Virus record (IMG/VR): IMGVR_UViG_3300044251_000011
Location: 1 to 57,555 of that record
Reading direction: 5' to 3' (one strand)
Source of the DNA: a virus
Lineage: Duplodnaviria > Caudoviricetes
DNA: 57,555 bases
This document shows, in pieces, positions 1 through 57,555 of the stretch. How positions within the stretch are numbered: position 1 is the first letter of the stretch; every line of letters starts with the position of its first letter. A program made the translations under genes and the position numbers. A model generated the notes under the pieces. The model worked only from the letters and a program-made list of their open reading frames with translations, had not been told where the DNA came from and did no database searches.

Positions 1-127
1 GCACAGTCCACCGGCGGCCGGTTCACCAGGCGGCGGACCTCAGCCAGCGTGGCCTCCAGCGCCATGATCCGGTCATGGTCGGTCTTGGTGGTCGAGCGCA
101 ACAGGTCCCGCTCGGCCTCAGCCTCGG
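1..127. repeat. Terminal direct repeat, identical to 57429-57555 (probable assembly overlap of a circular contig)
   Basis: First 127 nt match last 127 nt exactly; a gene reads across the junction. Confidence 0.95.
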
Positions 128-212
128 TCAGCGCGACCGATCCTGACAGTTCAACGTCAACGGTCACGGTCACCCGTGACCCTCGGATCTCGTCCATCGT
201 CCTGACCCTCAT
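1..212 (-). CDS. 5' part of a ~102-aa hypothetical protein spanning the circular junction (continues 57428..57332)
   Basis: ATG at 212 after GGGGAGGT RBS; MRVRTMDEIRGSRVTVTVDVELSG...RDLLRSTTKTDH joins in frame to ORF 57332..57529. Confidence 0.75.
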   Translation of the reverse strand, partial: MRVRTMDEIRGSRVTVTVDVELSGSVALTEAEAERDLLRSTTKTDHDRIMALEATLAEVRRLVNRPPVDC

Positions 213-282
213 GTTGCGGACCTCCCCGTCCTAGTTGTACCAGGCGAGGGGACCGAAGTCCCCCCGCCCGGGTTGTGTTGCC

Positions 283-312
283 ACCTTACAGCCTTGCCTT
301 CCGGGTGCGCAA
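283..312 (-). promoter_or_regulatory. Sigma70-like promoter TTGCGC-N18-TAAGGT
   Basis: Same TAAGGT -10 box as the promoter family; upstream of the junction gene and primase-polymerase. Confidence 0.5.
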
Positions 313-314
313 GC

Positions 315-2021
315 CTACAGCCGAACGCCCAGCTTCTTGACCGCGCGGCGGCCGGAGATCCGGGTGATCAGGTCGGCCGCGTCGCCCTGGGTCTTCACCA
401 GGTGGACCTTGCTCTCCGGCAGTCCCTCGCGGACCAGGCGGCCCCGCTGGAGCACGCTCGCCGGTGCGTTGCGCCAGCGCGCGTCCCGCTCGGCCAGCCG
501 CTGGAACGCCTTGGCCCGGTCCTCACCGATGCCCATCGCCCAGTCGCTGGGGATCTCCTCGTGGAGAACCTTGACCTTGCCGTTCTCGTACGCGGCCAGC
601 TTCCAGGCGTCCACGCCGTCCGGCACCATCACCACGATCTCCTTGCCAGCGCCCAGGACCCACGCCGGGCCGACCGGGAGCCAGGAGAGCCGGGACGCGC
701 CGAACACGTCCACCCGGCCGCCCCCGCTGGCGCGGCAGTTCTCGTGCCGGTGCTCGCCCTCGTTGGTCGCGCTCACGGGGAGGTAGCGAGAGCACAGCGA
801 GCACCGGTGCTCCTCGACCTCGCACGGCTCCCCGCACGTCGGGCACGGCTGGCGCTCCGGCTCGCCCTCCTTCTTCTGGCGGCCCTCGTCCAGCTCCAGG
901 CCCAGGTCCACGTACCCCACGAACTCGTGCCGCTTGCTCGCGCCCACCAGGTCCAGGATCAACAGGTCTTTCTTGCCCGGGTGGAGCCGCGTCCCCCGGC
1001 CGATCATCTGGACGTACAGGCCGTGGAACTTGGTCGGCCGCGCGACGATCACGCACGAGATCGAGGGCTCGTCAAACCCCTCGGTCAGAACGCCGCAGTT
1101 GACCAGGACCCAGGTCTCCCCGGTCTTGAGCCGCCGGAGCATCGCGCGGCGCTCCTCGGTCGGGGTCGTGCCGTCCAGCGCCTCGGCGGCCACGCCGCGT
1201 GCCCGGAGAGCACCGGCCAGCGCGTGCGCCGTCGCCACGGTCGGGGTGAACGCCACGGCCTTGCGGTCGCTGGCGTGCTCCACGTAGGCGTCCGCGATCT
1301 GGACGATTGCGCCGGACTCCTCCATCTCCCGGCCCAGGTCGCCCTCGGAGAAGTCGCCCCCGCGCTTGCCGACCTGGCGCATGTCCATGTCGGTCTCGAC
1401 CACGATCGAGGGGAGGATGGGCACCAGGTACCCGCCCTCGTGGCCGTCCTTGCCCTTCTTGCCGTTGCCGTAGATCGCCTCGCGGATCGACATGAAGGCG
1501 GCCAGCTTCTCCCAGACGCCCAGGGTCTTCTTGTCCCGCTCGGGCGTGGCCGTGAACCCGACCGTGAGCGGGCCGTACGAGTTGAACGAGCCGAGCCCCT
1601 TCAGAACCTTGGTCCAGCTCGGGGCCGGTGCGTGGTGCGCCTCGTCAACCCAGATCGTGCCGAACGGCGAGCGGCGCGCGGCCTCCACGAGCTGGGCCAG
1701 CCGCCGGTCCACCTGGGCGGTCTGGACCGAGGCCACGACCACATCGGCGTCCACCTCGTTCTCCCCGGCCTTGACCACCCCGGCGGACAGCTCGGGGGCC
1801 ACCATGCCGATCTTCTCGATGGTCTGGCGGGCCAGTTCGTCCCGGTGCACCAGCACCAGCGAGCGGCCCCGGGTAGCCCGCTCCTTGATCCCGTGGCTGA
1901 ACACCACGGTCTTCCCCGTTCCGGTCGGCAGTACGACCAGCGGACGCCTCACGCCCTCGCGCTCCGCCTGCTCGATACCGTCCAGCGCTTCCCGCTGGTA
2001 GGGCCGCAATCCGAGTGCCAT
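315..2021 (-). CDS. SF2 DEAD/DEAH-box helicase with Zn-finger insertion
   Basis: LRPYQ Q-motif, PTGTGKT, DEAHH, TAT, LTEGFD, QMIGRGTR; CPTC..CSLC insert. Confidence 0.93.
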   Translation of the reverse strand: MALGLRPYQREALDGIEQAEREGVRRPLVVLPTGTGKTVVFSHGIKERATRGRSLVLVHRDELARQTIEKIGMVAPELSAGVVKAGENEVDADVVVASVQTAQVDRRLAQLVEAARRSPFGTIWVDEAHHAPAPSWTKVLKGLGSFNSYGPLTVGFTATPERDKKTLGVWEKLAAFMSIREAIYGNGKKGKDGHEGGYLVPILPSIVVETDMDMRQVGKRGGDFSEGDLGREMEESGAIVQIADAYVEHASDRKAVAFTPTVATAHALAGALRARGVAAEALDGTTPTEERRAMLRRLKTGETWVLVNCGVLTEGFDEPSISCVIVARPTKFHGLYVQMIGRGTRLHPGKKDLLILDLVGASKRHEFVGYVDLGLELDEGRQKKEGEPERQPCPTCGEPCEVEEHRCSLCSRYLPVSATNEGEHRHENCRASGGGRVDVFGASRLSWLPVGPAWVLGAGKEIVVMVPDGVDAWKLAAYENGKVKVLHEEIPSDWAMGIGEDRAKAFQRLAERDARWRNAPASVLQRGRLVREGLPESKVHLVKTQGDAADLITRISGRRAVKKLGVRL

Positions 2022-2051
2022 CTCCGATGTCCTTCCGTCTCTGTGTCTTAG

Positions 2052-2080
2052 ACCTTACCGTCACAACTGCAAGGTGTCAA
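2052..2080 (-). promoter_or_regulatory. Promoter TTGACA-N17-TAAGGT
   Basis: Consensus -35/-10 spacing upstream of helicase. Confidence 0.8.
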
Positions 2081-2086
2081 ACGAGA

Positions 2087-2122
2087 AGGCCCGGCCCGCC
2101 CGGGGAGGGGCAGACCGGGCCT
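2087..2122 (-). terminator. Intrinsic terminator hairpin
   Basis: AGGCCCGG...CCGGGCCT stem followed by TTCTCGTTT on minus strand. Confidence 0.6.
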
Positions 2123-2125
2123 GGG

Positions 2126-2467
2126 TCAGTCGGCGGTCTCGGGCTCCGGCTCGGCCAGCTTGGCCGGGTCCGGCGTGGGCCACAGGTCGGCCGTCTCGGT
2201 CACGACCTTGACCCACTCCACCACGCGGTTGTCGCGGGCCAGCCACTTGGCGACAGCGCCCCAGCCAGCGCCCTGGGGCGTGGAGCCCCCGCCGCTCACG
2301 TACCAGGTGCCCCCGGCCTTCAGCATCGTGTACGTGAACACCTTGGGCGTCGCACGGCCACGGGTCGTGTCGAGATCGGTCTGGCCCATCCCGGCGTAAC
2401 TGATGCCGAACAGCAGGACGGTCCCGTTCGGGACTCGGCTGTTGTCCAGCTCGAACTTGACAGGCAT
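2126..2467 (-). CDS. Hypothetical phage protein (paralog of 4700..5176)
   Basis: RBS and coding-like ORF; shares NGxVL..K..xWYVxG..WL pattern. Confidence 0.7.
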   Translation of the reverse strand: MPVKFELDNSRVPNGTVLLFGISYAGMGQTDLDTTRGRATPKVFTYTMLKAGGTWYVSGGGSTPQGAGWGAVAKWLARDNRVVEWVKVVTETADLWPTPDPAKLAEPEPETAD

Positions 2468-2544
2468 TCGTCAACCTTCCTGGGAACGGCCGGAGCCGCC
2501 CGGCCCCGAGGGACCGGACGGCTCCAGGTGCGTGGCGAGTCGGG

Positions 2545-2988
2545 TCAGGCGCTCGCGCGCTTGATCGCCACGCCGTACTTGTTGATCGGCTGGCCCTTCT
2601 TGGTCTGGCCCTTGCCCAGGAACTTGAACGCCATCGTGTCGCCCAGCGACGGGTTGGCCTCCTCGATCCCCTTGCGGAGCAGGAAGGCGTAACCGGTCAC
2701 GCGCATCACGCGGGTGTCGTCGCCCTCCTTCACCTCGACCTTGATCACCGGGACCATCGGGTCCTGGCCCGGGAGAGCGAAGTCGGACTTGGCCTGGCCG
2801 ATGCCCACGACCTTGCCCACGATGCCCTCGCCCTTCTCGGTCGGCATCCACGCCTCGGACTCGTCGTCCTCGATGCCGTTCAGGAGGTCGTCGTCCCCGT
2901 TGTCCTCGGTGGCGAACATGCCCTCCAGCTCGGCCTCGGACGCGCCGGTGACCTTGCTGCTCTTGCCGGTGGTGGCGGTGCCAGCCAT
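2545..2988 (-). CDS. Putative OB-fold ssDNA-binding protein
   Basis: Acidic N-terminus, W.P..G..I.G.V..I and GD...KFLGK pattern; lies next to recombination genes. Confidence 0.5.
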   Translation of the reverse strand: MAGTATTGKSSKVTGASEAELEGMFATEDNGDDDLLNGIEDDESEAWMPTEKGEGIVGKVVGIGQAKSDFALPGQDPMVPVIKVEVKEGDDTRVMRVTGYAFLLRKGIEEANPSLGDTMAFKFLGKGQTKKGQPINKYGVAIKRASA

Positions 2989-3218
2989 GTCGATCTCTTT
3001 TCTCTCTTTACGCGCTCAGGGACCTTGTGGCCCTGGCTTGGTACGACCCGTCCGGACCTGGCCTAAGCCTCGTGGCCCGGACGGGCCGAGTGGATTCTGG
3101 AGGGCCACTCCCCCAGGCCGTTAGGTAAGGCCCACACCAAGGTTCGCCCGCGTCACGACTGCTCACCCGGGGGTGGATCGTGTACGACCTGCCGCTTACC
3201 TCGAACTCGTTTCGGTCG

Positions 3219-3291
3219 CGCCCCGCCGTGGACTCGAACCACGGTGTCCCTCATCCGGCAATCTTGGGATGACAACTGCCTATCCAGGGGC
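3219..3291 (-). ncRNA. tRNA-like element (non-canonical) inside a structured ~350-nt leader
   Basis: T arm CGTGG-TTCGAGT-CCACG, acceptor-like GCCCC/GGGGC, TCATCC/GGATGA stem with 10-nt loop, no D stem, 73 nt. Confidence 0.5.
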
Positions 3292-3354
3292 CGCCCGTCT
3301 TTCCGGGCTGTCCAGTGCGCCTCGGCCTTGCGGGCCTCAGCTCTCACAGGTATT

Positions 3355-3383
3355 ACCTTACAGGGTAGACGGCAAAGTGTCTA
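3355..3383 (-). promoter_or_regulatory. Promoter TAGACA-N17-TAAGGT with symmetric operator variant TAGAC-N8-GTCTA
   Basis: Spacing and -10 box match the family; palindrome at 3366-3383. Confidence 0.7.
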
Positions 3384-4508
3384 CTTGGGGTCGGCCTTGA
3401 TCTTCAGCTCCTTGGGGACCGAGATCGTCATGCGCCGGTATCGACTGCTCACGGTCACGGCCTCGGCCACCTCGGGGTACAGCGTCCGGAGCGCGTCCAC
3501 GTCCACCCGCTTGGAGCTGACCTCGGGGTACCCGACGATCTTCCGCTCCCCGAGGTAGGCCGCGCCAGCGCCGCCGGTCCAGTCGCGGAACTGGTTCTTG
3601 ATCGTGGTCAGCCGCTTGTCCGCCAGCTCGGCGGCCACCTTGGCCTCCTGGTACTCCTTCAGCCAGTCCTCCGTGATGCCCCCGCCGGGCAGCTCCACCG
3701 AGGGCGTGATCACCGTGGGGTTCTGCTCCTTCAGCAAGTCCTCGGTGATCGGGTGCGAGTAGTCGTGCATCGGGATCTCGTCGCCCAGGACGTGCACCTC
3801 CCAGAACCGATCGGCGGCGGCCACCATCTCCCCGAACCAGTCAGGATCGAAGTGCACCTCCACCGTGAAGAACTGGCGGGACCGGTCGATGTGGAAGCAA
3901 CCCAGGTAGCCCACGGGAAGGCCCAGGATGCCCATCTGCCACTGGATCTGAGCCTGGTAGGCCAGGGGAGCGGAACCCGTCCCACGGCCGCCAGGGCGGA
4001 TCGTGCCGGACTCCCAGTGCTCATCGTCCCCGGCCGTCTTGCACTCGATCACGGCCTCGGCTTTCCAGCTCCTGGGCTTGCACGCGAACCGGTCCGGGGT
4101 CACCCGGATGTACGGCTTGTCGGTCATCGCCCACAGGCCCCCGCCGAACCGCGAGACCATGCCGATCTCCTCGGCGGTCTTGCGGGCCACGACCTCCTCC
4201 AGCCGGTGGCCCCACTCGATCGGAGCGCCGGTCAGCTCCACGTCCGGCTCGGTCCGCTTCTTCTTGTTCCAGATCGACATCGCGGTCTCGTGCTCGTTCA
4301 CCCCGATGAGCGCCCCGACCTCGGAGCCGCCCACGCCATCGCGGCGAGCGGCCAGCCACGGGCCGCGTCCGGCGCACTCGGGGAGGATCAGACGGCTCGG
4401 TGCCGAGCGCGGACTGGCGAACCGGTGGACGGGATGGGGGCACGCGAGGCGGCCCCCGGAGCGGGCCAGGTAACGCTCTACCTGGCCCGCCTCGGTGGTG
4501 ATCGTCAT
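3381..4508 (-). CDS. YqaJ/lambda-exonuclease-like recombination nuclease
   Basis: WLAARRDGVGGSE, WGHRLE, TPD, IECKT, YQAQIQWQM; true start MTITTE at 4508 (ATGA overlap). Confidence 0.9.
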   Translation of the reverse strand: MTITTEAGQVERYLARSGGRLACPHPVHRFASPRSAPSRLILPECAGRGPWLAARRDGVGGSEVGALIGVNEHETAMSIWNKKKRTEPDVELTGAPIEWGHRLEEVVARKTAEEIGMVSRFGGGLWAMTDKPYIRVTPDRFACKPRSWKAEAVIECKTAGDDEHWESGTIRPGGRGTGSAPLAYQAQIQWQMGILGLPVGYLGCFHIDRSRQFFTVEVHFDPDWFGEMVAAADRFWEVHVLGDEIPMHDYSHPITEDLLKEQNPTVITPSVELPGGGITEDWLKEYQEAKVAAELADKRLTTIKNQFRDWTGGAGAAYLGERKIVGYPEVSSKRVDVDALRTLYPEVAEAVTVSSRYRRMTISVPKELKIKADPK

Positions 4509-4696
4509 GGCTGGTTGACCTCCACGGTCACGGTGATCTCGGTCGGCCACGGGCCGGTCAGACCGGCCTCGCGGAGTTTGTCCTTCCGGACGTACAGGTT
4601 GGACACGGCCTGGCCCAGCCGGTCCGGCGCGGCGTACATGACCGCGCCCTTGGTCTCCTTGACGAACGGGAGCACCACGGCGACCTTGACACTCAT
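4505..4696 (-). CDS. Small hypothetical protein
   Basis: Translationally coupled ORF; start codon lies inside a TTGAC-N8-GTCAG palindrome. Confidence 0.7.
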   Translation of the reverse strand: MSVKVAVVLPFVKETKGAVMYAAPDRLGQAVSNLYVRKDKLREAGLTGPWPTEITVTVEVNQP

Positions 4697-4699
4697 CTG

Positions 4700-5176
4700 T
4701 CAGCCCCCGTAACCACGGCGGGTGGCCCGGAGGAACGGGTCCGCGTCGCCCCGGATGCCCTCCAGGAGAGCGCCCAGGTCGATGGCGCTGACCGAGGCCA
4801 CCTCCACGGACGCCAGCTCGAACTCCGCGAGCTGAGCGGCCATCTGGAGGCGGCGGCCCCCGGTGGTCAGCCAGTCGGCCAGGCCGTCCGAGCTGACCGC
4901 GTTCGGGGCGTTCTTGCCGGTGACGTACCAAAGGTCCCGGGTCTTGTACGCGATGAACGCGTACGGCTGGCTCCGGCCCAGGGTGACGGCCAGGCCCAGG
5001 ACGGACCCGTTCGCCAGCTCCCCGAAGTCGGGCAGCGCCGCCAGCTTCTCCAGCTCCTTGACCGCGCGGCTGGTACGGGCCTCGGTCTCGCGGTCGATCT
5101 CCTCCAGCGCCGCCAGGCGGTCCCGCTCGGCGGCTTCCAGCTCGCGCTCCAGCGCGGCCTTCCTGTTGCTGATCAT
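4700..5176 (-). CDS. Hypothetical protein, N-terminal coiled coil plus domain shared with 2126..2467
   Basis: Operon context; WYVTG..LADWL motif. Confidence 0.7.
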   Translation of the reverse strand: MISNRKAALERELEAAERDRLAALEEIDRETEARTSRAVKELEKLAALPDFGELANGSVLGLAVTLGRSQPYAFIAYKTRDLWYVTGKNAPNAVSSDGLADWLTTGGRRLQMAAQLAEFELASVEVASVSAIDLGALLEGIRGDADPFLRATRRGYGG

Positions 5177-5182
5177 CTCCGT

Positions 5183-5677
5183 CTAGCCTTCCATCTGGAT
5201 CTTGTCCAGCGATTCCCGCTGGACCTTGGGGAGCTGGAGAACCGGCTCGCCCATGTGGTCGTTGGCCCCGACCCACAACCACCAGGCGTCACACTGGTTG
5301 TCGTCGCGGAACTCCAGGTCCCCGCGCTTCAGGGCGGCCAGCGCCATCTCGGTCTTGCTCGCCCCTCCCCGCCCGGTGGCGAACTTCTTCAGGCTCGCCG
5401 GGGGCAGCGTGGCGTACTTCAGGCCCTCCTCGATCAGGGCCGCGCGGACCGCGCCGTGGACCATGCCCGTGATCCCGGCCGACATCGACCGGTTCAGGTA
5501 GCCCTCGATCAGCACGAGGTCCGAATCCCGGACGTACTCGATCACCCGCTTGGCGATCTCCGGGAGCCGGAGGTCTCGGGCCTCGCGGGGCTTGATCAGG
5601 TGCGTGCACGCGGCCCCCTCGACCGTGTGACACACCCCGGTCCCCGTCATCGAGAGATCGAGGCCCGAGACCTTCAT
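5183..5677 (-). CDS. ruvC: RuvC-like Holliday junction resolvase
   Basis: GLDLSMTGTG, VLIEG, LKKFATGRGGASK, DNQCDA; start MKVSG at 5677. Confidence 0.88.
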   Translation of the reverse strand: MKVSGLDLSMTGTGVCHTVEGAACTHLIKPREARDLRLPEIAKRVIEYVRDSDLVLIEGYLNRSMSAGITGMVHGAVRAALIEEGLKYATLPPASLKKFATGRGGASKTEMALAALKRGDLEFRDDNQCDAWWLWVGANDHMGEPVLQLPKVQRESLDKIQMEG

Positions 5678-6045
5678 CAGGCCCGCCCGTCGTACGTCGC
5701 GTCCCCGTCCTCGTACGTACCCGGCATGGTGGCCGGGCCGCGCGAGGGGTCGGCCGCGTCGCGGATCTTGTTCAGGCGGTCCGGGAGCGCGTCCGGGGTG
5801 AGCGCCGCCTGGGCGATCTCGGCCACGGCGGGCTCGTTGCGGATCGTGTTCAGCTTGACCAGCAGCGCGGCCAGCTCCACCACGTCCATCTCCACGTGGA
5901 GGACGTGGAAGTCCGGAGTCAGCTCGAACTCCACGCACACGCGCGGCACGCCCTCCAGGATCGTCCGGCCGTCCACCGGGACCTCGGTGGTGATGTGGTC
6001 CCACTGGCGGAGGTTCAGATCCTTGACCTTGGTACGGATGTGCAT
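5677..6045 (-). CDS. Hypothetical protein
   Basis: RBS; upstream promoter TTGCAT-N18-TAAGGT at 6084-6113. Confidence 0.65.
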   Translation of the reverse strand: MHIRTKVKDLNLRQWDHITTEVPVDGRTILEGVPRVCVEFELTPDFHVLHVEMDVVELAALLVKLNTIRNEPAVAEIAQAALTPDALPDRLNKIRDAADPSRGPATMPGTYEDGDATYDGRA

Positions 6046-6130
6046 CTCGGCCCCTTCCTGGGCTGTTGCTTGGTACTGGTGAAACCTTACCGTACCGACT
6101 GCAAGGTATGCAACCCGGGGCCGGGACTTT

Positions 6131-6628
6131 CTAGTTCTTGCTGGTCAGCGCCTTGTGGACGTTCTCGGCCGTGGTCTGAACGGCGGCCATGCCGGACCAG
6201 CCGTGCTCGTCGTGGTTGGCGCTGGCGACCTCGCGGCCCCCGATCCACACCTCCACGTGCTCGTCGTCCGGCTGGCGGATCTCCAGCTCCTGGCCGGGGC
6301 CAGCGCTGGCGATAGGCCACGGGTACGCCAGGAGGCTGTCCAGCTCCCCGATCACCCGGTCCCGGGGCTGGAGTTCGTCGCGCTTCTCCAGCTCCTCCAC
6401 GTAGCGCCTGAGCCCGGCGGCCAGCGTGGTGGGCTCGCCCTCCATCAGGTCCAGGACGCCCTCCTGGTCCATCGAGATCGAGGCGTCCAGCATCTCGGCC
6501 ACGATCTCGCGGGACTCGCCGGTGTCGGCCATGCCCTCGCGGATCACGCGCTCGCGGACCAGGGCGCGCATCACGGTGTCCAGCTCGGTGGTCTCGGAGA
6601 GCCACTTCTCCAGGTCGATCCCGGTCAT
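6131..6628 (-). CDS. Hypothetical acidic protein
   Basis: GGGGAGGT RBS before MTGIDLE; own promoter at 6669-6697. Confidence 0.7.
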   Translation of the reverse strand: MTGIDLEKWLSETTELDTVMRALVRERVIREGMADTGESREIVAEMLDASISMDQEGVLDLMEGEPTTLAAGLRRYVEELEKRDELQPRDRVIGELDSLLAYPWPIASAGPGQELEIRQPDDEHVEVWIGGREVASANHDEHGWSGMAAVQTTAENVHKALTSKN

Positions 6629-6668
6629 CTCTACCTCCCCTAACGGCGGGCCTCTCCCACTATCCATT

Positions 6669-6697
6669 ACATTACAGCCATGACTGTGACGTGTCAA
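6669..6697 (-). promoter_or_regulatory. Promoter TTGACA-N17-TAATGT with operator palindrome
   Basis: TTGACACGTCACAGTCAT. Confidence 0.8.
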
Positions 6698-6865
6698 CCC
6701 CGTACGCGACATCACTCCAGGAGATCCCATAGCGTCCGCCGCTGGCGTAGGGGTCTCTCCGCCACAACCGTGGGGCTGGCCCCGCCAGGAGCGCGCCTGG
6801 CCCTACACAAGCGCCAGCCCCGGCCCTCGGGGAGGGACGGGGCTGGCCCGGCGCTAGCGGCCCGC

Positions 6866-8725
6866 TCAGGCGGCCGTGAACAGGCTCTCGCACGAGTCGC
6901 ACCGGACCACGCCCAGGTCGAGAACCTTCCGGCTCAACCGGATGATGATCGGCTCGGCGCACTCGCACGTGGCCTTGAGGTTGCCGCTCTTGGTCTCGCC
7001 CTCCTGGCCCTTGACCGGCTTGCCGGTGATCTTCTCTCCGCCGCGCTCGTCCTCGTCGTCCGAGCCGCCCAGCCAGAAGGGGAGGAGACCGGTCAGCTTC
7101 AGCTCGCGCTCCAGCTCGCCCAGGATCTCCGCGTACTTGACCTTGGTCGCCTCGGTCAGCGTGACGAACGAGAACCCGTGGGTCTTGTCGGGGTTCGCGC
7201 CCTTGTGCTCCAGGCCCAGCTCCTCGGCCGTCTTGCGGAACGTGCCGTTGTGGTACCGGTTCTGGCGGCTGGTGTCCTGGACGCCCCGGACCTTGCTCAG
7301 CGTGTGGGCCGCCTCGTGGATCGTGGTCTGGAGCACCTGGAGCGCGCCCTTTGCCAGGGCCTCGCTCGCCAGGAAGAACTCGTGAAGCTTCTCCCCGTCC
7401 TTGCCGAGCCTCCAGCTCTCCGGCCGGAAGTGCCCCCACTTGACGCCCTCGCCGGACCCGGTGGTCACCACGACCCGGGGGAGTTCCGGGTGTTCCGCCC
7501 GGATGGCGTCCCAGACCTTCTCGATCAGGATGACCACGGTGGAGCCGGTGTGGATCTCGGGCGCTGTTGCCGGTGCGGTCTCGGTCTGGGCGGTCATCTC
7601 GGGCTCCTCGGTGTCGTCCTCGCTGTTGAGACCAACCTTACCGTCTTGACTGTGAAGTGTCAACTCCTCCGCCTGGGAAGTTCCGGCCGGGCCGTAGATC
7701 CCGCCCGGGGCCTCGTTCGCCTCGCGGGCCGCCTCGGCGTCCGCCAGGTTCTCCCGCTCGCTCTGGGCCGCGTTCTCCTCCACCTGGGTCTCGGTCAGGG
7801 TGAAGCGCTCCGCGCCCTCCTCGGCCTCCTGGACCGGCTCGGCCGGGGTCTCGACCACGGGGGCCGGGGCCACGTAGACCGTCGTGTGGAGTTCGGTCGC
7901 GGTCTGGACCCGGACCGAGCCGCCCGGCGCGCTGGCGGCGGCCGTGGTCAGCGCCACCAGGGTCTTGGTCGGGGTGTTCTTCACGACCACTCCCCGGCGG
8001 AGTTCGCCCATCGCGTAGGCGTAGACCACGGTCCCGATCGGCTGGGCCTCGGTGGCCTGGACCCAGGTGCTCGGCTTCACTGCCGAGACGAGGGCGATCA
8101 GGTCGGCGGTCTCGCCGTTGCTCAGCGGGTAGTTCCGGGCCTCGGTGTGGGTCAGGTTCTGGGCCATCTCGATCTCCTCCGGTGCGTTGTCTTTGCTGTT
8201 AGGACTAACCTTACAGGCTTGACTGTGAAGTGTCAACGACTGGGCCGACTCAATTTCCAGGGCCTCGGCGTGGGCGTCGTCCAGCGCGCCGGAGGTCCGG
8301 AAGTCGGCGGCCAGCTCGGCCCGCTCGGCCGGGGTGAACTCCTCGGCGGCCGGGGCCGCCCCCGCCTCAACGGCGGGGGCAGCGGCGGCGGCCAGCTCGG
8401 CCCGGTGGGCGTCCTCGGCCACGGCCTCGGCGTACGCCCGCTTGATACCGGCCGGGTCCTCCGGGGCCAGCCACATGGTCTGGATCGGAGCCGCGTCGAA
8501 CGATCCGGCGCTGGTGTGGATCACGTACTTGCCCCGGGCCTCGTACCGGCCAGCGGCCCGGAAACCCTTCTCGATGATCCGGGCAACGAACACGCCCTCC
8601 CCGGTCTTGGTGCTGCTCGGGCGGATCGTGGCGTGGCCCTCAGCGTCGTACGAGACCTTGACGATGATCCGCATCCCGGCCTCGGCCTCGCTGGCGTTGA
8701 CCTTGCCCTTGGCGATGCTGCCCAT
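6866..8725 (-). CDS. Multi-module protein with C-terminal SprT-like zinc metallopeptidase and Zn ribbon; internal in-frame starts at 8167 and 7597
   Basis: HEAAH, RYHNGTF..AEELGL, CEC..CDSC; each of the three ATGs has its own promoter and RBS. Confidence 0.8.
   Translation of the reverse strand: MGSIAKGKVNASEAEAGMRIIVKVSYDAEGHATIRPSSTKTGEGVFVARIIEKGFRAAGRYEARGKYVIHTSAGSFDAAPIQTMWLAPEDPAGIKRAYAEAVAEDAHRAELAAAAAPAVEAGAAPAAEEFTPAERAELAADFRTSGALDDAHAEALEIESAQSLTLHSQACKVSPNSKDNAPEEIEMAQNLTHTEARNYPLSNGETADLIALVSAVKPSTWVQATEAQPIGTVVYAYAMGELRRGVVVKNTPTKTLVALTTAAASAPGGSVRVQTATELHTTVYVAPAPVVETPAEPVQEAEEGAERFTLTETQVEENAAQSERENLADAEAAREANEAPGGIYGPAGTSQAEELTLHSQDGKVGLNSEDDTEEPEMTAQTETAPATAPEIHTGSTVVILIEKVWDAIRAEHPELPRVVVTTGSGEGVKWGHFRPESWRLGKDGEKLHEFFLASEALAKGALQVLQTTIHEAAHTLSKVRGVQDTSRQNRYHNGTFRKTAEELGLEHKGANPDKTHGFSFVTLTEATKVKYAEILGELERELKLTGLLPFWLGGSDDEDERGGEKITGKPVKGQEGETKSGNLKATCECAEPIIIRLSRKVLDLGVVRCDSCESLFTAA
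7635..7663 (-). promoter_or_regulatory. Intragenic promoter/operator TTGACACTTCACAGTCAAGACGGTAAGGT
   Basis: TTGACA-N17-TAAGGT, then GAGGAG RBS and ATG 7597. Confidence 0.85.
8208..8236 (-). promoter_or_regulatory. Intragenic promoter/operator TTGACACTTCACAGTCAAGCCTGTAAGGT
   Basis: TTGACA-N17-TAAGGT, then GGAGGAG RBS and ATG 8167. Confidence 0.85.
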
Positions 8726-8768
8726 TTGAACCACTCCCTGGCGTGTCGTTGTCTTGCTGACATGGAGA

Positions 8769-8797
8769 ACATTACAGGCTTGACTGTGAAGTGTCAA
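8769..8797 (-). promoter_or_regulatory. Promoter/operator TTGACACTTCACAGTCAAGCCTGTAATGT
   Basis: Upstream of ATG 8725. Confidence 0.85.
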
Positions 8798-8833
8798 CGT
8801 CCTGTGGTCTACCTCACAGTGGTGCCTGTGAGG

Positions 8834-8862
8834 TTGACACTGCACTGTCACGCCTGTAAAGT
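8834..8862 (+). promoter_or_regulatory. Divergent promoter/operator TTGACA-N17-TAAAGT
   Basis: TTGACACTGCACTGTCACGCCTGTAAAGT. Confidence 0.8.
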
Positions 8863-8915
8863 CATGTGTATCAGGCGGGGCGCACGGTCCCGGGGAGCAG
8901 GAAGGCACAACGGAG

Positions 8916-9125
8916 ATGACGAACCAGAAGCGCGCGAACGGCAAGCTGATCCGGAAGATCGCCAAGCTGGACCGGGCCTGGAGGCTCGCGGGCAAGGCCG
9001 AGGGCCGGACCGCAAATGACCTGGGGATGTACCTGGGCCGCGCCTACCGGGCCGGGATGGGCACCACGGCGCGCCGGGCTCAGAGCCGGAGCGCGGCCCG
9101 CCTGGGCCAAGTCAGCGGCTGGTGA
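8916..9125 (+). CDS. Small basic hypothetical protein
   Basis: Promoter upstream and hairpin downstream. Confidence 0.65.
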   Translation: MTNQKRANGKLIRKIAKLDRAWRLAGKAEGRTANDLGMYLGRAYRAGMGTTARRAQSRSAARLGQVSGW

Positions 9126-9127
9126 CG

Positions 9128-9173
9128 CGACGAGGCCCCGGCCCAGATCTCTCCTGGTGCCGGGGCCTCGTCG
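9128..9173. terminator. Hairpin between convergent genes
   Basis: CGACGAGGCCCCGGC / GCCGGGGCCTCGTCG 15-bp stem. Confidence 0.7.
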
Positions 9174-9199
9174 GTCCCCCCTCGGGATGGTGCTCGGGC

Positions 9200-9472
9200 T
9201 CAGCCCGCCACGGACGCCAGATCGGTCCGTGCACCCTGGCCGGGACGGCCTTCCCTCCAGGCGTCCAGCGCGGCGCGCGTGAACACCGGGAGGTTGTACT
9301 GGCCGTCCGCCTCGCGCTCGGGCTCGGCCTCGGGGCCGATGCCGCGCGCCACGTAGCTGGAGAGCGTGTTCCGCTTCAGGCCCAGATACTCGGCGGCCGG
9401 GCCGTAGCCCACGAACCGGTCCTGGCCCTCGGTCTCCTGGCTGTCCACGTTCTCACCTTCTCTCGTCGTCAT
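9200..9472 (-). CDS. AlpA/MerR-like helix-turn-helix DNA-binding protein
   Basis: AAEYLGLKRNTLSSYVARG..P.P, LDAW..RPGQGARTDL; leaderless promoter TTGTCA-N18-TATAGT-N6-ATG (9479-9508). Confidence 0.8.
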   Translation of the reverse strand: MTTREGENVDSQETEGQDRFVGYGPAAEYLGLKRNTLSSYVARGIGPEAEPEREADGQYNLPVFTRAALDAWREGRPGQGARTDLASVAG

Positions 9473-9533
9473 GGTCTGACTATACAGGCACGCCTTCCAG
9501 GCTGACAAGCGGGGAGATTTCTGGCCGCTGGCG

Positions 9534-9562
9534 TTGACACTTCACAGTCAAGCCTGTAAAGT
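9534..9562 (+). promoter_or_regulatory. Promoter/operator TTGACACTTCACAGTCAAGCCTGTAAAGT
   Basis: Family consensus. Confidence 0.85.
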
Positions 9563-9613
9563 AGTTCTCAGCACCGGGGAACACGCCTCGGGCTGAGGCC
9601 CCGGGAGGCCATC

Positions 9614-10087
9614 ATGTTCCAGACCACCGCCACCATCACCGGTTCGACCCTCGTCGTTGTCGAGCGCAACGAGGCGGGCCTGACCACCGCGCTGGTCCTG
9701 GAGGTGGCCCGGCCGGAGAACTTCCGGGCGGCCGAGATCGAGCTGGCGATGGTCGGCCTGGCCGTGGCCTCGGCCTGGGAGCTGGACGGGGACAACATCT
9801 CCGCGCCGGTGCGCAAGCTGGACAACGAGTTCAACGGCGTCCGGGCAGCGAAAATCTGGGCGGCCGTGGGCACCACCCACGAGGAGTTCGAGCTGGCTCC
9901 GGCCTCGACCGTGGAGAACGGCGACATCATCACGGACTCCGAGTTCTCGGACGCCTACGTGGTCGGCGGCTCCTCCACCGAGTGCGGCGTGACCAAGCTG
10001 CACCAGGTGGCCGAGGGCAAGGGCTGGGATGACCGGTACACCGGCGAGTTCTCGGGCCTGGTCCAGGTGGCGCGCCGCAAGGCGTAG
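9614..10087 (+). CDS. Hypothetical protein
   Basis: GGGAGG RBS, promoter upstream, terminator downstream. Confidence 0.75.
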   Translation: MFQTTATITGSTLVVVERNEAGLTTALVLEVARPENFRAAEIELAMVGLAVASAWELDGDNISAPVRKLDNEFNGVRAAKIWAAVGTTHEEFELAPASTVENGDIITDSEFSDAYVVGGSSTECGVTKLHQVAEGKGWDDRYTGEFSGLVQVARRKA

Positions 10088-10097
10088 CCCGTACGGG

Positions 10098-10140
10098 CGC
10101 GGCCCCCTCCCCTTCCGGGGCGGGGGCCGCTTCTGTTTGT
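10098..10140 (+). terminator. Intrinsic terminator
   Basis: GCGGCCCCC..GGGGGCCGC stem plus TTCTGTTTGT. Confidence 0.75.
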
Positions 10141-10143
10141 GGC

Positions 10144-10172
10144 TTGACACTTCACAGTCAAGGCTGTAACGT
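10144..10172 (+). promoter_or_regulatory. Promoter/operator TTGACA-N17-TAACGT facing antisense into the late operon
   Basis: TTGACACTTCACAGTCAAGGCTGTAACGT; no credible plus-strand gene follows. Confidence 0.7.
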
Positions 10173-10195
10173 AGTGGGCGGTGGAGAAGGTGCCG

Positions 10196-10462
10196 CTACT
10201 GGGGAGGCGGACAGTCCCGGTTCTGGCGGTAGTGGATCAGGGCCTCGCGGACCGCGCGGCTCCGGTCGCCGGACGGACCGGCCACCGGCTCGGGGCCGCC
10301 GAGGAACACCGAGGTCATGGCGCACATGTCCCGGTCCTGTTGCTTCTGGTTGCGCCAGACCCAGGCGGACAACAGCCCGGAGATCAGGAGCACGGCCAGG
10401 CCCCAGGAGAGCAGGATTTGCCAGACCGGCCGGGACATCGGCTGGGCGAGTGTGCGCCTCAT
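10196..10462 (-). CDS. Small membrane protein
   Basis: One TM segment, coupled to upstream gene. Confidence 0.65.
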   Translation of the reverse strand: MRRTLAQPMSRPVWQILLSWGLAVLLISGLLSAWVWRNQKQQDRDMCAMTSVFLGGPEPVAGPSGDRSRAVREALIHYRQNRDCPPPQ

Positions 10463-10731
10463 GCTGGGTCAGCTCCAGGGTCCGGCGCTGGCGACGTAGG
10501 CGACGAGGAGCCCGACAGCGCCGGTGGCCCCGATGGCCCCGACGAGAGACTGCCCGCGATATCTGGTCGTGAGAGCCAGAGCCGCAGAAAGCCCGGTCCG
10601 AGCATGGTCGCGCTGGAGATCATCATCAGCGGCCACGGCCCCGCCGTGAACACGATGTAGCTCCCCCACGCTCCTCCGAGCGCCAGGAAGAAGATATCCC
10701 GCTGGAGCGGGGGCAGTGCTCGCCTGGTCAC
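10459..10731 (-). CDS. Small two-TM membrane protein
   Basis: Two hydrophobic segments; GGAGG RBS; overlapping stop/start. Confidence 0.65.
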   Translation of the reverse strand: MTRRALPPLQRDIFFLALGGAWGSYIVFTAGPWPLMMISSATMLGPGFLRLWLSRPDIAGSLSSGPSGPPALSGSSSPTSPAPDPGADPA

Positions 10732-11471
10732 GCACCATTCCTACCTTCCTCCTCACGGAGTCGTCTCGCGGAGCGTACCCGGGACGGTCCCGACCGAAGC
10801 GGTCTACGCCGTGCCAGCATTGGATCAGTAAGGGCCTGGCCGGTCCAATTGATCTCCAGCGCCGAGCCCTCGTGGTGCCGCCGGGCCACCCGCTCCCGGG
10901 CCTTGTGCTTGGTCAGCGAGGGGATCGGGAGGTGGTCCACCAGGGACGGCCACGTGTACCAGACATCGTGGCCGCGCCGCTCGGCCCAGCCCGCCACCCG
11001 CATATCGTCCGGCACCCCGGCGCGCGTCTCGGCGTACTGGATCATGTCCCCGATCAGCTTGACGGGGAGCGCGATACAGACGCCCCACATCAGTTTCTGG
11101 CTCCGGACCCAGGTGGCCCCCGCCGTGTCGGCGGCGCGCGCCATCGCCTCCCAGCGGATCGGCACGTTGCGGCCGGTGCCCAGGTACGGCGAGACCACGG
11201 CGTCCGGCGGGACGAACGTCAGAGCGCGCTCCAGCCCGGCCAGGAGATCGGCGCACGGAACCGCGTCGTCCTGGATCAGGACGTGCCAGTCCGCGTCCGG
11301 GTCGGCCAGCTCCCAGGCCCGGCGCGCGGTCCGCCAGACTCGATCGCCGCTCCCCGAGGGCGGACCCTCGTCGTCCCAGCCGATCGCCACCGGCCGGTCC
11401 AGGGCGGCCATCAGCTCGCGCACCCGGTCCGCCCGGTCCGGGTGCGCCATGATGCTGGCGGAGAGTTTCAC
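10728..11471 (-). CDS. Glycosyltransferase (GT-A fold)
   Basis: IMAHPDR, WHVLIQDDA, DDMR, WPSLVDH. Confidence 0.7.
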   Translation of the reverse strand: MKLSASIMAHPDRADRVRELMAALDRPVAIGWDDEGPPSGSGDRVWRTARRAWELADPDADWHVLIQDDAVPCADLLAGLERALTFVPPDAVVSPYLGTGRNVPIRWEAMARAADTAGATWVRSQKLMWGVCIALPVKLIGDMIQYAETRAGVPDDMRVAGWAERRGHDVWYTWPSLVDHLPIPSLTKHKARERVARRHHEGSALEINWTGQALTDPMLARRRPLRSGPSRVRSARRLREEEGRNGA

Positions 11472-13300
11472 CGGCCGTCCGCGAGGGCCTGGAGGATCAG
11501 GTCCCGCTTGTCCTTGCGGACGCCCAGCACGATCCCCCGGTGCTTGGCGAGCGCCTTCAGCGTCGGGATCGACAGCTCGGAGATCGGCTGGCCCACGGTG
11601 GCCTCGACCACCAGGGCATCGTTCAGCCCGACCCGGGTCAGGTCCCCGTGGTGCCCGTTGCTTGACGTGTCACTGTCAAGCGCGGCGGCCGACTCTCGGA
11701 GAGCGGCCACGCCCTCGGGGTCCACGCGCTCCCACTCGGCCTCCAGCGTCGCCTTGTCCTCCGGCACCTCGGGACCGGCGGCCACCTGGCCGCCCACGGC
11801 CGGGTACGGGGAGGGGTGGACGCCCTCGCTCGTGATGGCGGTCGCCGTGCCGGTCGGCTTCAGCTTGGGCTCCTCGGTCGTCACCAGCCGGGTGACGGCC
11901 AGCCGGTCCGCGTGGATCTCGAACTCCTCCAGGAACCCCTCGGCCACCAGCTCCTCCAGCGCCTCGCGGACGCCGGGCCAGTCCGGGTGGTCCAGGTCGT
12001 CCACGGCGATGGTCGCGCCGGGGGCCAGGTGCGGAGCCCAGACCTCGATGTCCTGGCGCGCGCCCTCCTTGCTGTGGTCGCCGTCCACGAACAGGAGCCC
12101 GACCTGGCGGCCGGACCAGTCGGCGGCCACCTCGTGCGAGAAGGCGTGAACCAGGTCGATCTTGTCCTTGTACCCGAACGAGTCCACCCAGTAGGCGGCC
12201 CAGGTGCGCGAGTCGGCCTCGGTGAACGGCGGGCCGTACGTGTTGCCCGGGGCGTCCCACGCGTCGATGGCGGTCACGTGCGCGCTGTTGCCCAGCCCCG
12301 CACCCCAGGCGAGTTGCAGCGCGGTCCGGCCCTGGAACACGCCGATCTCCACGATCTCCTGGTCCGCCGGGACCTGGATCGCCAGATCGGCCAGGGTCAC
12401 CATCACATCGTCCGGCGTGGCCGCCCGGACGTTCTTGAACTGGATCGGCGGCCGGGGGCTCCGCTTCTCGGCCAGGCGGCGCGAGGTCGGGCCGGAGCGC
12501 TCCACGCGGCGCGGCGCGGAGCCAGCCACGCGCGGCCGGGCGGCCGGGCTCGGGGTGCTCGTCGGTTCGGTCACTTCAGGCCGTCCTCTCCGTAGGTGGC
12601 GGATCTCCGCCACGTCGGTCCGGAACACGTCGCCGTGTCGCCAGCTCTCGTACGCGCGCCGGTCCCGCTTGAACTGGTCCCGGTGGTTCACCCGCTGGTA
12701 CTGGGCGTCGGTCTCAGCCTTGCCCACGATCGGGTGCATGTGCTCCACCCGCACCTCGGGGAGGAAGCGGAGAGCACCGGCCGCGCCGAACATCTCCATG
12801 ATCGAGTTGTCGCAGTACATGTGCTCCACGTCGGCTGGGACCATCCGGCCCAGCGCGGCCACCACGTCCGAGGTCACGGCCCACTCGGTGCTGAGGTTCT
12901 TCCCCTGGTACCCGTCGTCGCTGTAGACCATCCCGCTCCCCAGCTCGCGGAGGACGGTCAGGTACCGCTCGGCCCAGCCGATCGTCCGGGGGAGGTGGTC
13001 GTCACCAGCGAACCCGAGGGCGAACCAGCCAGCGGCCAGCGCGGCGGCGGCCTCGTTCAGCTTGTGGACCATCGGGACGTGGTGGTCCACCTCGTACGTC
13101 TTGATCAGCGCGTCGCCGGTGTCCGGGTGCCGGGTCTCCTCGACCAGGGCCAGGTACCCGGGGTACTCCGGGTCGTCCTTGTCGATGACCAGCACCATGT
13201 CCGCGCGGTCCCAGGCGTTCGTGAAGTCCCAGGCGCTGATCACCTTGCGCACGTTGCCGGGGCGGCCCCGGGTCGGGATCAGGACAGCGAGATCACGCAT
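11468..13300 (-). CDS. GT2-like glycosyltransferase fused to class I SAM methyltransferase, with C-terminal Rho_N/HeH-like helix pair
   Basis: VLIPTRGRP, GDDHLPRT, HMYCDN, VEHMHP; VEIGVFQGRT, LLFVDGDHS, LAPGATIAVDD; SELSIPTLKALAK..GI. Confidence 0.8.
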   Translation of the reverse strand: MRDLAVLIPTRGRPGNVRKVISAWDFTNAWDRADMVLVIDKDDPEYPGYLALVEETRHPDTGDALIKTYEVDHHVPMVHKLNEAAAALAAGWFALGFAGDDHLPRTIGWAERYLTVLRELGSGMVYSDDGYQGKNLSTEWAVTSDVVAALGRMVPADVEHMYCDNSIMEMFGAAGALRFLPEVRVEHMHPIVGKAETDAQYQRVNHRDQFKRDRRAYESWRHGDVFRTDVAEIRHLRRGRPEVTEPTSTPSPAARPRVAGSAPRRVERSGPTSRRLAEKRSPRPPIQFKNVRAATPDDVMVTLADLAIQVPADQEIVEIGVFQGRTALQLAWGAGLGNSAHVTAIDAWDAPGNTYGPPFTEADSRTWAAYWVDSFGYKDKIDLVHAFSHEVAADWSGRQVGLLFVDGDHSKEGARQDIEVWAPHLAPGATIAVDDLDHPDWPGVREALEELVAEGFLEEFEIHADRLAVTRLVTTEEPKLKPTGTATAITSEGVHPSPYPAVGGQVAAGPEVPEDKATLEAEWERVDPEGVAALRESAAALDSDTSSNGHHGDLTRVGLNDALVVEATVGQPISELSIPTLKALAKHRGIVLGVRKDKRDLILQALADGR

Positions 13301-13949
13301 GGGCGCTCCAGGTGAAGTGAGGGCTGGCGAGCGCGGAGCGCTGGCCCGGGGTGATGGCGCGCGGCTTCTGCCAGCGCGTGCCGGTGCTGGTGAACAGGTA
13401 GTGGTACAGGATGTGCGGGATCACCACCTGGGTCTTGAGCACCTGGGCGCGGCGTAGCTGGGCGGCCCAGTTGCGGTCCTCGGCTCCGCCGGAGCGCGTG
13501 CGCGCGAAGTCGGCGCGGAGCGCGAGCTGGCGGCGGATCGGGTTGATGTGCGAGATGTCCCGCTCGTACCGGCCGGTGAGGTTGCGCCATTGGGTGAACT
13601 CCAGCGAGTGGTACGCCACGGCCACCGGCGCGCCGTCCGAGTAGCACTGGACCTGAAACCCCACGTAGTCCGGCTCGGTCTCCAGGGCGGCCACGATGCG
13701 ATCCACGTAGTCCGGGCTCACCAGGTCGTCATCGTCCACGAACGAGACGTAATCCGAGGCGGCCGTCTCCACCATCGTCTGGCGGATCTTGGGGAGGGGT
13801 GGACGCCCGTCATTGTGCCAGCCGACCACGCGCACGCGGCCTGCGTACGGGTCGAGCTGGGGCAGGAGCCCGGCCATCAGCCGCTCGAACAGCGGACGGC
13901 GCTCGCCCAGGGTCGGGACGAGGATCGTCCAAGAAGGCGCGGCTGTCAT
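13293..13949 (-). CDS. GT2-like glycosyltransferase
   Basis: TILVPTL, YVSFVDDDD, AEDRNW, LYHY. Confidence 0.82.
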   Translation of the reverse strand: MTAAPSWTILVPTLGERRPLFERLMAGLLPQLDPYAGRVRVVGWHNDGRPPLPKIRQTMVETAASDYVSFVDDDDLVSPDYVDRIVAALETEPDYVGFQVQCYSDGAPVAVAYHSLEFTQWRNLTGRYERDISHINPIRRQLALRADFARTRSGGAEDRNWAAQLRRAQVLKTQVVIPHILYHYLFTSTGTRWQKPRAITPGQRSALASPHFTWSAHA

Positions 13950-13978
13950 GTCCCCAGCGTACCGGATGAGGGGGCATC
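13950..13978 (-). promoter_or_regulatory. Putative late leaderless promoter GATGCCCCCT-N7-TACGCT-N6-ATG
   Basis: Same motif precedes TAC, DUF1360/portal and terminase genes. Confidence 0.65.
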
Positions 13979-13997
13979 CCGGCGGGGCGGTCCATGA

Positions 13998-14131
13998 GGG
14001 GACTGGTTACACGACAGAAGCTGTCCGCCCGAGGAATCCACTCACGTGTGTGTACGCATGTGGGGGTAATGCGTTAACAAACATGAGGGATTCCTCGGTT
14101 GGGGTATTGCGACCGTGTACCCGCTCCCCCC
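13998..14131. repeat. Long imperfect palindrome, copy 1 (candidate origin or structured RNA)
   Basis: Nested stems CCGAGGAATCC/GGATTCCTCGG and ACGCAT/ATGCGT; 41-nt core shared with 41246-41284. Confidence 0.8.
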
Positions 14132-14133
14132 GA

Positions 14134-14448
14134 TCAGCCCTCGGAAACCTGAAGATCGTTCGGGTCCGGGTCTTCCTCGGGCGGGTCGGGAAGCGGCTCC
14201 GGGTCGGTCGGGCTGACCATGTAGAGGAGCGTGTCGTATCGGTTCCCCGTGACGTTGGACCCGGCCAGCTTGCCGGGCCAGTCCTGGAGATAGTCGATCA
14301 GCTCCTGGAGCGTGGCGTCCAGTTGCTGGGGCGTGGCCGTGCCAGAGCCGTCTCCCTGGATCTGGACGGAGATGGACATCCCCACGGCCGAGACGTTGAC
14401 CTGGCGCGGCCACGCCTCGATGGGCTGGGGGTTCGGTTCGAGCGGCAT
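14134..14448 (-). CDS. Hypothetical protein (end of tail operon)
   Basis: GAGGAGG RBS before MPLEPNP; operator at 14463-14480. Confidence 0.65.
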   Translation of the reverse strand: MPLEPNPQPIEAWPRQVNVSAVGMSISVQIQGDGSGTATPQQLDATLQELIDYLQDWPGKLAGSNVTGNRYDTLLYMVSPTDPEPLPDPPEEDPDPNDLQVSEG

Positions 14449-14495
14449 GAATCCTCCTCGTGTTGACACTCCACAGTCATGATGACGGGTGCCAG

Positions 14496-15176
14496 CTACA
14501 GGGGATAGACCGCGATCTGTCGCCGGTTGAAGCTGGCCGCGTTGCTCGCGTTGCTGGTGGCGAAAGTCAGACACGCGTTGTAGCTCGCGCCCGGGGTGAG
14601 GCCGCTCAGTAGGCCGCTGATGTTGAGCGAGCCCTGGCCCCCCGCTGTGGACGAGAGGTGCACGGCCGCCGTGTTGTTGTTGGCCGTCCGGAACAGCGTG
14701 CCCGAGCCGATGGTGGAGCCGTTGCGGACCTCCCAGTCCAGTTGCGCATAGAACCCCACGGTGGCGTTGCCACCAGCCGAGCGACCGATCACCTGGATCT
14801 TGCCGGACGGCGGCGCGATGAACGCCACGCCGTGGATACCGGTGGTCGTCAAGCTGTTGACGTAGGCCGTGCTCGTCGTGGTCCCGTTCGTGACCGAGCC
14901 GGTGGCCTCCACCGGCTGAGCACTGGCCGCGTTAGAGCCGCCCAGGATCAACAGAGAGCCGCGATAGCTGAGCACCTGGACCACGGAACCCACGGCGAAC
15001 ACAGCGCCGCCCAGGGCGTTGACACCGGGCACGTCCACCCCGGAGAGGTTCAGCGTCACCGTGCCGTCCGTGCCGATGGCGGTCACCGTGCCCACGCGGA
15101 GCTGGAGACCGGGGTCTCCCCCGACCTGGCTCTCCGGGTTGAGCTTGTTCCGCAACTTGGTGTAGTCGATCATCAC
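14496..15176 (-). CDS. Minor tail protein
   Basis: OB-like N-terminus (LRVGTVTAI..GSVVQVL..LLILG), beta-rich C-terminus, tail operon. Confidence 0.7.
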   Translation of the reverse strand: MMIDYTKLRNKLNPESQVGGDPGLQLRVGTVTAIGTDGTVTLNLSGVDVPGVNALGGAVFAVGSVVQVLSYRGSLLILGGSNAASAQPVEATGSVTNGTTTSTAYVNSLTTTGIHGVAFIAPPSGKIQVIGRSAGGNATVGFYAQLDWEVRNGSTIGSGTLFRTANNNTAAVHLSSTAGGQGSLNISGLLSGLTPGASYNACLTFATSNASNAASFNRRQIAVYPL

Positions 15177-16246
15177 AGCTCCCGGACCTGGAGGGTCGTG
15201 TCACCGGCGAGGTCCAGCGTCACGGCATCGACCACCAGCGTGGCACCTCCCACGGCCACCACGTCCCCGGCCGTGATCGTCGGGTCATACGGGCGGACCA
15301 GGGTGTACGTCGCACCAGCACCGACGTTCTTAGCCAGGATGGTGTTCGCGGCGGACTGAGCCTGGCCCACGGTCAGCAACAGCGGGGAGGAGTAGAACTC
15401 GGTCACCCGGCCGTACGGCGAGGTGCCGGGGCCGGTGCCCGCGTAGGTCGGGCTTGACGGGTCACTGTCAATCGCCACGGCCTGGACCGGCGTCACGCCC
15501 TCCTGGCTCTCGCCGCGCGCCACGATCACGTTCGGGGGCCGCGTGTCGTAGTCGGCGGAGAGCGAGGTCAGGAGGTCCAGCGAGTAGGCGCTGGCCGGGT
15601 CCGGCGTGATCGAGCCGACCTGGATGTCCCCGGTCCGGTCGTACCAGGCGACGCGCGAGAACCCGTTCAGCACGTCCAGGAGTTCCGACCACGGGGCCGT
15701 CCCGGTGTCCAGCCCGAAGATCCGGGCCGCGCCCAGCGAGGAGCCCACGAGCGGGACGGCCGGGTTGATGCCGGTCCGGTTCGTGATCACCGTGTTGATC
15801 ATGTTGCCGAGGTCGGTCCCGCTCGGGACGGTCAAGGGCGTCTCGAACCGGTACCGCTCCACGTTGTCCGAGATGTCGATCAGGCCGACCTCCACGGTCC
15901 GCTGATCGGCCTCGATCCGGGTCCGGCTGGACGCGATCTCGTACGTCCCGTATGGCACCGTTGACACTGAACCGTCAAGGAGTTCTAGGCCCAGCTCCAC
16001 CACCAGCCGGGTACCGAACGGGGTCAGGATGTCGCCCGGTCGCGTGGGGAGGAGGGCATCGCCAGCGAACGCCAGGCGGCCGTCCCACCGGCCGTTCCGG
16101 CGCGCGTCCTGGGTGAAGGAGCCGGACACCGGCTCCAGCTCCACGGTCTGGCCGCCGCGCGAGAAGGTGAACCGCGAGAAGCGCCGATACCCCGTGGGGG
16201 TAGCGAGGGCGGCCTGGTGCCTGGCCGAGGCAAACCGGGTGCTCAC
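15173..16246 (-). CDS. Minor tail / baseplate hub-like protein
   Basis: LTPFGTRL, PNVIVARGE, SPYGRVTEFYSSPLL, DPTITAGDVV. Confidence 0.75.
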   Translation of the reverse strand: MSTRFASARHQAALATPTGYRRFSRFTFSRGGQTVELEPVSGSFTQDARRNGRWDGRLAFAGDALLPTRPGDILTPFGTRLVVELGLELLDGSVSTVPYGTYEIASSRTRIEADQRTVEVGLIDISDNVERYRFETPLTVPSGTDLGNMINTVITNRTGINPAVPLVGSSLGAARIFGLDTGTAPWSELLDVLNGFSRVAWYDRTGDIQVGSITPDPASAYSLDLLTSLSADYDTRPPNVIVARGESQEGVTPVQAVAIDSDPSSPTYAGTGPGTSPYGRVTEFYSSPLLLTVGQAQSAANTILAKNVGAGATYTLVRPYDPTITAGDVVAVGGATLVVDAVTLDLAGDTTLQVREL

Positions 16247-19053
16247 AGGAAGTCCTCCGGGTCGGGGGTGTCCGGCCAGGGCTGGCGGACCATCGTCACC
16301 TGGACCACCTTGGTATTCGCCACCGGGGCGCGGACGGTCCAGCCCGCCGGGGCATACCAGCCCGGCGTCCCGCCGACCGGCGAGAAGTACACCCGGTCGT
16401 TCGCCAGCATGGCCTCCAGCCGGTTGATCGCCGGGAGGCCCACGGCCGCGATGGTCAGCGTCATGTCCTCCCCGGCCAGCGTGGTGGAGACCGAGTGGAG
16501 CCCGCCGTACAGCGGGGTGTTGTCGGTGACCAGCCGGGGGAAGTCGTGCGACCGGTCGGTGGTCACGGCCATCCGGTCGGTCATCGAAGAGAGCCGGTCC
16601 AGCCCATCGTTGTACGTGAAGCTGGGCACGGTGGCGCTGGCGAAGTCCGACACCTTCAGCTCGGGCACCGGGAGCGGGCCGCCGGAGATCGTGCCGTCCA
16701 GCCGGACGAAGTGCACCTCCTTGTAGACGGGGAGGTGAGCGGCGGAGCCGGTGGTCTGAGCGCCGGTGGTCCCAACCCCGGGAGACGCGCTCGCCGTGGA
16801 GCCGCCCGAGTGGTCGTGGCTGGTCGTGGGCGAGTCGCCCAGGTCACCGAACGAGGGGGCCTCGAACGAGCCCGTGGTGGACGCGAGAACGTCGATCGTG
16901 TGGCTGTGGTTGCCGATGTCGTGGCTGTGGCTCGGGGTCGTGTGCGTGTGCGAGCTGGAGCCGCCGGTGGAGTTGATCGAGTCCGGGCCCCGGTCCCGCG
17001 CGAACCAGGTCCGCATGTCCGGCGTGCCACCGGCTCCGTTGCACAAGGTCAGGAGCGGGTCGAGCGCGGCCGTGTCCCCGACGTACAGGCCGATGATCCG
17101 GGTCTGGGTTCCCCCGCCGGTGTTGCGCAGCACCTGCAAGCGCCGGTTCGGCGGCTCCAGGTTGACCGCGTTCGTGTTGCCAGGGCTGACCGAGTTCGTG
17201 TTCCCCGTGCTGGCGCTGGCGATGTTGAGCGGGTGCGTGTGCCGGGGGAGCCAGCGCGGGGTGGAGGAGCCGGTACCCGCCTCCTGGCTGGAGCTGGGGT
17301 TCGAGAGCCCGGTGGCCCCGATCGAGTGGTCGTGGCTCACCCCGTTGTGGCTGTGCGCCGCAACCGAGTGCGTGTGCGTGGCCGCGCCGGAGTTCGTTCC
17401 GCCGTTCCCGGCCGCCGGAGCGCCCTTCAGGTAGCGGCCCGCGCTGTCCGCGTCGTTGGTCCAGCCGGACACGCTCTCGGTGGCGAACCCCAGAATGCCG
17501 GTCGCGTAGTTGGCTTGCGCGCCGTCGCTCTTGATCCAGATGACGGTCCGGGCCGGGGGGTCGTTGTTGGTCGTGCTGGTCCCCGGCGTCGCGCTGGAGG
17601 TGTTGTACGGACCGGCCGAGCCGGAGCCGGACGGCCGCGTGTGCGTGTGCGGCTGGTCGGCCTGGGGCTGGCTCGCGCCGTTGAACCGCGCGCTGGTGGT
17701 CGAGCTGTTGCTGGAGCCGGTGGAGCCCCCGATCGAGTGGCTGTGCGCCGCGATCGAGTGCGCGTGCGAGGGCACCGTGTGCGAGTGGCTGGCCGCTCCC
17801 CCGGTGACGCCGGTCGGCACGCCGGTCCCGCTCGATCCGCGCGGGTAGAACCCGTCCAGCGCGGTCACGCGGGACCAGCCGGACGGGATGCTCCCGGCCG
17901 TTCCCGGCCAGCCCAGGATCATGTCCGCCGGGATCGTGTCGGGCAGCTCCACGAACGTCGAGACGTAACCCTGGTACCGGACCCGGTACGTGATGTCGCA
18001 CGGCTCGGCTGACACTTCACAGTCAACGCCAGGCTGAGGGTCGAGCTGGGGAATCGCCAGGTCCAGGTACGAACCGCTGAGCGCGTCGGCCACCACCGCG
18101 ATCCGCTGGGAGCCGGTGCAATCGTCGCGCCAGACCTCGGCCACCACGTAATCGTTGTCCCACGCCTGGCCGCCCGGGTAGGTCCAGGAGACCCGGTACC
18201 CGCCGAACTCCGGCGTGACCGTGACCAGGGGAGGGGAGGGCGGGGGGACCGTGTTCTGGACGTTGAACGCCAGGGTCTCGGCATACTCGAACGGGTCCGC
18301 TCCCCGGATGGTCGAGCGCACCACGAACGCGGCCGTGTATGCCCCGTCGTCCAGGCCGTTGTCCACGCCGATCTCGGAGGGCGGCGCGCCGGAGCCGCTG
18401 GCCGAGAACACCGTGGCGGCCAGCGCGTCCTTGACCGTGATCGACCAGTTGAGCGCGGGGAGCCCGTCGTACGAGACCGGCCCGAAGTACATCACCGGCT
18501 GGTTCGTGTCGGTGACCGTGCCGCCGGTCTGGTCGTCGCCCGCGTTGTCCTGGACCTCGGGCGAGTAGTCCGGCCGGAACCGGCAGTCCACGTCCACGTA
18601 GCACTCGGCCGTACGGGTCTCGGTGGCGGTCACCATGTCCTCGGTCCAGCCACCCCCGATGTTCAGGTCGGAGAGCGCGCCTACCGTGGCGAGGCCGAAC
18701 GAGACAAGCTGGGTCCAGGGCGTCACCTGGTCCGCGAACACGGCCGTGACCGGGACGGTCTGATAGATGATGTAGTCCGAGGTCCCCCGGCCCAGGTCGA
18801 TGTCCTCGTTAGCCGTCCCGGCGTCGGTCCGGATGCGGATGCGGCCACGCACCTGGTGACGCTGGTACCCGGCGGCCGGGGTGTGCGGCTCCACCCGGAG
18901 ATTCCAGTTGTTGCCGGAGTCCACCGCATTGAAGTCGATGTATGTGGCGTCGGAGTTGTCCGAGGTCACAGCGGCCAGCGTCCCCGAGGGCACAGCCGTA
19001 CCCGCTCCGACCTCGCGTACCGAGACCGGCCGGAGAACGTTGGTTACCGCCAC
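16243..19053 (-). CDS. Large minor tail protein with three collar + HxH-rich repeats
   Basis: Three IP.G..W..GW / PDM motifs, each followed by four HxH; paralog of 19086..22493. Confidence 0.8.
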   Translation of the reverse strand: MAVTNVLRPVSVREVGAGTAVPSGTLAAVTSDNSDATYIDFNAVDSGNNWNLRVEPHTPAAGYQRHQVRGRIRIRTDAGTANEDIDLGRGTSDYIIYQTVPVTAVFADQVTPWTQLVSFGLATVGALSDLNIGGGWTEDMVTATETRTAECYVDVDCRFRPDYSPEVQDNAGDDQTGGTVTDTNQPVMYFGPVSYDGLPALNWSITVKDALAATVFSASGSGAPPSEIGVDNGLDDGAYTAAFVVRSTIRGADPFEYAETLAFNVQNTVPPPSPPLVTVTPEFGGYRVSWTYPGGQAWDNDYVVAEVWRDDCTGSQRIAVVADALSGSYLDLAIPQLDPQPGVDCEVSAEPCDITYRVRYQGYVSTFVELPDTIPADMILGWPGTAGSIPSGWSRVTALDGFYPRGSSGTGVPTGVTGGAASHSHTVPSHAHSIAAHSHSIGGSTGSSNSSTTSARFNGASQPQADQPHTHTRPSGSGSAGPYNTSSATPGTSTTNNDPPARTVIWIKSDGAQANYATGILGFATESVSGWTNDADSAGRYLKGAPAAGNGGTNSGAATHTHSVAAHSHNGVSHDHSIGATGLSNPSSSQEAGTGSSTPRWLPRHTHPLNIASASTGNTNSVSPGNTNAVNLEPPNRRLQVLRNTGGGTQTRIIGLYVGDTAALDPLLTLCNGAGGTPDMRTWFARDRGPDSINSTGGSSSHTHTTPSHSHDIGNHSHTIDVLASTTGSFEAPSFGDLGDSPTTSHDHSGGSTASASPGVGTTGAQTTGSAAHLPVYKEVHFVRLDGTISGGPLPVPELKVSDFASATVPSFTYNDGLDRLSSMTDRMAVTTDRSHDFPRLVTDNTPLYGGLHSVSTTLAGEDMTLTIAAVGLPAINRLEAMLANDRVYFSPVGGTPGWYAPAGWTVRAPVANTKVVQVTMVRQPWPDTPDPEDFL

Positions 19054-19085
19054 GATGCCCCCTCATTCCGAATCATGGTGACAGC

Positions 19086-22000
19086 TCATACTCCCACGTC
19101 GGCCAGTTGGGGAGCGGGCTCGGGGCCGGTGCCGATGAACTTGGCCGTGACCTGGCGGATACGGCCCACCTTGACGATCCGGACCGACTCGGCCACCGGG
19201 GCTGCCCATACCTCGTCCGCGTCGCTCGGGCTGATCAGGACCAGCGGCCGGGACAGCACCGCGTGGAGCGCGGCCAGGTCGGCCTCGTTCTCCACGGCCG
19301 CCGTCATGCTGAGGTTCCGGCCGCCCGGCTCCGCGCTGGTCACGAACCGCGAGCCCATCACGCCGTTGGCGGCCGTGAACGGCCGGTCCCGGTCCCACTC
19401 GAACCGGCCCAGCACCGCGACCCACATCGGGCCGTTCGGCCCCGTGGTGCGGATCAGGTGCTCGGCGTCGGACCAGTCCAGGCAGAACGTCTCGGGGTCC
19501 GGCGGAGGAGTCGGCTCGGCGGTCATCTGGATGAACGCCACCTCCTCGTACGGGGGCTCGGTGGTCGCGTTCGCCAAGGTGCCCGAGGTCGAACTGGCGA
19601 CCGTGGGCGTGGTGCTGTCCGAGTTCGTGGAGGAGTGCGTGTGCGTGCCGGTCGCCACGGTCACGGTGTTGGTCGTGCTGATGTTCGCCGTGGGCGCGGC
19701 GGCCGACCCGATCGCCGTGACGTGCGCGTGGCCGGTCGTCGTGTGGGTGTGCGTCGGGCTGGTGTGGCTGTGCGGGTTGAGCGAGCCGCCAGCCGTCCCG
19801 ATGCTCGCGGTTGCCCCCTTGGGGTACCGGCCGATCAGGTCCGGCGTCCCGGCGGTCCCGTCGCACAGCGCCCAGTTGTCCGGGATCGAGCCGAGCGAGC
19901 CGCGCCAGGCACAGATGATCCCCACGGGGAGGTCCGGCGCGCCGCTGGTGTTCTCCTTCACGCGGAGGTTCCGGTACGGCGGCTCGTCCGGGGTCGTGGT
20001 GCCCGAGTTGCCGGAGCCGCCGCTGGTGAGCGCCGTCGTGCTGGCCGCCGTGACGGCCACCGGGTGCGAGTGCGAGCCGGTCCACAGCGCCGGGTTGGCA
20101 CCGGCGAACAGGCTCTTGTTCGAGACCACCGAGCTGGTGGCCGGGCTCGTGTGCGTGTGGCTGGTGCCGGTGTGGTCGTGCGCGCCGATCGTGTGCGCGT
20201 GAGAGGCCAGCGCGCTGGCGGCCGTCGCTCCCCCGTTCCCGGCGGCGGCGGCCCCCTTGAAGAAGCGGCTGGCCGCGTTCGCGTAGTCGGTCCAGCCTGA
20301 CAGTGAAATGTCAGGAGCGATGACCAGCGCGCCGTCCGGGATGCCGAGGGGCGTCCCGTCCGACTCCATGTAGATCACGTCCAGGCGGGCCGGGTCGTTC
20401 GCGCCGGTGCCGATCGCCGGGGTGTTCGCGCCCGAGACCACGGTGGCGGAGTTGAGCGAGTTCCGGGTGTGCGTGTGGCTGGACAGAATCGCCGTGGTGC
20501 CGGTCGCGCCGTCCGTGCTGACCTGGGTACCCACGGCCGCGCCGCTCGCGCCGGTCATCGTGTGGACGTGGCTCGTGTCGTGGGTGTGGCTCGGCACGGT
20601 GTGCGTGTGGGTGGCCGCGCCGCCGGTCGCCCCGGGCTGGGTCGCGCTGGTCGCCACGCCCTTGGCGTACTTGCCGTCCAGCTCGGTGGTCCGGTCCCAG
20701 CCGTCCGGGATCGAGGCGTTCGTGTCCGGCCACAGGACGATGATCCCGGCCGGGATACCTGGGTCGTAGGTGTCGGACCAGTCCGAGATCCGGAGGTCGC
20801 CGTCCTCGCGGCCGATGGTGCGCGCCCGATAGTACGAACAGCACGGCTCCGGCGCGTGGTCGCACGTGAGGCCGACCCCGGACCGGGGGAGCGTGAAGTC
20901 TACGTACGAGGCGCACTCGTCGGACTCCAGCGGGCCGAGCATCGCCACGGTCACCGTGGAGGTGGGCGAGTAGATGCTGGCCGGACTGTGGACCGTCCAG
21001 GTGTTCGCCTGGCCGTCCTCGAACGAGGTCGTCCCGGAGAGGTGGCCGGAGAAGTCAGGCGACACGATCAGCGGGCCGTCGATGCCGTTGCGGACCTGGA
21101 CCGAGTAGATCCGGCCGGTCCACCGGTTCAGCGGCGTGGGGGTCATGTACGCGCCCACGACGTAGGCGGCCGTGGAGTTGAACAGGGGAGCGGGAGCGCC
21201 GCCCACCAGCGCCTCCCCGATGGCGGCCCAGGCGCTGTCCTCGGTCTCGCGGCTGGCGAACTCCACGCGCCACGCGCCGCCGGAGTCGCTGATCATCCGG
21301 GCTCGCACCTCGGCGTTGCCGAACGGGTCCACCGGGACCAGGACCGTGGAGGTGGCGAACTCCAGCGTGGACGTGCCGTCCGTGCTCCAGCCCAGGATCA
21401 GGCGGCCGTCCTCCTGGAGCGCCAGCCGCCACGCGCGCTGGTTGCCAGCGGTCAGGTAGTGGCTCGCCAGGGTCTCCTCCTGGGTCGGGAGCCAGCCATC
21501 GTCCCGGCCCGCCTTGACCACCACGTCCAGGTCCACCGGCGGGGTACCGCTCGGGGTCGGGGTGTCCGCGTAGGAATCGCCGGTGCCGACCAGCGAGAGG
21601 TATCCGCCCACCGGGCAGTCCACCCGCTGGATCTCGATCCAGCCGACCGAGCCGTCCAGCTCCTCCACGTACGGGGCGCACGCCTCGATCTCGTAGAACG
21701 GCGTGCCGTCCACCACGTCCACCGTGGGGTTGTCGGGCTTGGCTACCGCGCCCACCTGGAGGGTGAACGCCAGCGTCTCCTCGTCCGAGGGGTACGCCGT
21801 GTTCTGGCCGAGCGTGCTCCAGACCTGGAAGTGGGCCACATACGCGCCGTTGTCCAGCGGGGTGGTCTGGCGGTTGATCGCCGTACCCGAGACCACGCCG
21901 GTGTCCCAGACGATCCCGCCATTGAGCGTGACCCAGTACCGGTACTGGCGCGCGTTCAGGTCGTCCAGGTCGATCGAGGCGGCCCGGAGAACCGGCTGGG

Positions 22001-22493
22001 TCGTGTCGCTGATCGTGGTCGTGACGGTGCCGGAGCCGTCCAGGATCTGAGGCGTGAAGGTGGGAGCCTCGCGGCTGTCCACGTCCAGGTACAGCTCCTC
22101 GATCTTGACGCCGGTGGACTGGCCGGTCACATACGTGTAGAGCACGGTGGAGCCGTCCGGCGGCGCGCCGAATCCCCAGGAGCCGGTGACCGTGCTCGGG
22201 GAGGTAGGGAACTGAGCCGCCGCACCGGCGGCCAGCGCGCCCGAGCCGAGGCGGACAGCCCACCAGGCGTCCCCGTCCTCGCCGCGCGCCCGGAGCCGGA
22301 CCTGGTGCCGCCGCTCGCCCACCGGCGGAGAGTCCACCGGCGTGGCGAGGATCAGCGGCGAGCCGGAGCCGCCCCAGGTCGCGTACGTCGCATCGGAGTT
22401 GTCCGACGTGACGCCGTGGAGCGTGCCCGTGCTCGGCGTCCAGCCGACCCCCGAGGAGGTCGAGCTGGGGCGGAGCGTGGTGATCGTGCCCAT
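19086..22493 (-). CDS. Large minor tail protein with LamG-like insert and three collar + HxH-rich repeats
   Basis: Follows tape measure; LPVGIICAW..IPDNWALCDGTAGTPDL collar motif; GNQRAWRL..WTGRIYSVQVRNGIDG. Confidence 0.8.
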   Translation of the reverse strand: MGTITTLRPSSTSSGVGWTPSTGTLHGVTSDNSDATYATWGGSGSPLILATPVDSPPVGERRHQVRLRARGEDGDAWWAVRLGSGALAAGAAAQFPTSPSTVTGSWGFGAPPDGSTVLYTYVTGQSTGVKIEELYLDVDSREAPTFTPQILDGSGTVTTTISDTTQPVLRAASIDLDDLNARQYRYWVTLNGGIVWDTGVVSGTAINRQTTPLDNGAYVAHFQVWSTLGQNTAYPSDEETLAFTLQVGAVAKPDNPTVDVVDGTPFYEIEACAPYVEELDGSVGWIEIQRVDCPVGGYLSLVGTGDSYADTPTPSGTPPVDLDVVVKAGRDDGWLPTQEETLASHYLTAGNQRAWRLALQEDGRLILGWSTDGTSTLEFATSTVLVPVDPFGNAEVRARMISDSGGAWRVEFASRETEDSAWAAIGEALVGGAPAPLFNSTAAYVVGAYMTPTPLNRWTGRIYSVQVRNGIDGPLIVSPDFSGHLSGTTSFEDGQANTWTVHSPASIYSPTSTVTVAMLGPLESDECASYVDFTLPRSGVGLTCDHAPEPCCSYYRARTIGREDGDLRISDWSDTYDPGIPAGIIVLWPDTNASIPDGWDRTTELDGKYAKGVATSATQPGATGGAATHTHTVPSHTHDTSHVHTMTGASGAAVGTQVSTDGATGTTAILSSHTHTRNSLNSATVVSGANTPAIGTGANDPARLDVIYMESDGTPLGIPDGALVIAPDISLSGWTDYANAASRFFKGAAAAGNGGATAASALASHAHTIGAHDHTGTSHTHTSPATSSVVSNKSLFAGANPALWTGSHSHPVAVTAASTTALTSGGSGNSGTTTPDEPPYRNLRVKENTSGAPDLPVGIICAWRGSLGSIPDNWALCDGTAGTPDLIGRYPKGATASIGTAGGSLNPHSHTSPTHTHTTTGHAHVTAIGSAAAPTANISTTNTVTVATGTHTHSSTNSDSTTPTVASSTSGTLANATTEPPYEEVAFIQMTAEPTPPPDPETFCLDWSDAEHLIRTTGPNGPMWVAVLGRFEWDRDRPFTAANGVMGSRFVTSAEPGGRNLSMTAAVENEADLAALHAVLSRPLVLISPSDADEVWAAPVAESVRIVKVGRIRQVTAKFIGTGPEPAPQLADVGV

Positions 22494-22509
22494 TACTCAG
22501 ACCTCCCCG

Positions 22510-25443
22510 TCATCGCACCAAGGTAGCTTGCGCCAGGCGCTCCAGGACAGCCTCGGCGGCTTCCTCGCCAGCCTGGCGGCCCTGACCCTGGACCACGATG
22601 GCCCCGGCCTGGATGGTCACCAGGACGTTGGGCTGAGCGGCGCTCGCGCCGTCCCCGCCCCGTACCGGCCGCGAGCTGGTGGCCGCCGTGGTGGTGAAGG
22701 TGGGAAGGTCCCCGGTCAGGTCGGCCAGTTGCTTCTTGATCGAGCCGAACTCGGCCGCCATGCCGGTGCCGAACCCGGCGATGACCATCCGGCCGGAGTC
22801 CTCCAGGATCTTCTTGTCAACCTCGGCCGGACCCTTCCAGTCGGGGAGCATGGAAGTCAGCGAGCCCAGGAGCGACTTCACCCGGCCGAACCCAGCCTGG
22901 ATGCCGGAGATCAGGCCGTTGATGATCTGGCGGCCAGCGTTGACCAGCCAGCTACCCGCCCCCGCGAGCGCGCCCGTGACCGTGGAGCGGATCGAGGAGA
23001 TGGCGGACCGGACAGTCCCGATCGCTCCCCGGATGGCACCGACCAGCCCACTGATCAGCGAGCGCCCGGCACCGACCAGCCAGGAGGCCGCGCTGGCCGC
23101 CGCGCTGATGATGGCCGAGCGGACAGCGCCGATGGCCGAGCGGGCCGCGCCTACGCCGTTGCTGATGATCGACGCGATGAACCCGGCCATGAGCCGGGCA
23201 CCGGCCGCGATCAGCGAGCCCAGGATGGACAAGATCCCGGAGAGGATCGCCCCGTTGATCTGGGCAATCGCCCGGATGATTCCCGGGAGGTTCTGAATAA
23301 ACGCCTTGATCAGCGCCAGCATCAGCGTAGTGGCGGCGGCCTGGAGCGCCGGAGCGTTATCGCTCAGCGTCTGGACCAGCGTCGGGATAAGCGTGTTCGA
23401 GATAAAGCCGATGATCAGGTTAATGTTCTGGACCATCGCATTGACGATGGTCACGATCATATTCACACCGGCCTGAATGATGCCGGGGTTGTTCTGGAAA
23501 AACGCCGTGATCTGGGGGATCAGCGTCCCCGTGATGAACGTCGTCAACAGCCCGATGTTGTTGGACCAGGCGGTCAGCAGCGACTCGAATACCTTGATGC
23601 CAGCCTGGAGGAATTGCGGGTTGTCCTGGAACAGCTTGGTGATAGCCGGGATGATCTGGGTCGTGACCACATTCACAATGGTCCCGATGTTGTTTACCCA
23701 GCCCTGCATGAATTGCTCGATCGCCTTCAGACCCTGTTCCATCAGGGCCGGACCCTGGGTCTGGAGCGTGTTCAGCAAGGTCGGGATGACCTGGGTCTGA
23801 ATCGCGGTCACCAGCTTGGGAAGCGCGTTTCCGATCCCCTGGACGATCGCCACCAGGAGGTTGGTCCCGAGGAGCAGGAGCTGAGGGACGGCCGTGATCA
23901 GAGCGCTGATGATCTTGGGCACGGCCTGGATCAACGCGGTGTAGAGCGAGGGCAGCGCGCCCAGGACGCCCTCGATCAGGCCCTGGACCAGGCGCAACCC
24001 AGCGTCGATGATGATCGGGATCAGGCCGATGATGCCGGTCACCAGCGTGGTGATGATGTTGACCACGGCGGGGAGGAGGACCGGGAGCGCCTTCACGATC
24101 CCGTCCACCAGGCCGTTGATCAGCGCACCGGCGGCCGTGACCAGCTTGGGCGCGCTCGCCACCAGCGTGTTGACCAGCCCGGTCACCAGCGAGACAACGC
24201 CCTGGATGATCTGGGGGATGATCGTCGGGAGCGCGTCGGCCAGGCCCTCGACCATTTTCAGAATGGCGTCCTGGACCTGAGCCCGGAAAGCGATGATCTT
24301 CTGAATGATGGTCGGGAGGTTGGCGGCCAGGTACTGGATTCCCTGGGTGATCAGGTTCTGGAGAGCCGTGGTCGCCCAGTCGAACACCTCGCCCCAGGAA
24401 TCGAACCCGGTCACGAAATTGCGAATGGCGACGTACGTCCGGGCGGACCATCCGATGAACTCGCCCAGCTTGCTGATCAGGAACTGGATACCGTCGAAGA
24501 AGTCACCGAAGAACACGGCCAGCTCGGGACTGGCCGCCGCGATGTTGTCGAACATATTGCGGAGCGCGCCGCCGGTCTCAGAGAGCCCGGTGGCGAATGC
24601 CTGGAGAATGGGGCCGCTGTGCTCCACCAGGTTGACGAACCCGGGGAGTGCGTTCTCCACGAGGCCGATCAGTCCGGCGGTCAGCGGCGCGATAGCCGGG
24701 GCCAGCGCCGAGAACATCGCCTTGAGCTGAGGCGCGATCCGACCGGCCAGCTTCTCGAACTCGCCCAGCGCCTTGACCAGCGGAGCGAGGAGCGGCTGGG
24801 CGGCGGCCGTGAACTCCTTCTTGACGGAATCCATCAGCGACTTGGCCGCCGACTTCAGCGCTGGCTCCTCCTTCAGGAGCATCACGCCGAGGCCGAGCGC
24901 GCCGAGGCCCACGCCGGTGGCGATGGCCGCGCCGAGCAAGGAGCCGATGGCGGCGGCCAGCGCCGTGGCGATGACCCCCGCCATACCGATCCCCAGCGCC
25001 ACCAGCGGCACCGTGAGGAGCGGGAGCACCGCGCCCAGGCCCGGCACCAGGGCACCGGCGAACAGCTTCACAGCGGACTTGCCAGCGTCCAGGAACGCGG
25101 AGCCGAACGTCCGGCTGATCCGGTTCTTATCGACGCCCTTGTCCACGCCCTTGGAGAACTCGCGCCCGGCGGCCTGGCCGCCAGCGGCACCGGCCCGGCG
25201 GCCCTCGGCCACGAACCGGCCGTTGAGGTCGCGGAGCTTGCCGTCCGCTCCCCGGACTACGCCGTCCCCGATGTTCTCCCCGGCCTGCTCGCCGGAGCGC
25301 CGCGCCGCGTCCTGGTCCACATCGACCTTGACCGGATCGACTCGCATCCTTGACAGTGCACGGTCAAGGTCCCGTTCGGTCTGACGGGCGAAGTTGCGTA
25401 CGTCGCCCGTGACCTCTACGCGGGCCGACCCGACATCTGTCAC
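22510..25443 (-). CDS. Tape measure protein
   Basis: 977 aa, amphipathic Ala/Ile/Leu repeats, LRDLNGRFV, LPDWKGP. Confidence 0.9.
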   Translation of the reverse strand: MTDVGSARVEVTGDVRNFARQTERDLDRALSRMRVDPVKVDVDQDAARRSGEQAGENIGDGVVRGADGKLRDLNGRFVAEGRRAGAAGGQAAGREFSKGVDKGVDKNRISRTFGSAFLDAGKSAVKLFAGALVPGLGAVLPLLTVPLVALGIGMAGVIATALAAAIGSLLGAAIATGVGLGALGLGVMLLKEEPALKSAAKSLMDSVKKEFTAAAQPLLAPLVKALGEFEKLAGRIAPQLKAMFSALAPAIAPLTAGLIGLVENALPGFVNLVEHSGPILQAFATGLSETGGALRNMFDNIAAASPELAVFFGDFFDGIQFLISKLGEFIGWSARTYVAIRNFVTGFDSWGEVFDWATTALQNLITQGIQYLAANLPTIIQKIIAFRAQVQDAILKMVEGLADALPTIIPQIIQGVVSLVTGLVNTLVASAPKLVTAAGALINGLVDGIVKALPVLLPAVVNIITTLVTGIIGLIPIIIDAGLRLVQGLIEGVLGALPSLYTALIQAVPKIISALITAVPQLLLLGTNLLVAIVQGIGNALPKLVTAIQTQVIPTLLNTLQTQGPALMEQGLKAIEQFMQGWVNNIGTIVNVVTTQIIPAITKLFQDNPQFLQAGIKVFESLLTAWSNNIGLLTTFITGTLIPQITAFFQNNPGIIQAGVNMIVTIVNAMVQNINLIIGFISNTLIPTLVQTLSDNAPALQAAATTLMLALIKAFIQNLPGIIRAIAQINGAILSGILSILGSLIAAGARLMAGFIASIISNGVGAARSAIGAVRSAIISAAASAASWLVGAGRSLISGLVGAIRGAIGTVRSAISSIRSTVTGALAGAGSWLVNAGRQIINGLISGIQAGFGRVKSLLGSLTSMLPDWKGPAEVDKKILEDSGRMVIAGFGTGMAAEFGSIKKQLADLTGDLPTFTTTAATSSRPVRGGDGASAAQPNVLVTIQAGAIVVQGQGRQAGEEAAEAVLERLAQATLVR

Positions 25444-25515
25444 CCCACCAGCCTAGATGGCCGCGAGGTGTCACGTCGATCTGGAGTGAGGGGGCATCTC
25501 GTCTACGATGGCCGG

Positions 25516-25959
25516 ATGGACGTATCACGCGCACAGCTCTCGAACCTCGGGGACGAGGTGGAGCTGGTGGACCCGGGGTTCCCCTGGACCGTCCGCGTCC
25601 GGCTCTCCGAGAACGCGGACCGGCCGGTGGTGCTCGGGCTGTCCGTCCACTCACGGCCGCCCGAGGGCGAGGAGGCGGCTCCGCTCACGGCCACCGTGCT
25701 GGCCCAGATCCCGGTCCGCCAGCTCGCCAGCGTGGCAGCGAGCGCGCTCCGTGGGGAGGGCGAGGCTCAGTACAGGATGCTGGCCGCGCCGCGCCCTCCC
25801 GGTGTCAGGAGCTGGCCGCCGGATCACTTCCAGCGCGTGGCCCGCGTGGCCGCCTGGGCGCGCCAGACCGGGCGGGCTGGCGGGGCGGCTGGAGCCGTGG
25901 CTGAGTTTTGGGGCGTCCACTACCGGACGGCCCGCCGGTGGATTTCACGCCTCCCGTAG
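25516..25959 (+). CDS. Putative DNA-binding protein with C-terminal HTH, antisense within tail operon
   Basis: AVAEFWGVHYRTARRWI; TACGAT-N6-ATG leaderless start. Confidence 0.7.
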   Translation: MDVSRAQLSNLGDEVELVDPGFPWTVRVRLSENADRPVVLGLSVHSRPPEGEEAAPLTATVLAQIPVRQLASVAASALRGEGEAQYRMLAAPRPPGVRSWPPDHFQRVARVAAWARQTGRAGGAAGAVAEFWGVHYRTARRWISRLP

Positions 25960-26479
25960 GCCGAGGCCCGGCCATCGTCTCGAACTCGTTGACGATGCGC
26001 TTAGGGGTCTGGCGCTTCTTGCCGGGCTGGGTCAGCGCCTCGTTGTCCAGGAGCGCCAGGAACTTCTCCAGCGGGTCCTTCTCCAGCGCCTCGGCCACGA
26101 TCGAGTAGATGGCGTCCAGCGCCGCGCCGAGCGGTTGCTGGTCCCACCGGAACCCACGCTGGGCCAGCCGCCCGTTGATCACCGGCCACTGGCTCTCGGC
26201 CGTGTAGGCCAGGATCACGGACGCGTGGAACGAGCGCCCGGCGGCCTCCTCGACCGCATCACGGCACGTCTCCACCAGCGAGGCCCCGTCCACCTCCCCG
26301 GCCAGGAGGCGTTCGTCCAGGTCGCTTGACGTTACAAGGTCAAGCACCATCGACGTGTCGGCCGCGCTCAACACCGGCCACCAGTCCACAGCCGGAAGGG
26401 CCGGGATCTCGTAGACCCGGCCCCCCAGCTCCAGCTCGATGGCCCAGCACCGCATCGACGCGAGCGGGTCAACCTCCAC
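25805..26479 (-). CDS. Tail assembly chaperone-like protein
   Basis: Position just before tape measure; low-complexity basic C-terminus. Confidence 0.55.
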   Translation of the reverse strand: MEVDPLASMRCWAIELELGGRVYEIPALPAVDWWPVLSAADTSMVLDLVTSSDLDERLLAGEVDGASLVETCRDAVEEAAGRSFHASVILAYTAESQWPVINGRLAQRGFRWDQQPLGAALDAIYSIVAEALEKDPLEKFLALLDNEALTQPGKKRQTPKRIVNEFETMAGPRPTGGVKSTGGPSGSGRPKTQPRLQPPRQPARSGAPRRPRGPRAGSDPAASS

Positions 26480-26600
26480 CGGTGCTCACCTTCTCCTGGT
26501 GACGCTTCTCGCGCCGGATCTTCTCGGCCAGCGCCAGCCGGGCCTTGCGGAATCGCCGGGACAGCGCGCGGTCCTGAGTGCGGCGGCCCCGGCTGTTCAC
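26469..26600 (-). CDS. Small basic hypothetical protein (43 aa)
   Basis: GTGA coupling to upstream gene; fills operon gap. Confidence 0.45.
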   Translation of the reverse strand: MNSRGRRTQDRALSRRFRKARLALAEKIRREKRHQEKVSTGGG

Positions 26601-27115
26601 TCGCGGGTCCACTCCAGGAGCCGGTCCACCGTGGCGGCCGGGGCCGCGCCGTCCCACTTGGGCGCGTGCTCTAGTTCGATCACCCCGGCGAAGTCGCCCC
26701 AGTGCGCCAGCTTGTAGTGATACGTGATCGTGCCCGTGGGGAGGTTGATCCCCACGATGAAATAGCCGCCCTCGAACATCGGGCTGTCCTCGGGGTGGTG
26801 CGCCTTGCTCCGCCAGGCGTCCAGGCTCAGCGCCTTGCACAGCCCGGCGGTCAGCGCGCGCCGGTGGTCGTACAGCTCCCCGAACGTGTGGTACCCGTCC
26901 GTGATCTCGTCCGAGCCCCCGGGCAGCGCCCGGAGGGTCTGGCCCAGGAGAGCGCGGATCGTGCCGGTCTCGTGGCCCGAGGCCACCCGGAGGTTCAGCG
27001 GCTCGATCGACGTGGCGACCACGAACGCGTACGGCATCCCGTGAGCGAACGTCTCCAGGACCCGGCCCTCCGCGTCGTCCGGGTCGGCCTGGGTCTCGGT
27101 GTAGTCGGCGGTCAT
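26597..27115 (-). CDS. WDGH-type domain protein
   Basis: DGYHTFGELYDHR, WRSKAH, MFEGGYFIVGI..PTGTITYHY, APKWDG. Confidence 0.7.
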   Translation of the reverse strand: MTADYTETQADPDDAEGRVLETFAHGMPYAFVVATSIEPLNLRVASGHETGTIRALLGQTLRALPGGSDEITDGYHTFGELYDHRRALTAGLCKALSLDAWRSKAHHPEDSPMFEGGYFIVGINLPTGTITYHYKLAHWGDFAGVIELEHAPKWDGAAPAATVDRLLEWTRE

Positions 27116-27465
27116 CCTCGCTCCGCCTCGAACAGCGGGGGGTTGACCACGGTCTTGGGCCGGGGCACCGAACCGGCGCGCCCCTGCTCGGACCGGATGC
27201 CCGCGCGGACGGCCCAGTCCTTGGCGTCCACGAGGCGGGTCAGCGCGTGGGTCAGGTCGGCGCTGTCCTTGATCGTGGTCACCAGCTCCACGGCGGTCTG
27301 GTAGATCGGCCGCGAGTAGTTCTGGAGGTTCGTGGGGAGGTGGGAAAAGGCGAGCCACTGAAGCGCGTCCTTCACGGCCGGGTGGCGGCCCTCACCGATG
27401 CTCGCCGCGTGCTCCGGCGTACCCAGCACGGTGGCCGGGTCCGGGGTGCGTCCGACCGGCATCAT
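27112..27465 (-). CDS. Small helical-hairpin phage protein
   Basis: FSHLPTNLQNYSRP..ALTRLVDAKDWAVRA. Confidence 0.7.
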   Translation of the reverse strand: MMPVGRTPDPATVLGTPEHAASIGEGRHPAVKDALQWLAFSHLPTNLQNYSRPIYQTAVELVTTIKDSADLTHALTRLVDAKDWAVRAGIRSEQGRAGSVPRPKTVVNPPLFEAERG

Positions 27466-27875
27466 CGGCTGGCCGCCTTCTTGCGCGCGGCCTTCTTGGC
27501 GGGCTTCTGGGCGGCGCGGCGAGCCTCGCGGTTGTCGCCCTCCGCGAACGCCTCCACCGTGAGCTGGATGATCTGGGCCGTGTCGATCAGGCCCAGGTTG
27601 CCGTCCAACATCTGGTCGTCCAGCCAGTCCTTGTCCACCTCGTGGACCAACACACTGTCGATGATCTTGCGAGTGCGCTCCAGGGCGTCCATCACCTGGC
27701 TACCGTTCCAGCCGTCCACGTCGGCGCTCTGAAGCTTGGAAACGGTGCGCTTCCAGACCAGGAGCTGTTCGGGGCTCGGCACGCGGACCCAGATGGCCCG
27801 CTCCTTGAACGTGATCTCGCGCTCGGCCTCGGCCGGAACGTCGGCGGCCGGTACGGCCGTTTCCTCAGTCGTCAT
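27462..27875 (-). CDS. Tail assembly chaperone
   Basis: NREARRAAQKPAKKAARKK tail and position; late promoter motif at 27882-27905. Confidence 0.65.
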   Translation of the reverse strand: MTTEETAVPAADVPAEAEREITFKERAIWVRVPSPEQLLVWKRTVSKLQSADVDGWNGSQVMDALERTRKIIDSVLVHEVDKDWLDDQMLDGNLGLIDTAQIIQLTVEAFAEGDNREARRAAQKPAKKAARKKAASR

Positions 27876-27905
27876 GTGCCCACCGTATCAGGATGAGGGG
27901 GCATC

Positions 27906-28319
27906 TCAGCCGATGACTACCGCGAACCCTTCCTGGGCGGCCACCTCGCGCAGCGCCGTGGAGAGGAACGGCCGACCGGCCCGCACTGGCTGGTGCACCT
28001 GGCGCGCGTAGACCACGCGGCCGTCCACGACGAACCGTAGGCGGCCGGTGCCCTTGGCCCGGATGGTCAGCGCGCGGCGGCCCTCGTGCACGGCCGCCGC
28101 GTAGTTCGCCGTGTAGCTCACTCCGCCGATGACCAGCGCGCCCCGGTCCTTGCCCAGGTCCATCCGGCCGGACGCCCGGAGGTTGCCGGTGTCCACCGGC
28201 GCGAGGATCTGGCTCCGCGTGAAGGTCCGGCGGATCACCCGGTTGACGGCCTTACGCGCCTCGTCCATCCCCATCCCCTGGAGCTGGGCTCGGTCGAGCC
28301 GGAGCGTATGAGCCGCCAC
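27906..28319 (-). CDS. HK97 gp10-like virion protein
   Basis: APVDTGNLRAS, YAAAVHEG, RPFL..AL. Confidence 0.8.
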   Translation of the reverse strand: MAAHTLRLDRAQLQGMGMDEARKAVNRVIRRTFTRSQILAPVDTGNLRASGRMDLGKDRGALVIGGVSYTANYAAAVHEGRRALTIRAKGTGRLRFVVDGRVVYARQVHQPVRAGRPFLSTALREVAAQEGFAVVIG

Positions 28320-28389
28320 GATGTCCTCCTGATACGTCAGACCCTTGTGATCTTCCTGGCACGCCTGTTAGGTTGGACTGACTGAGGCG

Positions 28390-28425
28390 GAGGCCCCCGG
28401 AGCACCGAGATTGCCCGGGGGCTTC
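28390..28425 (-). terminator. Hairpin
   Basis: GAGGCCCCCGG..CCGGGGGCTTC. Confidence 0.5.
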
Positions 28426-28432
28426 CTGCCGC

Positions 28433-28984
28433 TCAGGATGACTCCGGCCCCGCATCGGCGCAATCACATGCCGGACCCTGAATCGTCACGGTCATGATCC
28501 CGCCCACGCACCCGCCCTGAACGTCCAGCGGGAGCCAGGAGCCCACGAGCACGCGGCCGGAGCGCCGCTGATCGGCCTCGATGAAACAGCACACGGCGCG
28601 CCGGATGGCCGCCGCGTCGTCCATCACGGCCTGGACCACCGCGTCCCACTCCTCGGTGGTCGGGATGGCGTCCGCGTCCGGGGTCGGCGCACAGCGCACC
28701 GCGCCCAGCTCCAGCGTGATGGCCCAGGCCCGGACGCCCCCACCCTTCAGCGGCTGGGCGTCCTGGGTCGGGAACACGGCCGAGCTGGGGAACACGGTGG
28801 CCGGGCGGACCCAGGCGAGCCCAGAGCAGCACTCGTCCTCGGTCGTGCTCATCAGGTGGGCCACGACGTTCCCGGCCCGCAGGCCCACGTACAGCGGCGG
28901 CTCGGGGACCTTGCCGATCTCCTGCTCCAGGCACTCCAGCATCTCGCGCGCCAGGGGCATCACCAGCGGGTCAGAGATCGGCAT
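28433..28984 (-). CDS. Tail terminator / head-tail joining protein
   Basis: CCSGLAWVR, LELGAVRCAP, QGGCVGG; position. Confidence 0.65.
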   Translation of the reverse strand: MPISDPLVMPLAREMLECLEQEIGKVPEPPLYVGLRAGNVVAHLMSTTEDECCSGLAWVRPATVFPSSAVFPTQDAQPLKGGGVRAWAITLELGAVRCAPTPDADAIPTTEEWDAVVQAVMDDAAAIRRAVCCFIEADQRRSGRVLVGSWLPLDVQGGCVGGIMTVTIQGPACDCADAGPESS

Positions 28985-28985
28985 G

Positions 28986-29801
28986 TCAGCTCCCCGCCGG
29001 GACGACGGTCACGCGGTCGCACGCCTCGGGGAGGTCGAGCGAGAGCACGACGGGCGGACGCTGGCGGCGGCTCGGGTTCAGCGCCTGGATCACGTCGTCC
29101 ACCATCTTGATCCCGGTCGTCCCGGACTCCGGGTCCGGCGAGGCCACCTCGACCTCCACGCCCTGGCGGGACAGCCGGGTCATCTTGGCCGGGAGCGCGC
29201 ACACGCCACCGGTCAGGCTCTTGGCGTACTCACACGCCAGCAGCGCGGCGGCCACCTGGAGCGAGACGGGCAGCGCCAGGCCGATCCCGTACGTGACCTC
29301 GAACGAGCCCTCCTCCCCGGGCGACGCCGTGAAGTTCTGGCACATCGGCCAGCACTCGCCGTCGATGCGCACCAGGAGGTAGTTCCCGCCGGTCACGTCC
29401 ACCCGGTACGCGCTCGGGGGGACCACCTCGTCCCCCACCATCACCTCGTCCACGTGAGCGACCGGGCCGCGCAGCACGATGGCGCACGCCGAGTTGCCGC
29501 AGCACGCCGAGGCGCACCCGCTGTTGAACCAGCGGCCACCGAACAGGAACGGGCCGCCCGGCGTGCCGAGCCCGCCCAGGCCCGGGGCCACCACAAAGTC
29601 CTGGTAGACCAGCTCGGCCCGGTTGGACTGGCTGGGCCGGACGGTCAGCTCACAGACGCCGTACCGGCGGCCGGTCGCGCCCCAGAGGAAGGTGGAAGCC
29701 AGCTCCAGGGCGGCCTCCCGGATCGGTTCGGGACGGTCGGCCCACTCGGCGCACACGCCGAGGGCCACGGGGTCCACGTCCCACTCACACGGTGCGGCCA
29801 T
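28986..29801 (-). CDS. Head-to-tail adaptor
   Basis: LWGATGRRYGVC..VRP, LACE, CALP..TRLSRQGV, VDDVI..NP. Confidence 0.75.
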   Translation of the reverse strand: MAAPCEWDVDPVALGVCAEWADRPEPIREAALELASTFLWGATGRRYGVCELTVRPSQSNRAELVYQDFVVAPGLGGLGTPGGPFLFGGRWFNSGCASACCGNSACAIVLRGPVAHVDEVMVGDEVVPPSAYRVDVTGGNYLLVRIDGECWPMCQNFTASPGEEGSFEVTYGIGLALPVSLQVAAALLACEYAKSLTGGVCALPAKMTRLSRQGVEVEVASPDPESGTTGIKMVDDVIQALNPSRRQRPPVVLSLDLPEACDRVTVVPAGS

Positions 29802-29841
29802 CGGGGCCTCCTGTTCGGTCTAGGGCCAGGGTACGGGACAG

Positions 29842-29878
29842 AACAGGCCCGCCGGTGAACCTCCCCGGCGGGCCTGTT
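29842..29878 (-). terminator. Terminator after major tail gene, abutting operator 29877-29894
   Basis: AACAGGCCCGCCGG / CCGGCGGGCCTGTT. Confidence 0.7.
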
Positions 29879-29890
29879 GACACTCCACTG

Positions 29891-30583
29891 TCAGGAGCTG
29901 AGCGCCTGGCAACCGCACTCGGGCTCCGGCGGCGCGAGCTGAGTCCAGATCGGGAGGTGGTGCGTGTCGCTCGGGATCGCCGTGAACAGCGGAGCCGGGT
30001 CGCCCCCGACCTCCCGAACCACGTCGTACGGGCCGGTGCCCCAGGGGGTGCCCTTCCGCGTACGGCCGACCACCGTGAAGGTGATCAGGTCGTTGGTGAT
30101 CACGATGTCCTCGGACAGCGCGCCCTCCACGACCCACGGCAGGAGGTTGTATCCGAAGAACGGGAAGGTGTCGCCCGGAAGGCACTCCTCCTCCGCGTTC
30201 CCCATCCACGCCTCCAGCGCGAAGTTCGCCGTGGCGAAGTTGGACTCCGTGACCGGGAAGCCGATCACGTTGTCCTGGTCGTCCATGTACGGCAGAAGCC
30301 CCGTGATGATCGTGAACAGCTCGGGGTCCACCTCCTGGAAGACCATCGACACGTCGTACCAGTTCAGGGACGGGGCGGACCGCTGGTTCACGATCGCCTG
30401 GCCCTTGGCGTTGCGCTGGAGGAAGCGCTCGCCTTCCTCGGTGTTGGGGGTCAGGGTGACCGACACGTACCCGTCACTCACGGCGTACGCGCAGTCCCCG
30501 AACTCGGGGTTACCGCATTCGTCCAAACGGGTGACCCGAATGGTCTCCCCCTGGAGCGGCTTGGCACAGAGCAGGTTCGTCAT
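29891..30583 (-). CDS. Major tail protein
   Basis: IRVTRLDECG, FALEAW, YNLLPWV, WGTGPYDV; start MTNLLC at 30583. Confidence 0.85.
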   Translation of the reverse strand: MTNLLCAKPLQGETIRVTRLDECGNPEFGDCAYAVSDGYVSVTLTPNTEEGERFLQRNAKGQAIVNQRSAPSLNWYDVSMVFQEVDPELFTIITGLLPYMDDQDNVIGFPVTESNFATANFALEAWMGNAEEECLPGDTFPFFGYNLLPWVVEGALSEDIVITNDLITFTVVGRTRKGTPWGTGPYDVVREVGGDPAPLFTAIPSDTHHLPIWTQLAPPEPECGCQALSS

Positions 30584-31404
30584 GGTGACGTGACCTCCAG
30601 GGGATCGAACTCCGCCCGACCGGCGAAGCACTCGAAAGCGACCGAGTAGGCGCGCTCGGCAACCATCAGGACCTCGTTCGTGTTCTGGTCGAACGAGTTG
30701 TAAACCTGGATCTCCGGCGCGCGCCAGACCGTGGTCTGGCCCGTGACGATGATCGACCCGGCGGGGTAGGCACCGAACGCCCAGATGGACCCCAGGGGGG
30801 TCACCTTGCGCCCGGTCGGACCGGCGGTCTCGGGGAGGACCAGACCGGCCTCGGCCGCGAACGCGGCCACCTCGATCGGAGCATGGATGTACGCCACGCC
30901 CCCGTAGCCCTGCTCGGTGTAGGCGTAGCGCTCCAGAGCGCCAACCACGTCCGTGATCAGGCCCGGGTCGTAGCCCGGGTCCACGTCCTCGGCCTCGCCG
31001 TTCAGGGTCAGGATCTCCAGCGGGTTGCCCTCGAAGTCGAGACCACCCCAGAGAGCCCGCTCCACGGCGGCCATCTCGGAGCCTTCCAGGCGTCGCCGGA
31101 CCTGGGTCCGGAACTCCTCGTCCGAGTAGCCCACCGACCCACAGAGCAGCGTGGAGAGCACCGCGAACACGCCGGTGGAAACCTCGTCGTTGCCGTTGTC
31201 CAGCGGCTTCTCCGGGGCCTCGCCGGGCGCGTAGCAGGCGACGCCGTACGGGTACGACGTGCCGCACTCCAGCGGCTGGAAGCGGACGCCACCGCCCTCC
31301 CCGTGAGCCGGGAAGTCAAGCGGGCCGCTGGCCGCGTCGAACAGGCCGTACCGGCGGCGGAGCCGTTCGGGGGCCGGGACGATCGGGGCTGGGATCATTG
31401 CCAC
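30580..31404 (-). CDS. Second capsid-type protein (putative pentamer protein)
   Basis: YGLFDAA, VERALW, GALE, TPLG, N...VAERAY; directly follows MCP. Confidence 0.65.
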   Translation of the reverse strand: MAMIPAPIVPAPERLRRRYGLFDAASGPLDFPAHGEGGGVRFQPLECGTSYPYGVACYAPGEAPEKPLDNGNDEVSTGVFAVLSTLLCGSVGYSDEEFRTQVRRRLEGSEMAAVERALWGGLDFEGNPLEILTLNGEAEDVDPGYDPGLITDVVGALERYAYTEQGYGGVAYIHAPIEVAAFAAEAGLVLPETAGPTGRKVTPLGSIWAFGAYPAGSIIVTGQTTVWRAPEIQVYNSFDQNTNEVLMVAERAYSVAFECFAGRAEFDPLEVTSP

Positions 31405-31474
31405 CTGTGATCACCTCCTCGGTGAGGTAGGGGCGTAGCGCCCGGCCGGACGGCCGGGCGCTCACCGGTGATCA

Positions 31475-33193
31475 TTACGGGCAGCAGCCGACGACGCCGG
31501 AGGTGTCGATCGGCACCTGGTACAGGCGCGAGTCGGCGCACATCTTGAGCACCGCGAACCCGTCCTCCGCGAACAGCGCGGTGTACTGGTTCTGGGTCAG
31601 AAGCGCGTTGTCGTAGATCGTGTCCAGGTTCACCACGTCGCGGACCGGCTTGACCCAGGTACCGGCCGGGTAGGCCAGGAACCGGACCGTGGCGGGCCAG
31701 GTCGTGATGGGGGTCTGGGAGCCGGGGCCACCGGCCAGGCCGCTGTACGCGTCCTGCCAGTCGTAGACGAACCGGGGCACGGCGTGCCGGGTGGTGAACG
31801 CGGCCAGGATCTCGGCGTCCGTGACGTTGATCGCCGCCACGCCCTGGCGACGCGCGAGCGCGGCCCGGATCGGAGCGATGACCCACGCGGGGAGGACGAT
31901 CTCGATCGTGGCCGTACGGCCCATCCGGTTGCGGTACTTCATGTCCTCGATCGCCAGCTCCACGCCGGAGAGCAGCGCGCTCGCCGCGTCGTCGCCCGAG
32001 GCGTCGGCCGCGATCGTGACCACCGCGCCGGAACCGGCGACGATGCGCGCGATGACCGACTCGTTGACCTTGTGGGCCAGCGCGACCATCGCACCCTGGG
32101 AGAAGCGGGTGACGGCCTCGGGGTAGCCCCGGCGCTGGAGGAGCGAGCCGGTGATGCAGACGTACGCCACGTCCAGGCGGACCTCGATGAAGTCGGGGCA
32201 CGGGATCTCCACGCACACCTTGTCCGCGCCGTTCTCCACGTCGTACTCGGTCAGGATGACATCGCCGTCATCACCGATCGAGTCATAGATGGTGGAGAAG
32301 TTCGGGCCACCGTTCTCCGGGACCATGAACCCGCCGCGCGTGGCCTGGACCTCCGGGATGTCCAGCATCCCGTCCAGGGTCTCCAGCGCGCACAGGTCGT
32401 AGATCGTCTCGGACGGGGCACACCAGCCGACCGCAGCGGTCAGGCTCGCGCCGCCCTTGACCGAGGCGGTCATGGCGTTGATGAGCGAGCCGCCCTGGAG
32501 ACGGTGCTCGTCGGTCGCGTGGTCGAGCACGGCCAGCGCGCTCTTGTCGTCCGTGATCCGCAGGTCCGCCGGGAACTCCCGGGTGAACGCCACGTTGCCG
32601 TGACGCTGCATGGACCGGCCGCCGATCGAGAACCGGCTGTTGCCGAGGTCCCGGGTCGCCAGCTCACCGGCGGGGCGGCGCGAGGTGCCGGTGGAGTAGG
32701 ACGCCAGCCGACGCTCGATCAGGACACCGGCGTCCGAGAAGGAGGCCAGCTCCCCGCCACGGTTGCCCGGGGCGTCCGCCGAGGCGGTCATGGTGGCGAA
32801 CCGCTCGGGCTCGGCCTCGGGGGCCGGGTCGATGGTGCTCGCCTGGGTGGCCGGGGTCGCCGGGACGGCGGCCGGGACGGGCTCGGAGCCGCCCGGGGCC
32901 GGAACGGTCGGGGCCGGGGTGGGAACCGGAGCCGGGGTGGGCTCGGGCTCGGTCGGCGCGAGGCCAGCGGCCAGCTCGGTCCGCGCGGCCTCAGCCGCAC
33001 TCGCCAGCTCGGTCCGGCGGGTCTGCTCGCCCTCGGTGTTGGTGAACAGTTCGCGGGTCGCCACCAGCAGCTCGGCGGACGCGTTCGCGTCGCTGAGCGT
33101 GGTCTGGGCGAACTCGCGGACCTGGGTCCGGAAGGCCGTGAAATCCGCCGCGCTGAGCGCGGACAGATCGGCCGGGATCTCGAACGGGAACAT
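31475..33193 (-). CDS. Major capsid protein with N-terminal scaffold-like region
   Basis: LTAAVGWCAPSETIYDLC, PEVQATRGG, LQRRGYPE, FVYDWQ, NQYTALF. Confidence 0.9.
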   Translation of the reverse strand: MFPFEIPADLSALSAADFTAFRTQVREFAQTTLSDANASAELLVATRELFTNTEGEQTRRTELASAAEAARTELAAGLAPTEPEPTPAPVPTPAPTVPAPGGSEPVPAAVPATPATQASTIDPAPEAEPERFATMTASADAPGNRGGELASFSDAGVLIERRLASYSTGTSRRPAGELATRDLGNSRFSIGGRSMQRHGNVAFTREFPADLRITDDKSALAVLDHATDEHRLQGGSLINAMTASVKGGASLTAAVGWCAPSETIYDLCALETLDGMLDIPEVQATRGGFMVPENGGPNFSTIYDSIGDDGDVILTEYDVENGADKVCVEIPCPDFIEVRLDVAYVCITGSLLQRRGYPEAVTRFSQGAMVALAHKVNESVIARIVAGSGAVVTIAADASGDDAASALLSGVELAIEDMKYRNRMGRTATIEIVLPAWVIAPIRAALARRQGVAAINVTDAEILAAFTTRHAVPRFVYDWQDAYSGLAGGPGSQTPITTWPATVRFLAYPAGTWVKPVRDVVNLDTIYDNALLTQNQYTALFAEDGFAVLKMCADSRLYQVPIDTSGVVGCCP

Positions 33194-33250
33194 GGTGTCC
33201 GGTTCCTCCAGTCGGTCTCGTCATTGATCGACTTCCGGCCGGGTCGAATC

Positions 33251-33279
33251 CTGACACCGGGATGTCAAGCGCGATCCTA
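33251..33279 (-). promoter_or_regulatory. Capsid-operon -10 box TAGGAT followed by operator TTGAC-N8-GTCAG
   Basis: ATCCTA at 33274-33279; palindrome at 33251-33268. Confidence 0.55.
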
Positions 33280-33348
33280 GCACCGGGGGCGGCCATCTCG
33301 GGCGAGTCGCCCCCTCCCCGGTACGCTGAAACTTCCCCGGCGTAGCTG

Positions 33349-33377
33349 TTGACACTCCACAGTCATGGCTGTAATGT
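33349..33377 (+). promoter_or_regulatory. Promoter/operator TTGACA-N17-TAATGT
   Basis: TTGACACTCCACAGTCATGGCTGTAATGT. Confidence 0.85.
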
Positions 33378-33421
33378 TCTTCCTATCAGCACGGCAGGCC
33401 GAACGGGAAGGACCACCAGAG

Positions 33422-34147
33422 ATGACCACCACGACCCGCGAGCGCAACTACACCCGCAACCCGCACACCGCGACGTTCCTCCAGGTCTTCCACACCGGGG
33501 TCTCCTCGACCACCGGCCGCAACTACCGCGAGGAGATGGCCGTGACCGAGGCCGAGGCGCTGACCCTAGAGGCCAGCCAGGACATGGACCTCCTGGACCT
33601 GGTGCCCGCCGAGCACGTGGCGGACCTCCGCAGCGAGGCCCAGAGCGCGCTCATGGAGCGCCTGATCGCCCAGATCAGCGAGCTGGACGCTGGGCTGGCC
33701 GCCCAGGCCCGCACCTACACGGACGGCATGACCGAGCACGGTCGCTGGACCCCGGGCCGCACCGGCACCGCCAGCCGCTGGATCTCGAACATGATCGACA
33801 AGATCAAGACCCTGAAGGCCAGCGCGCCCCGGACACCGGCGGCTCCGGCCGCCGAGGTGGCGGACGGCCGGTACGCGGTCGAGCACGAGGGGACGCTGAA
33901 GTTCTTCCGGGTCAAGAACGGCCGCCGCGCCGGGATGGTCTTCCTGGACGTTCAGGCGAGCGATGACTGGCACGCGATCCGCAACGTCCCCCGCATCCGG
34001 GAGATCGTCGCCCTGATCGCCCAGGACGCCCACGGCGCGCTGGTCCGCTACGGCCGCGAGCTGGGCGAGTGCGGCCGGTGCGGGAAGGCCCTCACCGACG
34101 AGGCCAGCCGGGCCGCCGGTATCGGGCCAATCTGTATCAACAAGTGA
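33422..34147 (+). CDS. Protein with C-terminal DUF6011-like zinc finger
   Basis: CGRCGKALTDEASRAAGIGPIC; DGRYAV..LKFFRV. Confidence 0.8.
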   Translation: MTTTTRERNYTRNPHTATFLQVFHTGVSSTTGRNYREEMAVTEAEALTLEASQDMDLLDLVPAEHVADLRSEAQSALMERLIAQISELDAGLAAQARTYTDGMTEHGRWTPGRTGTASRWISNMIDKIKTLKASAPRTPAAPAAEVADGRYAVEHEGTLKFFRVKNGRRAGMVFLDVQASDDWHAIRNVPRIREIVALIAQDAHGALVRYGRELGECGRCGKALTDEASRAAGIGPICINK

Positions 34148-34199
34148 CGAACCGGGCGGGGGCCGCGAGGTCCCCGCCCCGACCCGGGGAGGGGTTGAG

Positions 34200-34439
34200 A
34201 TGGGACGGGCATACGAGAAGGGCATCCGGGCCGCCCAGGACGTGGCGGCCTCGGTCGGAGCACGGCCCGAGCGGACCGAGCCCCGGTCCCGCGAGGAGAT
34301 CGAATCGTTCGTGAAGGGGTTCAACCTGAGCGCGGCGGCTGTCCGCCGGATCGTGGACGAGTGGGCCGCTGACAGCCAGCGCGCCCGGGACGCCGGATGG
34401 GAGTCGCACGCCGATTCCGTCTGGTACGACGAGGGATAG
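34200..34439 (+). CDS. Hypothetical protein
   Basis: GGAGGGG RBS; operon. Confidence 0.6.
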   Translation: MGRAYEKGIRAAQDVAASVGARPERTEPRSREEIESFVKGFNLSAAAVRRIVDEWAADSQRARDAGWESHADSVWYDEG

Positions 34440-34448
34440 GAGAGGTTC

Positions 34449-34751
34449 GTGGAGGTACTGGAGATTCGACCGGCGCGCGTCAAGGCGGCGCTGGTCGCCA
34501 CCGGGGACATGCTGGTCAGCTCGCCCATCGGGACGGACGGGCCGCGCGAGCCGCGCTGGCTCGGCGCGGTCACCGAGCACATCATCGTGACCGAGCGCCA
34601 GGTGGACGGGGTGACCATCATGGTCCCCGAGGCCGAGGCGTCCGAGTGGCGACAGTGGCGGATCGCCCTGGTGAACGGCCAGCCGACCGAGACGGCCGTG
34701 ATCCCGGCGGACGGATGGGTCTGGGTCCACCTCCCCATCGTGGCGAACTGA
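34449..34751 (+). CDS. Hypothetical protein
   Basis: GGAGAGG RBS; operon. Confidence 0.6.
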   Translation: MEVLEIRPARVKAALVATGDMLVSSPIGTDGPREPRWLGAVTEHIIVTERQVDGVTIMVPEAEASEWRQWRIALVNGQPTETAVIPADGWVWVHLPIVAN

Positions 34752-34898
34752 TGAGCGGGCCGAGCACGGAGTGGCCGCACCCCGGGCCGCCTCCTCCGCC
34801 CCCGGACGAGGACTGACCCAGCGAGGCGGGCCGAGCACCTGGCGGCCCGCCTCTCCTGGTGGTAACCTTGCAGTCAGGACAGCAAAGTGGAGGCAGTC

Positions 34899-35417
34899 AT
34901 GGACGTACAGGTGGGCGCGACCATCACGAACGGATCGAGCTGTATCCGGGTGACGGCCCGAGTGGAGAAGGACCCGGACTGGCACGCGCCGGGCTGGCGT
35001 GGGGTGAACATCTCACTGGAGGCGTTCGGGGGCAACCGGGGCATGTCCTCGTTCGTCCCGGATCACATGCTCTCCGGCTGGTACCACCTCCCGTTCGACT
35101 GGCGGCCGTGCGTGGGCGGCCAGGTGGAGGAGCGCTACGTCTGGTCCCCCGATTGGCAGTGGCTCCAGCGCGAGGTCCGCAAGATCGAGGGCGTCCAGCC
35201 GACTGTGGACGGTATCCGGGGCCACCGGGTCACCACGGCGGCGGAGGACGAACTCCGGCGCACGCTGGCGCTCCAGGGCACCATCAGCCCGGGGGCCGTG
35301 CTGGCGCTCCTGACCGAGGAGGACTGCCGTCCCGAGCACGGCGTGGGACACCCGGACTGCCCGAAGTGCTGGCGCTACTCGGACCGCAACCCGAACCGGG
35401 TAGCCCGCCCTAGTTGA
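34899..35417 (+). CDS. Hypothetical protein
   Basis: GGAGG RBS; stop codon is the TGA inside the next TTGACA box. Confidence 0.6.
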   Translation: MDVQVGATITNGSSCIRVTARVEKDPDWHAPGWRGVNISLEAFGGNRGMSSFVPDHMLSGWYHLPFDWRPCVGGQVEERYVWSPDWQWLQREVRKIEGVQPTVDGIRGHRVTTAAEDELRRTLALQGTISPGAVLALLTEEDCRPEHGVGHPDCPKCWRYSDRNPNRVARPS

Positions 35418-35442
35418 CACTTCACAGTCAAGCCTGTAATGT
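35414..35442 (+). promoter_or_regulatory. Promoter/operator TTGACACTTCACAGTCAAGCCTGTAATGT
   Basis: Identical to the 8769-8797 copy. Confidence 0.85.
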
Positions 35443-35497
35443 TCTCTCTGTGGCCGGGAGCGGCCCGGTTGAAAACTCCAGAGAGGCAACATCAGAC

Positions 35498-35731
35498 ATG
35501 GACAAGACCATGAACATCATCGTCTCGGTCAGCACGAACCCGGCCACCGCGCACATCGGCCGCTACTTCCTCGACATCCGGGACACCAGCCGCGAGACCC
35601 AGGACCCCAAGGGCCGCCAGATGACCACCAAGGTCACGGACGATCCGGCCGCGTTCATCCGGGCGGCCACCGCCGAGGGACTGGCCCAGGGCGTACTCGT
35701 CACGTTCGAGGACGAGACCGGGGAGCTGTAG
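35498..35731 (+). CDS. Hypothetical protein
   Basis: Promoter-gene-terminator unit. Confidence 0.7.
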   Translation: MDKTMNIIVSVSTNPATAHIGRYFLDIRDTSRETQDPKGRQMTTKVTDDPAAFIRAATAEGLAQGVLVTFEDETGEL

Positions 35732-35739
35732 AGAACCAG

Positions 35740-35774
35740 GAAGGCCCGGCACCCCTCGCGGGGGCCGGGCCTTC
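35740..35774. terminator. Terminator between convergent genes
   Basis: GAAGGCCCGGC..GCCGGGCCTTC. Confidence 0.7.
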
Positions 35775-35817
35775 TCCGCGTCCGGGCTCCTGGTCCCGGT
35801 CTTACCTGACTGGCGGG

Positions 35818-35967
35818 TCAGGCAGCTTTCGTCACCGTGGACCCCGGGTGCTTGGCCGCGAACGCCGTAGCGGCGGCCTCGCTCGTCTTGGTCACGGTCA
35901 GCCCGCCGGGAAGCTTGACCTTGTAGCTCTCCCGCTTGGCCTTTCCCTTGCCACAGGCACAGCCCAT
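35818..35967 (-). CDS. Small MGCACG-type virion-operon protein (49 aa)
   Basis: MGCACGKGK..., GGAGG RBS; follows protease. Confidence 0.65.
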   Translation of the reverse strand: MGCACGKGKAKRESYKVKLPGGLTVTKTSEAAATAFAAKHPGSTVTKAA

Positions 35968-35968
35968 G

Positions 35969-37405
35969 TCACGCCTCCCCATCCAGCGCGGCGGCCAGCG
36001 CCCCGCGCTCCTCGTCCGCGCGGGCCGCCTCGACCGCGAGCACCGGGGCCAGGTCGGCCGCCAGCCGCTCGCGCTCGGCCGTGGCCGCGCGGTCCTCCGC
36101 CAGGGCCGCGCGAACCGCGCCCTGGATGTCGATCGACTTCAGCCCGGCCGGGCGAACGCCGAACGTCTGGGCCACCGGCCCCAGCGACGCCGTGAGCGCC
36201 ACCTGGCGGCCACCCCGGGAGAAGGTCCCCGGGACCGGGAAACCCGGCTCAGCGTGAGCACGGGGGCCAGGGGACAGCGCCAGCACCTCGACCAGGCTCA
36301 GCCCGCCCGGGGTCTCGCGCCAGTCGCCGGACACCTTGCGGCGCGCCAGCACCTGGAGCGTGGTCGCGTCCAGGCCCGGCCGGAGCACACCGGCCACCAC
36401 GATCCCGAACTCGTCCTCATAGGCGCGCACGTCGGCCGCCACCGTCTTGGTGTCGTACTGGGCCATCGTGGCCGAGGCGTTCAGCGAGAGCCCGGCGTGA
36501 CGGCCGCCGACCGTGATCCGGCCCGTCCACACGGTGCCGTCCTCGGTCTCGACCGGGTAGCGGTTGAACCAGGCGTACGCCCCGCTGTCGTCCTTGGGGG
36601 CGGTCACGCACACGTCCGCGTACCCGACGTGACAGGTCTTCCAGGTGGCGATGTGGCCGAACACCCGGCCGGTCTCGGTGTCGTACGTGATCGGGGTCGG
36701 CCCGGCCAGCTCGGGGAGCGAGAACGCGGCCACGTCGGGCAGCGTCTCCACGCTGACCGAGGCGACCAGGGCCAGCAGCTCGGCCGCGTGCTCGGTCGCG
36801 TCCTCGTCGCCCTCGGCGGGCTCCTCGTCGGCGGCCAGCTCCAGCGGCCGGGAGGTCTCGGCAAACGCCGGGATCGAGACGAGAGTGGCGGCGCGGACCC
36901 GGCCCTGGGTGATCAACAGCTCCAGCTTGGGCTCCTCGCCGGTCTCCTCGTAAATCTCCTCCAGCCGCTCCCAGGTCACCTCCTCGTCGGTGCCCTCGAA
37001 CACCGGGACGCCCTCGAACGAGTCCAGGTCCACGGACGGCCCGAGCGTGCCAGCACCGATCAGGTGCATGGCCTCGGCCACGTCCTCGGCCAGGCGCGGC
37101 ATCTCCTCGCGGCTCACGCCGTCGAACAGCTCGCCGCGCGCCCAGACGGCGGTCAGCTTCTGGTCCATCCCCTTGGCCCGCTCGGCCGAGACGTAGCCCT
37201 GGGCCAACGCCTCCTTGACGGTCAGGACGGCCGCCTCCTGGACAGCTCCCACGACCACCGCGCCGTCGTGGCCGCCCTCGCGCGAGCGCGCCCACTCGAA
37301 CGGCATCGGGAGCGTGTCGAGCGAGATACCGCCCTCCGCGAACCGTCGTCCGTCGCCGGTGCTCAGGCCGATTGGCGCGAGCATGGTCTGAAACTTCGTA
37401 CCCAT
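35969..37405 (-). CDS. Capsid maturation protease
   Basis: STGDGRRF, GHDGAVVVG, SVDLD, RAATLVSIPAF, GHIATW..CH, SGDWR. Confidence 0.8.
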   Translation of the reverse strand: MGTKFQTMLAPIGLSTGDGRRFAEGGISLDTLPMPFEWARSREGGHDGAVVVGAVQEAAVLTVKEALAQGYVSAERAKGMDQKLTAVWARGELFDGVSREEMPRLAEDVAEAMHLIGAGTLGPSVDLDSFEGVPVFEGTDEEVTWERLEEIYEETGEEPKLELLITQGRVRAATLVSIPAFAETSRPLELAADEEPAEGDEDATEHAAELLALVASVSVETLPDVAAFSLPELAGPTPITYDTETGRVFGHIATWKTCHVGYADVCVTAPKDDSGAYAWFNRYPVETEDGTVWTGRITVGGRHAGLSLNASATMAQYDTKTVAADVRAYEDEFGIVVAGVLRPGLDATTLQVLARRKVSGDWRETPGGLSLVEVLALSPGPRAHAEPGFPVPGTFSRGGRQVALTASLGPVAQTFGVRPAGLKSIDIQGAVRAALAEDRAATAERERLAADLAPVLAVEAARADEERGALAAALDGEA

Positions 37406-37427
37406 GACTTCCTCCTCCTCGGCCAGG

Positions 37428-38252
37428 CTACCGGCCGCGCCGGAACTGGCGGTTGCTCAGGTCCACGCTTTCGCCGGGCTCCACCAACAGCATGGTGCAC
37501 CGGCACTGGATCACTTCCTGGGCTGGCCCGGTCGGGTCGCCCGGGAACGCCAGCTCGAACCCGCCCACGATGAACCGGCCGGACACCGGCACCCGCTGTC
37601 CATCGGCGGCCACGTGGGTCTCGCGGGTCCGGTGGTCCTCCGTCGCCAGCCAGAACTTCTCCAGCTCCAGCTCGGGGTCCGCCTCAGCCACGGTCCCGAA
37701 CGCCTCGGACCGGCCCGCGTTCAGCGCGCCGATCGTCTCGGTCCGGGCAATCACGGTTGCCCGGTTCGGCCAGCGCTCGCTCGCCGTGGTTGACAGCACA
37801 ATGTCAACGCGCGCCGCTAGCTGGGGGATGCTCTCGCCCAGGTTGATCCCGGTCGAGAGCTGGCCCGCTACCAGGTCGTACACCTCGTCCGGGATGCGGA
37901 CCAGGCGGTTACGCACCTCGGCCAGGTACCGCGTGATGGCGGGCCGCTGGTCCCAGGCGTAGTCCTTACCCAGCAACCGCTCGAACGCCAGGCCGATGGC
38001 CTTCCAGATTTCACCGTTCAGGATCAGGTCCACGGCCTCGCGCCACAGCGGAGCCATCGCCCATACCGCGTCCAGGTCGGGCCGCTCGGCTCCCCGGAGC
38101 ACGCGCCGGGAGAGCTGGACCAGCCAGTCCGAGAGCGCGGCCCAGACGGCGGACCGGATGTCCCGCTCCACCTGGACCACCTCCAGCGCGGCCTCCAGCC
38201 GGTGCGGGAGCCAGGGGTCCTCGCCCTGACCGTTCCACACGGGGCCGGTCAC
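37428..38252 (-). CDS. MuF-like minor head protein
   Basis: RATVIARTE, KFWLATEDHRTRETH, FPGDP..EVIQCRC; GTG start at 38252. Confidence 0.88.
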   Translation of the reverse strand: MTGPVWNGQGEDPWLPHRLEAALEVVQVERDIRSAVWAALSDWLVQLSRRVLRGAERPDLDAVWAMAPLWREAVDLILNGEIWKAIGLAFERLLGKDYAWDQRPAITRYLAEVRNRLVRIPDEVYDLVAGQLSTGINLGESIPQLAARVDIVLSTTASERWPNRATVIARTETIGALNAGRSEAFGTVAEADPELELEKFWLATEDHRTRETHVAADGQRVPVSGRFIVGGFELAFPGDPTGPAQEVIQCRCTMLLVEPGESVDLSNRQFRRGR

Positions 38253-38335
38253 CAGACCAGGCCCATCACGAAGTAGGTCACGGCGAGCGCGATCACGCCG
38301 AACCCGGCGGCCACGGTCGCTCGGTCGATGATCAT
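38249..38335 (-). CDS. 28-aa membrane peptide
   Basis: MIIDRATVAAGFGVIALAVTYFVMGLVW, coupled on both sides. Confidence 0.5.
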   Translation of the reverse strand: MIIDRATVAAGFGVIALAVTYFVMGLVW

Positions 38336-40275
38336 GCGGCCTCCACCTCCAGAAGCCCACGGCCCTGGTTCGGCATCGCCAGCGTGGCGTACAGCATGTC
38401 GTCGTGGTGGCGGAGCCCTCGGGTCAGCAGCTCGGACACGTAGGTGGACAGCACCCGCTCCAGCTCGGCCGGGTCCACGCCGAGGTCGGCGGCGGCCACG
38501 CCCACGTGGGTCCACGCGCCCTCGGTGACCTTGCGCGCCTTCTCCGGGGTGATCGGCCCCACGTGGTGGTGGAGTTCGTGGCGCGGCACCTCGGACCAGC
38601 GGCCGTGCCGCTCTTGCGGCGTGGTGAGTCGGCCGCCCGCCAGCTCCAGCGCGCGGAGGATCATCAGCTTGGCCGAGGCGTTGAACACGGCCATCGGGGA
38701 AGGGAGCGCCAGCACCGGCCGGGCGGCCAGCGCGATCCGCTCGTCAAGGCGCGCCGTGATGGCGGCGGCCTCGTCCGGCTCGTCGGGTGCCTCTCCCCCG
38801 TTCGGCGCGCCGTCGTCCTCCTCGCTATCGCTCGGAGCACTGTCCGCGTTCTGGTCCGAGGTCGGCGGAAGGCCCACGCTCTTGACGCCGGGAAGGCCGA
38901 GCGCCGCCTGGACGGCTGGGTCCAGGATGAGGTCCGGCTGGGTCTTCACCAGGCTGAGGAGGATCTGGGCCGCGCGCTCGGGGACCGAGGGCATCTGGTC
39001 CGGGTCGAACGCTCCGGCCTTGACCACCTCGTCATCGCGGATCAGGAACCGGTCGTGGAGCTGTAGCGCCTCGTCCAGGCGGTTGGGCTTGGCGGCCAGG
39101 CTGGACGTGTCGAACGCGAACGCGTACCGCTCGGGGTTGGCGACGCCCATCGACTCCAGGGCGCGCCGGAGGAACCCTCGGGTGAGGGCGTCCGCGATGA
39201 GGCCCAGGTACGAGCGAATCCACCGAATGCCCTCGTCCGAGATCAGCCAGGCGGTCCAGTGGTTGGCGTCCCCGATGCCGGTCAGCACCTCGCCCGGGAT
39301 CTCGGCCGACGAGGCCAGGCGAGCAATCGCCTTGTCCTTCATCGGGGTGATCTCGGCGGACAGCTCGCTCCAGAAGTTGATCGGCTTCAGCTTGTCCAGG
39401 TGCTCGATCATCTCGTCCGGCACGGTCGCCATGATCGGGACCATCGCGCTGGCGCGGCTCTGGTCGGCCATGCTCGCGGCGGCGGCGCGCTGAAGGTAGG
39501 CCATGAACCCGGCCAGGCCCTCGGGGTCGGAGTCCAGCCGGGGGAAGTCGATGCCCTCGGGGAGGAACATCACGCCAGCGCCGGTGAGCCGGGAGTCCAG
39601 CTCCGCGAACTCGCGCTTGGTCAACAGCTCGATCTCGCGCAACGGCACGATGGCCGAGCGCGTGAACGAGTCGGCCTGGTCGGTGTCGTTGGGGTGCGGA
39701 CGCCAGCACCGGATCAGGATGTCCGTCCCGTCCTGGAGCACCAGCTTTGAGCCGCCCCGGATCTGGGGCCGCTTCACGCTGATCTCGTCGCCGGTGCGGG
39801 ACAGCGCCGAGCCGGTCACCACGAACCAGGAGCCCTCGGCCGCCTCGGGGTTGCTGGCCGCGCCCTCGCCCACGATCCAGCACTCCCCGCCCACGGCGAG
39901 GTCCACCCCGGCCAGCCGGAGGTTGTCATCGCGCTGGCTCCCCGTGCCGAGCGGGACGGCGGCCAGGCGGCGGATCGTCTCGTCCTGGACCTCGCCCTGT
40001 TCCTCGCCGGTGTCGTCCACCTCGGTCACGTAGAGCCGGGCCTGGGCCACGCTGTCACCGACGCGCCCGGCCAGGAAGTGGTGTTCCGGGATGATGTCGT
40101 ACAGACGCCAGCCCTCGGTCTGCCAGTCGCGGTTCCCGAACTTCCAGGTACGCCACGAGCCGGTGGCCCCGAGGTCCACCTGGGCCGTGGCACCGGCGAG
40201 CGCGATCCGCTGGGCCACCTCGTGGCCGAACGGCTCGGGCGGCGCGAGCGCCTTCTGTCGGCGGAGAGCCACCAT
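38332..40275 (-). CDS. Portal protein
   Basis: WQTEGWRLYDIIPE, RCWRPHP..ADS, SRLTGAGVMFLP, NHWTAW; precedes MuF. Confidence 0.85.
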   Translation of the reverse strand: MVALRRQKALAPPEPFGHEVAQRIALAGATAQVDLGATGSWRTWKFGNRDWQTEGWRLYDIIPEHHFLAGRVGDSVAQARLYVTEVDDTGEEQGEVQDETIRRLAAVPLGTGSQRDDNLRLAGVDLAVGGECWIVGEGAASNPEAAEGSWFVVTGSALSRTGDEISVKRPQIRGGSKLVLQDGTDILIRCWRPHPNDTDQADSFTRSAIVPLREIELLTKREFAELDSRLTGAGVMFLPEGIDFPRLDSDPEGLAGFMAYLQRAAAASMADQSRASAMVPIMATVPDEMIEHLDKLKPINFWSELSAEITPMKDKAIARLASSAEIPGEVLTGIGDANHWTAWLISDEGIRWIRSYLGLIADALTRGFLRRALESMGVANPERYAFAFDTSSLAAKPNRLDEALQLHDRFLIRDDEVVKAGAFDPDQMPSVPERAAQILLSLVKTQPDLILDPAVQAALGLPGVKSVGLPPTSDQNADSAPSDSEEDDGAPNGGEAPDEPDEAAAITARLDERIALAARPVLALPSPMAVFNASAKLMILRALELAGGRLTTPQERHGRWSEVPRHELHHHVGPITPEKARKVTEGAWTHVGVAAADLGVDPAELERVLSTYVSELLTRGLRHHDDMLYATLAMPNQGRGLLEVEAA

Positions 40276-40586
40276 TACCTCCCGAGGTTCGCGGTCATGC
40301 CGGTGACCTGGCTGAAGGCCAGGGCCAGGGCCGGGATCAGCATGACGGGCGAGTCGCCCCAGAACCAGACCAGGGGAGCGGCAACCAGGGCCACCCACAT
40401 CCCGGCGCACCACGGACACGTGATCAACGTGGAGATGGCCGCGCCCAGGGTGGCGGGCCGATCGTCCAGCCGGACCGTGATCCAGTCGCGCACGGGCTCA
40501 GTGATCGAGTCGGCCACGATGAGCCCGGTCAGGCGTGCCACGGCGAGCGCGAACACCAGGAGCTGGAGCCAGAGCGGGACCGTCAT
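40275..40586 (-). CDS. DUF1360-like membrane protein
   Basis: RLTGLIVADSITEPVR, LITCPWCAGMWVA; late promoter at 40593-40616. Confidence 0.78.
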   Translation of the reverse strand: MTVPLWLQLLVFALAVARLTGLIVADSITEPVRDWITVRLDDRPATLGAAISTLITCPWCAGMWVALVAAPLVWFWGDSPVMLIPALALAFSQVTGMTANLGR

Positions 40587-40647
40587 GCGCCCATCCTACG
40601 GGCACAAGGGGGCATCTCGGCTCCAGCGTCCGCTTGACACTTCACAG

Positions 40648-40923
40648 TCAGTCCCTGAAGGTCCGCGCGCTGATGAACCGGCAGCGAGCCAGCGCGCCCT
40701 CGAACCGGCGGAGCGACGCCCGGTAGCCCAGCTCGGTCAAGGACCGGCCGAACGCGTTCTGGGTGACCGGGATCAGCCCGGCCTCGCGCGCCATCGCCGC
40801 GTACCAGTCGTACAGCTCGGCGCTCGGGTACCAGCCAGGGCCGCGCCCCATGTCCTCGACCACCGCGCGGAGGTTGGCCTGGGTCAGCCCGGCCACCTGG
40901 GCCGTGGGCTTCAGCTCGGTCAC
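40648..40923 (-). CDS. Stand-alone winged-helix protein (D5/P4-primase C-terminal-like)
   Basis: SAELYDWY...TQNAFGRSLTELGY. Confidence 0.65.
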   Translation of the reverse strand: MTELKPTAQVAGLTQANLRAVVEDMGRGPGWYPSAELYDWYAAMAREAGLIPVTQNAFGRSLTELGYRASLRRFEGALARCRFISARTFRD

Positions 40924-41156
40924 ACCAACCACGCCCGGTGCTTGACGCCCTCGACCGTACGGACCTTGCGCTGTCCACCGGCGCGCCCCAGGGCCTGGCC
41001 CCAGGCGATGAACGAGCCCGGCGGGTCGCCCTTCTCCCCGGCGTACGCCAGGTACTCCTCGTACAGATCGGCGGAGAGGTAGACCCCCGCTCCGCCGATC
41101 CGGGCCACCACGGCCTCCACGTCACCTCGCGTCACGTTCGCCAGCTTCTTGGTCAT
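40920..41156 (-). CDS. Stand-alone winged-helix protein, paralog of the neighbour
   Basis: SADLYEEY...AWGQALGRAG; TACCAT-N6-ATG. Confidence 0.65.
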   Translation of the reverse strand: MTKKLANVTRGDVEAVVARIGGAGVYLSADLYEEYLAYAGEKGDPPGSFIAWGQALGRAGGQRKVRTVEGVKHRAWLV

Positions 41157-41160
41157 GCAC

Positions 41161-41186
41161 CGATGGTACACGATGGTAACCGATGG
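41161..41186. repeat. Three CGATGG(TA) direct repeats with 10-bp period
   Basis: CGATGGTACA CGATGGTAAC CGATGG. Confidence 0.75.
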
Positions 41187-41200
41187 GCGCGCCCCGGGGG

Positions 41201-41333
41201 AGGGGAGTGGGTACACGACAAAACCCAGAAATCTTTCTAACGCGCCTCACGTGTGTACGCATGTGGGGGTAATGCGTTAACAAAGACATCATTTCTCAGA
41301 ATCGAGAGTTCGCGCGCTATACCCAGGTCCCCT
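41201..41333. repeat. Long imperfect palindrome, copy 2
   Basis: Core CTCACGTGTGTACGCATGTGGGGGTAATGCGTTAACAAA; outer stem GGGGAGTGGGTA / TACCCAGGTCCCC. Confidence 0.8.
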
Positions 41334-41950
41334 CAAACGTCCCGATGGTCCGAGCCCCAGTCCGGGTCATAGTGCCGCCGGTACTCCTGGCCCTGGACGG
41401 TCGGCGGCACCCGGTCCGGCGCGCTGGTCTTGCGCTCGATCTTGCGCTTGCACCACGGGCACCGGCCCTCGGCGTCCGCCGAGCCGTGGCCGCTCACGCT
41501 CTCCGGGCACCCGCTCAACCCTCGACCTTCACTTGAGGGTTCCCCAGACTCATGGCCCCCGTACGTGAACGGCCGAGCCGTCTCCTTGCGAGGGGGCCGG
41601 GGTCCTCGGGGTGTGGATTGCGGCGGCCGGGGAGGCCAGGTGCCACGCGCCGCCCGGGGTGCGTCGGCGGGGTCGCGCACCAGGCCAAAGCGCCGGAGCC
41701 AGGCGTCCACGACCTCCCACGCGGCCCCAGCGGCCCGGAACTCGCGCACCACGCCACGGATGTCCGAGGGCATCGCGGGAGGCACGGCCAGCGTGCCGTC
41801 CCGATCGCACCGGGCCGAGATCCCGCGTCCGCTCTTGGTCCGCACGGCCGGTATGCCGGGGTAGCACCGGGCCTCGTCCTGCCCGTACTTCTTCCCGCAC
41901 GAGGGACAGCGGCCCGGCCCCCGGTCCACCGGCCGGACCTCAGCACCCAC
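41333..41950 (-). CDS. Hypothetical Cys-containing protein (start uncertain; may be two genes)
   Basis: CPSC and CPWC motifs. Confidence 0.4.
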   Translation of the reverse strand: MGAEVRPVDRGPGRCPSCGKKYGQDEARCYPGIPAVRTKSGRGISARCDRDGTLAVPPAMPSDIRGVVREFRAAGAAWEVVDAWLRRFGLVRDPADAPRAARGTWPPRPPQSTPRGPRPPRKETARPFTYGGHESGEPSSEGRGLSGCPESVSGHGSADAEGRCPWCKRKIERKTSAPDRVPPTVQGQEYRRHYDPDWGSDHRDV

Positions 41951-42362
41951 GGCACTCGCTCCAGTCGCCAGCGAGCACCCGGGGGCAATGCTCGGCACAG
42001 TGGGTCCGGATCTTCTCGTCGTCGTAGTCCAGCCGCTCCGAGCACGCGCACACCGGGTGCGTCTCGCGGTTGTAGCCACAGCCAGCCCAGCCGGTGATCG
42101 TGCCGGTCTCGGCCGAGCCCATCGGCGCGAACGAGATCCGGGCCTCGCAATACCGGCCGCCCCCGACGAACGGGTGGTCCCGCATCGCTTGGCGCATGAT
42201 CCGCGCGCCACGGTCGGCCGCCTCCTCGCGCTCGGCCGGAGAGCTACCCATCAGCGGGTGACCGTCATCTGTCAACCGCCGGGTGTGCCAGCCGTCCGGC
42301 TCCCCCTCCCGGCGGGCCAGGCCGTCCTCGCTCGGCGGCCACATCCCGATCTGGTCGATCAT
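41940..42362 (-). CDS. Hypothetical Cys-rich protein
   Basis: GAGGAGG RBS; coupled to HNH gene. Confidence 0.6.
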   Translation of the reverse strand: MIDQIGMWPPSEDGLARREGEPDGWHTRRLTDDGHPLMGSSPAEREEAADRGARIMRQAMRDHPFVGGGRYCEARISFAPMGSAETGTITGWAGCGYNRETHPVCACSERLDYDDEKIRTHCAEHCPRVLAGDWSECRGC

Positions 42363-42718
42363 CACTTCCTCCTCGTCGTCGCGCCGGTCGAGCTGTTGCA
42401 CCGGGAGCAAGCGGGACGAATGTTGTCCCGCCGGTACGTCCCGCCCTGGCACCCGGGCCGGATACGGTCCACGGTCACGGTGTCCACGGTCAGGAGCTGG
42501 CCGCATCGGTAGCACCGGCACGCCGGTTGAGCGCCCTCGGTGCCGACCAGCACGGCGACCACCATCGGGCCGTGGAACAGGTCGATCACCACCACGTCCT
42601 GGTCGGCCCGGTAGCACGCCACCAGCCACTCACGGCGTCGCCTACGGTCCTCACTGCCTCCCCGGGCGTTGCCGTTCGTCGTGCCTCTCCGGCTCGCTGG
42701 CCGGTCCCCGGCGCTCAC
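42362..42718 (-). CDS. HNH endonuclease-like protein
   Basis: CYRC, TVDRIRPGCQGGTY..NIRPACSRCN. Confidence 0.8.
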   Translation of the reverse strand: MSAGDRPASRRGTTNGNARGGSEDRRRRREWLVACYRADQDVVVIDLFHGPMVVAVLVGTEGAQPACRCYRCGQLLTVDTVTVDRIRPGCQGGTYRRDNIRPACSRCNSSTGATTRRK

Positions 42719-42972
42719 TGGCTCGCCAGGTGACGGGGGATGTTCTTAGCGGCCACCTTGCGGCCCTTGCCCCGGTTGGCGCGGCCCAGCTTGCCCGCGT
42801 GGAAGAACCCGCACTGGTTGCACCAGTAGGTGTTCGAGTTCCCCCGGGTCCACTTCCCGGCCGCGATCAGCCCCGAGCGCTGGCCCTCGGCCTCGGCCTG
42901 GGTCCGGTGCTGGGTCTTGGGGCGTCCGCCGCTGGAGCACTTCTTGAGGTAGCCCACGCTCATGACTTCCAC
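42715..42972 (-). CDS. Small zinc-binding protein
   Basis: C..K..H and YWCNQCGFFH. Confidence 0.6.
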   Translation of the reverse strand: MEVMSVGYLKKCSSGGRPKTQHRTQAEAEGQRSGLIAAGKWTRGNSNTYWCNQCGFFHAGKLGRANRGKGRKVAAKNIPRHLASQ

Positions 42973-43517
42973 GCCCGATCGTGCGCCGCGTGTGCCCGCT
43001 TGCTGGCCGCCTTCAGCGCCGCCACCAGGTCCGCCACGGTGAGGTTGGGGAGCAGCGTCCCGGCCAGCACCTCGTCCACCGCGAACAGGAACCCCAGCGC
43101 CGCCAGCCGCCCGGCCTCGCTGTTGCGCGCGCTCTTGTCGAACGCGTGGACCTGGGCCTCCAGGCCCTTGATCACGTCGCCGTGCGCCTCACAGTCGAGC
43201 GCCCTCGCGCTGGCCTCGCGGATACCCCGGTCCCGGTCCACTCGTGCGTGGGTCGCCTGGTCGCCCAGGAACTCGACGTACGTCACCAGGTCCACGACCT
43301 CGGGGGTCAGTGCCGGTGCGTCCGTGATGATCTTCCGCGCGCTGGCCCGGACGTACATCGACGTGGCCGCCAGCAAGGTGTCCGGTCCGTCGTACAGGTC
43401 ATCGCGCTGGTCCAGGTGCCGTCCGCCGGGGTGTGCCGGTATGCCCTGGCACTTGGTCCGCTGGCACATCGCCCGGTGTTCCGGTCGTGCCGGGTCGTAT
43501 CGGTTCGTCGTTGTCAT
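42960..43517 (-). CDS. Hypothetical protein
   Basis: Leaderless after TTGACA-N17-TAAGGT (43525-43553). Confidence 0.65.
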   Translation of the reverse strand: MTTTNRYDPARPEHRAMCQRTKCQGIPAHPGGRHLDQRDDLYDGPDTLLAATSMYVRASARKIITDAPALTPEVVDLVTYVEFLGDQATHARVDRDRGIREASARALDCEAHGDVIKGLEAQVHAFDKSARNSEAGRLAALGFLFAVDEVLAGTLLPNLTVADLVAALKAASKRAHAAHDRAWKS

Positions 43518-43615
43518 GTGCTCCACCTTACCGTCATCACTGCGAGGTGTCAACCGAGAAGGCGGCCCGAGCGAACCCGAGCCGCCTTGTCAGTGCAATG
43601 TCAAGACTGTGAGGT

Positions 43616-44569
43616 TCAGCCCTCGTACTGGCCGTGCGTGGTGCACCAGCCGGTGGCCCCGTCCACGTCGCACGCGGGCCGGTGGCGGCCGTCCTGGACC
43701 GGCAGGAACTCGGTAGGGATGTCCCGCTCGGTGGCCCACGCGGCCCGCTCGGCCTCGGTCCGGAACACCGGCACCTCGATGGCCCGGAGCGCCGCCGCGC
43801 TGGGTCCGGTCCGCTCCGGCCAGTCCAGGCGCGTGGTCGCCTCGTCGGCCAGGGTCGGCCCGGATCGCACCGGCACGGGGAGCGAGGTCACGGTGTCAGC
43901 CACGCCCAGGTCATCCCGGATGGCCGCCAGCACCTCGGTACGCGGGTCGGCGCTCTGGGGGTAGCTGTCGGCCTCGGGGTCGGTCGTGTCCATCCAGTCC
44001 TCGCGCGGCTCTCCGGCGGGCTGGGTCACGCTCTCCAGCTCCTCGTCCCAGTCCGGGAGGTCCAGCCGCGCCCGGACGGCCCGCGTCCCCTCGTCGTCCC
44101 ACGGGGTCATCTCGCCGGACAGCTCCAGCTCGGCCAGGGTGTTGACCAGGGTGGCCCGGTCCTTCCACTCGGTCTCGGGGTGGATCTGCCAGTGGTCCGA
44201 GATCCACCCCTCGGCCAGGTACCGGCCGGTCTCGGGCTCATACCGGATGGTCAGCTTCTCCCCGGCGTCGCCTTCCCAGGTGGCCGTGTTGCGCTCCCGG
44301 TCGGCGCGCTGGCGCTCCTCGGCCCGCTTCACCCGGTCGTCCTGGATCTTGCGCTCCACGAGGCGGCCCACGACCTGGCCGGTCAGCAGCACGGCGAGCA
44401 GGGTCCACCCGGCCATCCCGGCGACCTCGCGCCAGGTCAGGGTGTCCGAGGAGCTGATCCAGGTCGAGACGGCCACGGCCGCCAACACGAGGACGGCTCC
44501 GGCGATGATCGACGCCCACGAGGGGCCTTGCTGTGTACGCTGGCTGTGCTGGCTCATCTCGGCCCGCAC
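43616..44569 (-). CDS. Membrane protein with two N-terminal TM segments
   Basis: Two hydrophobic helices, acidic soluble domain. Confidence 0.65.
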   Translation of the reverse strand: MRAEMSQHSQRTQQGPSWASIIAGAVLVLAAVAVSTWISSSDTLTWREVAGMAGWTLLAVLLTGQVVGRLVERKIQDDRVKRAEERQRADRERNTATWEGDAGEKLTIRYEPETGRYLAEGWISDHWQIHPETEWKDRATLVNTLAELELSGEMTPWDDEGTRAVRARLDLPDWDEELESVTQPAGEPREDWMDTTDPEADSYPQSADPRTEVLAAIRDDLGVADTVTSLPVPVRSGPTLADEATTRLDWPERTGPSAAALRAIEVPVFRTEAERAAWATERDIPTEFLPVQDGRHRPACDVDGATGWCTTHGQYEG

Positions 44570-44621
44570 CTTCCTTCCTGTTCGGTCTCGGCCCTCCCCT
44601 TACCGGGAGGGCCGTGGTCGT

Positions 44622-44852
44622 CTAACGGACAAGGGCGTCGGTGTCTCCACCGATCAGGACGGGCTCGTGGCTGTCCACGTGAGCCTGGGCGGACCGTACG
44701 GCCTTCTCCTCGTCCCACCGGTGCATCGTCTTGCCGCACTCGGTGCACGAGCCACGCCAGCCCCGAGGGGCCGACCCGTTTGCCGGTAGCCACTCGCTGA
44801 GCGTGATCCCGATACCGGGGTCCACCTCGTTGAACACGACCCGCTTAGCCAT
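44622..44852 (-). CDS. Small zinc-binding protein
   Basis: WRGSCTECG..AQAH..H; RBS before MAKRVV. Confidence 0.6.
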   Translation of the reverse strand: MAKRVVFNEVDPGIGITLSEWLPANGSAPRGWRGSCTECGKTMHRWDEEKAVRSAQAHVDSHEPVLIGGDTDALVR

Positions 44853-44945
44853 CTCCGCTGTCCTTCCTCGTTCGGTAGTTGCAAACCTAGCAGTCATGAC
44901 GGTAACGTGGCAACCCCCGGACGGACCGGGGAGGAAGGCAAGGCG

Positions 44946-45221
44946 ATGACCACCGATCCGAACGGCTGGTTTCTCACCAGCCAGGCGCTTGACCACCACG
45001 CCACGGTGGCGGCTGTCCTGGCCGCGCTTCCCGAGTGGCTGTCCGGGGACGAGAAGACAGCGGACGCCCTCGCGGGCTCGCTGGCTCGTGCCGGATACGC
45101 CCTCGTCCAGATCGAGGGCACGGCCACCACGGCCGTGATCCACGACCTGACCCAGGCCGTGGAGGCCAACCTGATCGACCCCAGCGACGCGCCGGGGTTC
45201 CTAGCTCGGAAAGAGGACTGA
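44946..45221 (+). CDS. Hypothetical protein
   Basis: GGAGG RBS; promoter TTGCAA-N18-TAACGT at 44879-44908. Confidence 0.6.
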   Translation: MTTDPNGWFLTSQALDHHATVAAVLAALPEWLSGDEKTADALAGSLARAGYALVQIEGTATTAVIHDLTQAVEANLIDPSDAPGFLARKED

Positions 45222-45224
45222 ACC

Positions 45225-45308
45225 GTGGAGTTCGATGTCGGCAACAACCTGGGTGCGGCGCTGTTCGTGCTCGCCATCGCGGCGTGTATCTGGGCGGCCC
45301 GCCGGTAG
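45225..45308 (+). CDS. 27-aa membrane peptide
   Basis: VEFDVGNNLGAALFVLAIAACIWAARR after GAGG. Confidence 0.45.
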   Translation: MEFDVGNNLGAALFVLAIAACIWAARR

Positions 45309-45381
45309 AGCTGGACACTTCCCCGTCACTACTGTAAGGTTGTACGTAGTGGCGGGGAGGTCCCGCTCAGAGGAGGGGACA

Positions 45382-45546
45382 ATGGCGCGCGACAAGGACA
45401 ACACCGGCCCGAGCCGGGACGATCGCTCCAGCGGCGGCTCGTCCGGCGGGTCCGGCGGCTCGGGCACCGGCCCGGGTCGTACCGAGGGCGGCGGCCGGGA
45501 CGGCCAGCAGGGCGGCCGGGGCACCGGCTCCGGCGGCTCCCGTTGA
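45382..45546 (+). CDS. Gly/Ser-rich disordered peptide (54 aa)
   Basis: GAGGAGGGG RBS; promoter TGGACA-N17-TAAGGT at 45312-45340. Confidence 0.6.
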   Translation: MARDKDNTGPSRDDRSSGGSSGGSGGSGTGPGRTEGGGRDGQQGGRGTGSGGSR

Positions 45547-45837
45547 TCGAGGGAACAGGACCAGGGCGTGGCCGCTTCTGGCGGCCCGTCCTGTTCGTCC
45601 TGAGCCACGTACCCGGGCTGTTCGGCCCGGAGCCACCCCGAGAGCAAGCACACCGCGAGGGCCGCACCGTGGCCGTGATCAGGAAGGCAGAGCGCTAGTG
45701 GACTACAAGGACGGGCACTGGTGGGACGAGGGCGGCTGGGTCCGCTGGCACGTCGTCCGCCGGGTGCGCTGGCATGTCGCCGGGGTGCGGGACCGGCTCG
45801 CCACCCGGAAGGCGAACCGCTCGCGGGACATCGTTGG

Positions 45838-45866
45838 TTGACACTTCACCGTCACGCCTGTAAAGT
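45838..45866 (+). promoter_or_regulatory. Promoter/operator TTGACA-N17-TAAAGT
   Basis: TTGACACTTCACCGTCACGCCTGTAAAGT. Confidence 0.85.
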
Positions 45867-45911
45867 AAGTCGTGTCAGGGGGAACGGCCCCCGGACGGGG
45901 AGGAGATCGAG

Positions 45912-46178
45912 ATGAACATGAGCAACGAACACCACGAGGGCGTCGGGTTCGCGGGCCTGGAGGTGGAGGAACTTCAGGGCATCATCGCGGCGGCCAAGGA
46001 CAAGCTGGAGAACACGGTCCTGGGCCTGATCGTCACGGCCGTGGGCGAGCCCGCCCGGACCGAGGCGGGGGCAAACGCCCTGGCGTTCGCCTCGGGCCTG
46101 GTGGACCGGCTCACCGAGGACATGGGGATCTGTGAGGCCGTCAAGGCCGAGCTGAACCGGTACGCCGGGGGCTTCTGA
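45912..46178 (+). CDS. Helical-hairpin hypothetical protein
   Basis: GGAGGAG RBS; promoter upstream, terminator downstream. Confidence 0.7.
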   Translation: MNMSNEHHEGVGFAGLEVEELQGIIAAAKDKLENTVLGLIVTAVGEPARTEAGANALAFASGLVDRLTEDMGICEAVKAELNRYAGGF

Positions 46179-46189
46179 CCCCAGACAGA

Positions 46190-46228
46190 GAACGGCCCCC
46201 GACCTCGACAGTGAGGCGGGGGCCGTTC
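46190..46228. terminator. Bidirectional terminator
   Basis: GAACGGCCCCCG..CGGGGGCCGTTC. Confidence 0.75.
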
Positions 46229-46250
46229 CGTTTGAGCAGTCGGACCGAGC

Positions 46251-46619
46251 CTAGCGGACCTGGCCCGTGGACAGCGCCGTGGGAGCCTGGTCGGCGGCCG
46301 GGGTCACCTGGGGCCGGATGCCGAACAGCGCGAACCCGGCCAGGATGATGGCACCGAGCCCGGTCACGAACGCGTCCGAGACCGCGAAGTTGTACTCCGC
46401 GAACAGCGCGGAGCCAGCGGCCACGGCACCGACGAACAGCGCCGGGGCGATGGGCCGCGTGGTGAGCGCGATCAGCACGGCCGCGAGCGCCGTGGTGATG
46501 GCCGTCGCCTGGCCCGCGTTCAGCCAGTCCAAGCCGAGCGAGACCAGCCAGGTGACCAGCGCGCCACCGAGGCCGATCCACAGCGCGGGCTCGCGCCCGA
46601 AAATCTTGATCTGGGTCAT
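46251..46619 (-). CDS. Holin
   Basis: IFGREPAL, four TM segments, RPQVTP; follows lysin. Confidence 0.8.
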   Translation of the reverse strand: MTQIKIFGREPALWIGLGGALVTWLVSLGLDWLNAGQATAITTALAAVLIALTTRPIAPALFVGAVAAGSALFAEYNFAVSDAFVTGLGAIILAGFALFGIRPQVTPAADQAPTALSTGQVR

Positions 46620-46624
46620 CCGTC

Positions 46625-47368
46625 CTACCTCCCGATGATCTTCACGATGGGAGCCCAGGTCTTGGGGCCAGCGACCCCATCGACCTTCAGCCCCCGCATG
46701 TCCTGGTACCAGCGGACACCGGCCCGGGTCTTGTCCCCGAACTTGCCGTCCGCCTTACCGGCCCGCTCCCCGATGAACCCCTGGAGCGCGAGCACGTCCT
46801 GGCCCTCGGCGTTCTTGCTGACCGAGTTCTCCCGCGAGCCGTTCGGGTAGTCCTTCAGCCCGGTCGGCTTGGGGGTCGGCTTGGTCGGGGGCCGGACCAC
46901 CACGACCGTAACGAGGGTCTTCAGGCCCAGCGTGCCCTTCCAGCCGTCCGCCGTCTGGGTGTAGTCGCCCGACAAGTGGAGGTGCTGGTCGTGCTTGTTC
47001 GCGCCGGTGTACGTCCGGGTCTTCCAGCCGTCCGAGCGCGACCAGATCCGGCCGTTGAAGATCAGGTACCGGAACGGGACGTACGTCCCGGCCCGAGCCC
47101 GTTTCACCAGGTACTGGACCAGGGTCTCCATCGTGACCTTGCGGCCCGAGGCGTCGCGGAGATCCTTGTCCACGTCGATGGCGCGGACCTCATCGAGAGA
47201 GTCCCCGTCCTTGTACTCCGCCCGGCCGCTCTTGTCGGGGTTGTGGCCCGAGGTGCCGGACTGGTGCGCCTGGTCCCCGATCCAGCCGTCGCTCGCCTTG
47301 TCCCGCTTGGGGAACACGGTGTTGAACTCGGCCCGGACGGTCTGGAGCCCGATGGTCAGTACGGCCAT
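46625..47368 (-). CDS. Endolysin: zinc peptidase domain plus peptidoglycan-binding domain
   Basis: SDGWIGD..H..SGHNPD, RAIDVD, HDQHLHLS; DGKFG..T..V..YQ..GL.VDGVAGPKTW. Confidence 0.85.
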   Translation of the reverse strand: MAVLTIGLQTVRAEFNTVFPKRDKASDGWIGDQAHQSGTSGHNPDKSGRAEYKDGDSLDEVRAIDVDKDLRDASGRKVTMETLVQYLVKRARAGTYVPFRYLIFNGRIWSRSDGWKTRTYTGANKHDQHLHLSGDYTQTADGWKGTLGLKTLVTVVVVRPPTKPTPKPTGLKDYPNGSRENSVSKNAEGQDVLALQGFIGERAGKADGKFGDKTRAGVRWYQDMRGLKVDGVAGPKTWAPIVKIIGR

Positions 47369-47370
47369 GA

Positions 47371-47535
47371 TCAGACCTCCTCGTCCTCGGCCAGGTCCAC
47401 GGTCTCGTTCGGCCAGTCGGTGGCCCCCTCGTCGTCCCACGGGTCCAGGACCACGGGGCCGATGTGCGCCTCGGGGTCCTCGTCGGGGACGGGGTGACCG
47501 GCGGTCAGATCCTGGGTCGTCTCAGCGTCCGTCAA
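47371..47535 (-). CDS. Acidic 54-aa protein
   Basis: GGAGGAGG RBS, TTG start; fills gap before lysin. Confidence 0.5.
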   Translation of the reverse strand: MTDAETTQDLTAGHPVPDEDPEAHIGPVVLDPWDDEGATDWPNETVDLAEDEEV

Positions 47536-47575
47536 TGTGTCCTCCTCCTGTCGCTGTTACTTCACAGTAACAGCT

Positions 47576-47761
47576 TCAGCGCTTACTCCGCCTGGTGCGG
47601 GCCGCCTTCCGCGCCATGCGCGAGCGCTGGGCGTGGCTCTCGCCAGCGTTGGCGATGCGGGCCGCCTTGCTCTTGCTCATGCCCTTGCGCCTCAGCGCCC
47701 GGTACACGTTGTGGCGGCCCGGGGTCACGTACCCCTTGCGGCCACCGGCTGATGACACCAT
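47576..47761 (-). CDS. Small basic protein
   Basis: VYRALRRKGMSKSKAARIANA; GGAGGAGGT RBS. Confidence 0.7.
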   Translation of the reverse strand: MVSSAGGRKGYVTPGRHNVYRALRRKGMSKSKAARIANAGESHAQRSRMARKAARTRRSKR

Positions 47762-47819
47762 GCCGACCACCTCCTCCCCTACCGTACCCAGTCGCCTTGA
47801 CTGTGAAGTGTCAACGGCG

Positions 47820-47851
47820 AACGGCCCCGGACCATGAGGTCCGGGGCCGCT
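47820..47851 (-). terminator. Hairpin terminator next to operator 47797-47814
   Basis: CGGCCCCGGACC..GGTCCGGGGCCG. Confidence 0.7.
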
Positions 47852-47865
47852 CTGGGGAGGAAGGG

Positions 47866-48306
47866 TCAGGGGTGGTTCTGGCGGGCCAGGACGAGGCCCT
47901 GGCTCTCCAGCTTGGCCGTGATGGCGCGAGCCCGGCGGAACAGCGGGCCGTCCTCACGCTCGGTCGCGTGGAGGACTTCCTGGATCGTGCTCTGGACCTC
48001 GCGGTCCTCGGCCGCCACGAGCGAGTCCGCGCCGATCATGCGCATGAACCAGTCGGCCGCCGTGCCGACCCCGGAGCCACCGGCACCGCGCGGCCCGGTG
48101 TACTTCTCCGCGATGGCGGCGGCCATCGCGTGCTCCAGCGTGTTGAACCACTCGCTGGTGTCCCCGGCCTGGGCACCCACGGTGTTGGCCGTGAACCCGT
48201 ACAGCTTGCGGCCCTCGTAGGTGTCGCTGATCTGGCGGCCGTCGATCTCGAAGAACTGCCACGCGCCGATCGTCCAGCGCTCCGTGGGGTACAGCTCGCG
48301 CGCCAT
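47866..48306 (-). CDS. Hypothetical protein
   Basis: Coupled start MARELYP at 48306. Confidence 0.65.
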   Translation of the reverse strand: MARELYPTERWTIGAWQFFEIDGRQISDTYEGRKLYGFTANTVGAQAGDTSEWFNTLEHAMAAAIAEKYTGPRGAGGSGVGTAADWFMRMIGADSLVAAEDREVQSTIQEVLHATEREDGPLFRRARAITAKLESQGLVLARQNHP

Positions 48307-48851
48307 CACTTCACCGTCCCGTAGTTCGGGGCCACGCCGACCTCGCGCGCCGCGTCGTTGATCATGTTCAGGATGTCGGCCAGGACGAACTCCTGGTCCG
48401 GGACCAGCTTCACGTCCCGGTGGCCCATGCTCACCTGGTTCTCGTGCGAGCCCTCGGCCCAGCCCTGGACAGCGCGGGCCATCGCGGCCAGCGCGTTGTT
48501 CGCCCCGTTCACCCGGGCAGTCATGATGTCGCCCAGCTCGGCCTCGGGCAGCGCGGCCACCTTCTCGGCCGCGCGCTTCTCGGTCCACGCGGCCTCGGCG
48601 TCGGCGGCCGACTCGATGGCGTTGTCCAGCTTCAGGTTGAACACCATCGTCTGGATCGTGTGCACGACCTGGCCCGCCGCACGCGGGTAGGTCTGGAACT
48701 CCAGGTCCCGCTCGGGGGCCGTGGCGGACAAGATGTTCCGCTTGGCCTCGCGCTCGATCTGGTCGGCCGTGTCTCGCATCCGGCTCACGGTGTCCGCGAT
48801 GTTCCGCTCCAGGCGGGCTCGCGCGCTCGCTTCCCAATCTCGTTCGGTCAT
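48306..48851 (-). CDS. Hypothetical protein
   Basis: Leaderless after TTGACA-N17-TAAGGT (48859-48887). Confidence 0.7.
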   Translation of the reverse strand: MTERDWEASARARLERNIADTVSRMRDTADQIEREAKRNILSATAPERDLEFQTYPRAAGQVVHTIQTMVFNLKLDNAIESAADAEAAWTEKRAAEKVAALPEAELGDIMTARVNGANNALAAMARAVQGWAEGSHENQVSMGHRDVKLVPDQEFVLADILNMINDAAREVGVAPNYGTVK

Positions 48852-48883
48852 GGGTTAGACCTTACCGCCAGGACTGCAAGGTG

Positions 48884-50362
48884 TCAACTCAGCGGGGAGA
48901 GTCCCGTGGTCGGGAGCGCGCCGACCGGCTCCACGAACCCAGCGCCGGAGCCGCCCTTGTGGCGGTCCGCCCACATCGCCATAGCGATGGCGTCCCCCCG
49001 GTCCGGCGAGCGGCCCAGCCGCTCCACCACCTTGTCCTTGGGCTCCACCTTGATCTTGGGCGGGACGCCGGTGTCCACGCCCCAGCGCGGGGTGGTCAGG
49101 TCCGAGATCATGAGGTCGTTCGGGGGGAGCGCCAGGGTCGGCTCGAACGCCGGGTCCAGCAGCTCGCGGAGGTTCCAGTACGCGGCCGACCGGGTGTTGG
49201 TGAACCCGAACTTGCCGGACCGGTCCCGGGTGTGCGCCTTGCCCGAGCCGGTGTACGCCAGCGGCCGAGCGCCCAGCTCGCGGAGCCGGTCGAACACACC
49301 GGCCCCGAGGCCGATCACGTCGATGATGGCGCGGCCTTCCCGGCCCTGGACCATGCCCACGGTCGCCATCGTGTCGCGCCGCCGGTTGCCTTCCAGGGTG
49401 ATGGCCCAGCCGTCGCGCGCCGCCAGGACCGTCTCGTCCCCGCCCCGGCCCACGTCCACGCCGGTCCAGAGCGGCCCGCCCGGGGAGGGTCGGCCAGCCC
49501 GGTCCCACTCGTGCCACCTCTCGATCGCCGCCTCCAGCCAGGCCAGCGGGATCACGCTGTCCTCGTCGCTGGCGTGGAACTCGCCCAGTACGCGGTTGTG
49601 GTAGACCGCGCTGTCCGCTCCCCACTGGACGCGCCGTTGGTCGGCCCAGGACCGCGAGATCCGGCCGGACTCGATGGCTTCCTCCAGCGTGACGTGTCGG
49701 GTCCACCAGTCCTCGAACCCGGGTGCGCGCCGGTGGATCTCGTAGAACCGGCCGGACGGCGGGCCGGGCGTGCTCATGGCGAACGCGTAGGCGTTGTCCG
49801 CTGTGTCGGGACCGGCGTTCGAGAACGCGCCCTCGATCGAGTCCCAGGTGGCCGGGGGCACGATCTTTGCCTCGTCAAGGAGATACAGCAGCTCCTCGGC
49901 GTGCGCGCCCTCGATCCGCTCGGGCTGGTTGCTCGCCACGGCCGTGGCCGCGCCGTACTGAAGCTTCAGCCGGAGGTCCAACAGCTCGCTGTTCGGCTTG
50001 TACGGCGCGCGGCCCAGGGTCTCGAAGTCGATCCGGCCCGCCCACTTGTGGATCTCCGGCCAGAGGTAGACCTCCAGGTGACGCCAGGCGGACGCCGTGG
50101 TGATGATCTTCCAGTCCTTGCCCATCAGGTCCCGGGTCGTGGCGAACCAGTTCACCAGCACCGCGCCCATGAACGACTTCCCCAGGCCGTGAGGGCCACG
50201 CACGGCAACCCGGTGCTGGACGGGGAGTGCGTCCAACACCTCGCCCTGGTAGCCCGCCAGATCGACAGCGAGGCAGTCTCGCGCCCAGGTCACCGGCGAG
50301 TTCTTCCAGCGGTCGAGCCGGGTCCGCGCCAGGTACTTGGTCGCCAGGTCCACGGTCGTCAT
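48884..50362 (-). CDS. terL: Terminase large subunit
   Basis: RGPHGLGKS Walker A, LYLLDEA Walker B, STP, RVLGEF, GVDVGRGGDE, SPDRGDA. Confidence 0.93.
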   Translation of the reverse strand: MTTVDLATKYLARTRLDRWKNSPVTWARDCLAVDLAGYQGEVLDALPVQHRVAVRGPHGLGKSFMGAVLVNWFATTRDLMGKDWKIITTASAWRHLEVYLWPEIHKWAGRIDFETLGRAPYKPNSELLDLRLKLQYGAATAVASNQPERIEGAHAEELLYLLDEAKIVPPATWDSIEGAFSNAGPDTADNAYAFAMSTPGPPSGRFYEIHRRAPGFEDWWTRHVTLEEAIESGRISRSWADQRRVQWGADSAVYHNRVLGEFHASDEDSVIPLAWLEAAIERWHEWDRAGRPSPGGPLWTGVDVGRGGDETVLAARDGWAITLEGNRRRDTMATVGMVQGREGRAIIDVIGLGAGVFDRLRELGARPLAYTGSGKAHTRDRSGKFGFTNTRSAAYWNLRELLDPAFEPTLALPPNDLMISDLTTPRWGVDTGVPPKIKVEPKDKVVERLGRSPDRGDAIAMAMWADRHKGGSGAGFVEPVGALPTTGLSPLS

Positions 50363-50532
50363 CGCGTCACGCCCATCACTCGCTGGAACTCGGCCACGGT
50401 CGGGGCCGGTCCGCTCCCCCGGGTGCTCCGGCGCGCCACGCGCTTGCGCACCGTGCCGGGCTTCCAGTGCTGGCACCCGGTGTCCGCCGGGACCAGCTCG
50501 GCGCACGCGCCGCACGGCCGGACCGCGATCAT
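50359..50532 (-). CDS. Small Cys-containing protein (57 aa)
   Basis: MIAVRPCGAC..GCQHW; ATGA overlaps at both ends. Confidence 0.5.
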   Translation of the reverse strand: MIAVRPCGACAELVPADTGCQHWKPGTVRKRVARRSTRGSGPAPTVAEFQRVMGVTR

Positions 50533-51227
50533 GCGCCCAGCTCGATCGAGCCGAGGTGCGCCCGGATCAGCGCCGGGACCATCGCCTCCTGGTCCGGAGT
50601 GAGCTGGAGCCCGGCCAGAATGATCATGATCCGGGAGACCACCGCGTCACCCCAGCGTTCGGCCAGCCCGATCATCTTGTCCGAGATCCCCATGTCGTGC
50701 GCCGTCTTGGCGTACTTCACCACGCGGTCCCGCTCGGCGGCCTCCAGCATCACCAGGGCGCGCGCTTCCTCGCTGACCGCGTAGATATTGCCGTCCTTGC
50801 CAGCCGCGCCGTACCGGTACCCGATCAGGCCGTTCTTGCCGCTGGTGTCCCCGGCGTCCACGTCGGCCTCGTCGGTGCCGTCGATCCGGACCTGGCGCTC
50901 CAGGAGCTGGCCGTACAGGTTGGCGCGGAGCCAGGTCTGTTGCAGCATCCCGAGCACGGCCGCGCTGGAGTCGATCCCCTGGCCCTCGGCGGCCACGCCG
51001 ATGGCGGACCAGGCGGAGATCCGGGTCTCGCCCTTGACCTTGGCGACCTCCTTGGACACCCCGCTGTGGATCTTGCACGCGTCGGTACCCCGGATGGCCG
51101 GGCCGTGGCACTCGCCCCGGTTCTTGCTCCGGTTCTTGGTGCACTCCAGCCGGGTGTGGTCCCCGCACCAGCGAGCGCCGCCTGGGTTGTACGTAGGGCC
51201 GAGCCTCGGGCCAGGGTTACCAGTCAT
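50529..51227 (-). CDS. Putative terminase small subunit
   Basis: C..AIRG..CKIHSG N-terminal motif; upstream of TerL; late promoter at 51234-51259. Confidence 0.6.
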   Translation of the reverse strand: MTGNPGPRLGPTYNPGGARWCGDHTRLECTKNRSKNRGECHGPAIRGTDACKIHSGVSKEVAKVKGETRISAWSAIGVAAEGQGIDSSAAVLGMLQQTWLRANLYGQLLERQVRIDGTDEADVDAGDTSGKNGLIGYRYGAAGKDGNIYAVSEEARALVMLEAAERDRVVKYAKTAHDMGISDKMIGLAERWGDAVVSRIMIILAGLQLTPDQEAMVPALIRAHLGSIELGA

Positions 51228-51399
51228 GGTGTCATCCTAATCTGAGACCAGGGGGCATCCCACCTCGGAGCCGTGACAGTGAAGTGTCACCCCTCGGACG
51301 CACCAGCGCCCGGCCAGGGGACGGGGAGGTCAACCTGGCCGGGCGCTGGGCGGGGCGGCCCCAGATCCCGGGACGGGGCCGCGCGTGGGGCGTGACTGA

Positions 51400-52242
51400 T
51401 CAGCCCTCGAACGTCACCTTACGGCGACGCGCGAGGAGAATCAGCCCCGCGCCCGTGCCAACCACCAGCGCGCCGATCACGGCGAACATGCCCACGCCGG
51501 GGCCGGTGACGGGCAGGGACGGGCCACCGGCGACCGGCGCGGCCGAGGAGCTGGCCGTGGTGCTCGGCTTGGCGCTCCCCGAGGTGCTGGCGCTCGCGCT
51601 GGCCGAGGCCGAGGCGGACGCGCTGGCGCTCGCGCTGGCCGAGGTGCTGGCACTGGCCGAGGCCGAGGCGGACGCCGGGGCGCACGTGAGCGGGTAGCTC
51701 TCGCCGTTGAACGTCACCTTGGAGACCACGGTGGTCACGGTGCCGGGCGGGTTCTTGGTGTAGCCCACACCGAACGAGACCACCCGGTGCGACCGGTCCA
51801 CGGGCGGCATCGTCACCAGGACGGCCGGGTCCGCGTTCTCGTAGAAGTTGCCGCCGGTGGTCAGCTCCCAGAGGTGCGTGGAGCGGTTGTACCGCAGCGT
51901 GCCGTACCCGGTGCCATCGGTGTCCACGACCTCGACCGAGAAGAACGAGGACTGGTCCGGGGCCGGGGCGGCCACGTAGTCACCGGCGCTCAGGTCGTCC
52001 ACCGTCACGCCCGAGACCGCGTGGTGGATCAGGTCGGCGGGCTTGAACTTCAGCCCGGCCACGGTGGCCTCGGGCTTGCGGTCGGCCTCGTCGGGGTTCA
52101 CGTACCAGCCCGCCAGGTTCGGGCACGTGGCGAACGAGGGACCGGGGGTCTCGGTGGCGGCGGCCGGAGCCGCGAGGGCCACCAGCCCGGCGGCCACGAG
52201 GCCCGCCATCGCGGCGAGCGCGGCGGCCAGTCGGGTCTTCAT
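51400..52242 (-). CDS. Secreted, sortase-anchored (LPVTG) cell-wall protein
   Basis: Signal peptide, (AS)n stalk, LPVTG, TM helix, RRRK tail; promoter TTGACC-N18-TAAGGT at 52289-52318. Confidence 0.85.
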   Translation of the reverse strand: MKTRLAAALAAMAGLVAAGLVALAAPAAATETPGPSFATCPNLAGWYVNPDEADRKPEATVAGLKFKPADLIHHAVSGVTVDDLSAGDYVAAPAPDQSSFFSVEVVDTDGTGYGTLRYNRSTHLWELTTGGNFYENADPAVLVTMPPVDRSHRVVSFGVGYTKNPPGTVTTVVSKVTFNGESYPLTCAPASASASASASTSASASASASASASASASASTSGSAKPSTTASSSAAPVAGGPSLPVTGPGVGMFAVIGALVVGTGAGLILLARRRKVTFEG

Positions 52243-52320
52243 CAGTTCGGTTTCCTTCCGGTTGCGGACAGATCAGGTACGAGGCGGAACCTTACAGCTA
52301 TCACGGGGAGGTGGTCAAGC

Positions 52321-52932
52321 CTACGCGGGTGCCCATCCGTACGAGCACGCGCCGACCCGGTACCAGCGCTCGGCCGTGATCTCCTGGTTGACCGGGAACT
52401 CCACGGCCTCGCCGGGGGCGAGCGTGACGCTCTTGGAGAACTTCAGCGCCGCCTCCCCCGTCACCGGCCACTGGACCCAGACCTGGCCGGTCTGAGGCTT
52501 GGTGCTGGTGTTCGTCGCGGTCACCGTGGCGACCAGGCCGTACTCCCCGATGATCTTCTTTTCGCACGTGCCGGTGGTCGTCACGCTCGCGCCGACCGGC
52601 ACGGTGATGGCCGGGACCGGCCCGCTCTTGTCGGTCAGGCCGAGCACCACCGCGCCGGAGCACAGGATGAACAGCCCGCCCAGCACGATCGAGACCCAGG
52701 CCCACGCGGGCATCCCCTTGCGCTTCTCGCCCGGGGTCAGCCATCCGTGCTGGACGCCCAGATCCTGGTGGACCTGGCTGTCCCACGGCGGGCGGCCGGG
52801 GCTGTGCCACGGGATCTCGTCGTCCGGCGGGGGGACCTCCTCCGCCCGGTATCCGTGCGCCGCCAGGGTCTCGGGCCAGCTCACGCTCGCCTTGCCGGGG
52901 TGGAACGTCGCCTCGCGCTTGTGGTCGGTCAT
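52321..52932 (-). CDS. Single-pass membrane protein with beta-rich extracellular domain
   Basis: Start MTDHKRE; KRKGMPAWAWVSIVLGGLFILC TM. Confidence 0.7.
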   Translation of the reverse strand: MTDHKREATFHPGKASVSWPETLAAHGYRAEEVPPPDDEIPWHSPGRPPWDSQVHQDLGVQHGWLTPGEKRKGMPAWAWVSIVLGGLFILCSGAVVLGLTDKSGPVPAITVPVGASVTTTGTCEKKIIGEYGLVATVTATNTSTKPQTGQVWVQWPVTGEAALKFSKSVTLAPGEAVEFPVNQEITAERWYRVGACSYGWAPA

Positions 52933-52997
52933 CGTCTCGCCTCTCGGTGTCAGGTTCTCCGGGGCCGCGCCGGTCGGCGCGGCCCCCTCCGTCGTGC

Positions 52998-55900
52998 CTA
53001 CTTCTCGTAGCAACGGGACCAGTCGGTCCCGGTCTTGCTCACGTCCGCCAGGATGGGCACCCCGCGCCACTCGAAACTCAGCGCCTCGACCACGGCCCGG
53101 CCGACCTCCTCCGCCTCGGCCACCGGCACCGAGAACACGATCTCGTCGTGGATCTGGGCGCGCAGCATGGGGAGGATGCGCCGGTCCAGGCGGAGGAGCC
53201 CGGTCATCATGATGTCGCGTGCCGCCCCCTGGCCCATCAGCGCCGGACCCTGGGTGTGGGCGCGCTGGGGGTCGGCCCGCATCATCCGGCCGAACCCGTT
53301 GTCCAGGAGCTGGCCGCTCTCGGCCACGGCCCGTACCTCGGTCTGCCACTCGACCAGCCGGGGGAACTTCTCCCGCATCGAGAGGTCGAACTGGCGGACC
53401 AGCTCGGGCGCGATGTCCTCGCCCTCGCTGATGGCCCGGATGCCCCGGCCGTAGTTCCAGCCGTGACCGATGGGCTTGGCGATCTCGCGCTTACTGCGGT
53501 CCCCGAACAGCTCCTCCGCGATCTCGGCGTGGGGGTCCTCGGACTTCAACATCTCGATGTACGCGAGATCCTGGGACAGCCCGGCCACGGCCCGCATATC
53601 GACCTGGCTCAGGTCGGCGGACACCAGCACCTCGCCGGGGTCGGGCAGGAACACGGCCCGCTCCACGTGGCGGCCCCCGCGCTTGCCGAACACGGTCAGC
53701 CCCGGGCGGGTGACGGACCACCGGCCAGTCGCCTGGTCGAACCCGATCTTGGGGTGGACCCGGCCGTCCGGACCCATGTGATCCATCGCGGTCTGGTAGA
53801 CCGAGCGCGCGCCCACGATCCGGTGGACGTGCATGGCGATCTCCTGGACCCGCGCGAGGTGGCCGAACTCGGCCCAGAGGTGGGCCATGTGGTCGCCGGA
53901 CACCTGGAACTCGCCGGTGGGCGTCCGCCAGAAGAACCCGGGGGACACCCCGGCCTCGGCCAGCGCGATCTCCAGCGCCTCCTTGCCGCCCTTGGTCGCC
54001 AGCGGCGAGGCGTACGCCTTGCCCTTGGGGTCGGCCAGCGGGACACCGGCGTTCTCGGCCAGCCAGCCCACGCTCGTGGCCTTGCTCTCGTTGACCTGGG
54101 TCACCCGCTCGGTGAGGAGCGGCTGGTCCACCAGGAACCCGTTGTGGCGGATCTGGGCGGCCAGGGCGGCCACCCGGTGCTCGCGGGCCAGGTAGTCCGG
54201 CACCGTCCCGCCCAGGCCCTCCAGGAGCCGCGCGTGGAGCCGCCTCGACAGCTCCACGTCCTGGACCATGTAGGTCTGGAAGCTGGTCGCGTCGGCGGCC
54301 CGCTCCTCGTCGGGGTCGGCCAGGTCCACCGGGATCTCACCCCAGCCGCCGTACTTCTTGGCGAGCGGCTTGGACAGATCGGTGTACTTCTCCCCGAGGC
54401 CCTGGCTCACGGCCAGCGTGCCCAGGTCGTACTTGCGCTTCTGGTCCACGCCGTGCTCGCGGGCCATCGGCGGGTCCAGGAACCGGGCGGCCAGCAGGCC
54501 ATCGAACAGGCGGCCGTCCTGGGCCAGGTCGTGAACCTCGTCCATCGTCATGGCCCCGGCCCGCACCAAGGCGGGGAGGTCGAACGCCACGATGTTGTGG
54601 CCGGTGATCGTCGCGCCCTGGCGGATACGGGCGGCCACGTCCTCGGCCACCGTGGAGCCGCCGAGCGCCAGCACCTCGCGGCCGTCGTGGGCCACCGCGC
54701 CGATCCGGACGTACTCCCGGCCCGGGGTCGTGTAGAGGTCGTCCGCGTCGCCGGTCTCCAGGTCGAACGTCGCCGTGTCCACAGCCTCGTCCACAGGCTG
54801 TGGACCCACGGCGGGCTCGGCCAGCTCGCGGTCTGCCACCTGGCTGTCTGCCTCCTCGCCGGTTGACACCTCAGTGTCAACCACGTCCGCCCCGCCGTGG
54901 CACTCGCTGGAGTGGCAGTACACCCGCTCGTCACGCGGGCACCGGCACACGTCGTCCGGGCCGTCCTGGGGCTCCTGGGGCTCGGTGCCGGGGGCCGGGG
55001 GAAGATCCTCGCCGGACTGGAACACGCGCCAGATCGAGACGTGGCCGTGCGCGCCGCCGGACCGCTCCACCCAGAACTCGCCGTACCGGCGGCCCCGGAG
55101 CCGGGAGTACGCCTCGCCCAGGTTCTTGCCGTAGCTCTTGTCCGTGGGGTCGTCCAGCTTGGGGGGAGCGAGGAACCCGGCCGGGTCGGCCATCGCTCGC
55201 GCCTTCACCTCGGCCGTACGGAACGGCTCCTCCCCGAACGTGGCCCGGAGCCAGCCGAGGTGGCCCGCCCAATACTGGGTGTCGAAGTCGCTCTCCGAGC
55301 GCCACACCTTCAGGTTGTCCAGGAACCCGGTCAGCCCGGCCACCTCGATGATCCCGCCCACGATCCGCTCCCAGACCTCGAACGAGCCGAACGAGACGCC
55401 CCGCTTGGGCCGGGGCTGGCCCTGGGCGAACCAGGCTCGGACCAAGGTCAGGATGGCGGTCATCAGCTCGGCCCGGTGCTTACGGGTCCAGCTCCCCAGG
55501 TCGAGCCCGGACTGGCCGGGGTGCCGGAAGGTCTCGGCCTTGCGGTCCTGCGGGTTGGCGTACGGCGGCCGGAGCGCGATCTGGTAGACGCGCCGGGTCA
55601 GGTCGCCCTTGACTTGGACCTGGTTGCCGAGCGAGATCCAGGTGATGACGTTCGGGAAGTTCGCCATCGTGGAGACGCCCAGGATGCGGTCCTGCCAGGT
55701 GCTCGCCGTGAGGGCCTGGGCCAGCGGCGCGCCCTCGATCGTGTGCGCCTCATCGAACACGAAGAACTCCGCGCCGGTGCGGAACGCGGCCGTGATCTGC
55801 TTGCGGAGTTCGTCCGGATCGGGAACCCAGTTCATCGGCTCGGCGGCCGTGCCCGTGTAGACCGTGAGGATCTGGTCCGCCAGGAGGTTCTTCCCCACGC

Positions 55901-57335
55901 CCATCTGGAGACCGTCGATCACGGCCAGCGGGACCTTGGGCACCATGCCCCGGATGGCCGGGGTCACGATCAGCGCCATCACGTTGGCGCGCGCCGTGTC
56001 GTCCATCAGCGGGAAGTCGCCCAGCCAGTCCTCCAGGATGAACCGGCGCGCCGCGTCGATCTCCTCGGCGCTCGGGTCCTCCGGCACCTTCAGCCCATCG
56101 AACATTGGGTCCGGGATCAGCATGGTCCGCGTGGCCTCGTCGTACCCGGCCTCGGTGACCACGGTCCCGTCCGGCCGCACGAACGGCGCGTGGCTGATCC
56201 GGTCCAGCGGGGAGAAGGAGTCCGCGCGGCTGATCACGGCGGCCATCGTGTTGGGGTCCGGCCAGGCGAACGAGTAGGTGGTGCCGTTCGCGCCCTCGTT
56301 CTTGTTGACCGTCCGCGCGGTCTCGGCCACCAGGTCGTTGAACGAGCCCTTGTCCACCGGGTGCATGGCGTCGCCCTTGCGGCGCGAGATCACCCCGCCG
56401 TGACAGAACAGCTCGGTGGCGTTCCACTTCTCCAGGAGCGCGCCGGTCAGCGCGTTGATCACATCCAGCCGGTCCTCGTTGACCACGATCGTGGCCCGGC
56501 CGTCCTTCTCCCCCTGGTCCCCGCCCGGGGCCGGGGCCTTCTTCTTGGTCGGCACCTTGTCGGCGGGCTTGCTCTTGGCCGTGGTCACGATCCGCTCCAG
56601 GTATGCAGCACGCCGGGTCTCCTGTCGTCCGGCCAGCACATCGTCCAGGCCGCTCTTGTCGCCACCGCTCAGGCGGCCGAACAGAACCTTGGTGGCACCT
56701 TCCATCTCCAGCGCCTGGCCCAGCGCGACCCCGGCCGCGTAGACCTCGGGGTTGGTGGCCGCGTCCGCGTCCAGGATCACCACGACCTCGCGGCCGTCAA
56801 CGGCCACCAGGTCCGGGATCGGGGAGCCGTCAAGCTGCCACATCCGGCACCCCGCGATGCCGTACACGCCGACCCCGGCCGGTGCGTACGAGGCGGCGGC
56901 CAGCGCTTGCTTGGTGCCCTCCACGATCAGGACCCGCTCGGCCGATTCGACCGGGCGCACGGCCCACAGGACCGGGGTCATCTCCCGGCGGAACACGTAC
57001 TTGCGGGGCTTCTTGCCGGTGCCGGTGGTCGGCTCGTCGGGCCGGACCTGGTACTCCGTCCGGCCGTCCTCGGCTGTCCAGGGGAACAGGATGGCCGGGA
57101 AGTTCGCCCAGTTCACCCACTGGCCGCCCAGGTCTGCCACGTCGTCCGAGCTGAGCAGCGAGCGAACGCCGAGCGAACGAGCCAGGTCCAAGTCCACAGC
57201 CTGGGCCGCCAGGAACGAGGCGTGCTCCGGGGTCAGCGTGTTATCGTCGCCCACAGTTCGGTCTTCCTTTCGAGGTTGATCTCCTCCGGGCCGGTCCTCC
57301 AGGGACCGGCCCGGCTCCGTCTCCAGGGTGGTCAC
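52998..57335 (-). CDS. Primase (TOPRIM-like) - helicase/NTPase - family A DNA polymerase fusion
   Basis: LIVEGTKQ and VVILDADA; GVGKNLL, FVFDE, SLGN, DLTRR; TFDLET, GHNIVAFDLP, YMVQDV; ATGRWS, SADLSQVDMR, AKPIGHGWNYG, QIHDEIV. Confidence 0.9.
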   Translation of the reverse strand: MTTLETEPGRSLEDRPGGDQPRKEDRTVGDDNTLTPEHASFLAAQAVDLDLARSLGVRSLLSSDDVADLGGQWVNWANFPAILFPWTAEDGRTEYQVRPDEPTTGTGKKPRKYVFRREMTPVLWAVRPVESAERVLIVEGTKQALAAASYAPAGVGVYGIAGCRMWQLDGSPIPDLVAVDGREVVVILDADAATNPEVYAAGVALGQALEMEGATKVLFGRLSGGDKSGLDDVLAGRQETRRAAYLERIVTTAKSKPADKVPTKKKAPAPGGDQGEKDGRATIVVNEDRLDVINALTGALLEKWNATELFCHGGVISRRKGDAMHPVDKGSFNDLVAETARTVNKNEGANGTTYSFAWPDPNTMAAVISRADSFSPLDRISHAPFVRPDGTVVTEAGYDEATRTMLIPDPMFDGLKVPEDPSAEEIDAARRFILEDWLGDFPLMDDTARANVMALIVTPAIRGMVPKVPLAVIDGLQMGVGKNLLADQILTVYTGTAAEPMNWVPDPDELRKQITAAFRTGAEFFVFDEAHTIEGAPLAQALTASTWQDRILGVSTMANFPNVITWISLGNQVQVKGDLTRRVYQIALRPPYANPQDRKAETFRHPGQSGLDLGSWTRKHRAELMTAILTLVRAWFAQGQPRPKRGVSFGSFEVWERIVGGIIEVAGLTGFLDNLKVWRSESDFDTQYWAGHLGWLRATFGEEPFRTAEVKARAMADPAGFLAPPKLDDPTDKSYGKNLGEAYSRLRGRRYGEFWVERSGGAHGHVSIWRVFQSGEDLPPAPGTEPQEPQDGPDDVCRCPRDERVYCHSSECHGGADVVDTEVSTGEEADSQVADRELAEPAVGPQPVDEAVDTATFDLETGDADDLYTTPGREYVRIGAVAHDGREVLALGGSTVAEDVAARIRQGATITGHNIVAFDLPALVRAGAMTMDEVHDLAQDGRLFDGLLAARFLDPPMAREHGVDQKRKYDLGTLAVSQGLGEKYTDLSKPLAKKYGGWGEIPVDLADPDEERAADATSFQTYMVQDVELSRRLHARLLEGLGGTVPDYLAREHRVAALAAQIRHNGFLVDQPLLTERVTQVNESKATSVGWLAENAGVPLADPKGKAYASPLATKGGKEALEIALAEAGVSPGFFWRTPTGEFQVSGDHMAHLWAEFGHLARVQEIAMHVHRIVGARSVYQTAMDHMGPDGRVHPKIGFDQATGRWSVTRPGLTVFGKRGGRHVERAVFLPDPGEVLVSADLSQVDMRAVAGLSQDLAYIEMLKSEDPHAEIAEELFGDRSKREIAKPIGHGWNYGRGIRAISEGEDIAPELVRQFDLSMREKFPRLVEWQTEVRAVAESGQLLDNGFGRMMRADPQRAHTQGPALMGQGAARDIMMTGLLRLDRRILPMLRAQIHDEIVFSVPVAEAEEVGRAVVEALSFEWRGVPILADVSKTGTDWSRCYEK

Positions 57336-57428
57336 GCTCGGGCCACCAGCGCGGACCGCACGGCCGCCAGCGTGCCGCCCATGATCACGGTGTATCCGTC
57401 CAGGTCGGCCGAGCCCCGGGCCGCCATC

Positions 57429-57555
57429 GCACAGTCCACCGGCGGCCGGTTCACCAGGCGGCGGACCTCAGCCAGCGTGGCCTCCAGCGCCATGATCCGG
57501 TCATGGTCGGTCTTGGTGGTCGAGCGCAACAGGTCCCGCTCGGCCTCAGCCTCGG
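57429..57555. repeat. Terminal direct repeat, second copy
   Basis: Identical to 1-127. Confidence 0.95.

Follow-up and report, generated by a model that had tools for sequence, protein, structure and literature searches.

Dispersed binding sites in phages and bacteria

Control of many dispersed operators by one regulator, at promoters and at remote positions, is known for the conserved inverted repeats of phiC31, the C1 operators of P1, the KorB operators of RK2 and the sites of phi29 p4. The regulators of phiC31 and P1 (temperate phages) and of RK2 (a plasmid) are known repressors or ParB-family proteins; phi29 has few sites in one control region, where p4 turns early promoters off and a late promoter on. 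The stoperators of L5 and other Cluster A mycobacteriophages are 13-bp sites containing a −35-like TGTCAA. They are asymmetric, bind a monomeric two-domain repressor, are oriented with transcription, lie mostly in short intergenic gaps and belong to temperate, integrase-encoding phages. About 25-35 copies of this repressor site are described genome-wide, with a proposed role in transcription silencing, and at least one copy overlaps the −35 box of an early lytic promoter in L5-type phages (PMC9283540). Cluster O mycobacteriophages carry more than 30 copies per genome of the 17-bp palindrome TGTTCGGNNNCCGAACA; the authors judged a transcriptional role unlikely for sites distributed in this way (PMC4351075). 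Two MerR-like proteins are also relevant. In Bacillus subtilis, the small MerR-like winged-helix domain of RacA binds the palindrome TGACGCCGGCGTCA (ram), with specific contacts at its terminal TG/CA steps, at 25 dispersed chromosomal regions for chromosome anchoring and remodelling (PMC4914108). In the lytic actinophage D29, the small MerR-type protein Gp36 represses early and late genes downstream of its sites, which are GC-rich direct repeats at few places; a genome-wide dyad array is not described for it (PMC12266134).

The window analysed here, a stretch of 57,555 nt, is the complete 57.6-kb genome of a soil phage that is collinear with Actinoplanes phage phiAsp2, and it contains 29 exact copies of the palindrome TGAC-N8-GTCA. 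Judged by analogy, the closest known cases are the Cluster O palindromes and the L5 stoperators. As in Cluster O, the inverted arms are invariant and the centre is free, copies occupy intergenic, gene-start and intragenic positions that are conserved among relatives, the palindrome is absent from host genomes, and both phage groups have a cluster of O-methyltransferase and glycosyltransferase genes (PMC4351075). The likeness drawn here is one of site features. The sequences differ, as does the geometry (7-N3-7 there, 4(6)-N8(6)-4(6) here), and whereas four of 34 Cluster O sites lie near promoters, ten of the 29 sites here form a −35 box and spacer and others flank late promoters (PMC4351075). 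Overlap with −35 boxes is shared with the stoperators; unlike them, the window sites are dyads and show no orientation bias, about every second non-promoter copy is intragenic and there is no integrase. The ram site has the same outer TGAC and GTCA but is 14 bp long (TGAC-N6-GTCA), GC-rich and clustered near the bacterial chromosome origin (PMC4914108), and the likeness to Gp36 is drawn by protein type. Comparisons with L5 and phiC31, drawn in an earlier note made from the window's sequence, are fair as analogies and do not amount to membership; homologues of the phiC31, P1, RK2 and phi29 regulator proteins were not found in the window.

A palindrome network in phiAsp2-related phages

The earlier note had listed 29 palindromes, all at the right coordinates (Table 1; positions are starts of the 18-mer, one base before TGAC). 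Its estimate of fewer than one by chance agrees with a mean of 0.84 and a maximum of 3 in 100 dinucleotide shuffles of the window. In the codon-preserving comparison that it had proposed, the 10 intragenic copies in 68 called genes stand against a mean of 0.14 and a maximum of 2 in 300 synonymous-codon shuffles. Sites with one mismatch in the eight fixed bases numbered 18 against ~24 expected, which is no enrichment, though a few genuine degenerate sites could hide among them, and scans for top palindromes gave no enrichment of arm spacings other than N8. The exact 18-mer is not a host element: among 185,579 species genomes it occurs in three, all outside the actinobacteria. The genome has a 127-bp terminal repeat, through which no palindrome was counted twice. 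A six-frame search of the window found no tyrosine integrase, serine recombinase or ParB domain, in keeping with the earlier impression of a phage with no visible integrase.

The network is present in 14 phages of the phiAsp2-related family, with 8-36 copies each: 36 in phiAsp2, 16-32 in each of ten IMG/VR relatives (0-1 for a reversed control pattern), and 23 and 8 in two additional relatives. Three network-poor relatives (G011, G014 and G015) share the structural genes and have a different early-gene module, the early or replication module of the other phages being absent; G011 has three sites in 55 kb, none at orthologous late-gene positions.

Ten of the 29 window copies lie inside a conserved 29-bp sigma-70-like promoter and 19 have no −10 box, ten of these being intragenic and nine at gene edges; both orientations are found. 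The note's placement of copies on start codons (2457 and 4686) and inside genes (10 of 29) stands. So does its placement of 33251, 40634 and 51273 beside late promoters, the latter two being 22-26 nt upstream of a separate late-type promoter motif. The copy at 47797 lies between genes. Symmetrised half-sites from 203 non-promoter sites in 12 genomes (~70% G+C) have a T directly ahead of TGAC in 63% of cases, an A directly behind it in 62% and a T two positions beyond that A in 68%, so that the fuller form of the site reads as TTGACAnT-N2-AnTGTCAA.

Table 1. Palindromes, predicted promoters and the candidate binder gene in the window; pas numbers denote homologues of those genes
Feature	Position	Strand	Context
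Class 1 promoter, TTGACACGTCACAGTCAT-ggctg-TAATGT	6669..6697	-	Palindrome 6680-6697; upstream of pas44
Class 1 promoter	7635..7663	-	Consensus 18-mer 7646-7663; upstream of pas43 (start 7597)
Class 1 promoter	8208..8236	-	Consensus 18-mer 8219-8236; upstream of pas42 (start 8167)
Class 1 promoter	8769..8797	-	Consensus 18-mer 8780-8797; upstream of pas41 (start 8725)
Class 1 promoter	8834..8862	+	Divergent from promoter at 8797; upstream of pas40 (ATG 8916)
Class 1 promoter	9534..9562	+	Consensus 18-mer; upstream of pas37 (9614)
Class 1 promoter	10144..10172	+	Consensus 18-mer; antisense into pas36 3' end and late operon
Class 1 promoter	33349..33377	+	Upstream of pas13 (likely ATG 33422)
Class 1 promoter	35414..35442	+	Consensus 18-mer; upstream of pas9 (35498)
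Class 1 promoter	45838..45866	+	Upstream of 88-aa ORF (ATG 45912)
Class 2 promoter, TTGACACCTTGCAGTTGTGACGGTAAGGT	2052..2080	-	Upstream of helicase gene (pas53); covers 2063
Class 2 promoter	43525..43553	-	Upstream of pas73; covers 43536
Class 2 promoter	48859..48887	-	Downstream of terminase gene, upstream of pas62; covers 48870
Promoter variant, TAGACA at −35, own dyad TAGAC-N8-GTCTA	3355..3383	-	Covers 3366
Promoter variant, TGGACA at −35	45312..45340	+	Starts at 45312
Palindrome, non-promoter	143..160	.	Uncalled stretch preceding the helicase gene's end
Palindrome, non-promoter	2457..2474	.	Centred on pas51 ATG; same place in 5 relatives
Palindrome, non-promoter	4686..4703	.	On pas48 start and pas47 end
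Palindrome, intragenic	11662..11679	.	Methyltransferase-domain gene (pas34); in frame L-D-S-D-T-S
Palindrome	14463..14480	.	Between pas31 and pas32
Palindrome, intragenic	15454..15471	.	pas30; I-D-S-D-P-S
Palindrome, intragenic	15961..15978	.	pas30; L-D-G-S-V-S; kept in 9/12 aligned network-bearing relatives
Palindrome, intragenic	18009..18026	.	pas29; V-D-C-E-V-S; kept in 9/10 aligned relatives
Palindrome, intragenic	20297..20314	.	pas28; P-D-I-S-L-S
Palindrome, intragenic	25350..25367	.	77 nt into pas27; L-D-R-A-L-S; ~150 nt upstream of divergent pas26
Palindrome, intragenic	26326..26343	.	pas25; L-D-L-V-T-S; arms kept in 11/13 relatives, centre variable
Palindrome	29877..29894	.	At stop of major tail protein gene (pas16)
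Palindrome	33251..33268	.	~+1 of major capsid gene's extended −10 promoter (gGTGCTAGGAT); conserved in 9/11 genomes with the gene
Palindrome, intragenic	37790..37807	.	pas6; V-D-I-V-L-S; kept in 11/12 aligned network-bearing, 0/3 network-poor relatives
Palindrome	40634..40651	.	16 nt upstream of late-type promoter of pas3 and portal operon
Palindrome, intragenic	42258..42275	.	pas76; not conserved in three aligning relatives
Consensus 18-mer, no −10 box	47797..47814	.	Between pas63 and pas64
Palindrome	51273..51290	.	Just upstream of late-type leaderless small-terminase-gene promoter; conserved in 5 relatives
Palindrome, intragenic	54863..54880	.	Polymerase gene (pas55); V-D-T-E-V-S; kept in 1/10 relatives
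Candidate binder, 90-aa Xis/MerR-like winged-helix protein (pas39)	9200..9472	-	Profile, alignment and fold model
pas39 own promoter, TTGTCA-18-TATAGT, leaderless, palindrome-free	9479..9508	-	ATG 9472

Two classes of predicted promoter

In the predicted promoters termed class 1, the palindrome overlies the −35 hexamer together with the first 12 of the 17 bp of spacer. About ten copies had been thought to supply TTGACA for TTGACA-N17-TAAnGT promoters, and the number is exactly ten of 29. For nine of these promoters, a co-oriented start codon that has a Shine-Dalgarno sequence follows 65-84 nt downstream. Class 1 promoters are near-consensus for the host polymerase and head the small-gene cluster pas37-pas44 and reversed gene cassettes; the promoter at 10144 has counterparts at the same position in phiAsp2 and three relatives. 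A search of 12 genomes for TTGAC-N18-TA[AT]NGT gave 133 matches, with GTCA at spacer positions 14-17 in 96 and absent from 37. These 37 make up a coherent second class, with the −35 and −10 boxes of class 1 but no right half-site. This class accounts for three of the copies previously called half-degenerate (2063, 43536 and 48870). Of two others so called, 45312 is a promoter variant and 43587 has a poor −10 box; the symmetric variant reported at 3366 is indeed a dyad, within a promoter variant of its own.

Conservation, codon use and spacing

Evidence for selection on the DNA came from third codon positions, which are identical in 230 of 274 comparisons in the arms (84%), compared with 3278 of 5162 in the flanks (64%) and 93 of 143 in the centre (65%). 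All nine intragenic sites tested use the frame xxT-GAC-NNN-NNN-NNG-TCA (x-Asp-x-x-x-Ser) and are built with rare codons: TCA makes up 22 of 957 Ser codons, and T-ending Val, Leu, Ile and Pro codons 2.6-4.2%. By our tally, the exact site is kept at 59 of the 95 orthologous positions that align in 13 other network-bearing genomes, and at 0 of 16 in the network-poor three, where the peptide often remains without the palindrome (e.g. V-D-E-Q-L-S). A blastn-based comparison gave conservation of 93% versus 76%, figures that may be inflated for promoter copies, since identical promoter repeats can seed paralogous alignments. Half-site symmetry, third-position conservation of the arms and the rare codons indicate that selection acts on the palindrome as DNA, which fits a dimeric binder.

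The sites are also spaced more evenly than by chance. The coefficient of variation of gaps in the window is 0.62 for all sites (P = 0.004) and 0.53 for non-promoter sites (P = 0.002). For non-promoter sites in 12 genomes it is 0.43-0.75, with P < 0.05 in eight of the 12, tests that are not independent given common ancestry and in which two incomplete genomes were handled as circles. Since neighbouring sites are ~2-3 kb apart, they are discrete sites and not a coat. The earlier proposal of a dimeric protein coating the genome is therefore retained for the genome-wide, symmetric, selected motif, which suits a dimeric binder, and abandoned for the coat.

A candidate binding protein

When 50 window proteins were compared with Pfam, ten of them also with PHROGs, a clear DNA-binding match was seen solely in the 90-aa protein encoded at 9200-9472 (phrog_597 'DNA binding protein', 3e-18; HTH_17, 6.7e-5, its 23.5 bits being under the Pfam gathering score of 27 bits). 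This protein was found in 17 of 17 compared genomes. Its helix-turn-helix segment RNTLSSY.ARG.GP is invariant in the first 12 genomes, an alignment of 41 sequences has 30 invariant columns, and two relatives with a changed helix carry 1-2 sites. The structure model is a winged helix, with a mean pLDDT of only 70. The nearest solved folds (excisionases, MerR N-domains, BldC and RacA) are weak matches, with a best E-value of 0.03; a RacA-DNA complex ranks 13th (E = 0.24), and the phage protein is without the long C-terminal oligomerisation domain of RacA. Upstream of the candidate gene's divergent promoter lies the palindrome at 9534, whose end is 25 nt from the −35 box.

Proteins of the Xis type often act as monomers on direct repeats, which counts against this protein as a dimeric binder. 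Moreover, G011 encodes it at 70% identity, with the recognition helix unchanged, yet has only three sites, so the protein by itself does not suffice to keep the network up, and the true binder may be a product of the early or replication module missing from G011, G014 and G015. The protein is the most likely binder, though the assignment is weak. It is the better of two helix-turn-helix proteins suggested earlier; the one at 25516 is a poor candidate, with a helix invariant in three relatives that have no network.

Models for the function of the network

We infer, with a probability of roughly 0.55, that the sites are operators of one dimeric sequence-specific protein, the candidate binder being that at 9200-9472, which shuts off one promoter class and has extra auxiliary sites. 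TGAC-N8-GTCA would be bound by a two-fold symmetric protein produced during infection, and an occupied site at the ten class 1 promoters would exclude host RNA polymerase, causing a joint shut-off that the class 2 promoters of the helicase gene and two other operons would escape. The other 19 sites, kept by selection at late promoters, gene borders and within genes, would be auxiliary: roadblocks, looping partners or a reservoir setting the free concentration of the binding protein. The binder itself would be made from its own palindrome-free leaderless promoter. Having 19 of 29 sites outside promoters, ten of them intragenic, is more than a plain repressor needs and counts against this reading, as does the verdict of the Cluster O authors on a comparable distribution (PMC4351075), and an architectural role would explain the even spacing no less well.

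An architectural array is possible, if rather unlikely, and could coexist with the operator reading. Regularly spaced docking points would allow a protein to compact, bridge, anchor or segregate the phage genome, by analogy with RacA at ram sites and KorB/ParB at theirs, with promoter overlap being secondary. The spacing in the window and 12 genomes, the late-gene intragenic sites retained despite their codon cost, RacA's binding of a palindrome at dispersed regions and its appearance among the candidate's fold matches are all consistent with this model. However, an anchor would have no need for the exact phasing with promoter elements seen at a third of the sites, G011 retains the candidate protein without an array, the window search gave no ParB domain, and the spacing tests carry the limits of shared ancestry and circularised genomes.

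It is doubtful that a host protein, either region 4 of the principal sigma factor, reading in either direction, or a host regulator, binds the sites so that the array recruits or titrates the transcription machinery. While each half-site, with its consensus T-TGAC-A, is a perfect match to the −35 hexamer TTGACA, class 1 promoters are near-consensus for the host enzyme, and the site is not tied to any phage protein so far, the network is lost together with the phage early module in G011, G014 and G015, presumably in similar hosts. The absence of the exact 18-mer from actinobacterial genomes also argues against a host binder, and strict N8 arm spacing is better explained by a preformed dimer than by sigma making two independent contacts.

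The suggestion that non-promoter copies are decayed or nascent mobile promoter cassettes, spread by repeat recombination and functionless, is largely refuted. It draws on a cassette difference flanked by promoter repeats, with pas38 placed between two such copies in phiAsp2 and missing from the window, on intragenic sites with a full promoter-type 16-mer (e.g. 18009), and on the insertions and deletions described between Cluster O repeats (PMC4351075). Against it, the arms alone are conserved, the promoter-specific centre matching the flanks at third positions; the non-promoter site logo is symmetric; sites keep a single reading frame, rare codons and orthologous positions in conserved proteins across 13 genomes; and the many one-mismatch copies that decay predicts do not exceed background.

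A target or decoy of a phage methyltransferase or other restriction-type enzyme is equally improbable, despite a bipartite 4-N8-4 form that resembles Type I recognition sequences, eight strictly invariant arm bases around a centre that is free in non-promoter sites, and the phage methyltransferase-domain gene at 11471-13300, because phages deplete restriction targets and here there is a 35-fold enrichment, and because that gene sits among glycosyltransferase genes, an arrangement shared with the virion-glycosylation cluster of Cluster O, and persists in all three network-poor relatives. An RNA hairpin, given the same low probability, conflicts with inner positions able to pair in only 25-54% of the 203 non-promoter sites, with the occurrence of both orientations and with an Rfam search of the window that gave no family match.

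If the operator reading is true, the class 1 promoters would be switched off together, with class 2 promoters exempt.

Abundance and distribution of the dyad

The palindrome TGAC-N8-GTCA (the dyad) occurs 29 times in the window, compared with 0.84 copies expected and a maximum of 3 in 100 dinucleotide shuffles; all of the positions listed in an earlier note are exact. That note had also proposed a codon-preserving control. When copies lying wholly inside the 68 called genes were counted over 300 synonymous-codon shuffles, the 10 in-gene copies compared with a mean of 0.14 and a maximum of 2. One-mismatch copies number 18 in the window against about 24 expected, a background high enough that a few weak sites would stay hidden.

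At 57,555 bp, the window is a complete virus record in IMG/VR and carries a terminal repeat of 127 bp. It is collinear with the Actinoplanes phage phiAsp2 (NC_005885, 58,638 bp), in reverse orientation and permuted. Nucleotide identity is about 81% over 12 kb, and tblastn finds homologues in the window for 66 of the 76 phiAsp2 proteins. There are 36 dyad copies in phiAsp2. Ten relatives (41.9–63.3 kb) carry 16–32 dyads each, with a reversed control pattern occurring 0–1 times, and two more distant relatives carry 23 and 8. The commonest 18-mer is present, as an exact match, in 55 IMG/VR stretches; among 185,579 prokaryote species (one genome each) it occurs three times, never in an actinobacterial genome. 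By these sequence comparisons, the dyad network is a property of a phage family and not of hosts. The GenBank record of phiAsp2 annotates ribosome-binding sites and “translational coupling”, with promoters and repeats absent. A literature search, which did not reach the original 2004 phiAsp2 papers and is therefore compatible with an earlier description, found no account of the dyad repeat.

Six-frame scans of the window gave no match to tyrosine integrase (PF00589) or serine recombinase (PF00239), as expected from the earlier description of a phage with no visible integrase. The ParB N-terminal domain (PF02195) likewise had no six-frame match, which argues against a system of the ParB/KorB type, and no Rfam family was found in the window. 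All 120 listed homologues (of 340 found) of the pas39-like protein, a putative DNA-binding protein discussed below, lie on contigs of at most about 61 kb, so that no prophage copies were seen among them.

Dyads that form part of predicted promoters

Ten dyads in the window belong to class 1 promoters of the form TTGACAC-ttcaca-GTCA(a/t/c)-g.c.g-TAAnGT, matching the “about ten” copies that had been said to supply TTGACA-N17-TAAnGT promoters. Here a 17-bp spacer separates a consensus −35 hexamer from a TAnnnT −10 box, and the dyad takes up the hexamer plus the first 12 bases of the spacer. All ten sites have the features of putative sigma-70 (HrdB)-type promoters: a TTGACA-like −35 box, a spacer of 16–18 bp and a TAnnnT −10 box. 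A co-oriented start codon with a Shine-Dalgarno sequence lies 65–84 nt downstream of nine of them, and the tenth (10144) is predicted to read antisense, into the end of the late operon. A separate promoter scan also detects those at 8834 and 9534.

Orienting each site by its asymmetric centre separates the window dyads into two kinds, these ten promoter copies and the 19 others. When 12 genomes were searched for TTGAC-N18-TA[AT]NGT alone, with no requirement for GTCA, 133 matches were found; the right half-site is present in 96 and absent in 37, and all 133 share the same bases at spacer positions 14, 21 and 23. The 37 matches are a coherent group, class 2, with the form TTGACACCTTGCAGT..TGACGGTAAGGT. 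Three copies previously described as half-degenerate (2063, 43536 and 48870) are class 2 promoters, located upstream of the helicase gene and two other operons, and 3366 and 45312 belong to promoter variants whose −35 box is altered.

Several other features accompany these promoters. A class 1 leader in the window (45867-45900) and many in relatives contain a GGGGG-N3-5-CCCCC hairpin within about 10 nt of the −10 box (e.g., gtcagggggaacggcccccgg). At 10144, the consensus class 1 promoter separates two convergent genes, the pas37 and pas36 homologues. The predicted transcript start after it (AGTGGRCGGTGGAGAAGG) is conserved, being common to phiAsp2 and three relatives (G005, G006 and G008); the transcript may be an antisense or small RNA. 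In phiAsp2, pas38 sits between two identical class 1 promoter copies (phiAsp2 32694-33069). The window has a single copy at 9534 and lacks pas38, as expected from recombination between promoter repeats. The pas41, pas42 and pas43 homologues share one uninterrupted frame of 709-726 codons, with two class 1 promoters inside it; the three phiAsp2 genes are separate and lie in different frames. The shared frame could be due to chance in a 70% G+C genome, or could encode nested isoforms, as the earlier note suggested. Directly downstream of the consensus 18-mer at 47797 is a gene for a very basic 64-aa protein (DUF7218), which is kept in 14 of 16 other genomes, network-poor ones included.

Coordinates of putative promoter elements and genes in the window
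Feature	Position	Strand
Late-type motif, small terminase gene	51250-51260	-
Late-type motif, pas3 and portal homologues	40607-40617	-
Late-type motif, pas22 homologue	27896-27906	-
Late-type motif, pas27 homologue	25489-25499	-
Late-type motif, pas33 homologue	13969-13979	-
Class 1 promoter predicted to read antisense	10144-10200	+
Class 1 leader hairpin	45867-45900	
Shared frame of pas41, pas42 and pas43 homologues	6866-8995	-
pas43 homologue	6866-7597	-
pas39 homologue	9200-9472	-
Glycosyltransferase, methyltransferase-domain and second transferase genes	10728-13949	-
pas26 homologue	25516-25959	+
DUF7218 gene	47576-47770	-

Non-promoter dyads and selection on DNA

The remaining 19 copies in the window, ten in genes and nine at gene edges or between genes, are most probably functional DNA and not debris. 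Non-promoter copies from 12 genomes, 203 in all, were pooled and their logo symmetrised, which lengthens the half-site to T-TGAC-A-n-T. The bases at the extra positions reach 63%, 62% and 68% against a G+C content near 70%; the centre typical of promoter copies is not retained. In site-spanning blastn alignments to the window, identity is 93.0% at the eight arm bases, 78.3% in the centre and 76.0% in the flanks, with values for promoter copies possibly inflated because repeats can seed alignments to paralogous copies. The ten intragenic sites allow a comparison restricted to third codon positions: 230 of 274 are identical in the arms (84%), compared with 93 of 143 in the centre (65%) and 3278 of 5162 in the flanks (63.5%). 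The difference between arms and flanks is about seven standard errors when the kinship of the genomes is ignored.

Codon usage shows the cost of these sites. All nine intragenic sites examined by codon are read in the frame xxT-GAC-NNN-NNN-NNG-TCA, giving the peptide (Val/Leu/Ile/Pro)-Asp-x-x-x-Ser. TCA makes up 22 of the 957 Ser codons of the window genome, at least nine of the 22 being inside dyads, and T-ending codons account for 2.6–4.2% of Val, Leu, Ile and Pro codons. In a tally across 13 other network-bearing genomes, the exact dyad is kept at 59 of 95 aligned orthologous positions; in three relatives almost without dyads it is found at 0 of 16. These dyad-poor relatives often have the same peptide written in common codons, as in the pas6 homologue, where Val-Asp-Glu-Gln-Leu-Ser is encoded without a dyad. 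That conserved proteins bear this measurable cost in codons to accommodate the dyad is clear evidence of selection acting on the DNA.

Gaps between dyads are more uniform than under random placement. The coefficient of variation of the gaps is 0.62 for all 29 sites in the window (P=0.004) and 0.53 for the 19 non-promoter sites (P=0.002). For non-promoter sites in 12 genomes, which are kin and include two incomplete genomes handled as circles, it ranges from 0.43 to 0.75, with P<0.05 in eight of the 12.

Putative late promoters

A third promoter type precedes several late genes and consists of (A/G)GATGCCCCCT, 9–10 nt, TAnnnT, 6–7 nt and the start codon, the short last interval implying leaderless late transcripts. 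The same element, in reverse complement, stands before the divergent pas26 homologue. Promoters of this type imply a putative dedicated late activator. Dyads 51273 and 40634 are immediately upstream of two late-type promoters, and dyad 33251 begins about 6 nt past the extended −10 box of the major capsid gene, where it is retained in nine of the 11 genomes that have this gene. The placement of dyads beside late promoters, as first noted, thus holds for three or four sites.

Candidate binding proteins

Fifty window proteins were scanned against Pfam, ten of them also against PHROGs, and the only clear DNA-binding match was the 90-aa product of the pas39 homologue. This protein matches phrog_597 (“DNA binding protein”, 3e-18), phrog_66 (“excisionase and transcriptional regulator”, 4e-6) and Pfam HTH_17 (PF12728; 6.7e-5, 23.5 bits against a gathering cut-off of 27); PF12728 is precomputed on many of its homologues. 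It is 97% identical to phiAsp2 Pas39 and was found in all 17 genomes compared. The helix-turn-helix and the C-terminal RPGQGARTDL are invariant in the first 12 genomes, and an alignment of 41 sequences has thirty invariant columns. The gene has its own dyad-free promoter, TTGTCA-18-TATAGT, with the ATG 6 nt past the −10 box. An AlphaFold2 model (mean pLDDT 70) is a winged helix: a predicted helix-turn-helix (helices 23-30 and 34-43) and beta wing (strands 50-56 and 59-65), with pLDDT 84-86 in these segments. The nearest solved structures, all weak matches (E of at least 0.03), are the RdfS and Pukovnik excisionases, MerR-type HiNmlR, BldC and RacA; in a profile comparison only the RdfS excisionase matches (E=0.048).

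Relatives found through the pas39-like protein carry 8–36 dyads where the helix RNTLSSY is kept, and the two genomes with an altered helix carry 1 and 2. In the relative G011, whose homologue is 70% identical and retains that helix, 55 kb contain only 3 dyads, none of them at orthologous late-gene positions. When more distant relatives were scanned de novo for k-mers and palindromes, other repeats emerged and no clean dyad switch matching a changed helix, and Gordonia phage Catfish, which has a distant homologue, has one site in 46.9 kb. Separately, the more distant relative G012 has, besides its 23 dyads, another repeat, CATCCTAGGA, in 11 copies, several of which are arrayed in tandem ahead of its pas39 homologue; other relatives have repeats of their own, such as CAGGTTGGCC, found 12 times in the relative L137. 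The pas39 homologue is a tentative candidate for the protein that reads the dyad, at somewhat less than even odds.

The early/replication module (pas43, 49, 50, 51 and 55 homologues) is absent from G011 and from two further dyad-poor relatives, G014 and G015, suggesting that the network travels with this module. Either the binder would be encoded in the module, or the sites would matter only together with class 1 promoters. All 14 network-bearing genomes have the pas43, pas50 and pas51 homologues and none of the 3 network-poor ones does, a phyletic pattern that is confounded because the whole module is swapped. The pas43 homologue was rejected, offering an SprT-like lead and no DNA-binding fold; it has an HEAAH (HExxH) metalloprotease motif and a C-terminal Cys-x-Cys...Cys-x-x-Cys ribbon, and part of its Atlas neighbours belong to the SprT-like family. 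The pas50 and pas51 homologues were set aside with no family match and no DNA-binding fold; the model of the latter (pLDDT 81) resembles no PDB structure to a meaningful degree (best E=0.42).

The pas26 homologue, the second helix-turn-helix candidate of the earlier note, has a weak match to HTH_23 (3e-3). It is an unlikely dyad reader because its helix RTARRW, invariant in 17 of 17 genomes, is also kept in the three that lack the network. The gene encodes 147 aa, runs opposite to the tail operon and has a leaderless promoter; its C-terminal helix-turn-helix (…FWGVHYRTARRW…) is invariant in the 17 genomes. Speculatively, it is a candidate late-gene regulator serving the late promoters.

Comparison with known repeat systems

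Dispersed operator-like repeats are known from a few actinophage groups. To our knowledge, their function is unsolved outside Cluster A, and for the Cluster O palindromes no explanation has appeared since 2015. Other analogues include the phiC31 inverted repeats, P1 C1, RK2 KorB and phi29 p4. Stoperators of the L5 type are asymmetric 13-bp sites, oriented with transcription and bound by a monomer, in temperate phages that have an integrase and an immunity repressor. The analogy to L5 drawn at first reading holds for genome-wide spread and overlap with the −35 box, and fails for three defining features. The window site is a dyad, and the logo of 203 copies is two-fold symmetric. Non-promoter sites in the window with a clear inner asymmetry comprise three in the sense orientation (20297, 47797 and 51273) and four in the antisense orientation (14463, 18009, 29877 and 40634). 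Finally, the window has no PF00589 or PF00239 match, and the 18-mer is missing from actinobacteria among the 185,579 species genomes.

The nearest system in kind is the Cluster O mycobacteriophage repeat TGTTCGGNNNCCGAACA. Corndog is reported to have 34 copies with invariant arms, both intergenic and intragenic and absent from hosts, only four of the 34 sites are near promoters, and the binder and role are left unexplained (PMC4351075). The dyads resemble this repeat in kind only, with tens of copies, invariant arms, intergenic and intragenic locations, positions shared by relatives and no actinobacterial 18-mer; the sequence differs. As a side observation, the tail genes of the window are followed by a gene cluster that encodes a glycosyltransferase, a methyltransferase-domain protein of 610 aa and another transferase. 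The Cluster O paper lists this combination too, in the form of two glycosyltransferase genes and one for an O-methyltransferase (PMC4351075).

RacA is described as a MerR-like winged helix that can read TGAC...GTCA dyads in chromosome anchoring (PMC4914108). The ram site is a 14-bp, GC-rich TGAC-N6-GTCA, whereas the spacing is N8 in 29 of 29 window sites, and RacA has a C-terminal coiled coil, in contrast to the short C-terminal tail of the 90-aa pas39 homologue. D29, a lytic actinophage, offers a precedent with its small MerR-type repressor Gp36 (PMC12266134).

Proposed function of the network

The sites, symmetry, conservation and promoter geometry of the dyads are direct observations, and the reading we favour, with a probability of about 0.55, is that of an operator network for a phage protein with a transcriptional effect at class 1 promoters. 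A phage-made DNA-binding protein with two-fold symmetry would use the dyad as its operator. Bound over the −35 box and spacer of class 1 promoters, it would keep out the host polymerase. Class 2 promoters have the same hexamers and would escape control because the right arm is absent. The other sites would be auxiliary, acting as roadblocks, looping partners, a buffer or architectural anchors. Binding, repression and timing at the dyads are what we infer from the sequence.

Two further readings were considered. An architectural role of the array, to which the even spacing and the intragenic sites point, is rather unlikely, and is compatible with the operator reading. More doubtful again is the idea that the array silences and organises the whole genome in a phage family without integrase, where a small phage protein would hold class 1 promoters shut while evenly spaced, rare-codon sites in late genes would keep the whole episome quiet and compact. 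A carrier state, or pseudolysogeny, of Actinoplanes phages is mentioned in two papers, both with reference to Jarling et al. 2004 (PMC3094311, PMC3971406). If the silencing reading were true, the array would be the molecular basis of that state, similar to stoperator immunity, with an independent origin, a symmetric site and no integration.

The novelty lies in how the features combine: a consensus promoter with a dyad built in, rare-codon intragenic copies, even spacing and relatives that lose the network with one module. The phiAsp2 family is a cleaner test case for dispersed repeats, since the location of the dyad within a near-consensus promoter provides a regulatory read-out; phiAsp2 itself is cultured and has a non-pathogenic host, Actinoplanes sp. 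SN223/29, and relatives in which the proteins are kept and the sites absent serve as natural “knock-outs”. A possible yield is a compact, tight repressor-operator pair and strong promoters for engineering high-G+C actinomycetes. The binder, once found, would reveal the means by which a phage that does not integrate times or silences its genes.

Follow-up and report, generated by a model that had tools for sequence, protein, structure and literature searches.

The c gene of the actinophage phiC31 gives several isoforms that share one frame and a common C-terminus (PMC4557955, citing Smith and Owen 1991). A conserved inverted repeat occurs at about 18-30 places in the phiC31 genome, and both phiC31 and L5 are described as having 18-30 repressor sites scattered over their genomes (PMC4557955). 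Polyvalent proteins of phages and conjugative elements are presented by Iyer et al. (2017) as early or invasion-stage proteins in which DNA methylases, binding domains and a zincin-like metallopeptidase are joined in one multidomain chain, for which autoproteolytic release of the domains was proposed (PMC5512222). The locus analyzed here has features of both systems. It is carried by the window (the whole 57,555-nt stretch of DNA under analysis), a complete 57.6-kb soil-phage genome related to the Actinoplanes phage phiAsp2, and since two complete predicted promoter-plus-start cassettes are read in frame in the linkers of one gene, this gene can probably make three nested proteins.

The resemblance to phiC31 c concerns the layout, whereas the products differ: c encodes a repressor and the window gene a probable peptidase. 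In contrast to c, the internal starts in the window each follow a complete, near-identical copy of the standard putative promoter/operator cassette, which is itself translated, and each segment between the starts forms a folded domain of its own, exchanged from one relative to another, a layout found in dozens of genomes. With dom1, dom2, a peptidase and a zinc ribbon, the protein contains at least two unrelated domains including a zincin-like peptidase, as polyvalent proteins do, but it is small (2-3 modules in this family) and its additional domains are SH3-like barrels. The predicted promoters within linkers are a new element; the term 'internal promoter' has no occurrence in PMC5512222. 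In the literature covered, translated promoter cassettes are nowhere described for phiAsp2-like phages; the phiAsp2 genome paper (Virus Genes 2004), outside this coverage, may mention these promoters.

The gene is located in the early, replication-side region of the genome, adjoining a RuvC-like gene. One minus-strand frame is open for 619 codons, from the ATG at 8725 to the TGA at 6868-6866 (protein P0001); the 709-aa ORF seen at this locus comprises the same frame extended only by the non-coding P1 region, with GC3 of about 0.57 there. In-frame ATGs are found at 8725, 8167 and 7597, each preceded at 6-8 nt by a ribosome binding site (RBS), and the forms predicted from them are of 619, 433 and 243 aa, respectively. 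GC3 in the ORF frame is 0.9-1.0 right up to each cassette and low upstream of 8730.

Cassette P1 (8723-8797, minus strand, as are the other parts of the locus), the start of the 619-aa form, lies in non-coding DNA and consists of the -35 motif TTGACA (8797-8792) within a 19-nt palindromic element (8797-8779), the -10 motif TAATGT (8774-8769), a leader, the RBS GGGAG (8738-8734) and the ATG (8725-8723). It is followed by dom1, a Pas41-like small β-barrel defined by alignment and an AlphaFold model (aa 1-95; 8441-8725), and by the Ala- and Glu-rich linker 1 (aa 96-162; 8240-8440; ORF-frame GC3 0.93-0.97) with the recurrent mini-motif EFTPAERAELAADFRTSGALDDAHAEAL, also present in P0013, P0015, P0017, P0021, P0022 and P0030. 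Cassette P2 (8165-8236; -35 at 8236-8231, -10 TAAGGT at 8213-8208, GGAGGAG at 8180-8174, ATG at 8167-8165), the start of the 433-aa form, is in frame within the ORF and encodes aa 164-187, LTLHSQACKVSPNSKDNAPEEIEM. Then come dom2 (aa 187-290; 7856-8167), a Pas42-like SH3/Tudor-like β-barrel with a short N-terminal helical part according to AlphaFold and BFVD, and linker 2 (aa 291-353; 7667-7855), predicted as one long helix with the remainder disordered. Cassette P3 (7595-7663; -35 at 7663-7658, -10 TAAGGT at 7640-7635, GGAG at 7607-7604, ATG at 7597-7595), the start of the 243-aa form, is likewise in frame and encodes aa 355-377, LTLHSQDGKVGLNSEDDTEEPEM. The peptidase core (aa 377-545; 7091-7597) carries HEAAH at aa 470-474 (7318-7304) and an invariant third His at aa 492; an acidic, Gly-rich spacer of low model confidence (aa 546-584; 6974-7090) connects it with the C-terminal zinc ribbon CxC...CxxC (C587, C589, C609, C612; 6866-6973 with the stop codon). 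A G+C-rich hairpin of -55.7 kcal/mol (6781-6865) lies past the stop codon and is followed by the next cassette (6697-6679), placed before a Pas44-like gene.

The palindromic -35 element, the 19-mer TTGACACTTCACAGTCAAG, is present in exact copies at 8797-8779, 8236-8218 and 7663-7645, and with up to 3 mismatches it occurs 18 times in the whole window, against 0.01 copies expected. All three cassettes at the locus have the same order: 19-nt -35 element, 17-nt spacing, TAAnGT, leader, RBS and in-frame ATG. The distance from TTG to ATG is 72, 69 and 66 nt in P1, P2 and P3, respectively, divisible by three in each case. As TGA is present in the second frame and TAA in the third, only the TTG frame of the cassette is open. 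Thus the features reported in the first-pass annotation, i.e. three promoter and RBS modules before the three ATGs, internal copies translated within a single open frame, and promoter stop codons in the two other frames, were all recovered, with the junction peptides as originally written. A 7-nt gap after the -10 motif places the predicted transcription starts at 8762, 8201 and 7628.

Full cassettes precede genes throughout the window. The TSS-mapped promoters of Actinoplanes sp. SE50/110 have the consensus -10 TAnnnT and -35 nTGACn (PMC7682106), and the cassettes fit this consensus at 17-nt spacing. With a generic sigma-70 scan the three cassettes on the minus strand were all missed, since TAATGT and TAAGGT agree with TATAAT in no more than 3 of 6 positions. 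In a set of 21 cassettes inside ORFs, taken from 17 genomes, the codons ACA, CTT, AGT and xGT invariantly had A or T in third position, although GC3 of the ten preceding codons was 0.82, which indicates that the constraint acts on the cassette as DNA. The TAnnnT hexamer at 17 nt, itself a search criterion, was present in all 21, and each was followed by an RBS and ATG at 60-75 nt or by a start codon at 36 nt (ATG; GTG in L033). In the 36-nt variants the start codon stands 7 nt after the -10 motif, the geometry of a leaderless transcript. We infer from these sequence features that the internal cassettes act as promoters and that the repeated palindrome is presumably a repressor site; an HTH_17-like gene at 9200-9478 is one candidate for the repressor. 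Among the sequencing runs listed as containing this stretch, none was an RNA run. The tally within the window, where the start is in frame 0 for 7 of 11 full cassettes, is too weak and partly circular, and was not relied on.

The view that the added segments are small β-rich domains with a linker agreed with the models, which gave two small β-barrels. The dom1 alignment of 14 sequences has 28 invariant columns and its AlphaFold model (pLDDT 78.8) has seven strands; its PDB fold matches, which were chromo-barrel, Tudor and SAWADEE domains, were all weak (E ≥ 0.13). For dom2 the pLDDT exceeded 90 across residues 1-105 of the 433-aa form, Pas42 of phiAsp2 was matched in BFVD (E 2e-19), and the PDB fold matches were again weak (E ≥ 0.01; eL21, KapB, Agenet and Tudor barrels). 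Neither domain matched a Pfam or PHROG family, and no similarity between the two was found.

The peptidase domain belongs to phrog_6361, a family of unknown function whose 203-position profile is matched from 10 to 201 by residues 16-242 (E 2.3e-43). As in SprT/Spartan-type proteases (PF10263), a predicted three-stranded sheet precedes the HExxH helix, a further His ligand lies downstream and a zinc-binding module is added; the domain differs from these proteases in that the sequence similarity is below the Pfam cut-off, no solved structure was matched and the N-terminal modules are unlike known SprT partners. PF10263 scored 14.1 bits with the window protein, below the gathering cut-off of 25.6, and 22.9 bits with P0023, and it was sub-threshold in 7 of 7 standalone relatives (best E 1.8e-4). 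E402, H432, W438, E449, E455, H470, E471, H474 and H492, taken from the well-aligned peptidase part of alignment A2, are invariant among 80 aligned relatives, as are all four Cys of the zinc ribbon (pLDDT 95-98). The BFVD fold matches were the Peptidase of phage Attoomi (3.6e-8) and SprT of phage FP1 (4.1e-5), with further SprT-like matches at 3e-3 to 1e-1. The peptidase profile gave no match to PDB sequences at E ≤ 1, PDB fold searches with both models gave none at E ≤ 0.001 (the two-domain query favored dom2 matches), and the Protein Atlas matches of 0.86 and 0.81, both below 0.9, are leads at best. Alignments A2, A3 and A4 (full-length or mixed) misplaced dom2 and were rejected for folding. 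The conserved ligands and the viral fold matches are consistent with the earlier assignment of a HEAAH SprT-like peptidase with a zinc ribbon: the C-terminal part is a probable SprT-like zinc peptidase with a predicted protease function.

The peptide encoded by the cassette (LTLHSQxGKV...) is predicted to be disordered, forming a stretch with pLDDT of about 30 between well-folded domains in the model of the 433-aa form. In many relatives L-T-[LP]-[HND]-S-[QH]-x-[GC]-K-V immediately precedes the internal Met. A peptide dictated by constraints on the DNA would in this way sit where it does no harm to folding.

A phmmer search with the 243-aa part against 1.84e9 representatives gave 2003 matches; among the best 50 of these (P0005-P0054, up to 82 % identity) 42 exceeded 300 aa in length and had a C-terminal peptidase. 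A cassette lay within 250 nt upstream of the peptidase in 27 of the 40 IMG/VR loci examined, and 12 of 26 further metagenome loci had a cassette (the metagenome search yielded 535 confirmed loci, of which 80 are listed). At identities of at least 43 % the IMG/VR cassettes were in frame 0 with the peptidase in 24 of 24 cases, and at 51 % or more the metagenome cassettes were in frame 0 and fused in 9 of 9. In the pooled set at ≥43 % identity the cassette before the peptidase was in the peptidase frame in 33 of 33 loci, counts that do not represent independent events. The first-pass annotation had proposed a check of frame conservation against separate genes in relatives, and in this set the frame was kept. 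In at least 25 of the 33 a module lying upstream, which may be dom1, dom2, a C5 DNA methylase or another, reads into the cassette without a stop, and 11 further relatives have the fusion without any cassette. The frame evidence comes solely from the 40 IMG/VR and 26 metagenome loci. Frame 0 of every cassette within stop-to-stop ORFs was set aside as circular, because the other two phases contain stops. One cassette (L013:2872), in an ORF open for 879 nt in frame 0, was mislabeled as frame 1 by the GC3 classifier. Leaders in front of the peptidase come in no more than three lengths (36, 60 and 66 nt), and frame 0 is found in six standalone loci as well; the frame on the leader side may therefore be inherited rather than selected.

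With P denoting the cassette, the architectures found were dom1-P-peptidase, dom2-P-peptidase, dom1-P-dom2-P-peptidase (the window and L029), methylase-P-dom2-P-peptidase (L032) and methylase-P-peptidase (L080), the methylase scoring above the cut-off of PF00145. Where unrelated genes lie upstream (L018, L019, L020, L041 and L043), they end with their own stop and a hairpin before the cassette. Fusion of a methylase through the same cassette suggests that fusion is perhaps tolerated, not needed. A scan of genome contigs with the single peptidase as query gave 352 pattern matches, none of which was confirmed, and no prophage relative.

The only cultured relative, phiAsp2 (NC_005885), carries an ortholog of this locus (nucleotide identity 85.9 %, covering 56 % of the query) in which the three cassettes and the module order recur, but deposited as three genes, pas41, pas42 and pas43, of which pas41 ends on the cassette TGA and pas42 on the cassette TAA. 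As annotated, phiAsp2 is thus the exception to frame conservation; its GC3 signal, however, changes frame in both linkers (0 to 1 to 2; 2 to 0) and so arrives at the frame that reads through. Pas41 and Pas42 have Arg/Pro-rich C-terminal tails with a GC3 shift, which gives these tails the look of out-of-frame translations, and the linker which relative P0031 shares with phiAsp2 reads continuously.

The reading we favor, with a probability of roughly 0.68 based on sequence and models, is that one frame with in-frame cassettes encodes nested co-C-terminal isoforms of a modular early protein of the polyvalent type. The locus would be at once one gene and a three-gene operon, with the module order dom1, linker, dom2, linker, SprT-like zinc peptidase and zinc ribbon, each linker ending in a putative host-type promoter (TTGACA, 17 nt, TAAGGT) whose -35 motif overlaps an 18-19-nt genome-wide palindrome. 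Transcripts from P1 would be translated through both cassettes to give the 619-aa protein, and transcripts from P2 and P3, probably together with internal initiation on the longer mRNAs, would give the 433-aa and 243-aa forms, the peptidase being common to all three. Compared across relatives, the cassette behaves like a linker indel that keeps the frame of a normally fused protein. The barrels at the N-terminus, replaced in some relatives by the methylase, would most likely be cargo or targeting modules of an early-infection protein of the polyvalent type. The three proteins would accumulate under operator control.

A variant of this reading leaves the anatomy unchanged and alters the functional step: the long forms would be precursors only, the zincin cutting within the linkers, which are predicted to be disordered, and perhaps in or close to the constant peptide that the promoter encodes, to free dom1, dom2 or the methylase, so that fused and separate genes would be functionally equivalent. 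Processing by built-in zincin-like metallopeptidases was proposed for polyvalent proteins (PMC5512222), the near-constant cassette peptide stands at every junction, and linkers and cassette peptide are predicted to be disordered and hence accessible to cleavage; the C5 methylase, plainly independent in function, is fused through the same cassette. The 11 relatives fused without the cassette peptide argue against such processing, as does the expectation that upstream modules ending on the cassette TGA or TAA should be common, when this is seen in the phiAsp2 record only. SprT-type proteases are not known for sequence-specific self-processing, and we regard the variant as possible though unlikely. 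In a further reading, the cassette may be viewed as a translatable, frame-preserving linker element of 66-75 nt (36 nt when leaderless) that serves as promoter, repressor site, translation start, crossover point and constant cleavage or recognition peptide of the zincin. Module swaps would then never break the frame, promoters would write the processing sites, and the locus, a regulated self-processing polyprotein, would be a living intermediate between operon and fusion gene; this reading is speculative and quite unlikely as a whole.

Alternatively, the Pas41-, Pas42- and Pas43-like genes could be functionally separate, stop codons having been lost because the abutting cassette normally supplies one, and harmlessly fused wherever the phase happens to be 0. 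Two other window genes do end on the TGA inside the TTGACA of a cassette that they abut in another frame (35414 and 45838), so abutment of gene and cassette is a general compaction habit from which frame 0 could sometimes arise by chance; the phiAsp2 annotation and the equally fused, unrelated methylase fit as well. Neutral read-through, however, predicts that about two thirds of abutting junctions end on cassette stops, whereas every abutting dom1, dom2 or methylase junction examined was in frame 0 (18 by the GC3 criterion and 9 from metagenomes), although the linker ends differ in length and sequence, falling into at least 12 unalignable types. The cassette-free fusions of the same modules, the GC3 of phiAsp2 itself and the continuous linker of P0031 also speak against it, and it appears improbable. 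The internal elements might instead be repressor sites or roadblocks rather than promoters, within a single 619-aa protein, given that palindromes without a -10 motif occur inside other window genes (e.g. 11662, 15961, 18009 and 25350) and that phiC31 and L5 scatter such sites genome-wide. The in-ORF copies, though, retain the -10 motif and the RBS and start parts, needless for an operator, and among the cassettes surveyed the same full cassette stands in intergenic DNA ahead of ordinary genes in 106 of 127 cases, making this explanation very improbable. Finally, the window was assembled from a metagenome, and the repeated cassette is a place where contigs tend to end, as those in Logan from other samples do without bridging the repeats, so three genes with true stops might have been misassembled or missequenced into one. 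A Logan contig from the probable source run, produced by a different assembler though not from an independent sample, spans 6700-8794 with both internal cassettes and shows 0 differences and 0 gaps; Logan pieces from another study also have 0 gaps, and more than 25 independent assemblies from other samples have the same in-frame layout. The chance of an artefact is practically negligible.

Promoters inside genes are usually dismissed as noise or held to yield nothing but truncated proteins. In these phages a predicted operator-bearing promoter, leader and start are kept in frame in the linkers of modular proteins in dozens of phage genomes, and automatic annotation either splits the gene, as in phiAsp2, or overlooks the internal starts. 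If the isoforms are real, a single DNA stretch under one repressor would supply the same enzyme alone or with one or two accessory domains, and recombination at the shared in-frame cassette would allow domain shuffling without frame errors. The cassette would also offer a ready-made putative strong promoter for Actinoplanes and other Micromonosporaceae that tolerates translation.

Being nearly identical everywhere, the cassette is probably also the crossover point at which N-terminal modules are exchanged, and the locus, given real isoforms, would be a natural system for watching gene fusion and fission in both directions. When 52 peptidase domains are placed on a tree, the three states of the locus change at least 14 times. 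Two loci were scored, arguably, as fused with a cassette: phiAsp2 (L012), where a frameshift follows 76 open codons, and L022, which has 174 open codons but a GC3 of just 0.63. The tree covers loci above about 39 % identity and leaves out those truncated at a contig end or with fewer than 225 aa (L026, L027, L097, L098, L118 and L119) and metagenome duplicates of IMG/VR loci (L076, L077, L082, L088, L089, L091, L092, L094 and L102). The fused peptidase of L083 and the peptidase standing alone in L019 are near-identical, while the DNA upstream of them is different.

The record is a complete viral genome (57,555 bp, 70% G+C) that carries direct terminal repeats. Among named relatives, Actinoplanes phage phiAsp2 is the closest, at 85.9% nucleotide identity across 56% of a 2.3-kb query. 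From the ATG at 8725 to the TGA at 6868-6866 the minus strand has one open frame, which encodes 619 residues. Both Ala/Glu-rich linkers show a third-position G+C (GC3) of 0.9-1.0 in this frame up to the cassettes. The P1 promoter region, which a 709-aa ORF adds to the 619-aa frame, was regarded as non-coding since its GC3 is about 0.57, in comparison to 0.9-1.0 in the genes of this genome. The 19-mer TTGACACTTCACAGTCAAG is present in three exact copies within the interval of the gene (18 copies in the window when up to 3 mismatches are allowed, against 0.01 expected). Each of the three heads a longer module, the cassette, comprising TTGACA, 17 nt, TAATGT or TAAGGT, a 37-43-nt leader and an RBS 6-8 nt before the ATG. 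The cassettes P1, P2 and P3 precede the ATGs at 8725, 8167 and 7597, respectively. Because their TTG-to-ATG spans are 72, 69 and 66 nt and the second and third frames of the cassette read TGA and TAA, all three ATGs lie in its sole stop-free frame.

Judged from sequence, the cassettes are putative promoters; a search for RNA runs that contain the stretch listed none. The motif matches the Actinoplanes sp. SE50/110 consensus, which was derived from 4,228 mapped start sites (-10 TAnnnT, -35 nTGACn; as given in the accessible text of PMC7682106). A generic E. coli-type promoter scan did not call the cassette sites, since its consensus TATAAT agrees with TAAGGT and TAATGT at only 3 of 6 positions. 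In the window and 35 related loci, 106 of the 127 full cassettes occupy an intergenic position before ordinary genes. The DNA of the in-ORF cassettes (21 copies from 17 genomes) is nearly invariant, including the A/T third positions of the codons ACA, CTT, AGT and xGT, and since the ten codons upstream of them have a GC3 of 0.82, this pattern argues that the constraint acts on the cassette DNA and not on the peptide.

A phmmer search of 1.84 billion representatives with the 243-aa peptidase gave 2003 relatives. Of the best 50 of these after the query's own protein (P0005-P0054, with identities reaching 82%), 42 exceed 300 aa and have a C-terminal peptidase, and many have the translated cassette L-T-[LP]-[HND]-S-[QH]-x-[GC]-K-V directly before an internal Met. 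In 27 of 40 IMG/VR loci a cassette lies no more than 250 nt ahead of the peptidase match, and 12 of 26 further metagenome loci also have a cassette. It is in frame 0, the reading frame of the peptidase, in 24/24 IMG/VR cassette loci with at least 43% identity and in 9/9 metagenome cassette loci with at least 51% identity, the latter all fused to an upstream module. Three IMG/VR cassette loci at 36-38% identity are in frames 0 (L053), 1 (L049) and 2 (L052), and three distant standalone metagenome loci are in frame 2 (L100 and L119, one sequence type) or 1 (L117). The first-pass annotation had raised the alternative of stop codons or separate genes in relatives; in the closer loci the frame is kept, although the counts are not independent events, since the peptidase leader has only three lengths (36, 60 and 66 nt) and frame 0 is found in six standalone loci as well.

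The modules upstream of the peptidase are combined in several ways. The small beta-barrel modules dom1 (Pas41-like) and dom2 (Pas42-like) occur as dom1-cassette-peptidase (e.g. L013-16, L021, L023, L025, L038, L040, L078, L079, L081, L084, L085), dom2-cassette-peptidase (L036, L037, L039, L098) and dom1-cassette-dom2-cassette-peptidase (the window, L029). Methylase-cassette-dom2-cassette-peptidase (L032), methylase-cassette-peptidase (L080) and short or unknown modules before the cassette (L033, L083, L096) were also found, and in 11 loci the same modules are fused without a cassette (L024, L028, L030, L031, L034, L035, L046, L090, L095, L103, L108). The C5 cytosine DNA methylase of L032 and L080 (PF00145 above cut-off) is without its own stop and reads through the cassette. 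Of 52 peptidase domains placed on a quick maximum-likelihood tree, 27 belong to fusions with a cassette, 11 to cassette-free fusions and 14 stand alone; these three states require at least 14 changes on it. The almost identical peptidases of L083 (fused to an unknown module) and L019 (alone, behind an intergenic region with a hairpin) have different upstream DNA, which suggests that recombination took place recently at the cassette or close to it. The architectures, the tree and this pair together indicate that the fused protein is the usual state in the clade, that the cassette is gained and lost in linkers and that the cassette or its vicinity is where upstream modules are exchanged. The linkers (8240-8440 and 7667-7855; P0009-P0033) are mosaics of short recurrent motifs whose order and context vary among relatives, for example EFT(P/E)AER.ELA.DF(R/Q)TSGALDDAHAEAL, RFTLTE.Q..ENAA.SE and NEAPGGIY, and Cys-rich units such as CP.CGGPLASDGVCADDECG, ECEAKGCDLPEGA.ECRRCGAEP and CPNEWHRSAPAR..M.CPECP.

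Modelled by AlphaFold from a 56-sequence alignment, the 433-aa form (mean pLDDT 79.6) has dom2 as a confident beta-barrel, one long helix in the linker and a disordered stretch (pLDDT about 30) holding the P3-encoded peptide. The alpha/beta core of the peptidase, which includes the HEAAH helix, and the zinc ribbon at the C-terminus are also modelled with confidence. A seven-stranded barrel was predicted for dom1 (pLDDT 78.8). A PDB fold search gave no significant match for either barrel, the best being of the SH3-, Tudor- or chromo-barrel type (E 0.01-0.3). The peptidase matches phrog_6361 (E 2.3e-43), and among predicted structures it is similar to phage proteins annotated as Peptidase (3.6e-8) and SprT (4.1e-5), with further SprT-like matches. 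No variation was seen across 80 aligned relatives at H470, E471, H474, H492, C587, C589, C609 and C612. The initial description as an SprT-like peptidase with a zinc ribbon is upheld for the His, Glu and Cys residues. Since the match to the SprT-like Pfam family was below cut-off and a sequence search of the PDB gave no match, "SprT-like zinc peptidase" is a reasonable working name, with membership not demonstrated.

A second-assembler contig from the probable source run spans 6700-8794 with 0 differences and 0 gaps; assembly pieces of another study show no gaps at the locus, but end at the repeated cassettes. It follows from the open frame, GC3, the cassette anatomy and the gap-free second assembly that the 619-codon frame with three cassettes is real, as first proposed from three promoter and RBS modules in one open ORF, and an assembly artefact behind it is hardly conceivable. 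The linker ends entering the cassette have entirely different lengths and sequences (at least 12 unalignable types), and in the loci examined every dom1, dom2 or methylase module that abuts the cassette enters it in frame 0 and none ends on its TGA or TAA. Such an ending is possible in principle, since two other window genes run into full cassettes and stop at the TGA inside the -35 TTGACA (35414-35419 and 45838-45843, plus strand), with GC3 of 0.90 and 0.95 in that frame and no prior stop for 551 and 491 nt, respectively. Where the gene upstream is an unrelated one, it is closed by a stop of its own, and a hairpin lies ahead of the cassette (L018, L019, L020, L041, L043). Frame keeping on the upstream side is a stronger argument than the peptidase-side counts, and neutral read-through into cassettes is considered unlikely.

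Palindrome copies lacking a -10 hexamer are present at 11662, 14463, 15961, 18009, 25350, 29877, 40634, 47796, 51272 and 54863, several of them within structural-region genes. These look like binding sites only, and the copies within genes fit a repressor site overlapping the -35. Their scattering resembles that of the 18-30 repressor sites spread over the phiC31 and L5 genomes (PMC4557955, accessible text). That the internal elements of the gene are also operators only is very unlikely; downstream of the -10, in-ORF cassettes always have one of two layouts, either an RBS and ATG 60-75 nt from TTG, or a start codon at 36 nt from TTG and 7 nt after the -10 (GTG in L033, otherwise ATG), the geometry of leaderless transcripts. 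The latter predicts a leaderless peptidase mRNA in the short-form phages. The short cassette with ATG (TAAGGTTGACAACATG) was seen in L012, L016, L020, L023, L025, L029, L032, L037 and L040, unlike the window's own 66-nt form with RBS before the peptidase. A candidate DNA-binding regulator is encoded at 9200-9478 (minus strand; sub-threshold HTH_17, E 5e-5, 23.9 bits vs cut-off 27), and its gene is kept beside the locus in the relatives L019 and L041. A divergent Pas40-like gene (69 aa, no family) lies at 8916-9125.

Nested, selected isoforms are the preferred reading (probability about 0.68). Transcripts from P1 would be translated through both cassettes into the 619-aa protein, and those from P2 and P3 would give the 433- and 243-aa forms, which ribosomes starting at the strong internal RBSs of longer mRNAs would probably also yield. 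One DNA-binding protein would act on all three promoters through the common palindrome. The N-terminal modules may serve a small polyvalent-type protein as domains for targeting or as cargo, or may be freed by the peptidase; zincin-like peptidase processing is a proposed theme for polyvalent proteins (accessible text of PMC5512222), and within the nested-isoform reading such self-processing is a minority possibility. In comparison to the nested repressor gene of phiC31, as cited in PMC4557955, with several co-C-terminal isoforms from one reading frame, here the genome's standard cassette of promoter, operator, leader and start lies in frame within the gene and is translated along with it, sits in inter-domain linkers predicted to be disordered, separates swappable folded modules and has a layout conserved across dozens of genomes. 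A literature search, the scope of which did not include the phiAsp2 genome paper, returned no account of such in-frame translated promoter cassettes.

The orthologous locus of phiAsp2, a cultured relative, is annotated as three genes, pas41, pas42 and pas43, with the stops of pas41 and pas42 being the cassette TGA and TAA, respectively. As annotated, Pas41 and Pas42 each end in an Arg/Pro-rich tail that looks out of frame: in the pas41 tail the GC3 signal passes through frames 0, 1 and 2 in turn, in the pas42 tail it shifts from 2 to 0, and both times it arrives in the frame that is open through the following cassette. The relative P0031 has the same linker read continuously. The frame changes in the deposited sequence (L001, NC_005885) fall at about 3040-3250 and about 3730-3740, and one of these sites resembles a single extra base relative to P0031.

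Follow-up and report, generated by a model that had tools for sequence, protein, structure and literature searches.

In T4 gp12, zinc is held by His445 and His447. Seven iron ions are described in the crystal structure of T4 gp37 (PMC11705849), and iron is likewise described in crystal structures of spike tips with the HxH motif (PMC11821841). In both T4 proteins the metal is held by the HxH motifs of three strands, and every solved relative found in this analysis (T4 gp12, gp37, the tip of Bizionia prophage C24 and the Pa223 fibre) is a homotrimer. Structure prediction takes the trimer as the default model of a fibre, for example in RBPseg (PMC12143355), and fibre tips are treated as obligate homotrimers in prediction and engineering, to which a single-chain version would be an exception. 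The direct counterparts of the two proteins described below are Pas28 and Pas29 of Actinoplanes phage phiAsp2 (NC_005885). In GenBank, Pas29 is annotated as 'possible receptor recognizing protein; contains HXHY motifs', and the record is silent on three repeats or a single-chain trimer.

The window, i.e. the whole stretch of 57,555 nucleotides analysed here, is a complete phage genome that is approximately 82% identical to phiAsp2 in the region of its two large tail proteins, P0001 and P0002 (81.6% DNA identity over the two genes). phiAsp2 was the sole match in a tblastn search of 50,697 phage records, in which the BLAST low-complexity filter may hide others. The 3x(3+1) layout of HxH motifs and the predicted fold are common to both phages, and Pas28 exceeds P0001 by about 155 aa in the part upstream of the repeats. 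From sequence and structural models, we propose, with a probability of about 0.65, that three collar and HxH units of a single chain fold as a pseudo-trimeric receptor-binding module. The features concerned are as follows.

22510..25443, minus strand: gene for the tape-measure protein, directly upstream of the P0001 gene, with PHROG matches
19086..22493, minus strand: P0001 gene, product of 1135 aa, first of the tail proteins to follow the tape-measure gene, counterpart of phiAsp2 Pas28
20346..20759, minus strand: P0001 unit 1, residues 579-716, HxH at 629, 636, 642 and 673
19935..20345, minus strand: P0001 unit 2, residues 717-853, HxH at 765, 772, 779 and 808
19515..19934, minus strand: P0001 unit 3, residues 854-993, HxH at 908, 915, 922 and 951, with the collar motif LCDGTAGTPD
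19089..19514, minus strand: C-terminal domain of P0001, about 142 aa, related by homology to the corresponding end of P0002 (the blastp alignment runs through)
16243..19053, minus strand: P0002 gene, product of 936 aa, second of these tail proteins, counterpart of phiAsp2 Pas29
18580..19053, minus strand: CBM-like jelly-roll domain of P0002, residues 1-158, AF2 model with pLDDT 90.5
17959..18576, minus strand: two FN3/Ig-like beta-sandwich domains of P0002, residues 160-365, Z up to 10.0 to FN3 modules
17518..17937, minus strand: P0002 unit 1, residues 373-512, HxH at 423, 430, 437 and 469
17110..17517, minus strand: P0002 unit 2, residues 513-648, HxH at 560, 567, 574 and 605
16684..17109, minus strand: P0002 unit 3, residues 649-790, HxH at 702, 709, 716 and 746, with the motif LCNGAGGTPD
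16246..16683, minus strand: P0002 C-terminal domain, about 146 aa, without a family match
15173..16246, minus strand: gene for a 357-aa tail protein, directly downstream of the P0002 gene, phrog_1887 'tail protein' at 4e-44

The tape-measure protein matches 15 PHROG families, 11 of which are labelled tail length tape measure protein (best phrog_5493, 1e-77). P0001 matches phrog_5795 'tail protein' at 7e-57 over residues 579-1107, phrog_1800 'tail collar fiber protein' at 8e-8 over residues 852-982, and phrog_5313 over residues 291-507, and its C-terminal domain has no family match. P0002 is aligned with phrog_5795 over its whole length (residues 1-936 on profile positions 1-968 of 968; 1413.6 bits, E = 0). 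The 357-aa protein, which matches Pfam DUF5047 at 7e-7 and Phage-tail_3 weakly, is possibly a hub or tip piece. NCBIfam gave nothing usable on P0001, P0002, their C-termini or the two downstream proteins. Outside the repeats, the protein consists of successive beta-sandwich domains of CBM-like and FN3 type. In VIA-align, residues 1-158 of P0002 match CBM32, CBM36, CBM4 and the N-terminal domains of GH78 with Z of 9.3-9.8, which indicates a common fold only. For the C-terminal domain of P0002, the best matches in the ESM Atlas (0.78-0.79) were to unnamed viral clusters and provided no lead, and a prediction of its three-copy complex, with a score of 0.00 and the partner's own fold uncertain, is silent on oligomerisation. 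No Dit or ring-forming family occurs among the Pfam, PHROG and NCBIfam matches of P0001 and P0002, and a comparison of the family alignment with a single Dit (L034) in hhalign returned a probability of 0.3%. In its domain string the protein has the look of an adhesin mounted on the side of the tail rather than that of a central needle.

A preliminary description of this DNA had placed three tandem repeats, each with three closely spaced HxH motifs and a fourth one, in two regions that correspond to residues 580-991 of P0001 and 374-787 of P0002, and this layout was borne out: the unit measures about 138 aa and each protein contains 12 HxH motifs. In region-shuffled controls (10,000 each), the mean number of HxH was 1.3-1.6 and the maximum 7, against the 12 observed per region. 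All 24 His residues of the P0001 region, and 24 of 26 in the P0002 region, lie inside HxH motifs. The three units of a chain differ in sequence, and all six units can be aligned mutually with local alignment scores 4.5-25 SD above shuffles, the best pairs between P0001 and P0002 being 1 with 1, 2 with 2 and 3 with 3. The sequence motifs ascribed to every repeat needed correction. The collar-like start IP.G....W.......P.GW, in which the spacer before P.GW is seven residues and not the six first given, is present in P0001 unit 1 only; LC(D/N)G.(A/G)GTPD is confined to unit 3 of each protein; and the closing (D/E)PP is found in four of the six units but is missing from the remaining two.

The repeat unit is remotely homologous to the canonical unit of tail collar and HxH found in T4 gp12/gp37-type tips. 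The Pfam collar model PF07484 (cut-off 24 bits) reaches P0001 below threshold, at 11.3 bits (E 0.34) and in unit 3 only, and does not match whole P0002; when units were scanned singly, P0001 unit 3 gave 15.4 bits and the other five gave no match. An HMM made from the six units matches single-unit frames with i-E-values of 6.6e-17 to 1.1e-5, and four of the six single-unit frames tested (L039, L040, L061 and L072) are bona fide Pfam Collar proteins with 55-88 bits, L072 also possessing a 3+1 HxH layout like that of the window's units. Among solved structures, sequence searches with whole P0002 and with the six-unit profile gave no match (up to E 1 and E 10). The model of the P0002 region gave VIA Z of 4.8 to 6ov6, 4.6 to 9nxk, 3.8 to 2xgf, 3.8 to 8on5 and 3.7 to 1ocy; these matches are weak, with the unrelated folds 3h4z, 1ewf and 9hae intermixed at Z 3.8-4.6, and the best Foldseek E-value was 0.06. 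A 421-residue model is a poor partner for comparison with single chains taken from intertwined trimers.

Prediction of the monomer by AlphaFold, a check proposed in the preliminary description, gave a compact and confident single-chain fold with which database models of Pas28 and Pas29 agree. The AF2 model of P0002 residues 370-790, made with a 79-sequence alignment, has a mean pLDDT of 85.2 (80.3-85.2 among five models) and a pTM of 0.78, and the inter-unit linkers of 9-11 residues are ordered, low confidence being restricted to the variable loops. This pTM together with the ordered linkers means that the units hold a fixed mutual arrangement, and three independent beads of 140 aa would fall short of a pTM of 0.78. 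Among the BFVD models, which were made independently by others, Pas29 gave a TM of 0.90 over all 421 residues, and Pas28 a TM of 0.80 to the AF2 monomer at only 36% identity. According to DSSP of the model, each unit is opened by short strands and helical turns, and closed by a 9-residue strand (132-140, 267-275 and 408-416).

In the mechanism that we propose, three diverged collar and HxH units in tandem would give each of the paralogous P0001 and P0002 a module of about 415 aa for receptor binding. The three copies in one chain would pack round a pseudo-threefold axis and rebuild a trimer-like tip in one polypeptide. The 24 His residues would then form up to four layers of three HxH each, which may hold Zn or Fe and stiffen the module, and the variable stretches, chiefly those after the fourth HxH, would become three non-equivalent surface loops touching the host. 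Because no partner chains would be needed, such a module could be strung with monomeric beta-sandwich domains (CBM-like, FN3, Ig and lectin-like), multiplied in complete sets to give 3, 6 or 9 units, or serve by itself as a tail protein of 420 aa. We infer the pseudo-threefold packing from the scores and the secondary structure of the model; metal binding, the arrangement in layers, attachment to a receptor and a monomeric form within the virion would be further properties of this predicted assembly.

The number of units in relatives points to the module of three as the element that is inherited. The searches yielded 928 representatives of 50%-identity clusters at E <= 0.001, of which 193 reached E <= 1e-30; species-representative genomes, searched with two single-protein queries, contained no relative of the module. 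Units were counted in the best 150 of the 928, pairwise at most 50% identical and ranked with a three-unit query, with which one- and two-unit proteins would rank low. Three units were found in 143 of these 150, six in three and nine in one; in one further protein, counted as having four, the HMM divided a single unit into two, and two proteins with two units (300 and 246 aa) are fragment-like. No protein with 5, 7 or 8 units occurred among the best 150. Within multi-module proteins the whole modules are 39-67% identical, and 54 of the 150 relatives are proteins of 400-470 aa, little more than the module itself. One stand-alone module protein of 424 aa is encoded on an unrelated siphophage contig (36-39% GC) as the last tail gene before the endolysin and after TMP and Dit. 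A census of IMG/VR by a DNA pattern for the triple HxH, which has no bias toward three units, matched at least 117 stretches, and 80 frames were examined, 53 of them without a full unit. One unit was found in 10 frames (8 closed), three units in 14 (13 closed) and two units in three, all of which run off the end of the locus; closed frames with 2, 4 or 5 units did not occur among the 80. In 31 phiAsp2-like loci, 54 unit-bearing frames have three units, and five frames have fewer, each being cut by the locus end or adjoining a frame change. The earlier claim that three repeats of one chain make an intramolecular trimer is upheld by computation insofar as the model, the unit counts and the stand-alone proteins indicate that the three units fold and evolve as a whole; the trimer-like packing itself, four six-His metal sites, a tip that is asymmetric in space and attachment to a non-trimeric tail ring would be predicted features of the assembly.

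The alternative that survives best is that both proteins are ordinary homotrimers, in which each unit would pair with the like unit of two other chains to form three successive HxH nodes along a fibre with 12 metal sites per trimer, and the compact monomer model would be an artefact. AlphaFold can indeed turn tandem repeats of an oligomeric unit into a pseudo-oligomer, since intra- and inter-chain couplings look alike, so that inter-chain contacts can be confused with inter-repeat contacts. The homotrimeric state of every solved relative also favours this arrangement, as do L082 and L098 of the census, whose long frames with non-adjacent units demonstrate that spaced single units in long fibres exist as well. 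We nevertheless consider it unlikely, since it leaves unaccounted for both the counts of 3, 6 and 9 and the closed frames with one or three units but never two. The collar of gp37 is described as residues 811-860 plus 1016-1026 (PMC12724248), which would mean that both ends of a unit meet at the collar, so that short linkers suit units placed side by side and not stacked coaxially; units of this kind with linkers of 9-11 residues would be hard to stack on one axis. Moreover, the flanking CBM-like, FN3 and Ig domains are of monomeric types, neither a coiled coil nor a beta-helix that could trimerise the chains was seen, and the identities of the units are specific to their positions.

This position specificity extends across the family: the motif C[DN]G is found in unit 1 of one, in unit 2 of 30 and in unit 3 of 132 of 154 modules, and marks position better than identity does. 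Simple identity was tried for assigning unit position and was rejected, since 86 of 153 unit-3 copies are closest to P0002 unit 1, which makes it unreliable as a marker of unit 3. Each of the 24 His columns is occupied by His in 126-154 of the 154 modules. One clade of six proteins has altered one layer in two units (HxP in unit 1 and CxP in unit 3) with the HxH of unit 2 kept; because this is a single clade and one evolutionary event, the correlated loss of His is a hint only.

Less probable still is a string of beads, in which the three HxH of one unit, spaced by seven residues, would wrap one metal and no trimer-like assembly would be formed. The arithmetic suits it, as three HxH in a 17-residue stretch supply exactly six His per unit, but the fixed arrangement between units suggested by the pTM and the ordered linkers does not, and a rule of three is not expected of independent units. 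In addition, single-unit collar proteins have uninterrupted runs of 3, 4 or 5 HxH heptads, which fits one layer per heptad and not triplets, and the fourth HxH of each unit would have nothing to pair with. A milder variant, in which a pseudo-trimeric fold would have some sites inside single units, is counted here under the pseudo-trimer. Weakest of all is the reading in which the His residues bind no metal and instead build the core, hydrogen-bonded or sensitive to pH, of a domain rich in beta structure and of any symmetry: the HxH motif alone is no proof of metal binding, but homologous HxH tips show metal in crystal structures, and the residues that replace His in its columns include Asn (26/154) and Cys (5/154), both possible metal ligands, so that this reading seems very improbable.

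More broadly, it appears evenly balanced whether these proteins represent a large unnamed class of receptor-binding domains that rebuilds a metal-stapled trimeric tip in one polypeptide, with three faces, monomeric mounting, cassettes of 3, 6 or 9 units and a solo form of 420 aa. If so, the tip would be freed from threefold symmetry and could present three different binding faces, and it would be mountable as a monomer at any position of the tail, in phages with widely differing hosts (70% and 37% GC). It would also offer a monomeric, probably very stable, metal-stapled scaffold whose three faces are evolvable or engineerable separately. There is an annotation gap in any case, as this frequent module has no Pfam name and no sequence relative among solved structures. 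In the full-text literature searched, a scope to which most subscription journals do not belong, no paper on a single-chain or pseudo-trimeric collar/HxH domain was found; the term 'pseudo-trimeric' itself occurs in PMC10715212.

The comparison with known systems can be arranged by the number of chains. T4 gp12 (1ocy) and gp37 (2xgf) have a collar, an HxH insert and a last strand leading back to the collar, a plan that the window's units appear to share. They are homotrimers with one unit per chain, whereas the window proteins have three diverged units per chain and have lost the collar motif CDG...PDL from units 1 and 2. Single-unit PF07484 proteins (L039, L061 and L072; 6ov6) likewise carry a single unit in each chain and presumably form homotrimers; the six-unit HMM spans the whole unit in the frames, and their collar is of full length, unlike that of the window's units. 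PAAR and other single-chain pseudo-threefold spike proteins provide a precedent for one chain that mimics a threefold assembly and holds metal; fold and role are unrelated to those of the window's module, and PAAR-type proteins gave no sequence or structural match to it. In Bizionia prophage C24, the protein of 6ov6 is described as a receptor-binding fibre tip (PMC11821841). The gp37-like tail of virophage DSLV2 is described as a heterotrimer of three collar-type gene products of 196-247 aa (PMC12724248). On that description it has three different collar subunits and an asymmetric tip, as proposed here; its subunits are separate gene products, whereas those of the window are fused in one chain with four HxH each. 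Together with the single-unit homotrimers and the three-gene heterotrimer of the virophage, the window proteins would complete a clean series from oligomer to single chain.

Two large tail proteins are encoded directly after the tape-measure gene in the window, a complete virus record of 57,555 bases with direct terminal repeats:

22510-25443, tape-measure gene
19086-22493, minus strand, P0001, tail protein of 1135 aa, counterpart of Pas28 of the Actinoplanes phage phiAsp2
16243-19053, minus strand, P0002, tail protein of 936 aa, counterpart of Pas29 of the same phage

Over 16243-22493 the window shares 81.6% DNA identity with phiAsp2. P0001 and P0002 are paralogous across their N-termini, repeats and C-termini; PHROG 5795 'tail protein' matches P0002 from end to end and residues 579-1107 of P0001. 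P0001 has an extra segment at residues 291-507 (window 21000-21620), absent from P0002, which matches phrog_5313 (unknown function, 2e-22). The next gene after the pair encodes a tail protein of 357 aa that matches DUF5047 and, weakly, Phage-tail_3. Upstream of the tape-measure gene, 26597-27358 (minus strand) encodes a protein of 253 aa with a WDGH domain (Pfam PF25311, 6.5e-34). Two further genes follow the tail genes at a distance of about 550 bases downstream, in window 11468-13949 (minus strand): one encodes a glycosyltransferase of 218 aa, the other a protein of 610 aa that matches one PHROG of DNA methyltransferases and one of glycosyltransferases. Speculatively, glycosylation might target the Ser/Thr-rich loops in the HxH modules.

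The three tandem repeats that the preliminary description reported in each protein are borne out: they occupy residues 580-991 of P0001 and 374-787 of P0002, and each region has 12 HxH in three groups, with three closely spaced motifs (7/7, once 7/6) and a fourth about 30 residues on. In 10,000 shuffles of each region the mean was 1.3-1.6 HxH and the count never exceeded 7. Nearly every histidine lies inside an HxH (24 of 24 in the P0001 region, 24 of 26 in that of P0002). Each of the six units (about 138 aa) aligns with the others, at local scores 4.5 to 25 SD above shuffles, and the units pair best by position between the two proteins (1 with 1, 2 with 2, 3 with 3); therefore, the triplication predates the gene duplication. 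Pas28 and Pas29 have the same 3x(3+1) layout. The collar motifs ascribed earlier to every repeat do exist in the sequence but are confined to particular units.

The unit is a remote, shortened relative, as judged from sequence profiles, of the 'collar + HxH' unit that is canonical in gp12/gp37-type tips, because a six-unit HMM leads to Pfam Collar proteins and phrog_1800 'tail collar fiber protein' matches P0001 unit 3. The HMM finds single-unit frames in IMG/VR, four of six tested being Pfam Collar at 55-88 bits, and one such frame of 245 aa (L072) has the 3+1 layout of the window units. In P0001 and P0002 themselves, the sole Pfam Collar match is sub-threshold, in P0001 unit 3, and a sequence search of solved structures found no relative. 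All phage-derived matches among the top hits of a fold search were weak, and each was a single chain from a trimeric tip: Bizionia prophage C24 (6ov6, Z 4.8), described as a receptor-binding fibre tip in the excerpt of PMC11821841, Pa223 tail fibre (9nxk, Z 4.6), T4 gp37 tip (2xgf, Z 3.8), a Photorhabdus injection-system fibre (8on5, Z 3.8) and T4 gp12 (1ocy, Z 3.7). BPI, Der f 7 and an MBP-Der p 7 fusion, whose folds are unrelated, stand among them with Z values of 3.8-4.6.

AlphaFold2 models residues 370-790 of P0002 confidently as a single chain, on an alignment of 79 diverse relatives (mean pLDDT 85.2, pTM 0.78; all five models at 80-85). Inter-unit linkers are confident, and low confidence is limited to the variable loops of each unit. 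Three independent domains of 140 residues would score lower than a pTM of 0.78. A protomer that requires two partner chains usually gives a poor model when alone. The independently made BFVD model of Pas29 superposes on all 421 residues with TM 0.90, and that of Pas28 with TM 0.80 despite only 36% identity. The modelled units would be related by a pseudo-threefold axis. According to the excerpt of PMC12724248, the gp37 collar consists of residues 811-860 and 1016-1026, and therefore a collar-type unit begins and ends at the collar. With both ends there and linkers of only 9-11 residues in the P0002 model, a side-by-side arrangement around one axis is possible and axial stacking is difficult.

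Unit counts among relatives support a one-chain trimer independently of structure prediction. When 1.84 billion representatives were searched by HMMER with the region of 421 aa, 928 relatives were found at E <= 0.001 (193 at E <= 1e-30). In the best 150 of the 928, units were counted with a single-unit HMM: 143 proteins have three units, three have six and one has nine, whereas none has five, seven or eight. One count of four reflects a unit split in two, and both two-unit proteins are short (300 and 246 aa) and fragment-like. Modules within multi-module proteins are 39-67% identical to one another as wholes, which indicates duplication by threes, and 54 of the 150 proteins, at 400-470 aa, extend barely beyond the module. 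Since this list was ranked with a three-unit query and so says little on one- or two-unit proteins, a second census, free of that preference for three, scanned IMG/VR for a degenerate DNA pattern that encodes a triple HxH. It gave at least 117 matching stretches, from which 80 loci were examined. One unit was found in 10 of the 80 frames (8 closed) and three in 14 (13 closed); the three frames with two units all run off a locus end (the two units of L082 are widely separated), and none of the 80 has four or five. The other 53 lack a full unit; they are either histidine arrays of another kind or relatives so distant that they go unscored. Closed frames thus have one or three units and never two, as predicted if an assembly requires three. 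In 31 phiAsp2-like loci, 54 unit-bearing frames have three units, and each of the five with fewer either is cut by a locus end or borders on a frame change.

Some proteins and loci from these searches deserve separate mention. The metagenomic proteins P0126 (2022 aa), P0128 (1978 aa, also with CBM_4_9), P0131 (979 aa) and P0134 (1574 aa) carry nine or six units as whole three-unit modules, and P0208, likewise metagenomic, is a giant of 4157 aa with a lone module. The phiAsp2-like loci L009, L014 and L015 have only one repeat-bearing gene, though about 8 kb upstream is present; their Pas28-like gene seems to have a different HxH module or none. In L032 (1673-4432) a repeat-bearing gene seems to span two overlapping frames (442 aa and 553 aa), possibly through a frameshift or sequencing error in the contig. 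L035 (9290-9769), L047, L100 and L112 contain long HxH heptad runs, with up to 18 overlapping triple-HxH windows per frame and no full-unit match to the repeat HMM; in phage proteins, such arrays of histidine heptads may form a class of their own.

Taken with the model and its BFVD counterparts, the counts give good computational support to the earlier proposal that three units of one chain form an intramolecular trimer, with a probability of roughly 0.65; its metal sites, spatially asymmetric tip and ring mounting we infer. The three positions are not interchangeable in sequence, because the C[DN]G collar motif occurs in unit 1 of 1, unit 2 of 30 and unit 3 of 132 of 154 modules, and because single-histidine losses are unit-specific, such as the replacement of His by Asn at the first unit 2 site, found in 26 of 154. 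The tip would then be spatially asymmetric. Each of the 24 histidines is kept in 126-154 of the 154 modules (parent proteins <=50% identical), with Asn and Cys among the substitutes. By homology with T4 gp37, in which HxH motifs hold seven iron ions (PMC11705849, excerpt), and with HxH spike tips, which contain iron (PMC11821841, excerpt), the module histidines would bind metal. The three HxH of each unit could alternatively wrap a metal of their own, but single-unit collar proteins have three, four or five consecutive HxH heptads, numbers that fit one layer per heptad better than threes within a chain. Layers shared among units find a hint in a six-protein clade (P0161, P0182, P0189, P0215, P0223 and P0247), in which the second layer reads HxP, HxH and CxP in units 1, 2 and 3 respectively and may, if common to the units, be a His3Cys set replacing a His6 site; it is a hint only because the change in two units is one evolutionary event.

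A receptor-binding role of the modules is supported by the location of the genes, which follow directly on the tape-measure gene, by the FN3 and CBM-like domains, by the tail-fibre PHROG matches, by what GenBank notes for Pas29 ('possible receptor recognizing protein; contains HXHY motifs') and by the gene order around a stand-alone three-unit protein in an unrelated low-GC siphophage contig (TMP, Dit, 421-aa protein, 142-aa fibre-like protein, 424-aa three-unit protein, endolysin). Upstream of its module, P0002 has a jelly roll like that of CBMs, followed by a pair of FN3 domains (AF2 pLDDT 90.5); the structural matches that VIA gives for these N-terminal domains have Z 9-10, which indicates a common fold only. 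Relatives fuse the module to Ig-like, CBM_4_9 and Laminin_G_3 domains, the last a lectin-like domain upstream of the module in P0150. Such companions are building blocks of monomeric type; no segment that could drive trimerisation was seen. Among 117 P0002 orthologues, the stretch after the fourth HxH is least conserved (identity to the window residue 0.48 in unit 1, 0.50 in unit 3), and the loop between the third and fourth is well conserved (0.82-0.88). No part of P0001 or P0002 matches Dit or another ring-forming family, and no recognisable relatives were found for their common C-terminal domain. The tip may be mounted on a non-trimeric ring.

Homotrimeric gp12/gp37-type tips and single-unit tail-collar proteins share the unit with P0001 and P0002 but have one per chain instead of three. 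PAAR is an example of a single-chain pseudo-threefold protein, and the module resembles such proteins in principle only. The heterotrimeric gp37-like tail of virophage DSLV2 is also among the closest systems described; in the excerpt of PMC12724248 it is built from three separate gene products, whereas the units here are fused. In the part of the literature covered, no paper was found that describes a collar/HxH tip fused into a single chain. The collar/HxH unit of fibre tips is known, and the fusion of three such units in one chain seems to be new.

Follow-up and report, generated by a model that had tools for sequence, protein, structure and literature searches.

A phage protein predicted to join a DnaG-type primase, an SF3 helicase and a proofreading family A DNA polymerase in a single polypeptide

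In the T7 gp4/gp5 system and in the apicoplast protein Prex, a TOPRIM primase, a hexameric helicase and a proofreading DNA polymerase of the PolA type cooperate, as the corresponding modules are proposed to do in the viral protein analyzed here. The helicase of both systems is of the T7 gp4/Twinkle type, a RecA-like enzyme of superfamily 4 (SF4) that moves in the 5' to 3' direction. In Prex the three modules form one polypeptide, and the apicoplast PolA is placed in a cluster named 'Hot Spring 1' (PMC10201439). Phage P4 gp-alpha and proteins of the SaPI5/PriRep1 type pair an SF3 (D5-like) helicase with an N-terminal primase and lack a polymerase; the primase of P4 alpha is reported to be of the DnaG type (PMC4889955), like that discussed below. 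Also listed as a viral helicase-primase-polymerase in a single polypeptide is gp55 of Lactococcus phage 1706, which has an SF3 helicase (PMC4889955) but differs from the present protein in carrying an archaeo-eukaryotic (AEP) primase and a family B polymerase instead of a DnaG-type primase and a family A polymerase.

The closest described relative is Pas55 of the Actinoplanes phage phiAsp2 (YP_024841.1, 1415 aa), which GenBank labels only as 'putative DNA polymerase' and in which Kazlauskas et al. (2016; PMC4889955) see a DnaG primase and PolA joined to an SF3 helicase. The architecture considered here is therefore not new, having been published for Pas55 in 2016 (PMC4889955), while a search of the literature returned no biochemical characterization and no measured activity for any member of the family, Pas55 included. 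Related proteins are also encoded as pairs: Streptomyces phages phiSAJS1 (gp57/gp56), TP1604, YDN12, Mischief19 and others carry a split primase(-helicase) gene and a DNA polymerase I gene, approximately 100 bp apart and in the same order and orientation as the modules described here. Between these pairs and the present protein, the primases are 39% identical (aa 53-273) and the PolA parts 32% identical (aa 857-1443), with a shared histidine in polymerase motif B, whereas the helicase part of phiSAJS1 gp57 has no similarity to the present helicase detectable by BLASTP.

The locus under study belongs to a soil phage and lies within a window of 57,555 nucleotides that makes up IMG/VR virus record IMGVR_UViG_3300044251_000011. 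Positions 52998-57335 of the minus strand form a single open reading frame of 1445 codons without internal stops, and its GC content by codon position (0.71/0.47/0.95) follows the pattern of coding sequence in a 70% GC genome, such that the uninterrupted frame reported by an earlier note on this DNA stands. Two open reading frames of the plus strand (52947-54866 and 54897-57554) were considered as genes and rejected, having failed the codon-position GC filter and yielding translations rich in Arg, Gly, Pro and His. Sequence comparison identifies the minus-strand product as an ortholog of Pas55: the two proteins align in one piece (aa 5-1445, 79% identity) and share domain order and gene neighborhood, the surrounding 12.5 kb being 83% identical at the nucleotide level over 81% of its length, while their linker sequences differ. 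Very probably, the frame encodes a phage replicative enzyme in which a DnaG-type primase, an SF3 helicase, a flexible tether rich in acidic residues and proline, and a proofreading PolA are combined in one polypeptide.

Translation probably begins downstream of the first codon of the frame. Of 22 aligned homologs, 20 have their first residue at codon 28, a GTG, or one position away from it, and the remaining two start later; a Shine-Dalgarno-like sequence, GAAAGGAAG, is located at 57263-57271, 8 nt upstream of this codon. As homolog starts cluster at codon 28 and are accompanied by this upstream sequence, the gene probably spans 52998-57254 on the minus strand (stop codon 52998-53000) and encodes 1418 residues. 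The in-frame extension of 27 codons (57255-57335), which contains GAAAGGAAG and into which none of the 22 aligned homologs reaches, is probably untranslated. Residue numbers given here count from the first codon of the 1445-codon frame. The motifs named in the earlier note (TOPRIM-like, P-loop, exonuclease I-III and PolA A/B/C) are each found where it had placed them: EGTKQ at 139, DAD at 189-191, GVGKNLL at 479, FVFDEA at 525, N571 and RR at 581-582 in the primase and helicase part; FDLETG at 857, GHNIVAFD at 912 and YMVQD at 1022 in the exonuclease part; and SADLSQ at 1239, AKPIGHGWNYG at 1286 and IHDE at 1395 in the polymerase part.

Identification of the N-terminal module (aa 28-275; 56511-57254, minus strand) required fold prediction, since searches of the PDB gave nothing useful: the best match to the primase-helicase part by sequence was yebR (E 0.59), and a profile of 43 relatives retrieved small TOPRIM proteins only (E 0.2-0.28). 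The AF2 model of this module (pLDDT 94) consists of an N-terminal subdomain followed by a TOPRIM/DUF3854 region (aa 135-237), the latter also matched by Pfam DUF3854. In Foldseek searches the top matches were the primase domains of DnaG, T4 gp61, T7 gp4 and Twinkle (E 7e-8), and ranks 1-23 of the VIA comparison were all such primases (Z 12.2-16.1, 179-219 residues aligned), led by the Aquifex primase (Z 16.1, 212 residues aligned, chain residues 112-362) and B. subtilis DnaG (Z 15.9). Among 34 diverse fused relatives, Q96, Y113, E139, G140, D189, D191, D231 and D232 are invariant, and the TOPRIM acidic residues E139, D189/D191 and D231/D232 are equally so in the set of 43 sequences. Upstream of the TOPRIM region, the K112-Y113 pair is invariant or nearly so in the 34 fused relatives; together with the acidic triads, it presumably corresponds to DnaG motif III. 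DnaG-type primases normally use a zinc-binding domain, and this was sought here: aa 1-162 contain no cysteine, the first being C163, the structural match to the Aquifex primase begins past the zinc domain of that protein, and a zinc ribbon is present in only 1 of 43 relatives. A candidate substitute within the linker, CxCx7CHx3CH (54897-54947), occurs in 4 of 23 relatives and was rejected as a family feature. These models support the assignment of the N-terminus as a DnaG-type primase fold from which the zinc-binding domain is absent, bearing out at the level of fold the primase proposed in the earlier note.

The lack of a zinc-binding domain is also what might be expected if the TOPRIM/DUF3854 module were not a primase at all but served as a nuclease, nicked an origin or bound DNA, or were simply a relic, with priming left to the host or to another phage protein. 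TOPRIM folds are likewise found in nucleases and topoisomerases (VIA ranks 24-32), and DUF3854 proteins include Rep proteins of cyanobacterial plasmids, among them CyRepA2, in connection with which the authors note that rolling-circle replication is primer-free (PMC10079941). Such a role is nevertheless unlikely here, for the match extends over the whole DnaG polymerase domain and its Z-scores lie well above those of TOPRIM-only proteins (Z at most 10.5, 101-123 residues aligned), the acidic triads and K112-Y113 are invariant or nearly so, and viruses usually place the primase on the N-terminal side of the replicative helicase, as given for 94% of cases (PMC4889955).

The primase module is followed by a predicted D5/P4-alpha-like SF3 helicase (aa 276-771; 55023-56510, minus strand) composed of a collar, an AAA+ core and a C-terminal domain. 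Foldseek comparison of its AF2 model (pLDDT 93.5) matched the NrS-1 CTR, ASFV PrimPol, MPXV E5, vaccinia D5, PriRep1 and the SaPI5 primase-helicase at E-values of 1e-7 to 1e-5 and a probability of 1.00; the accompanying TM-scores are low (0.32-0.43) because the model compared is multi-domain. By VIA, matches had Z-scores of 14.2-11.8 over 283-371 aligned residues, the SaPI5 primase-helicase being the best structural match (14.2), with vaccinia D5 at 13.7. The Walker A (G481-K482) and Walker B (D528-E529) residues do not vary among the 34 fused relatives, nor do N571 and R581-R582; judged by sequence pattern, N571 is the putative motif C and R581/R582 the putative arginine finger. Fold matches and conserved residues thus support assignment of the P-loop module to the D5-like SF3 (AAA+) helicases, a superfamily other than that of T7 and Twinkle, and it is this positive assignment, rather than the absence of T7 gp4/Twinkle-type (SF4, RecA-like) proteins from the hit lists, that excludes the latter type, as the earlier note had anticipated.

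The C-terminal part of the protein comprises a putative 3'-5' proofreading exonuclease (aa 857-1060; 54156-54767, minus strand) and a family A DNA polymerase (aa 1061-1445; 53001-54155, minus strand). The exonuclease is recognized by motifs and their conservation, the DEDDy definitions being DxE (Exo I), Nx(2-3)(F/Y)D (Exo II) and YxxxD (Exo III): D858/E860, N914/D919 and Y1022/D1026 are all invariant in 23 closer relatives, and among the 34 diverse fused relatives D919 and D1026 remain invariant while conservation of D858, E860 and Y1022 is 90% or higher. In phage phiSAJS1, the free-standing PolA begins 5 residues before Exo I, and alignment of the family profile with Klenow starts in the Exo III region. 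The PolA exonuclease model PF01612 has no match to the protein at E up to 1 and matches 5 of 34 relatives. As a lead only, ESM Atlas neighbors of the exonuclease part carry PF01612/PF13482.

PF00476 (DNA_pol_A), whose curated cut-off is 34.3 bits, matches the polymerase at 95.4 bits (aa 1174-1440) and is found in all 34 fused relatives; the polymerase also matches Klenow/Taq at E 7.5e-15 as a single sequence and 6.6e-26 as a profile. Residues aligning with Klenow are D1241 in motif A, R1283, K1287 and Y1295 in motif B, and H1396-D1397-E1398 in motif C; these, along with H1291, a histidine in motif B at the position of Klenow Phe762, are invariant in the 34 fused relatives. The exonuclease and polymerase motifs reported earlier are accordingly both present and conserved. 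The PolA part resembles the PolAs of actinophages, whereas the apicoplast PolA falls in the 'Hot Spring 1' cluster, and since the helicases also belong to different superfamilies (SF3/AAA+ here, SF4 in Prex and T7), the fusion is independent of the apicoplast polyprotein, consistent with the separate evolutionary origin suggested in the earlier note.

A survey of homologs revealed that fusion of these modules is common. In the conservation set of 34 diverse fused proteins, which are 29-59% identical to the present protein, each of the four modules keeps its catalytic residues, either without exception or in at least 90% of the sequences. All three modules occur together in 37 of the best 150 representatives (50% clustering) and split forms account for 75; among 21 near-full-length loci in bacterial genomes, 5 are single-frame fusions and 15 are split. 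At the level of sequence, these data confirm that the fusion is real and widespread and that split forms are no less common, from which it follows that the modules can function without being covalently linked. In a FastTree analysis of the primase-helicase part (113 rows), the fused/split label must change 22 times, well-supported branches forcing 16 of these changes, and 20 changes are still needed after removal of 17 'split' rows (<740 aa or incomplete helicase). Because partial gene calls from short contigs are indistinguishable from true split genes, we claim from this tree only that fused and split forms interleave among close relatives, not a number of events.

The existence of split relatives, together with the origin of the record in a metagenome assembly, raises the question of whether errors of assembly or sequencing have made two genes look like a single frame. 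This reading is scarcely credible and was rejected: 116 of the 120 best database matches, which are independent relatives, cover at least 97% of the protein, the isolated phage phiAsp2 has the same single gene, and the frame is kept in assemblies from elsewhere. Specifically, two overlapping contigs of a source-like run are identical across 54300-55600, and in contigs of three further runs from three other studies all net indels are multiples of three. Of the latter, a 30,955-bp contig (X3) spans the stretch with 6 letters inserted in the linker, a second (X23) has a linker longer by 6 together with a compensating +1/-1 pair near 55195-55200, and a third (X2) has a linker shorter by 15 and the same compensating pair. 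Continuity across 54800-55050, where the earlier note had looked to read support, is hence upheld by contigs rather than by raw reads.

The linker itself (aa 772-856, 85 aa; 54768-55022, minus strand) is hypervariable among relatives in both sequence and length (78-169 aa in 23 sequences), and 32 of its 85 residues are Pro, Glu or Asp. Being unconserved, variable in length and rich in these residues, it is likely exposed, and the same properties would suit a long frame that is translated as a whole and yields separate working enzymes, either because the linker is cut or because translation from an internal start also supplies PolA, the fusion serving only to fix the ratio of the two. In keeping with such an arrangement, an in-frame GTG (codon 833) lies 11 nt after GAGGAGG, in close relatives the parts function as two neighboring genes, and the apicoplast analogue is termed a polyprotein (PMC10201439). 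Neither a protease site nor a partner protease was found, however, and the GAGGAGG stems from Gly-Glu-Glu codons in an unconserved region and lies at a long spacing from the GTG, such that we consider production of separate enzymes improbable and favor an intact, tethered protein.

How such a tethered protein might act can be proposed from the protein families of its modules, on which its presumed oligomeric state, its polarity, primer synthesis without zinc and the coupling of its activities are modeled. The SF3 module would form a ring moving 3' to 5' along the leading-strand template, primase domains on its N-terminal face would lay down primers on the displaced strand, and tethered PolA copies would extend both the leading strand and these primers, such that the fusion protein may support self-priming replication. 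The covalent tether would take the place of the non-covalent contact by which helicase and polymerase meet in split systems, and raise the local concentration of polymerase at the fork. Rather more tentative, and on balance doubtful, is the proposal that a ring of about six subunits constitutes a self-sufficient minimal replisome that could both initiate and sustain the coupled synthesis of leading and lagging strands on plain DNA, with no primer, clamp or loader supplied. The earlier description of the frame as an all-in-one replisome holds insofar as four modules are found in one frame, but the protein is not a complete replisome: a separate SF2 helicase gene is located just upstream of the fusion gene, and the fusion protein contains no 5' nuclease, clamp or SSB.

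Relative to the published description of Pas55, the present analysis adds confirmation of the primase and helicase at the level of fold, the missing zinc domain, the size of the family, the histidine at the position of Klenow Phe762, and the interleaving of fused and split forms within the family. The family occurs in soil metagenomes and actinobacterial prophages, with at least 37 clusters at 50% identity carrying the fusion, and constitutes a natural test set for the contribution of covalent helicase-polymerase coupling. Were the minimal-replisome ring to prove true, six tethered proofreading polymerases and six primases devoid of zinc fingers would be carried on one SF3 motor, and the frequent changes between fused and split forms would point to a contact of helicase and polymerase that one frameshift is enough to make or break. 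One protein that unwinds, primes, copies and proofreads would provide a compact model of replisome coupling and, if all activities do reside in it, a candidate for isothermal amplification of DNA without primers.

The complete virus record, 57,555 bp long with direct terminal repeats and a GC content of ~70%, carries on its minus strand an ORF (52998-57335) of 1445 codons without interruption. GC at its three codon positions is 0.71/0.47/0.95, the signature of a true gene in a high-GC genome, and the ORF is thus read as coding. Long plus-strand frames across the same region fail this test and yield Arg/Gly/Pro/His-rich translations. The motifs that the earlier note had listed in this ORF all lie where it placed them. 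The observation of a single open frame is confirmed and its reading in terms of domains supported; the start is moved from codon 1 to codon 28 (GTG). Specifically, homologs begin no more than one residue from codon 28 in 20 of 22 aligned sequences, and later in two, and GAAAGGAAG is located 8 nt upstream of the GTG. On these two grounds the gene is probably 52998-57254 (minus strand), with a predicted product of 1418 aa; residues are numbered here from ORF codon 1, and all modules described are encoded on the minus strand.

Several lines of evidence bear on whether the fusion is real. The nearest named relative, Pas55 of the isolated Actinoplanes phage phiAsp2, aligns in a single piece with residues 5-1445 at 79% identity, within a surrounding 12.5 kb in which phiAsp2 and the window share 83% nucleotide identity over 81% of the length. 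In a collection of 5.8 billion proteins, 442 match the fusion protein at E <= 1e-3, and among the best 120 of these, which are 1391-1506 aa long, 64-93% identical and in many cases located on 50-63 kb contigs, at least 97% of the query is covered in 116 and PF00476 is present in all 120. Read support across the linker, which the earlier note had advised seeking, was addressed at the level of assembly, by comparing contigs rather than raw reads from four public runs over 54300-55600. Two overlapping contigs of run X1, possibly the source run, are identical to the window; a 30,955-bp contig of X3, from another study, spans the whole interval and differs by 73 substitutions and 6 added letters; and X23 and X2 have 6 additional and 15 fewer letters in the linker, respectively, each with a compensating +1/-1 pair near 55195-55200. 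All net length changes are multiples of three, and the frame is kept in the contigs of all four runs.

The primase module (aa 28-275) has DUF3854 (aa 135-237) as its sole Pfam match, a TOPRIM-related domain described from Rep proteins of cyanobacterial plasmids (PMC10079941). With 42 relatives as input, AlphaFold2 gave a model (pLDDT 94) that matched in Foldseek searches of the PDB the polymerase domains of Aquifex, B. subtilis, S. aureus, M. tuberculosis and E. coli DnaG, as well as the T4 gp61, T7 gp4 and Twinkle primase domains (all E 7e-8 to 1e-2). With VIA-align, ranks 1-23 are all primases of the DnaG/T4 gp61/T7 gp4/Twinkle type, aligned over the whole model (Z 12.2-16.1; 179-219 residues), while topoisomerase I, RNase M5 and other TOPRIM-only proteins stay at Z <= 10.5 over 101-123 residues. 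Because the whole model aligns to primases, and does so above the TOPRIM-only proteins, the module as modelled is a full DnaG-type primase catalytic domain and not a bare TOPRIM. Residues Q96, Y113, E139, G140, D189, D191, D231 and D232 are invariant in 34 diverse fused proteins. A zinc-binding domain is absent from the module, in which the first Cys is C163; the Aquifex match in VIA-align begins past the Aquifex zinc domain, and among 43 relatives one has a Zn ribbon.

PDB sequence searches with the helicase module (aa 276-771) found nothing. A predicted model built with 51 relatives (pLDDT 93.5) matched in Foldseek the NrS-1 C-terminal region, ASFV PrimPol, mpox E5, vaccinia D5, PriRep1 and the SaPI5 primase-helicase (E 1e-7 to 1e-5), and VIA-align placed SaPI5 (Z 14.2; 313 residues aligned), D5 (Z 13.7; 315) and E5 (Z 13.7; 320) ahead of MCM proteins, which align over the AAA+ core only (Z ~11). 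Together with the invariant G481-K482, D528-E529, N571 and R581-R582, these data identify the module as an SF3 helicase of the D5/P4-alpha-like kind, outside the superfamily of the T7 gp4/Twinkle type; the earlier note had likewise set it apart from the latter.

The C-terminal part (aa 857-1445) contains conserved exonuclease motifs (Exo I, D858 and E860; Exo II, N914 and D919; Exo III, Y1022 and D1026), and the motifs A, B and C of PolA, also reported from first inspection, are likewise present and conserved. The polymerase assignment is supported by PF00476 (95.4 bits against a cut-off of 34.3), by Klenow/Taq matches (E 7.5e-15 with a single sequence, 6.6e-26 with a profile), and by the invariant residues D1241, R1283, K1287, Y1295 and H1396-D1397-E1398. 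Since PF01612 has no match in the fusion protein (5 of 34 relatives match), the call of a 3'-5' exonuclease rests on the motifs, on alignment to phage PolAs and on a lead from the ESM Atlas. In Streptomyces phage phiSAJS1, PolA is a free-standing protein whose start lies 5 residues ahead of Exo I and which is 32% identical to aa 857-1443. Within motif B, codon 1291 (53463-53465) encodes His at the position of Klenow Phe762, which is Tyr in T7 and governs dideoxynucleotide discrimination. The same His is found in Pas55, phiSAJS1 gp56 and the PolA of Mycobacterium phage prophiT46-3, as well as in 148 of the 150 long relatives in which motif B can be recognised. Passages of a 2023 reclassification of PolA discuss Phe, Tyr and Leu, not His, at this position (PMC10201439).

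Between helicase and exonuclease lies a linker of 85 aa (aa 772-856), 32 of them Pro, Glu or Asp; across 23 aligned sequences its length ranges from 78 to 169 aa and its sequence is not conserved. A CxCx7CHx3CH motif (54897-54947; aa 797-813) is shared by only 4 of the 23 aligned relatives, and in one of them, P0084, the module is nearly identical despite only 68% overall identity, which suggests that linker modules are exchanged between relatives. An acidic module, NE[HY]x[ED]AR (e.g., PENEHAEARGPAPEDTDGEGHDEVRGP), is conserved in the linkers of 16 of 23 relatives in the homolog alignment A1 and absent from the window's protein; in those relatives it could be a docking peptide. Codon 833 (54837-54839), in a non-conserved region, is an in-frame GTG with GAGGAGG 11 nt before it, and is conceivable as an internal start for free PolA.

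The fusion architecture has precedent in print. Kazlauskas, Krupovic and Venclovas (2016; PMC4889955) name two single polypeptides that combine helicase, primase and polymerase, and report that the partner of an SF3 helicase is a DnaG-type primase in only 14% of cases. One named case is the 79%-identical ortholog, and the present protein is therefore a further case of a known, computationally described architecture. The passages of the PolA reclassification drawn on here describe a 'D29-like' actinophage PolA cluster with 'no known partners' and, for the apicoplast, a fused polyprotein that contains a TOPRIM primase and a helicase, with no mention of a primase-SF3 helicase-PolA fusion (PMC10201439). 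A literature search found no biochemical study of any member of the fusion family.

The domain search and homolog survey that the earlier note had proposed supported the modules and placed the fused form within a larger family. When all 1.84 billion representatives were scanned by HMMER with aa 28-790, 18,987 matched at E <= 1e-3, and 5,182 of these also at E <= 1e-30; the best 150 representatives of the 18,987 comprise 37 with primase, helicase and PolA, 5 N-terminally cut with helicase and PolA, 75 with primase and helicase only, 30 with helicase and another or no N-terminus, and 3 with primase only. Fused and unfused rows are interleaved on a FastTree phylogeny built from 113 rows of the primase-helicase part. 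The label changes 22 times, with well-supported branches forcing 16 of the changes, and still 20 times after removal of 17 short or incomplete rows, counts that are inflated by partial gene calls. Independent support for this interleaving comes from bacterial genomes, in which 21 of 51 related loci match nearly the whole query: in five the match is a single frame (four from Corynebacterium or Corynebacteriaceae, one from a record labelled Synechococcus), in 15 it is divided among two or more frames, and one locus is fragmented. At the Synechococcus locus (L011:2698-7131, in the record Synechococcus sp. MIT S9507 chromosome), one frame of 1477 codons is 37% identical to aa 34-1444; the family has otherwise been seen in Actinomycetota, which makes this host an odd one, and the frame may reflect a prophage, transfer or contamination. 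At loci of Cryobacterium tagatosivorans (L020:3001-8756) and Corynebacterium pollutisoli (L022:3001-8663), the match spans ~5.7 kb against the usual ~4.2 kb, and the additional DNA, which lies within or ahead of the PolA part, may be an intein or an inserted mobile gene.

Within a cultured-phage collection, the fusion is found only in two phiAsp2 records among 1501 matching records, and the split pair in 15 records among the matches listed, all Streptomyces phages. The phiSAJS1 'DNA primase/helicase' gp57 (L002:3980-6205) shares with the fusion protein only the primase domain (39% identity, aa 53-273), whereas its C-terminal 500 aa have no BLASTP similarity to it, indicating that helicase modules are also exchanged and that related primases are joined to different helicases.

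Just upstream of the fusion gene, across the record ends, is a gene (315-2021, minus strand) for a 568-aa SF2 helicase with ResIII and Helicase_C domains (phrog_16, 'DNA helicase'), homologous to phiAsp2 Pas53; the phage thus has a second helicase. Between the two lies a homolog of phiAsp2 Pas54 (57332-57555 and 1-314), which appears to run across the record ends, as would fit a circularly permuted assembly bearing terminal repeats. Elsewhere, the product of 11468-13300 (minus strand) is 610 aa long and includes a Methyltransf_24 domain (aa 317-435). No 5' nuclease domain was found in aa 857-1445, and primer removal must be supplied from outside the fusion protein. The fusion protein is therefore less than a complete replication apparatus, although the earlier note had called it an 'all-in-one replisome'. 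SF3 helicases assemble into rings that travel 3'->5' along the template of the leading strand. Were the SF3 module to behave in this way, the primase domains would prime the excluded strand, the tethered polymerases would extend both strands, and the tether would replace the non-covalent helicase-polymerase contacts of split systems; we infer that the fusion protein most likely works in this manner.
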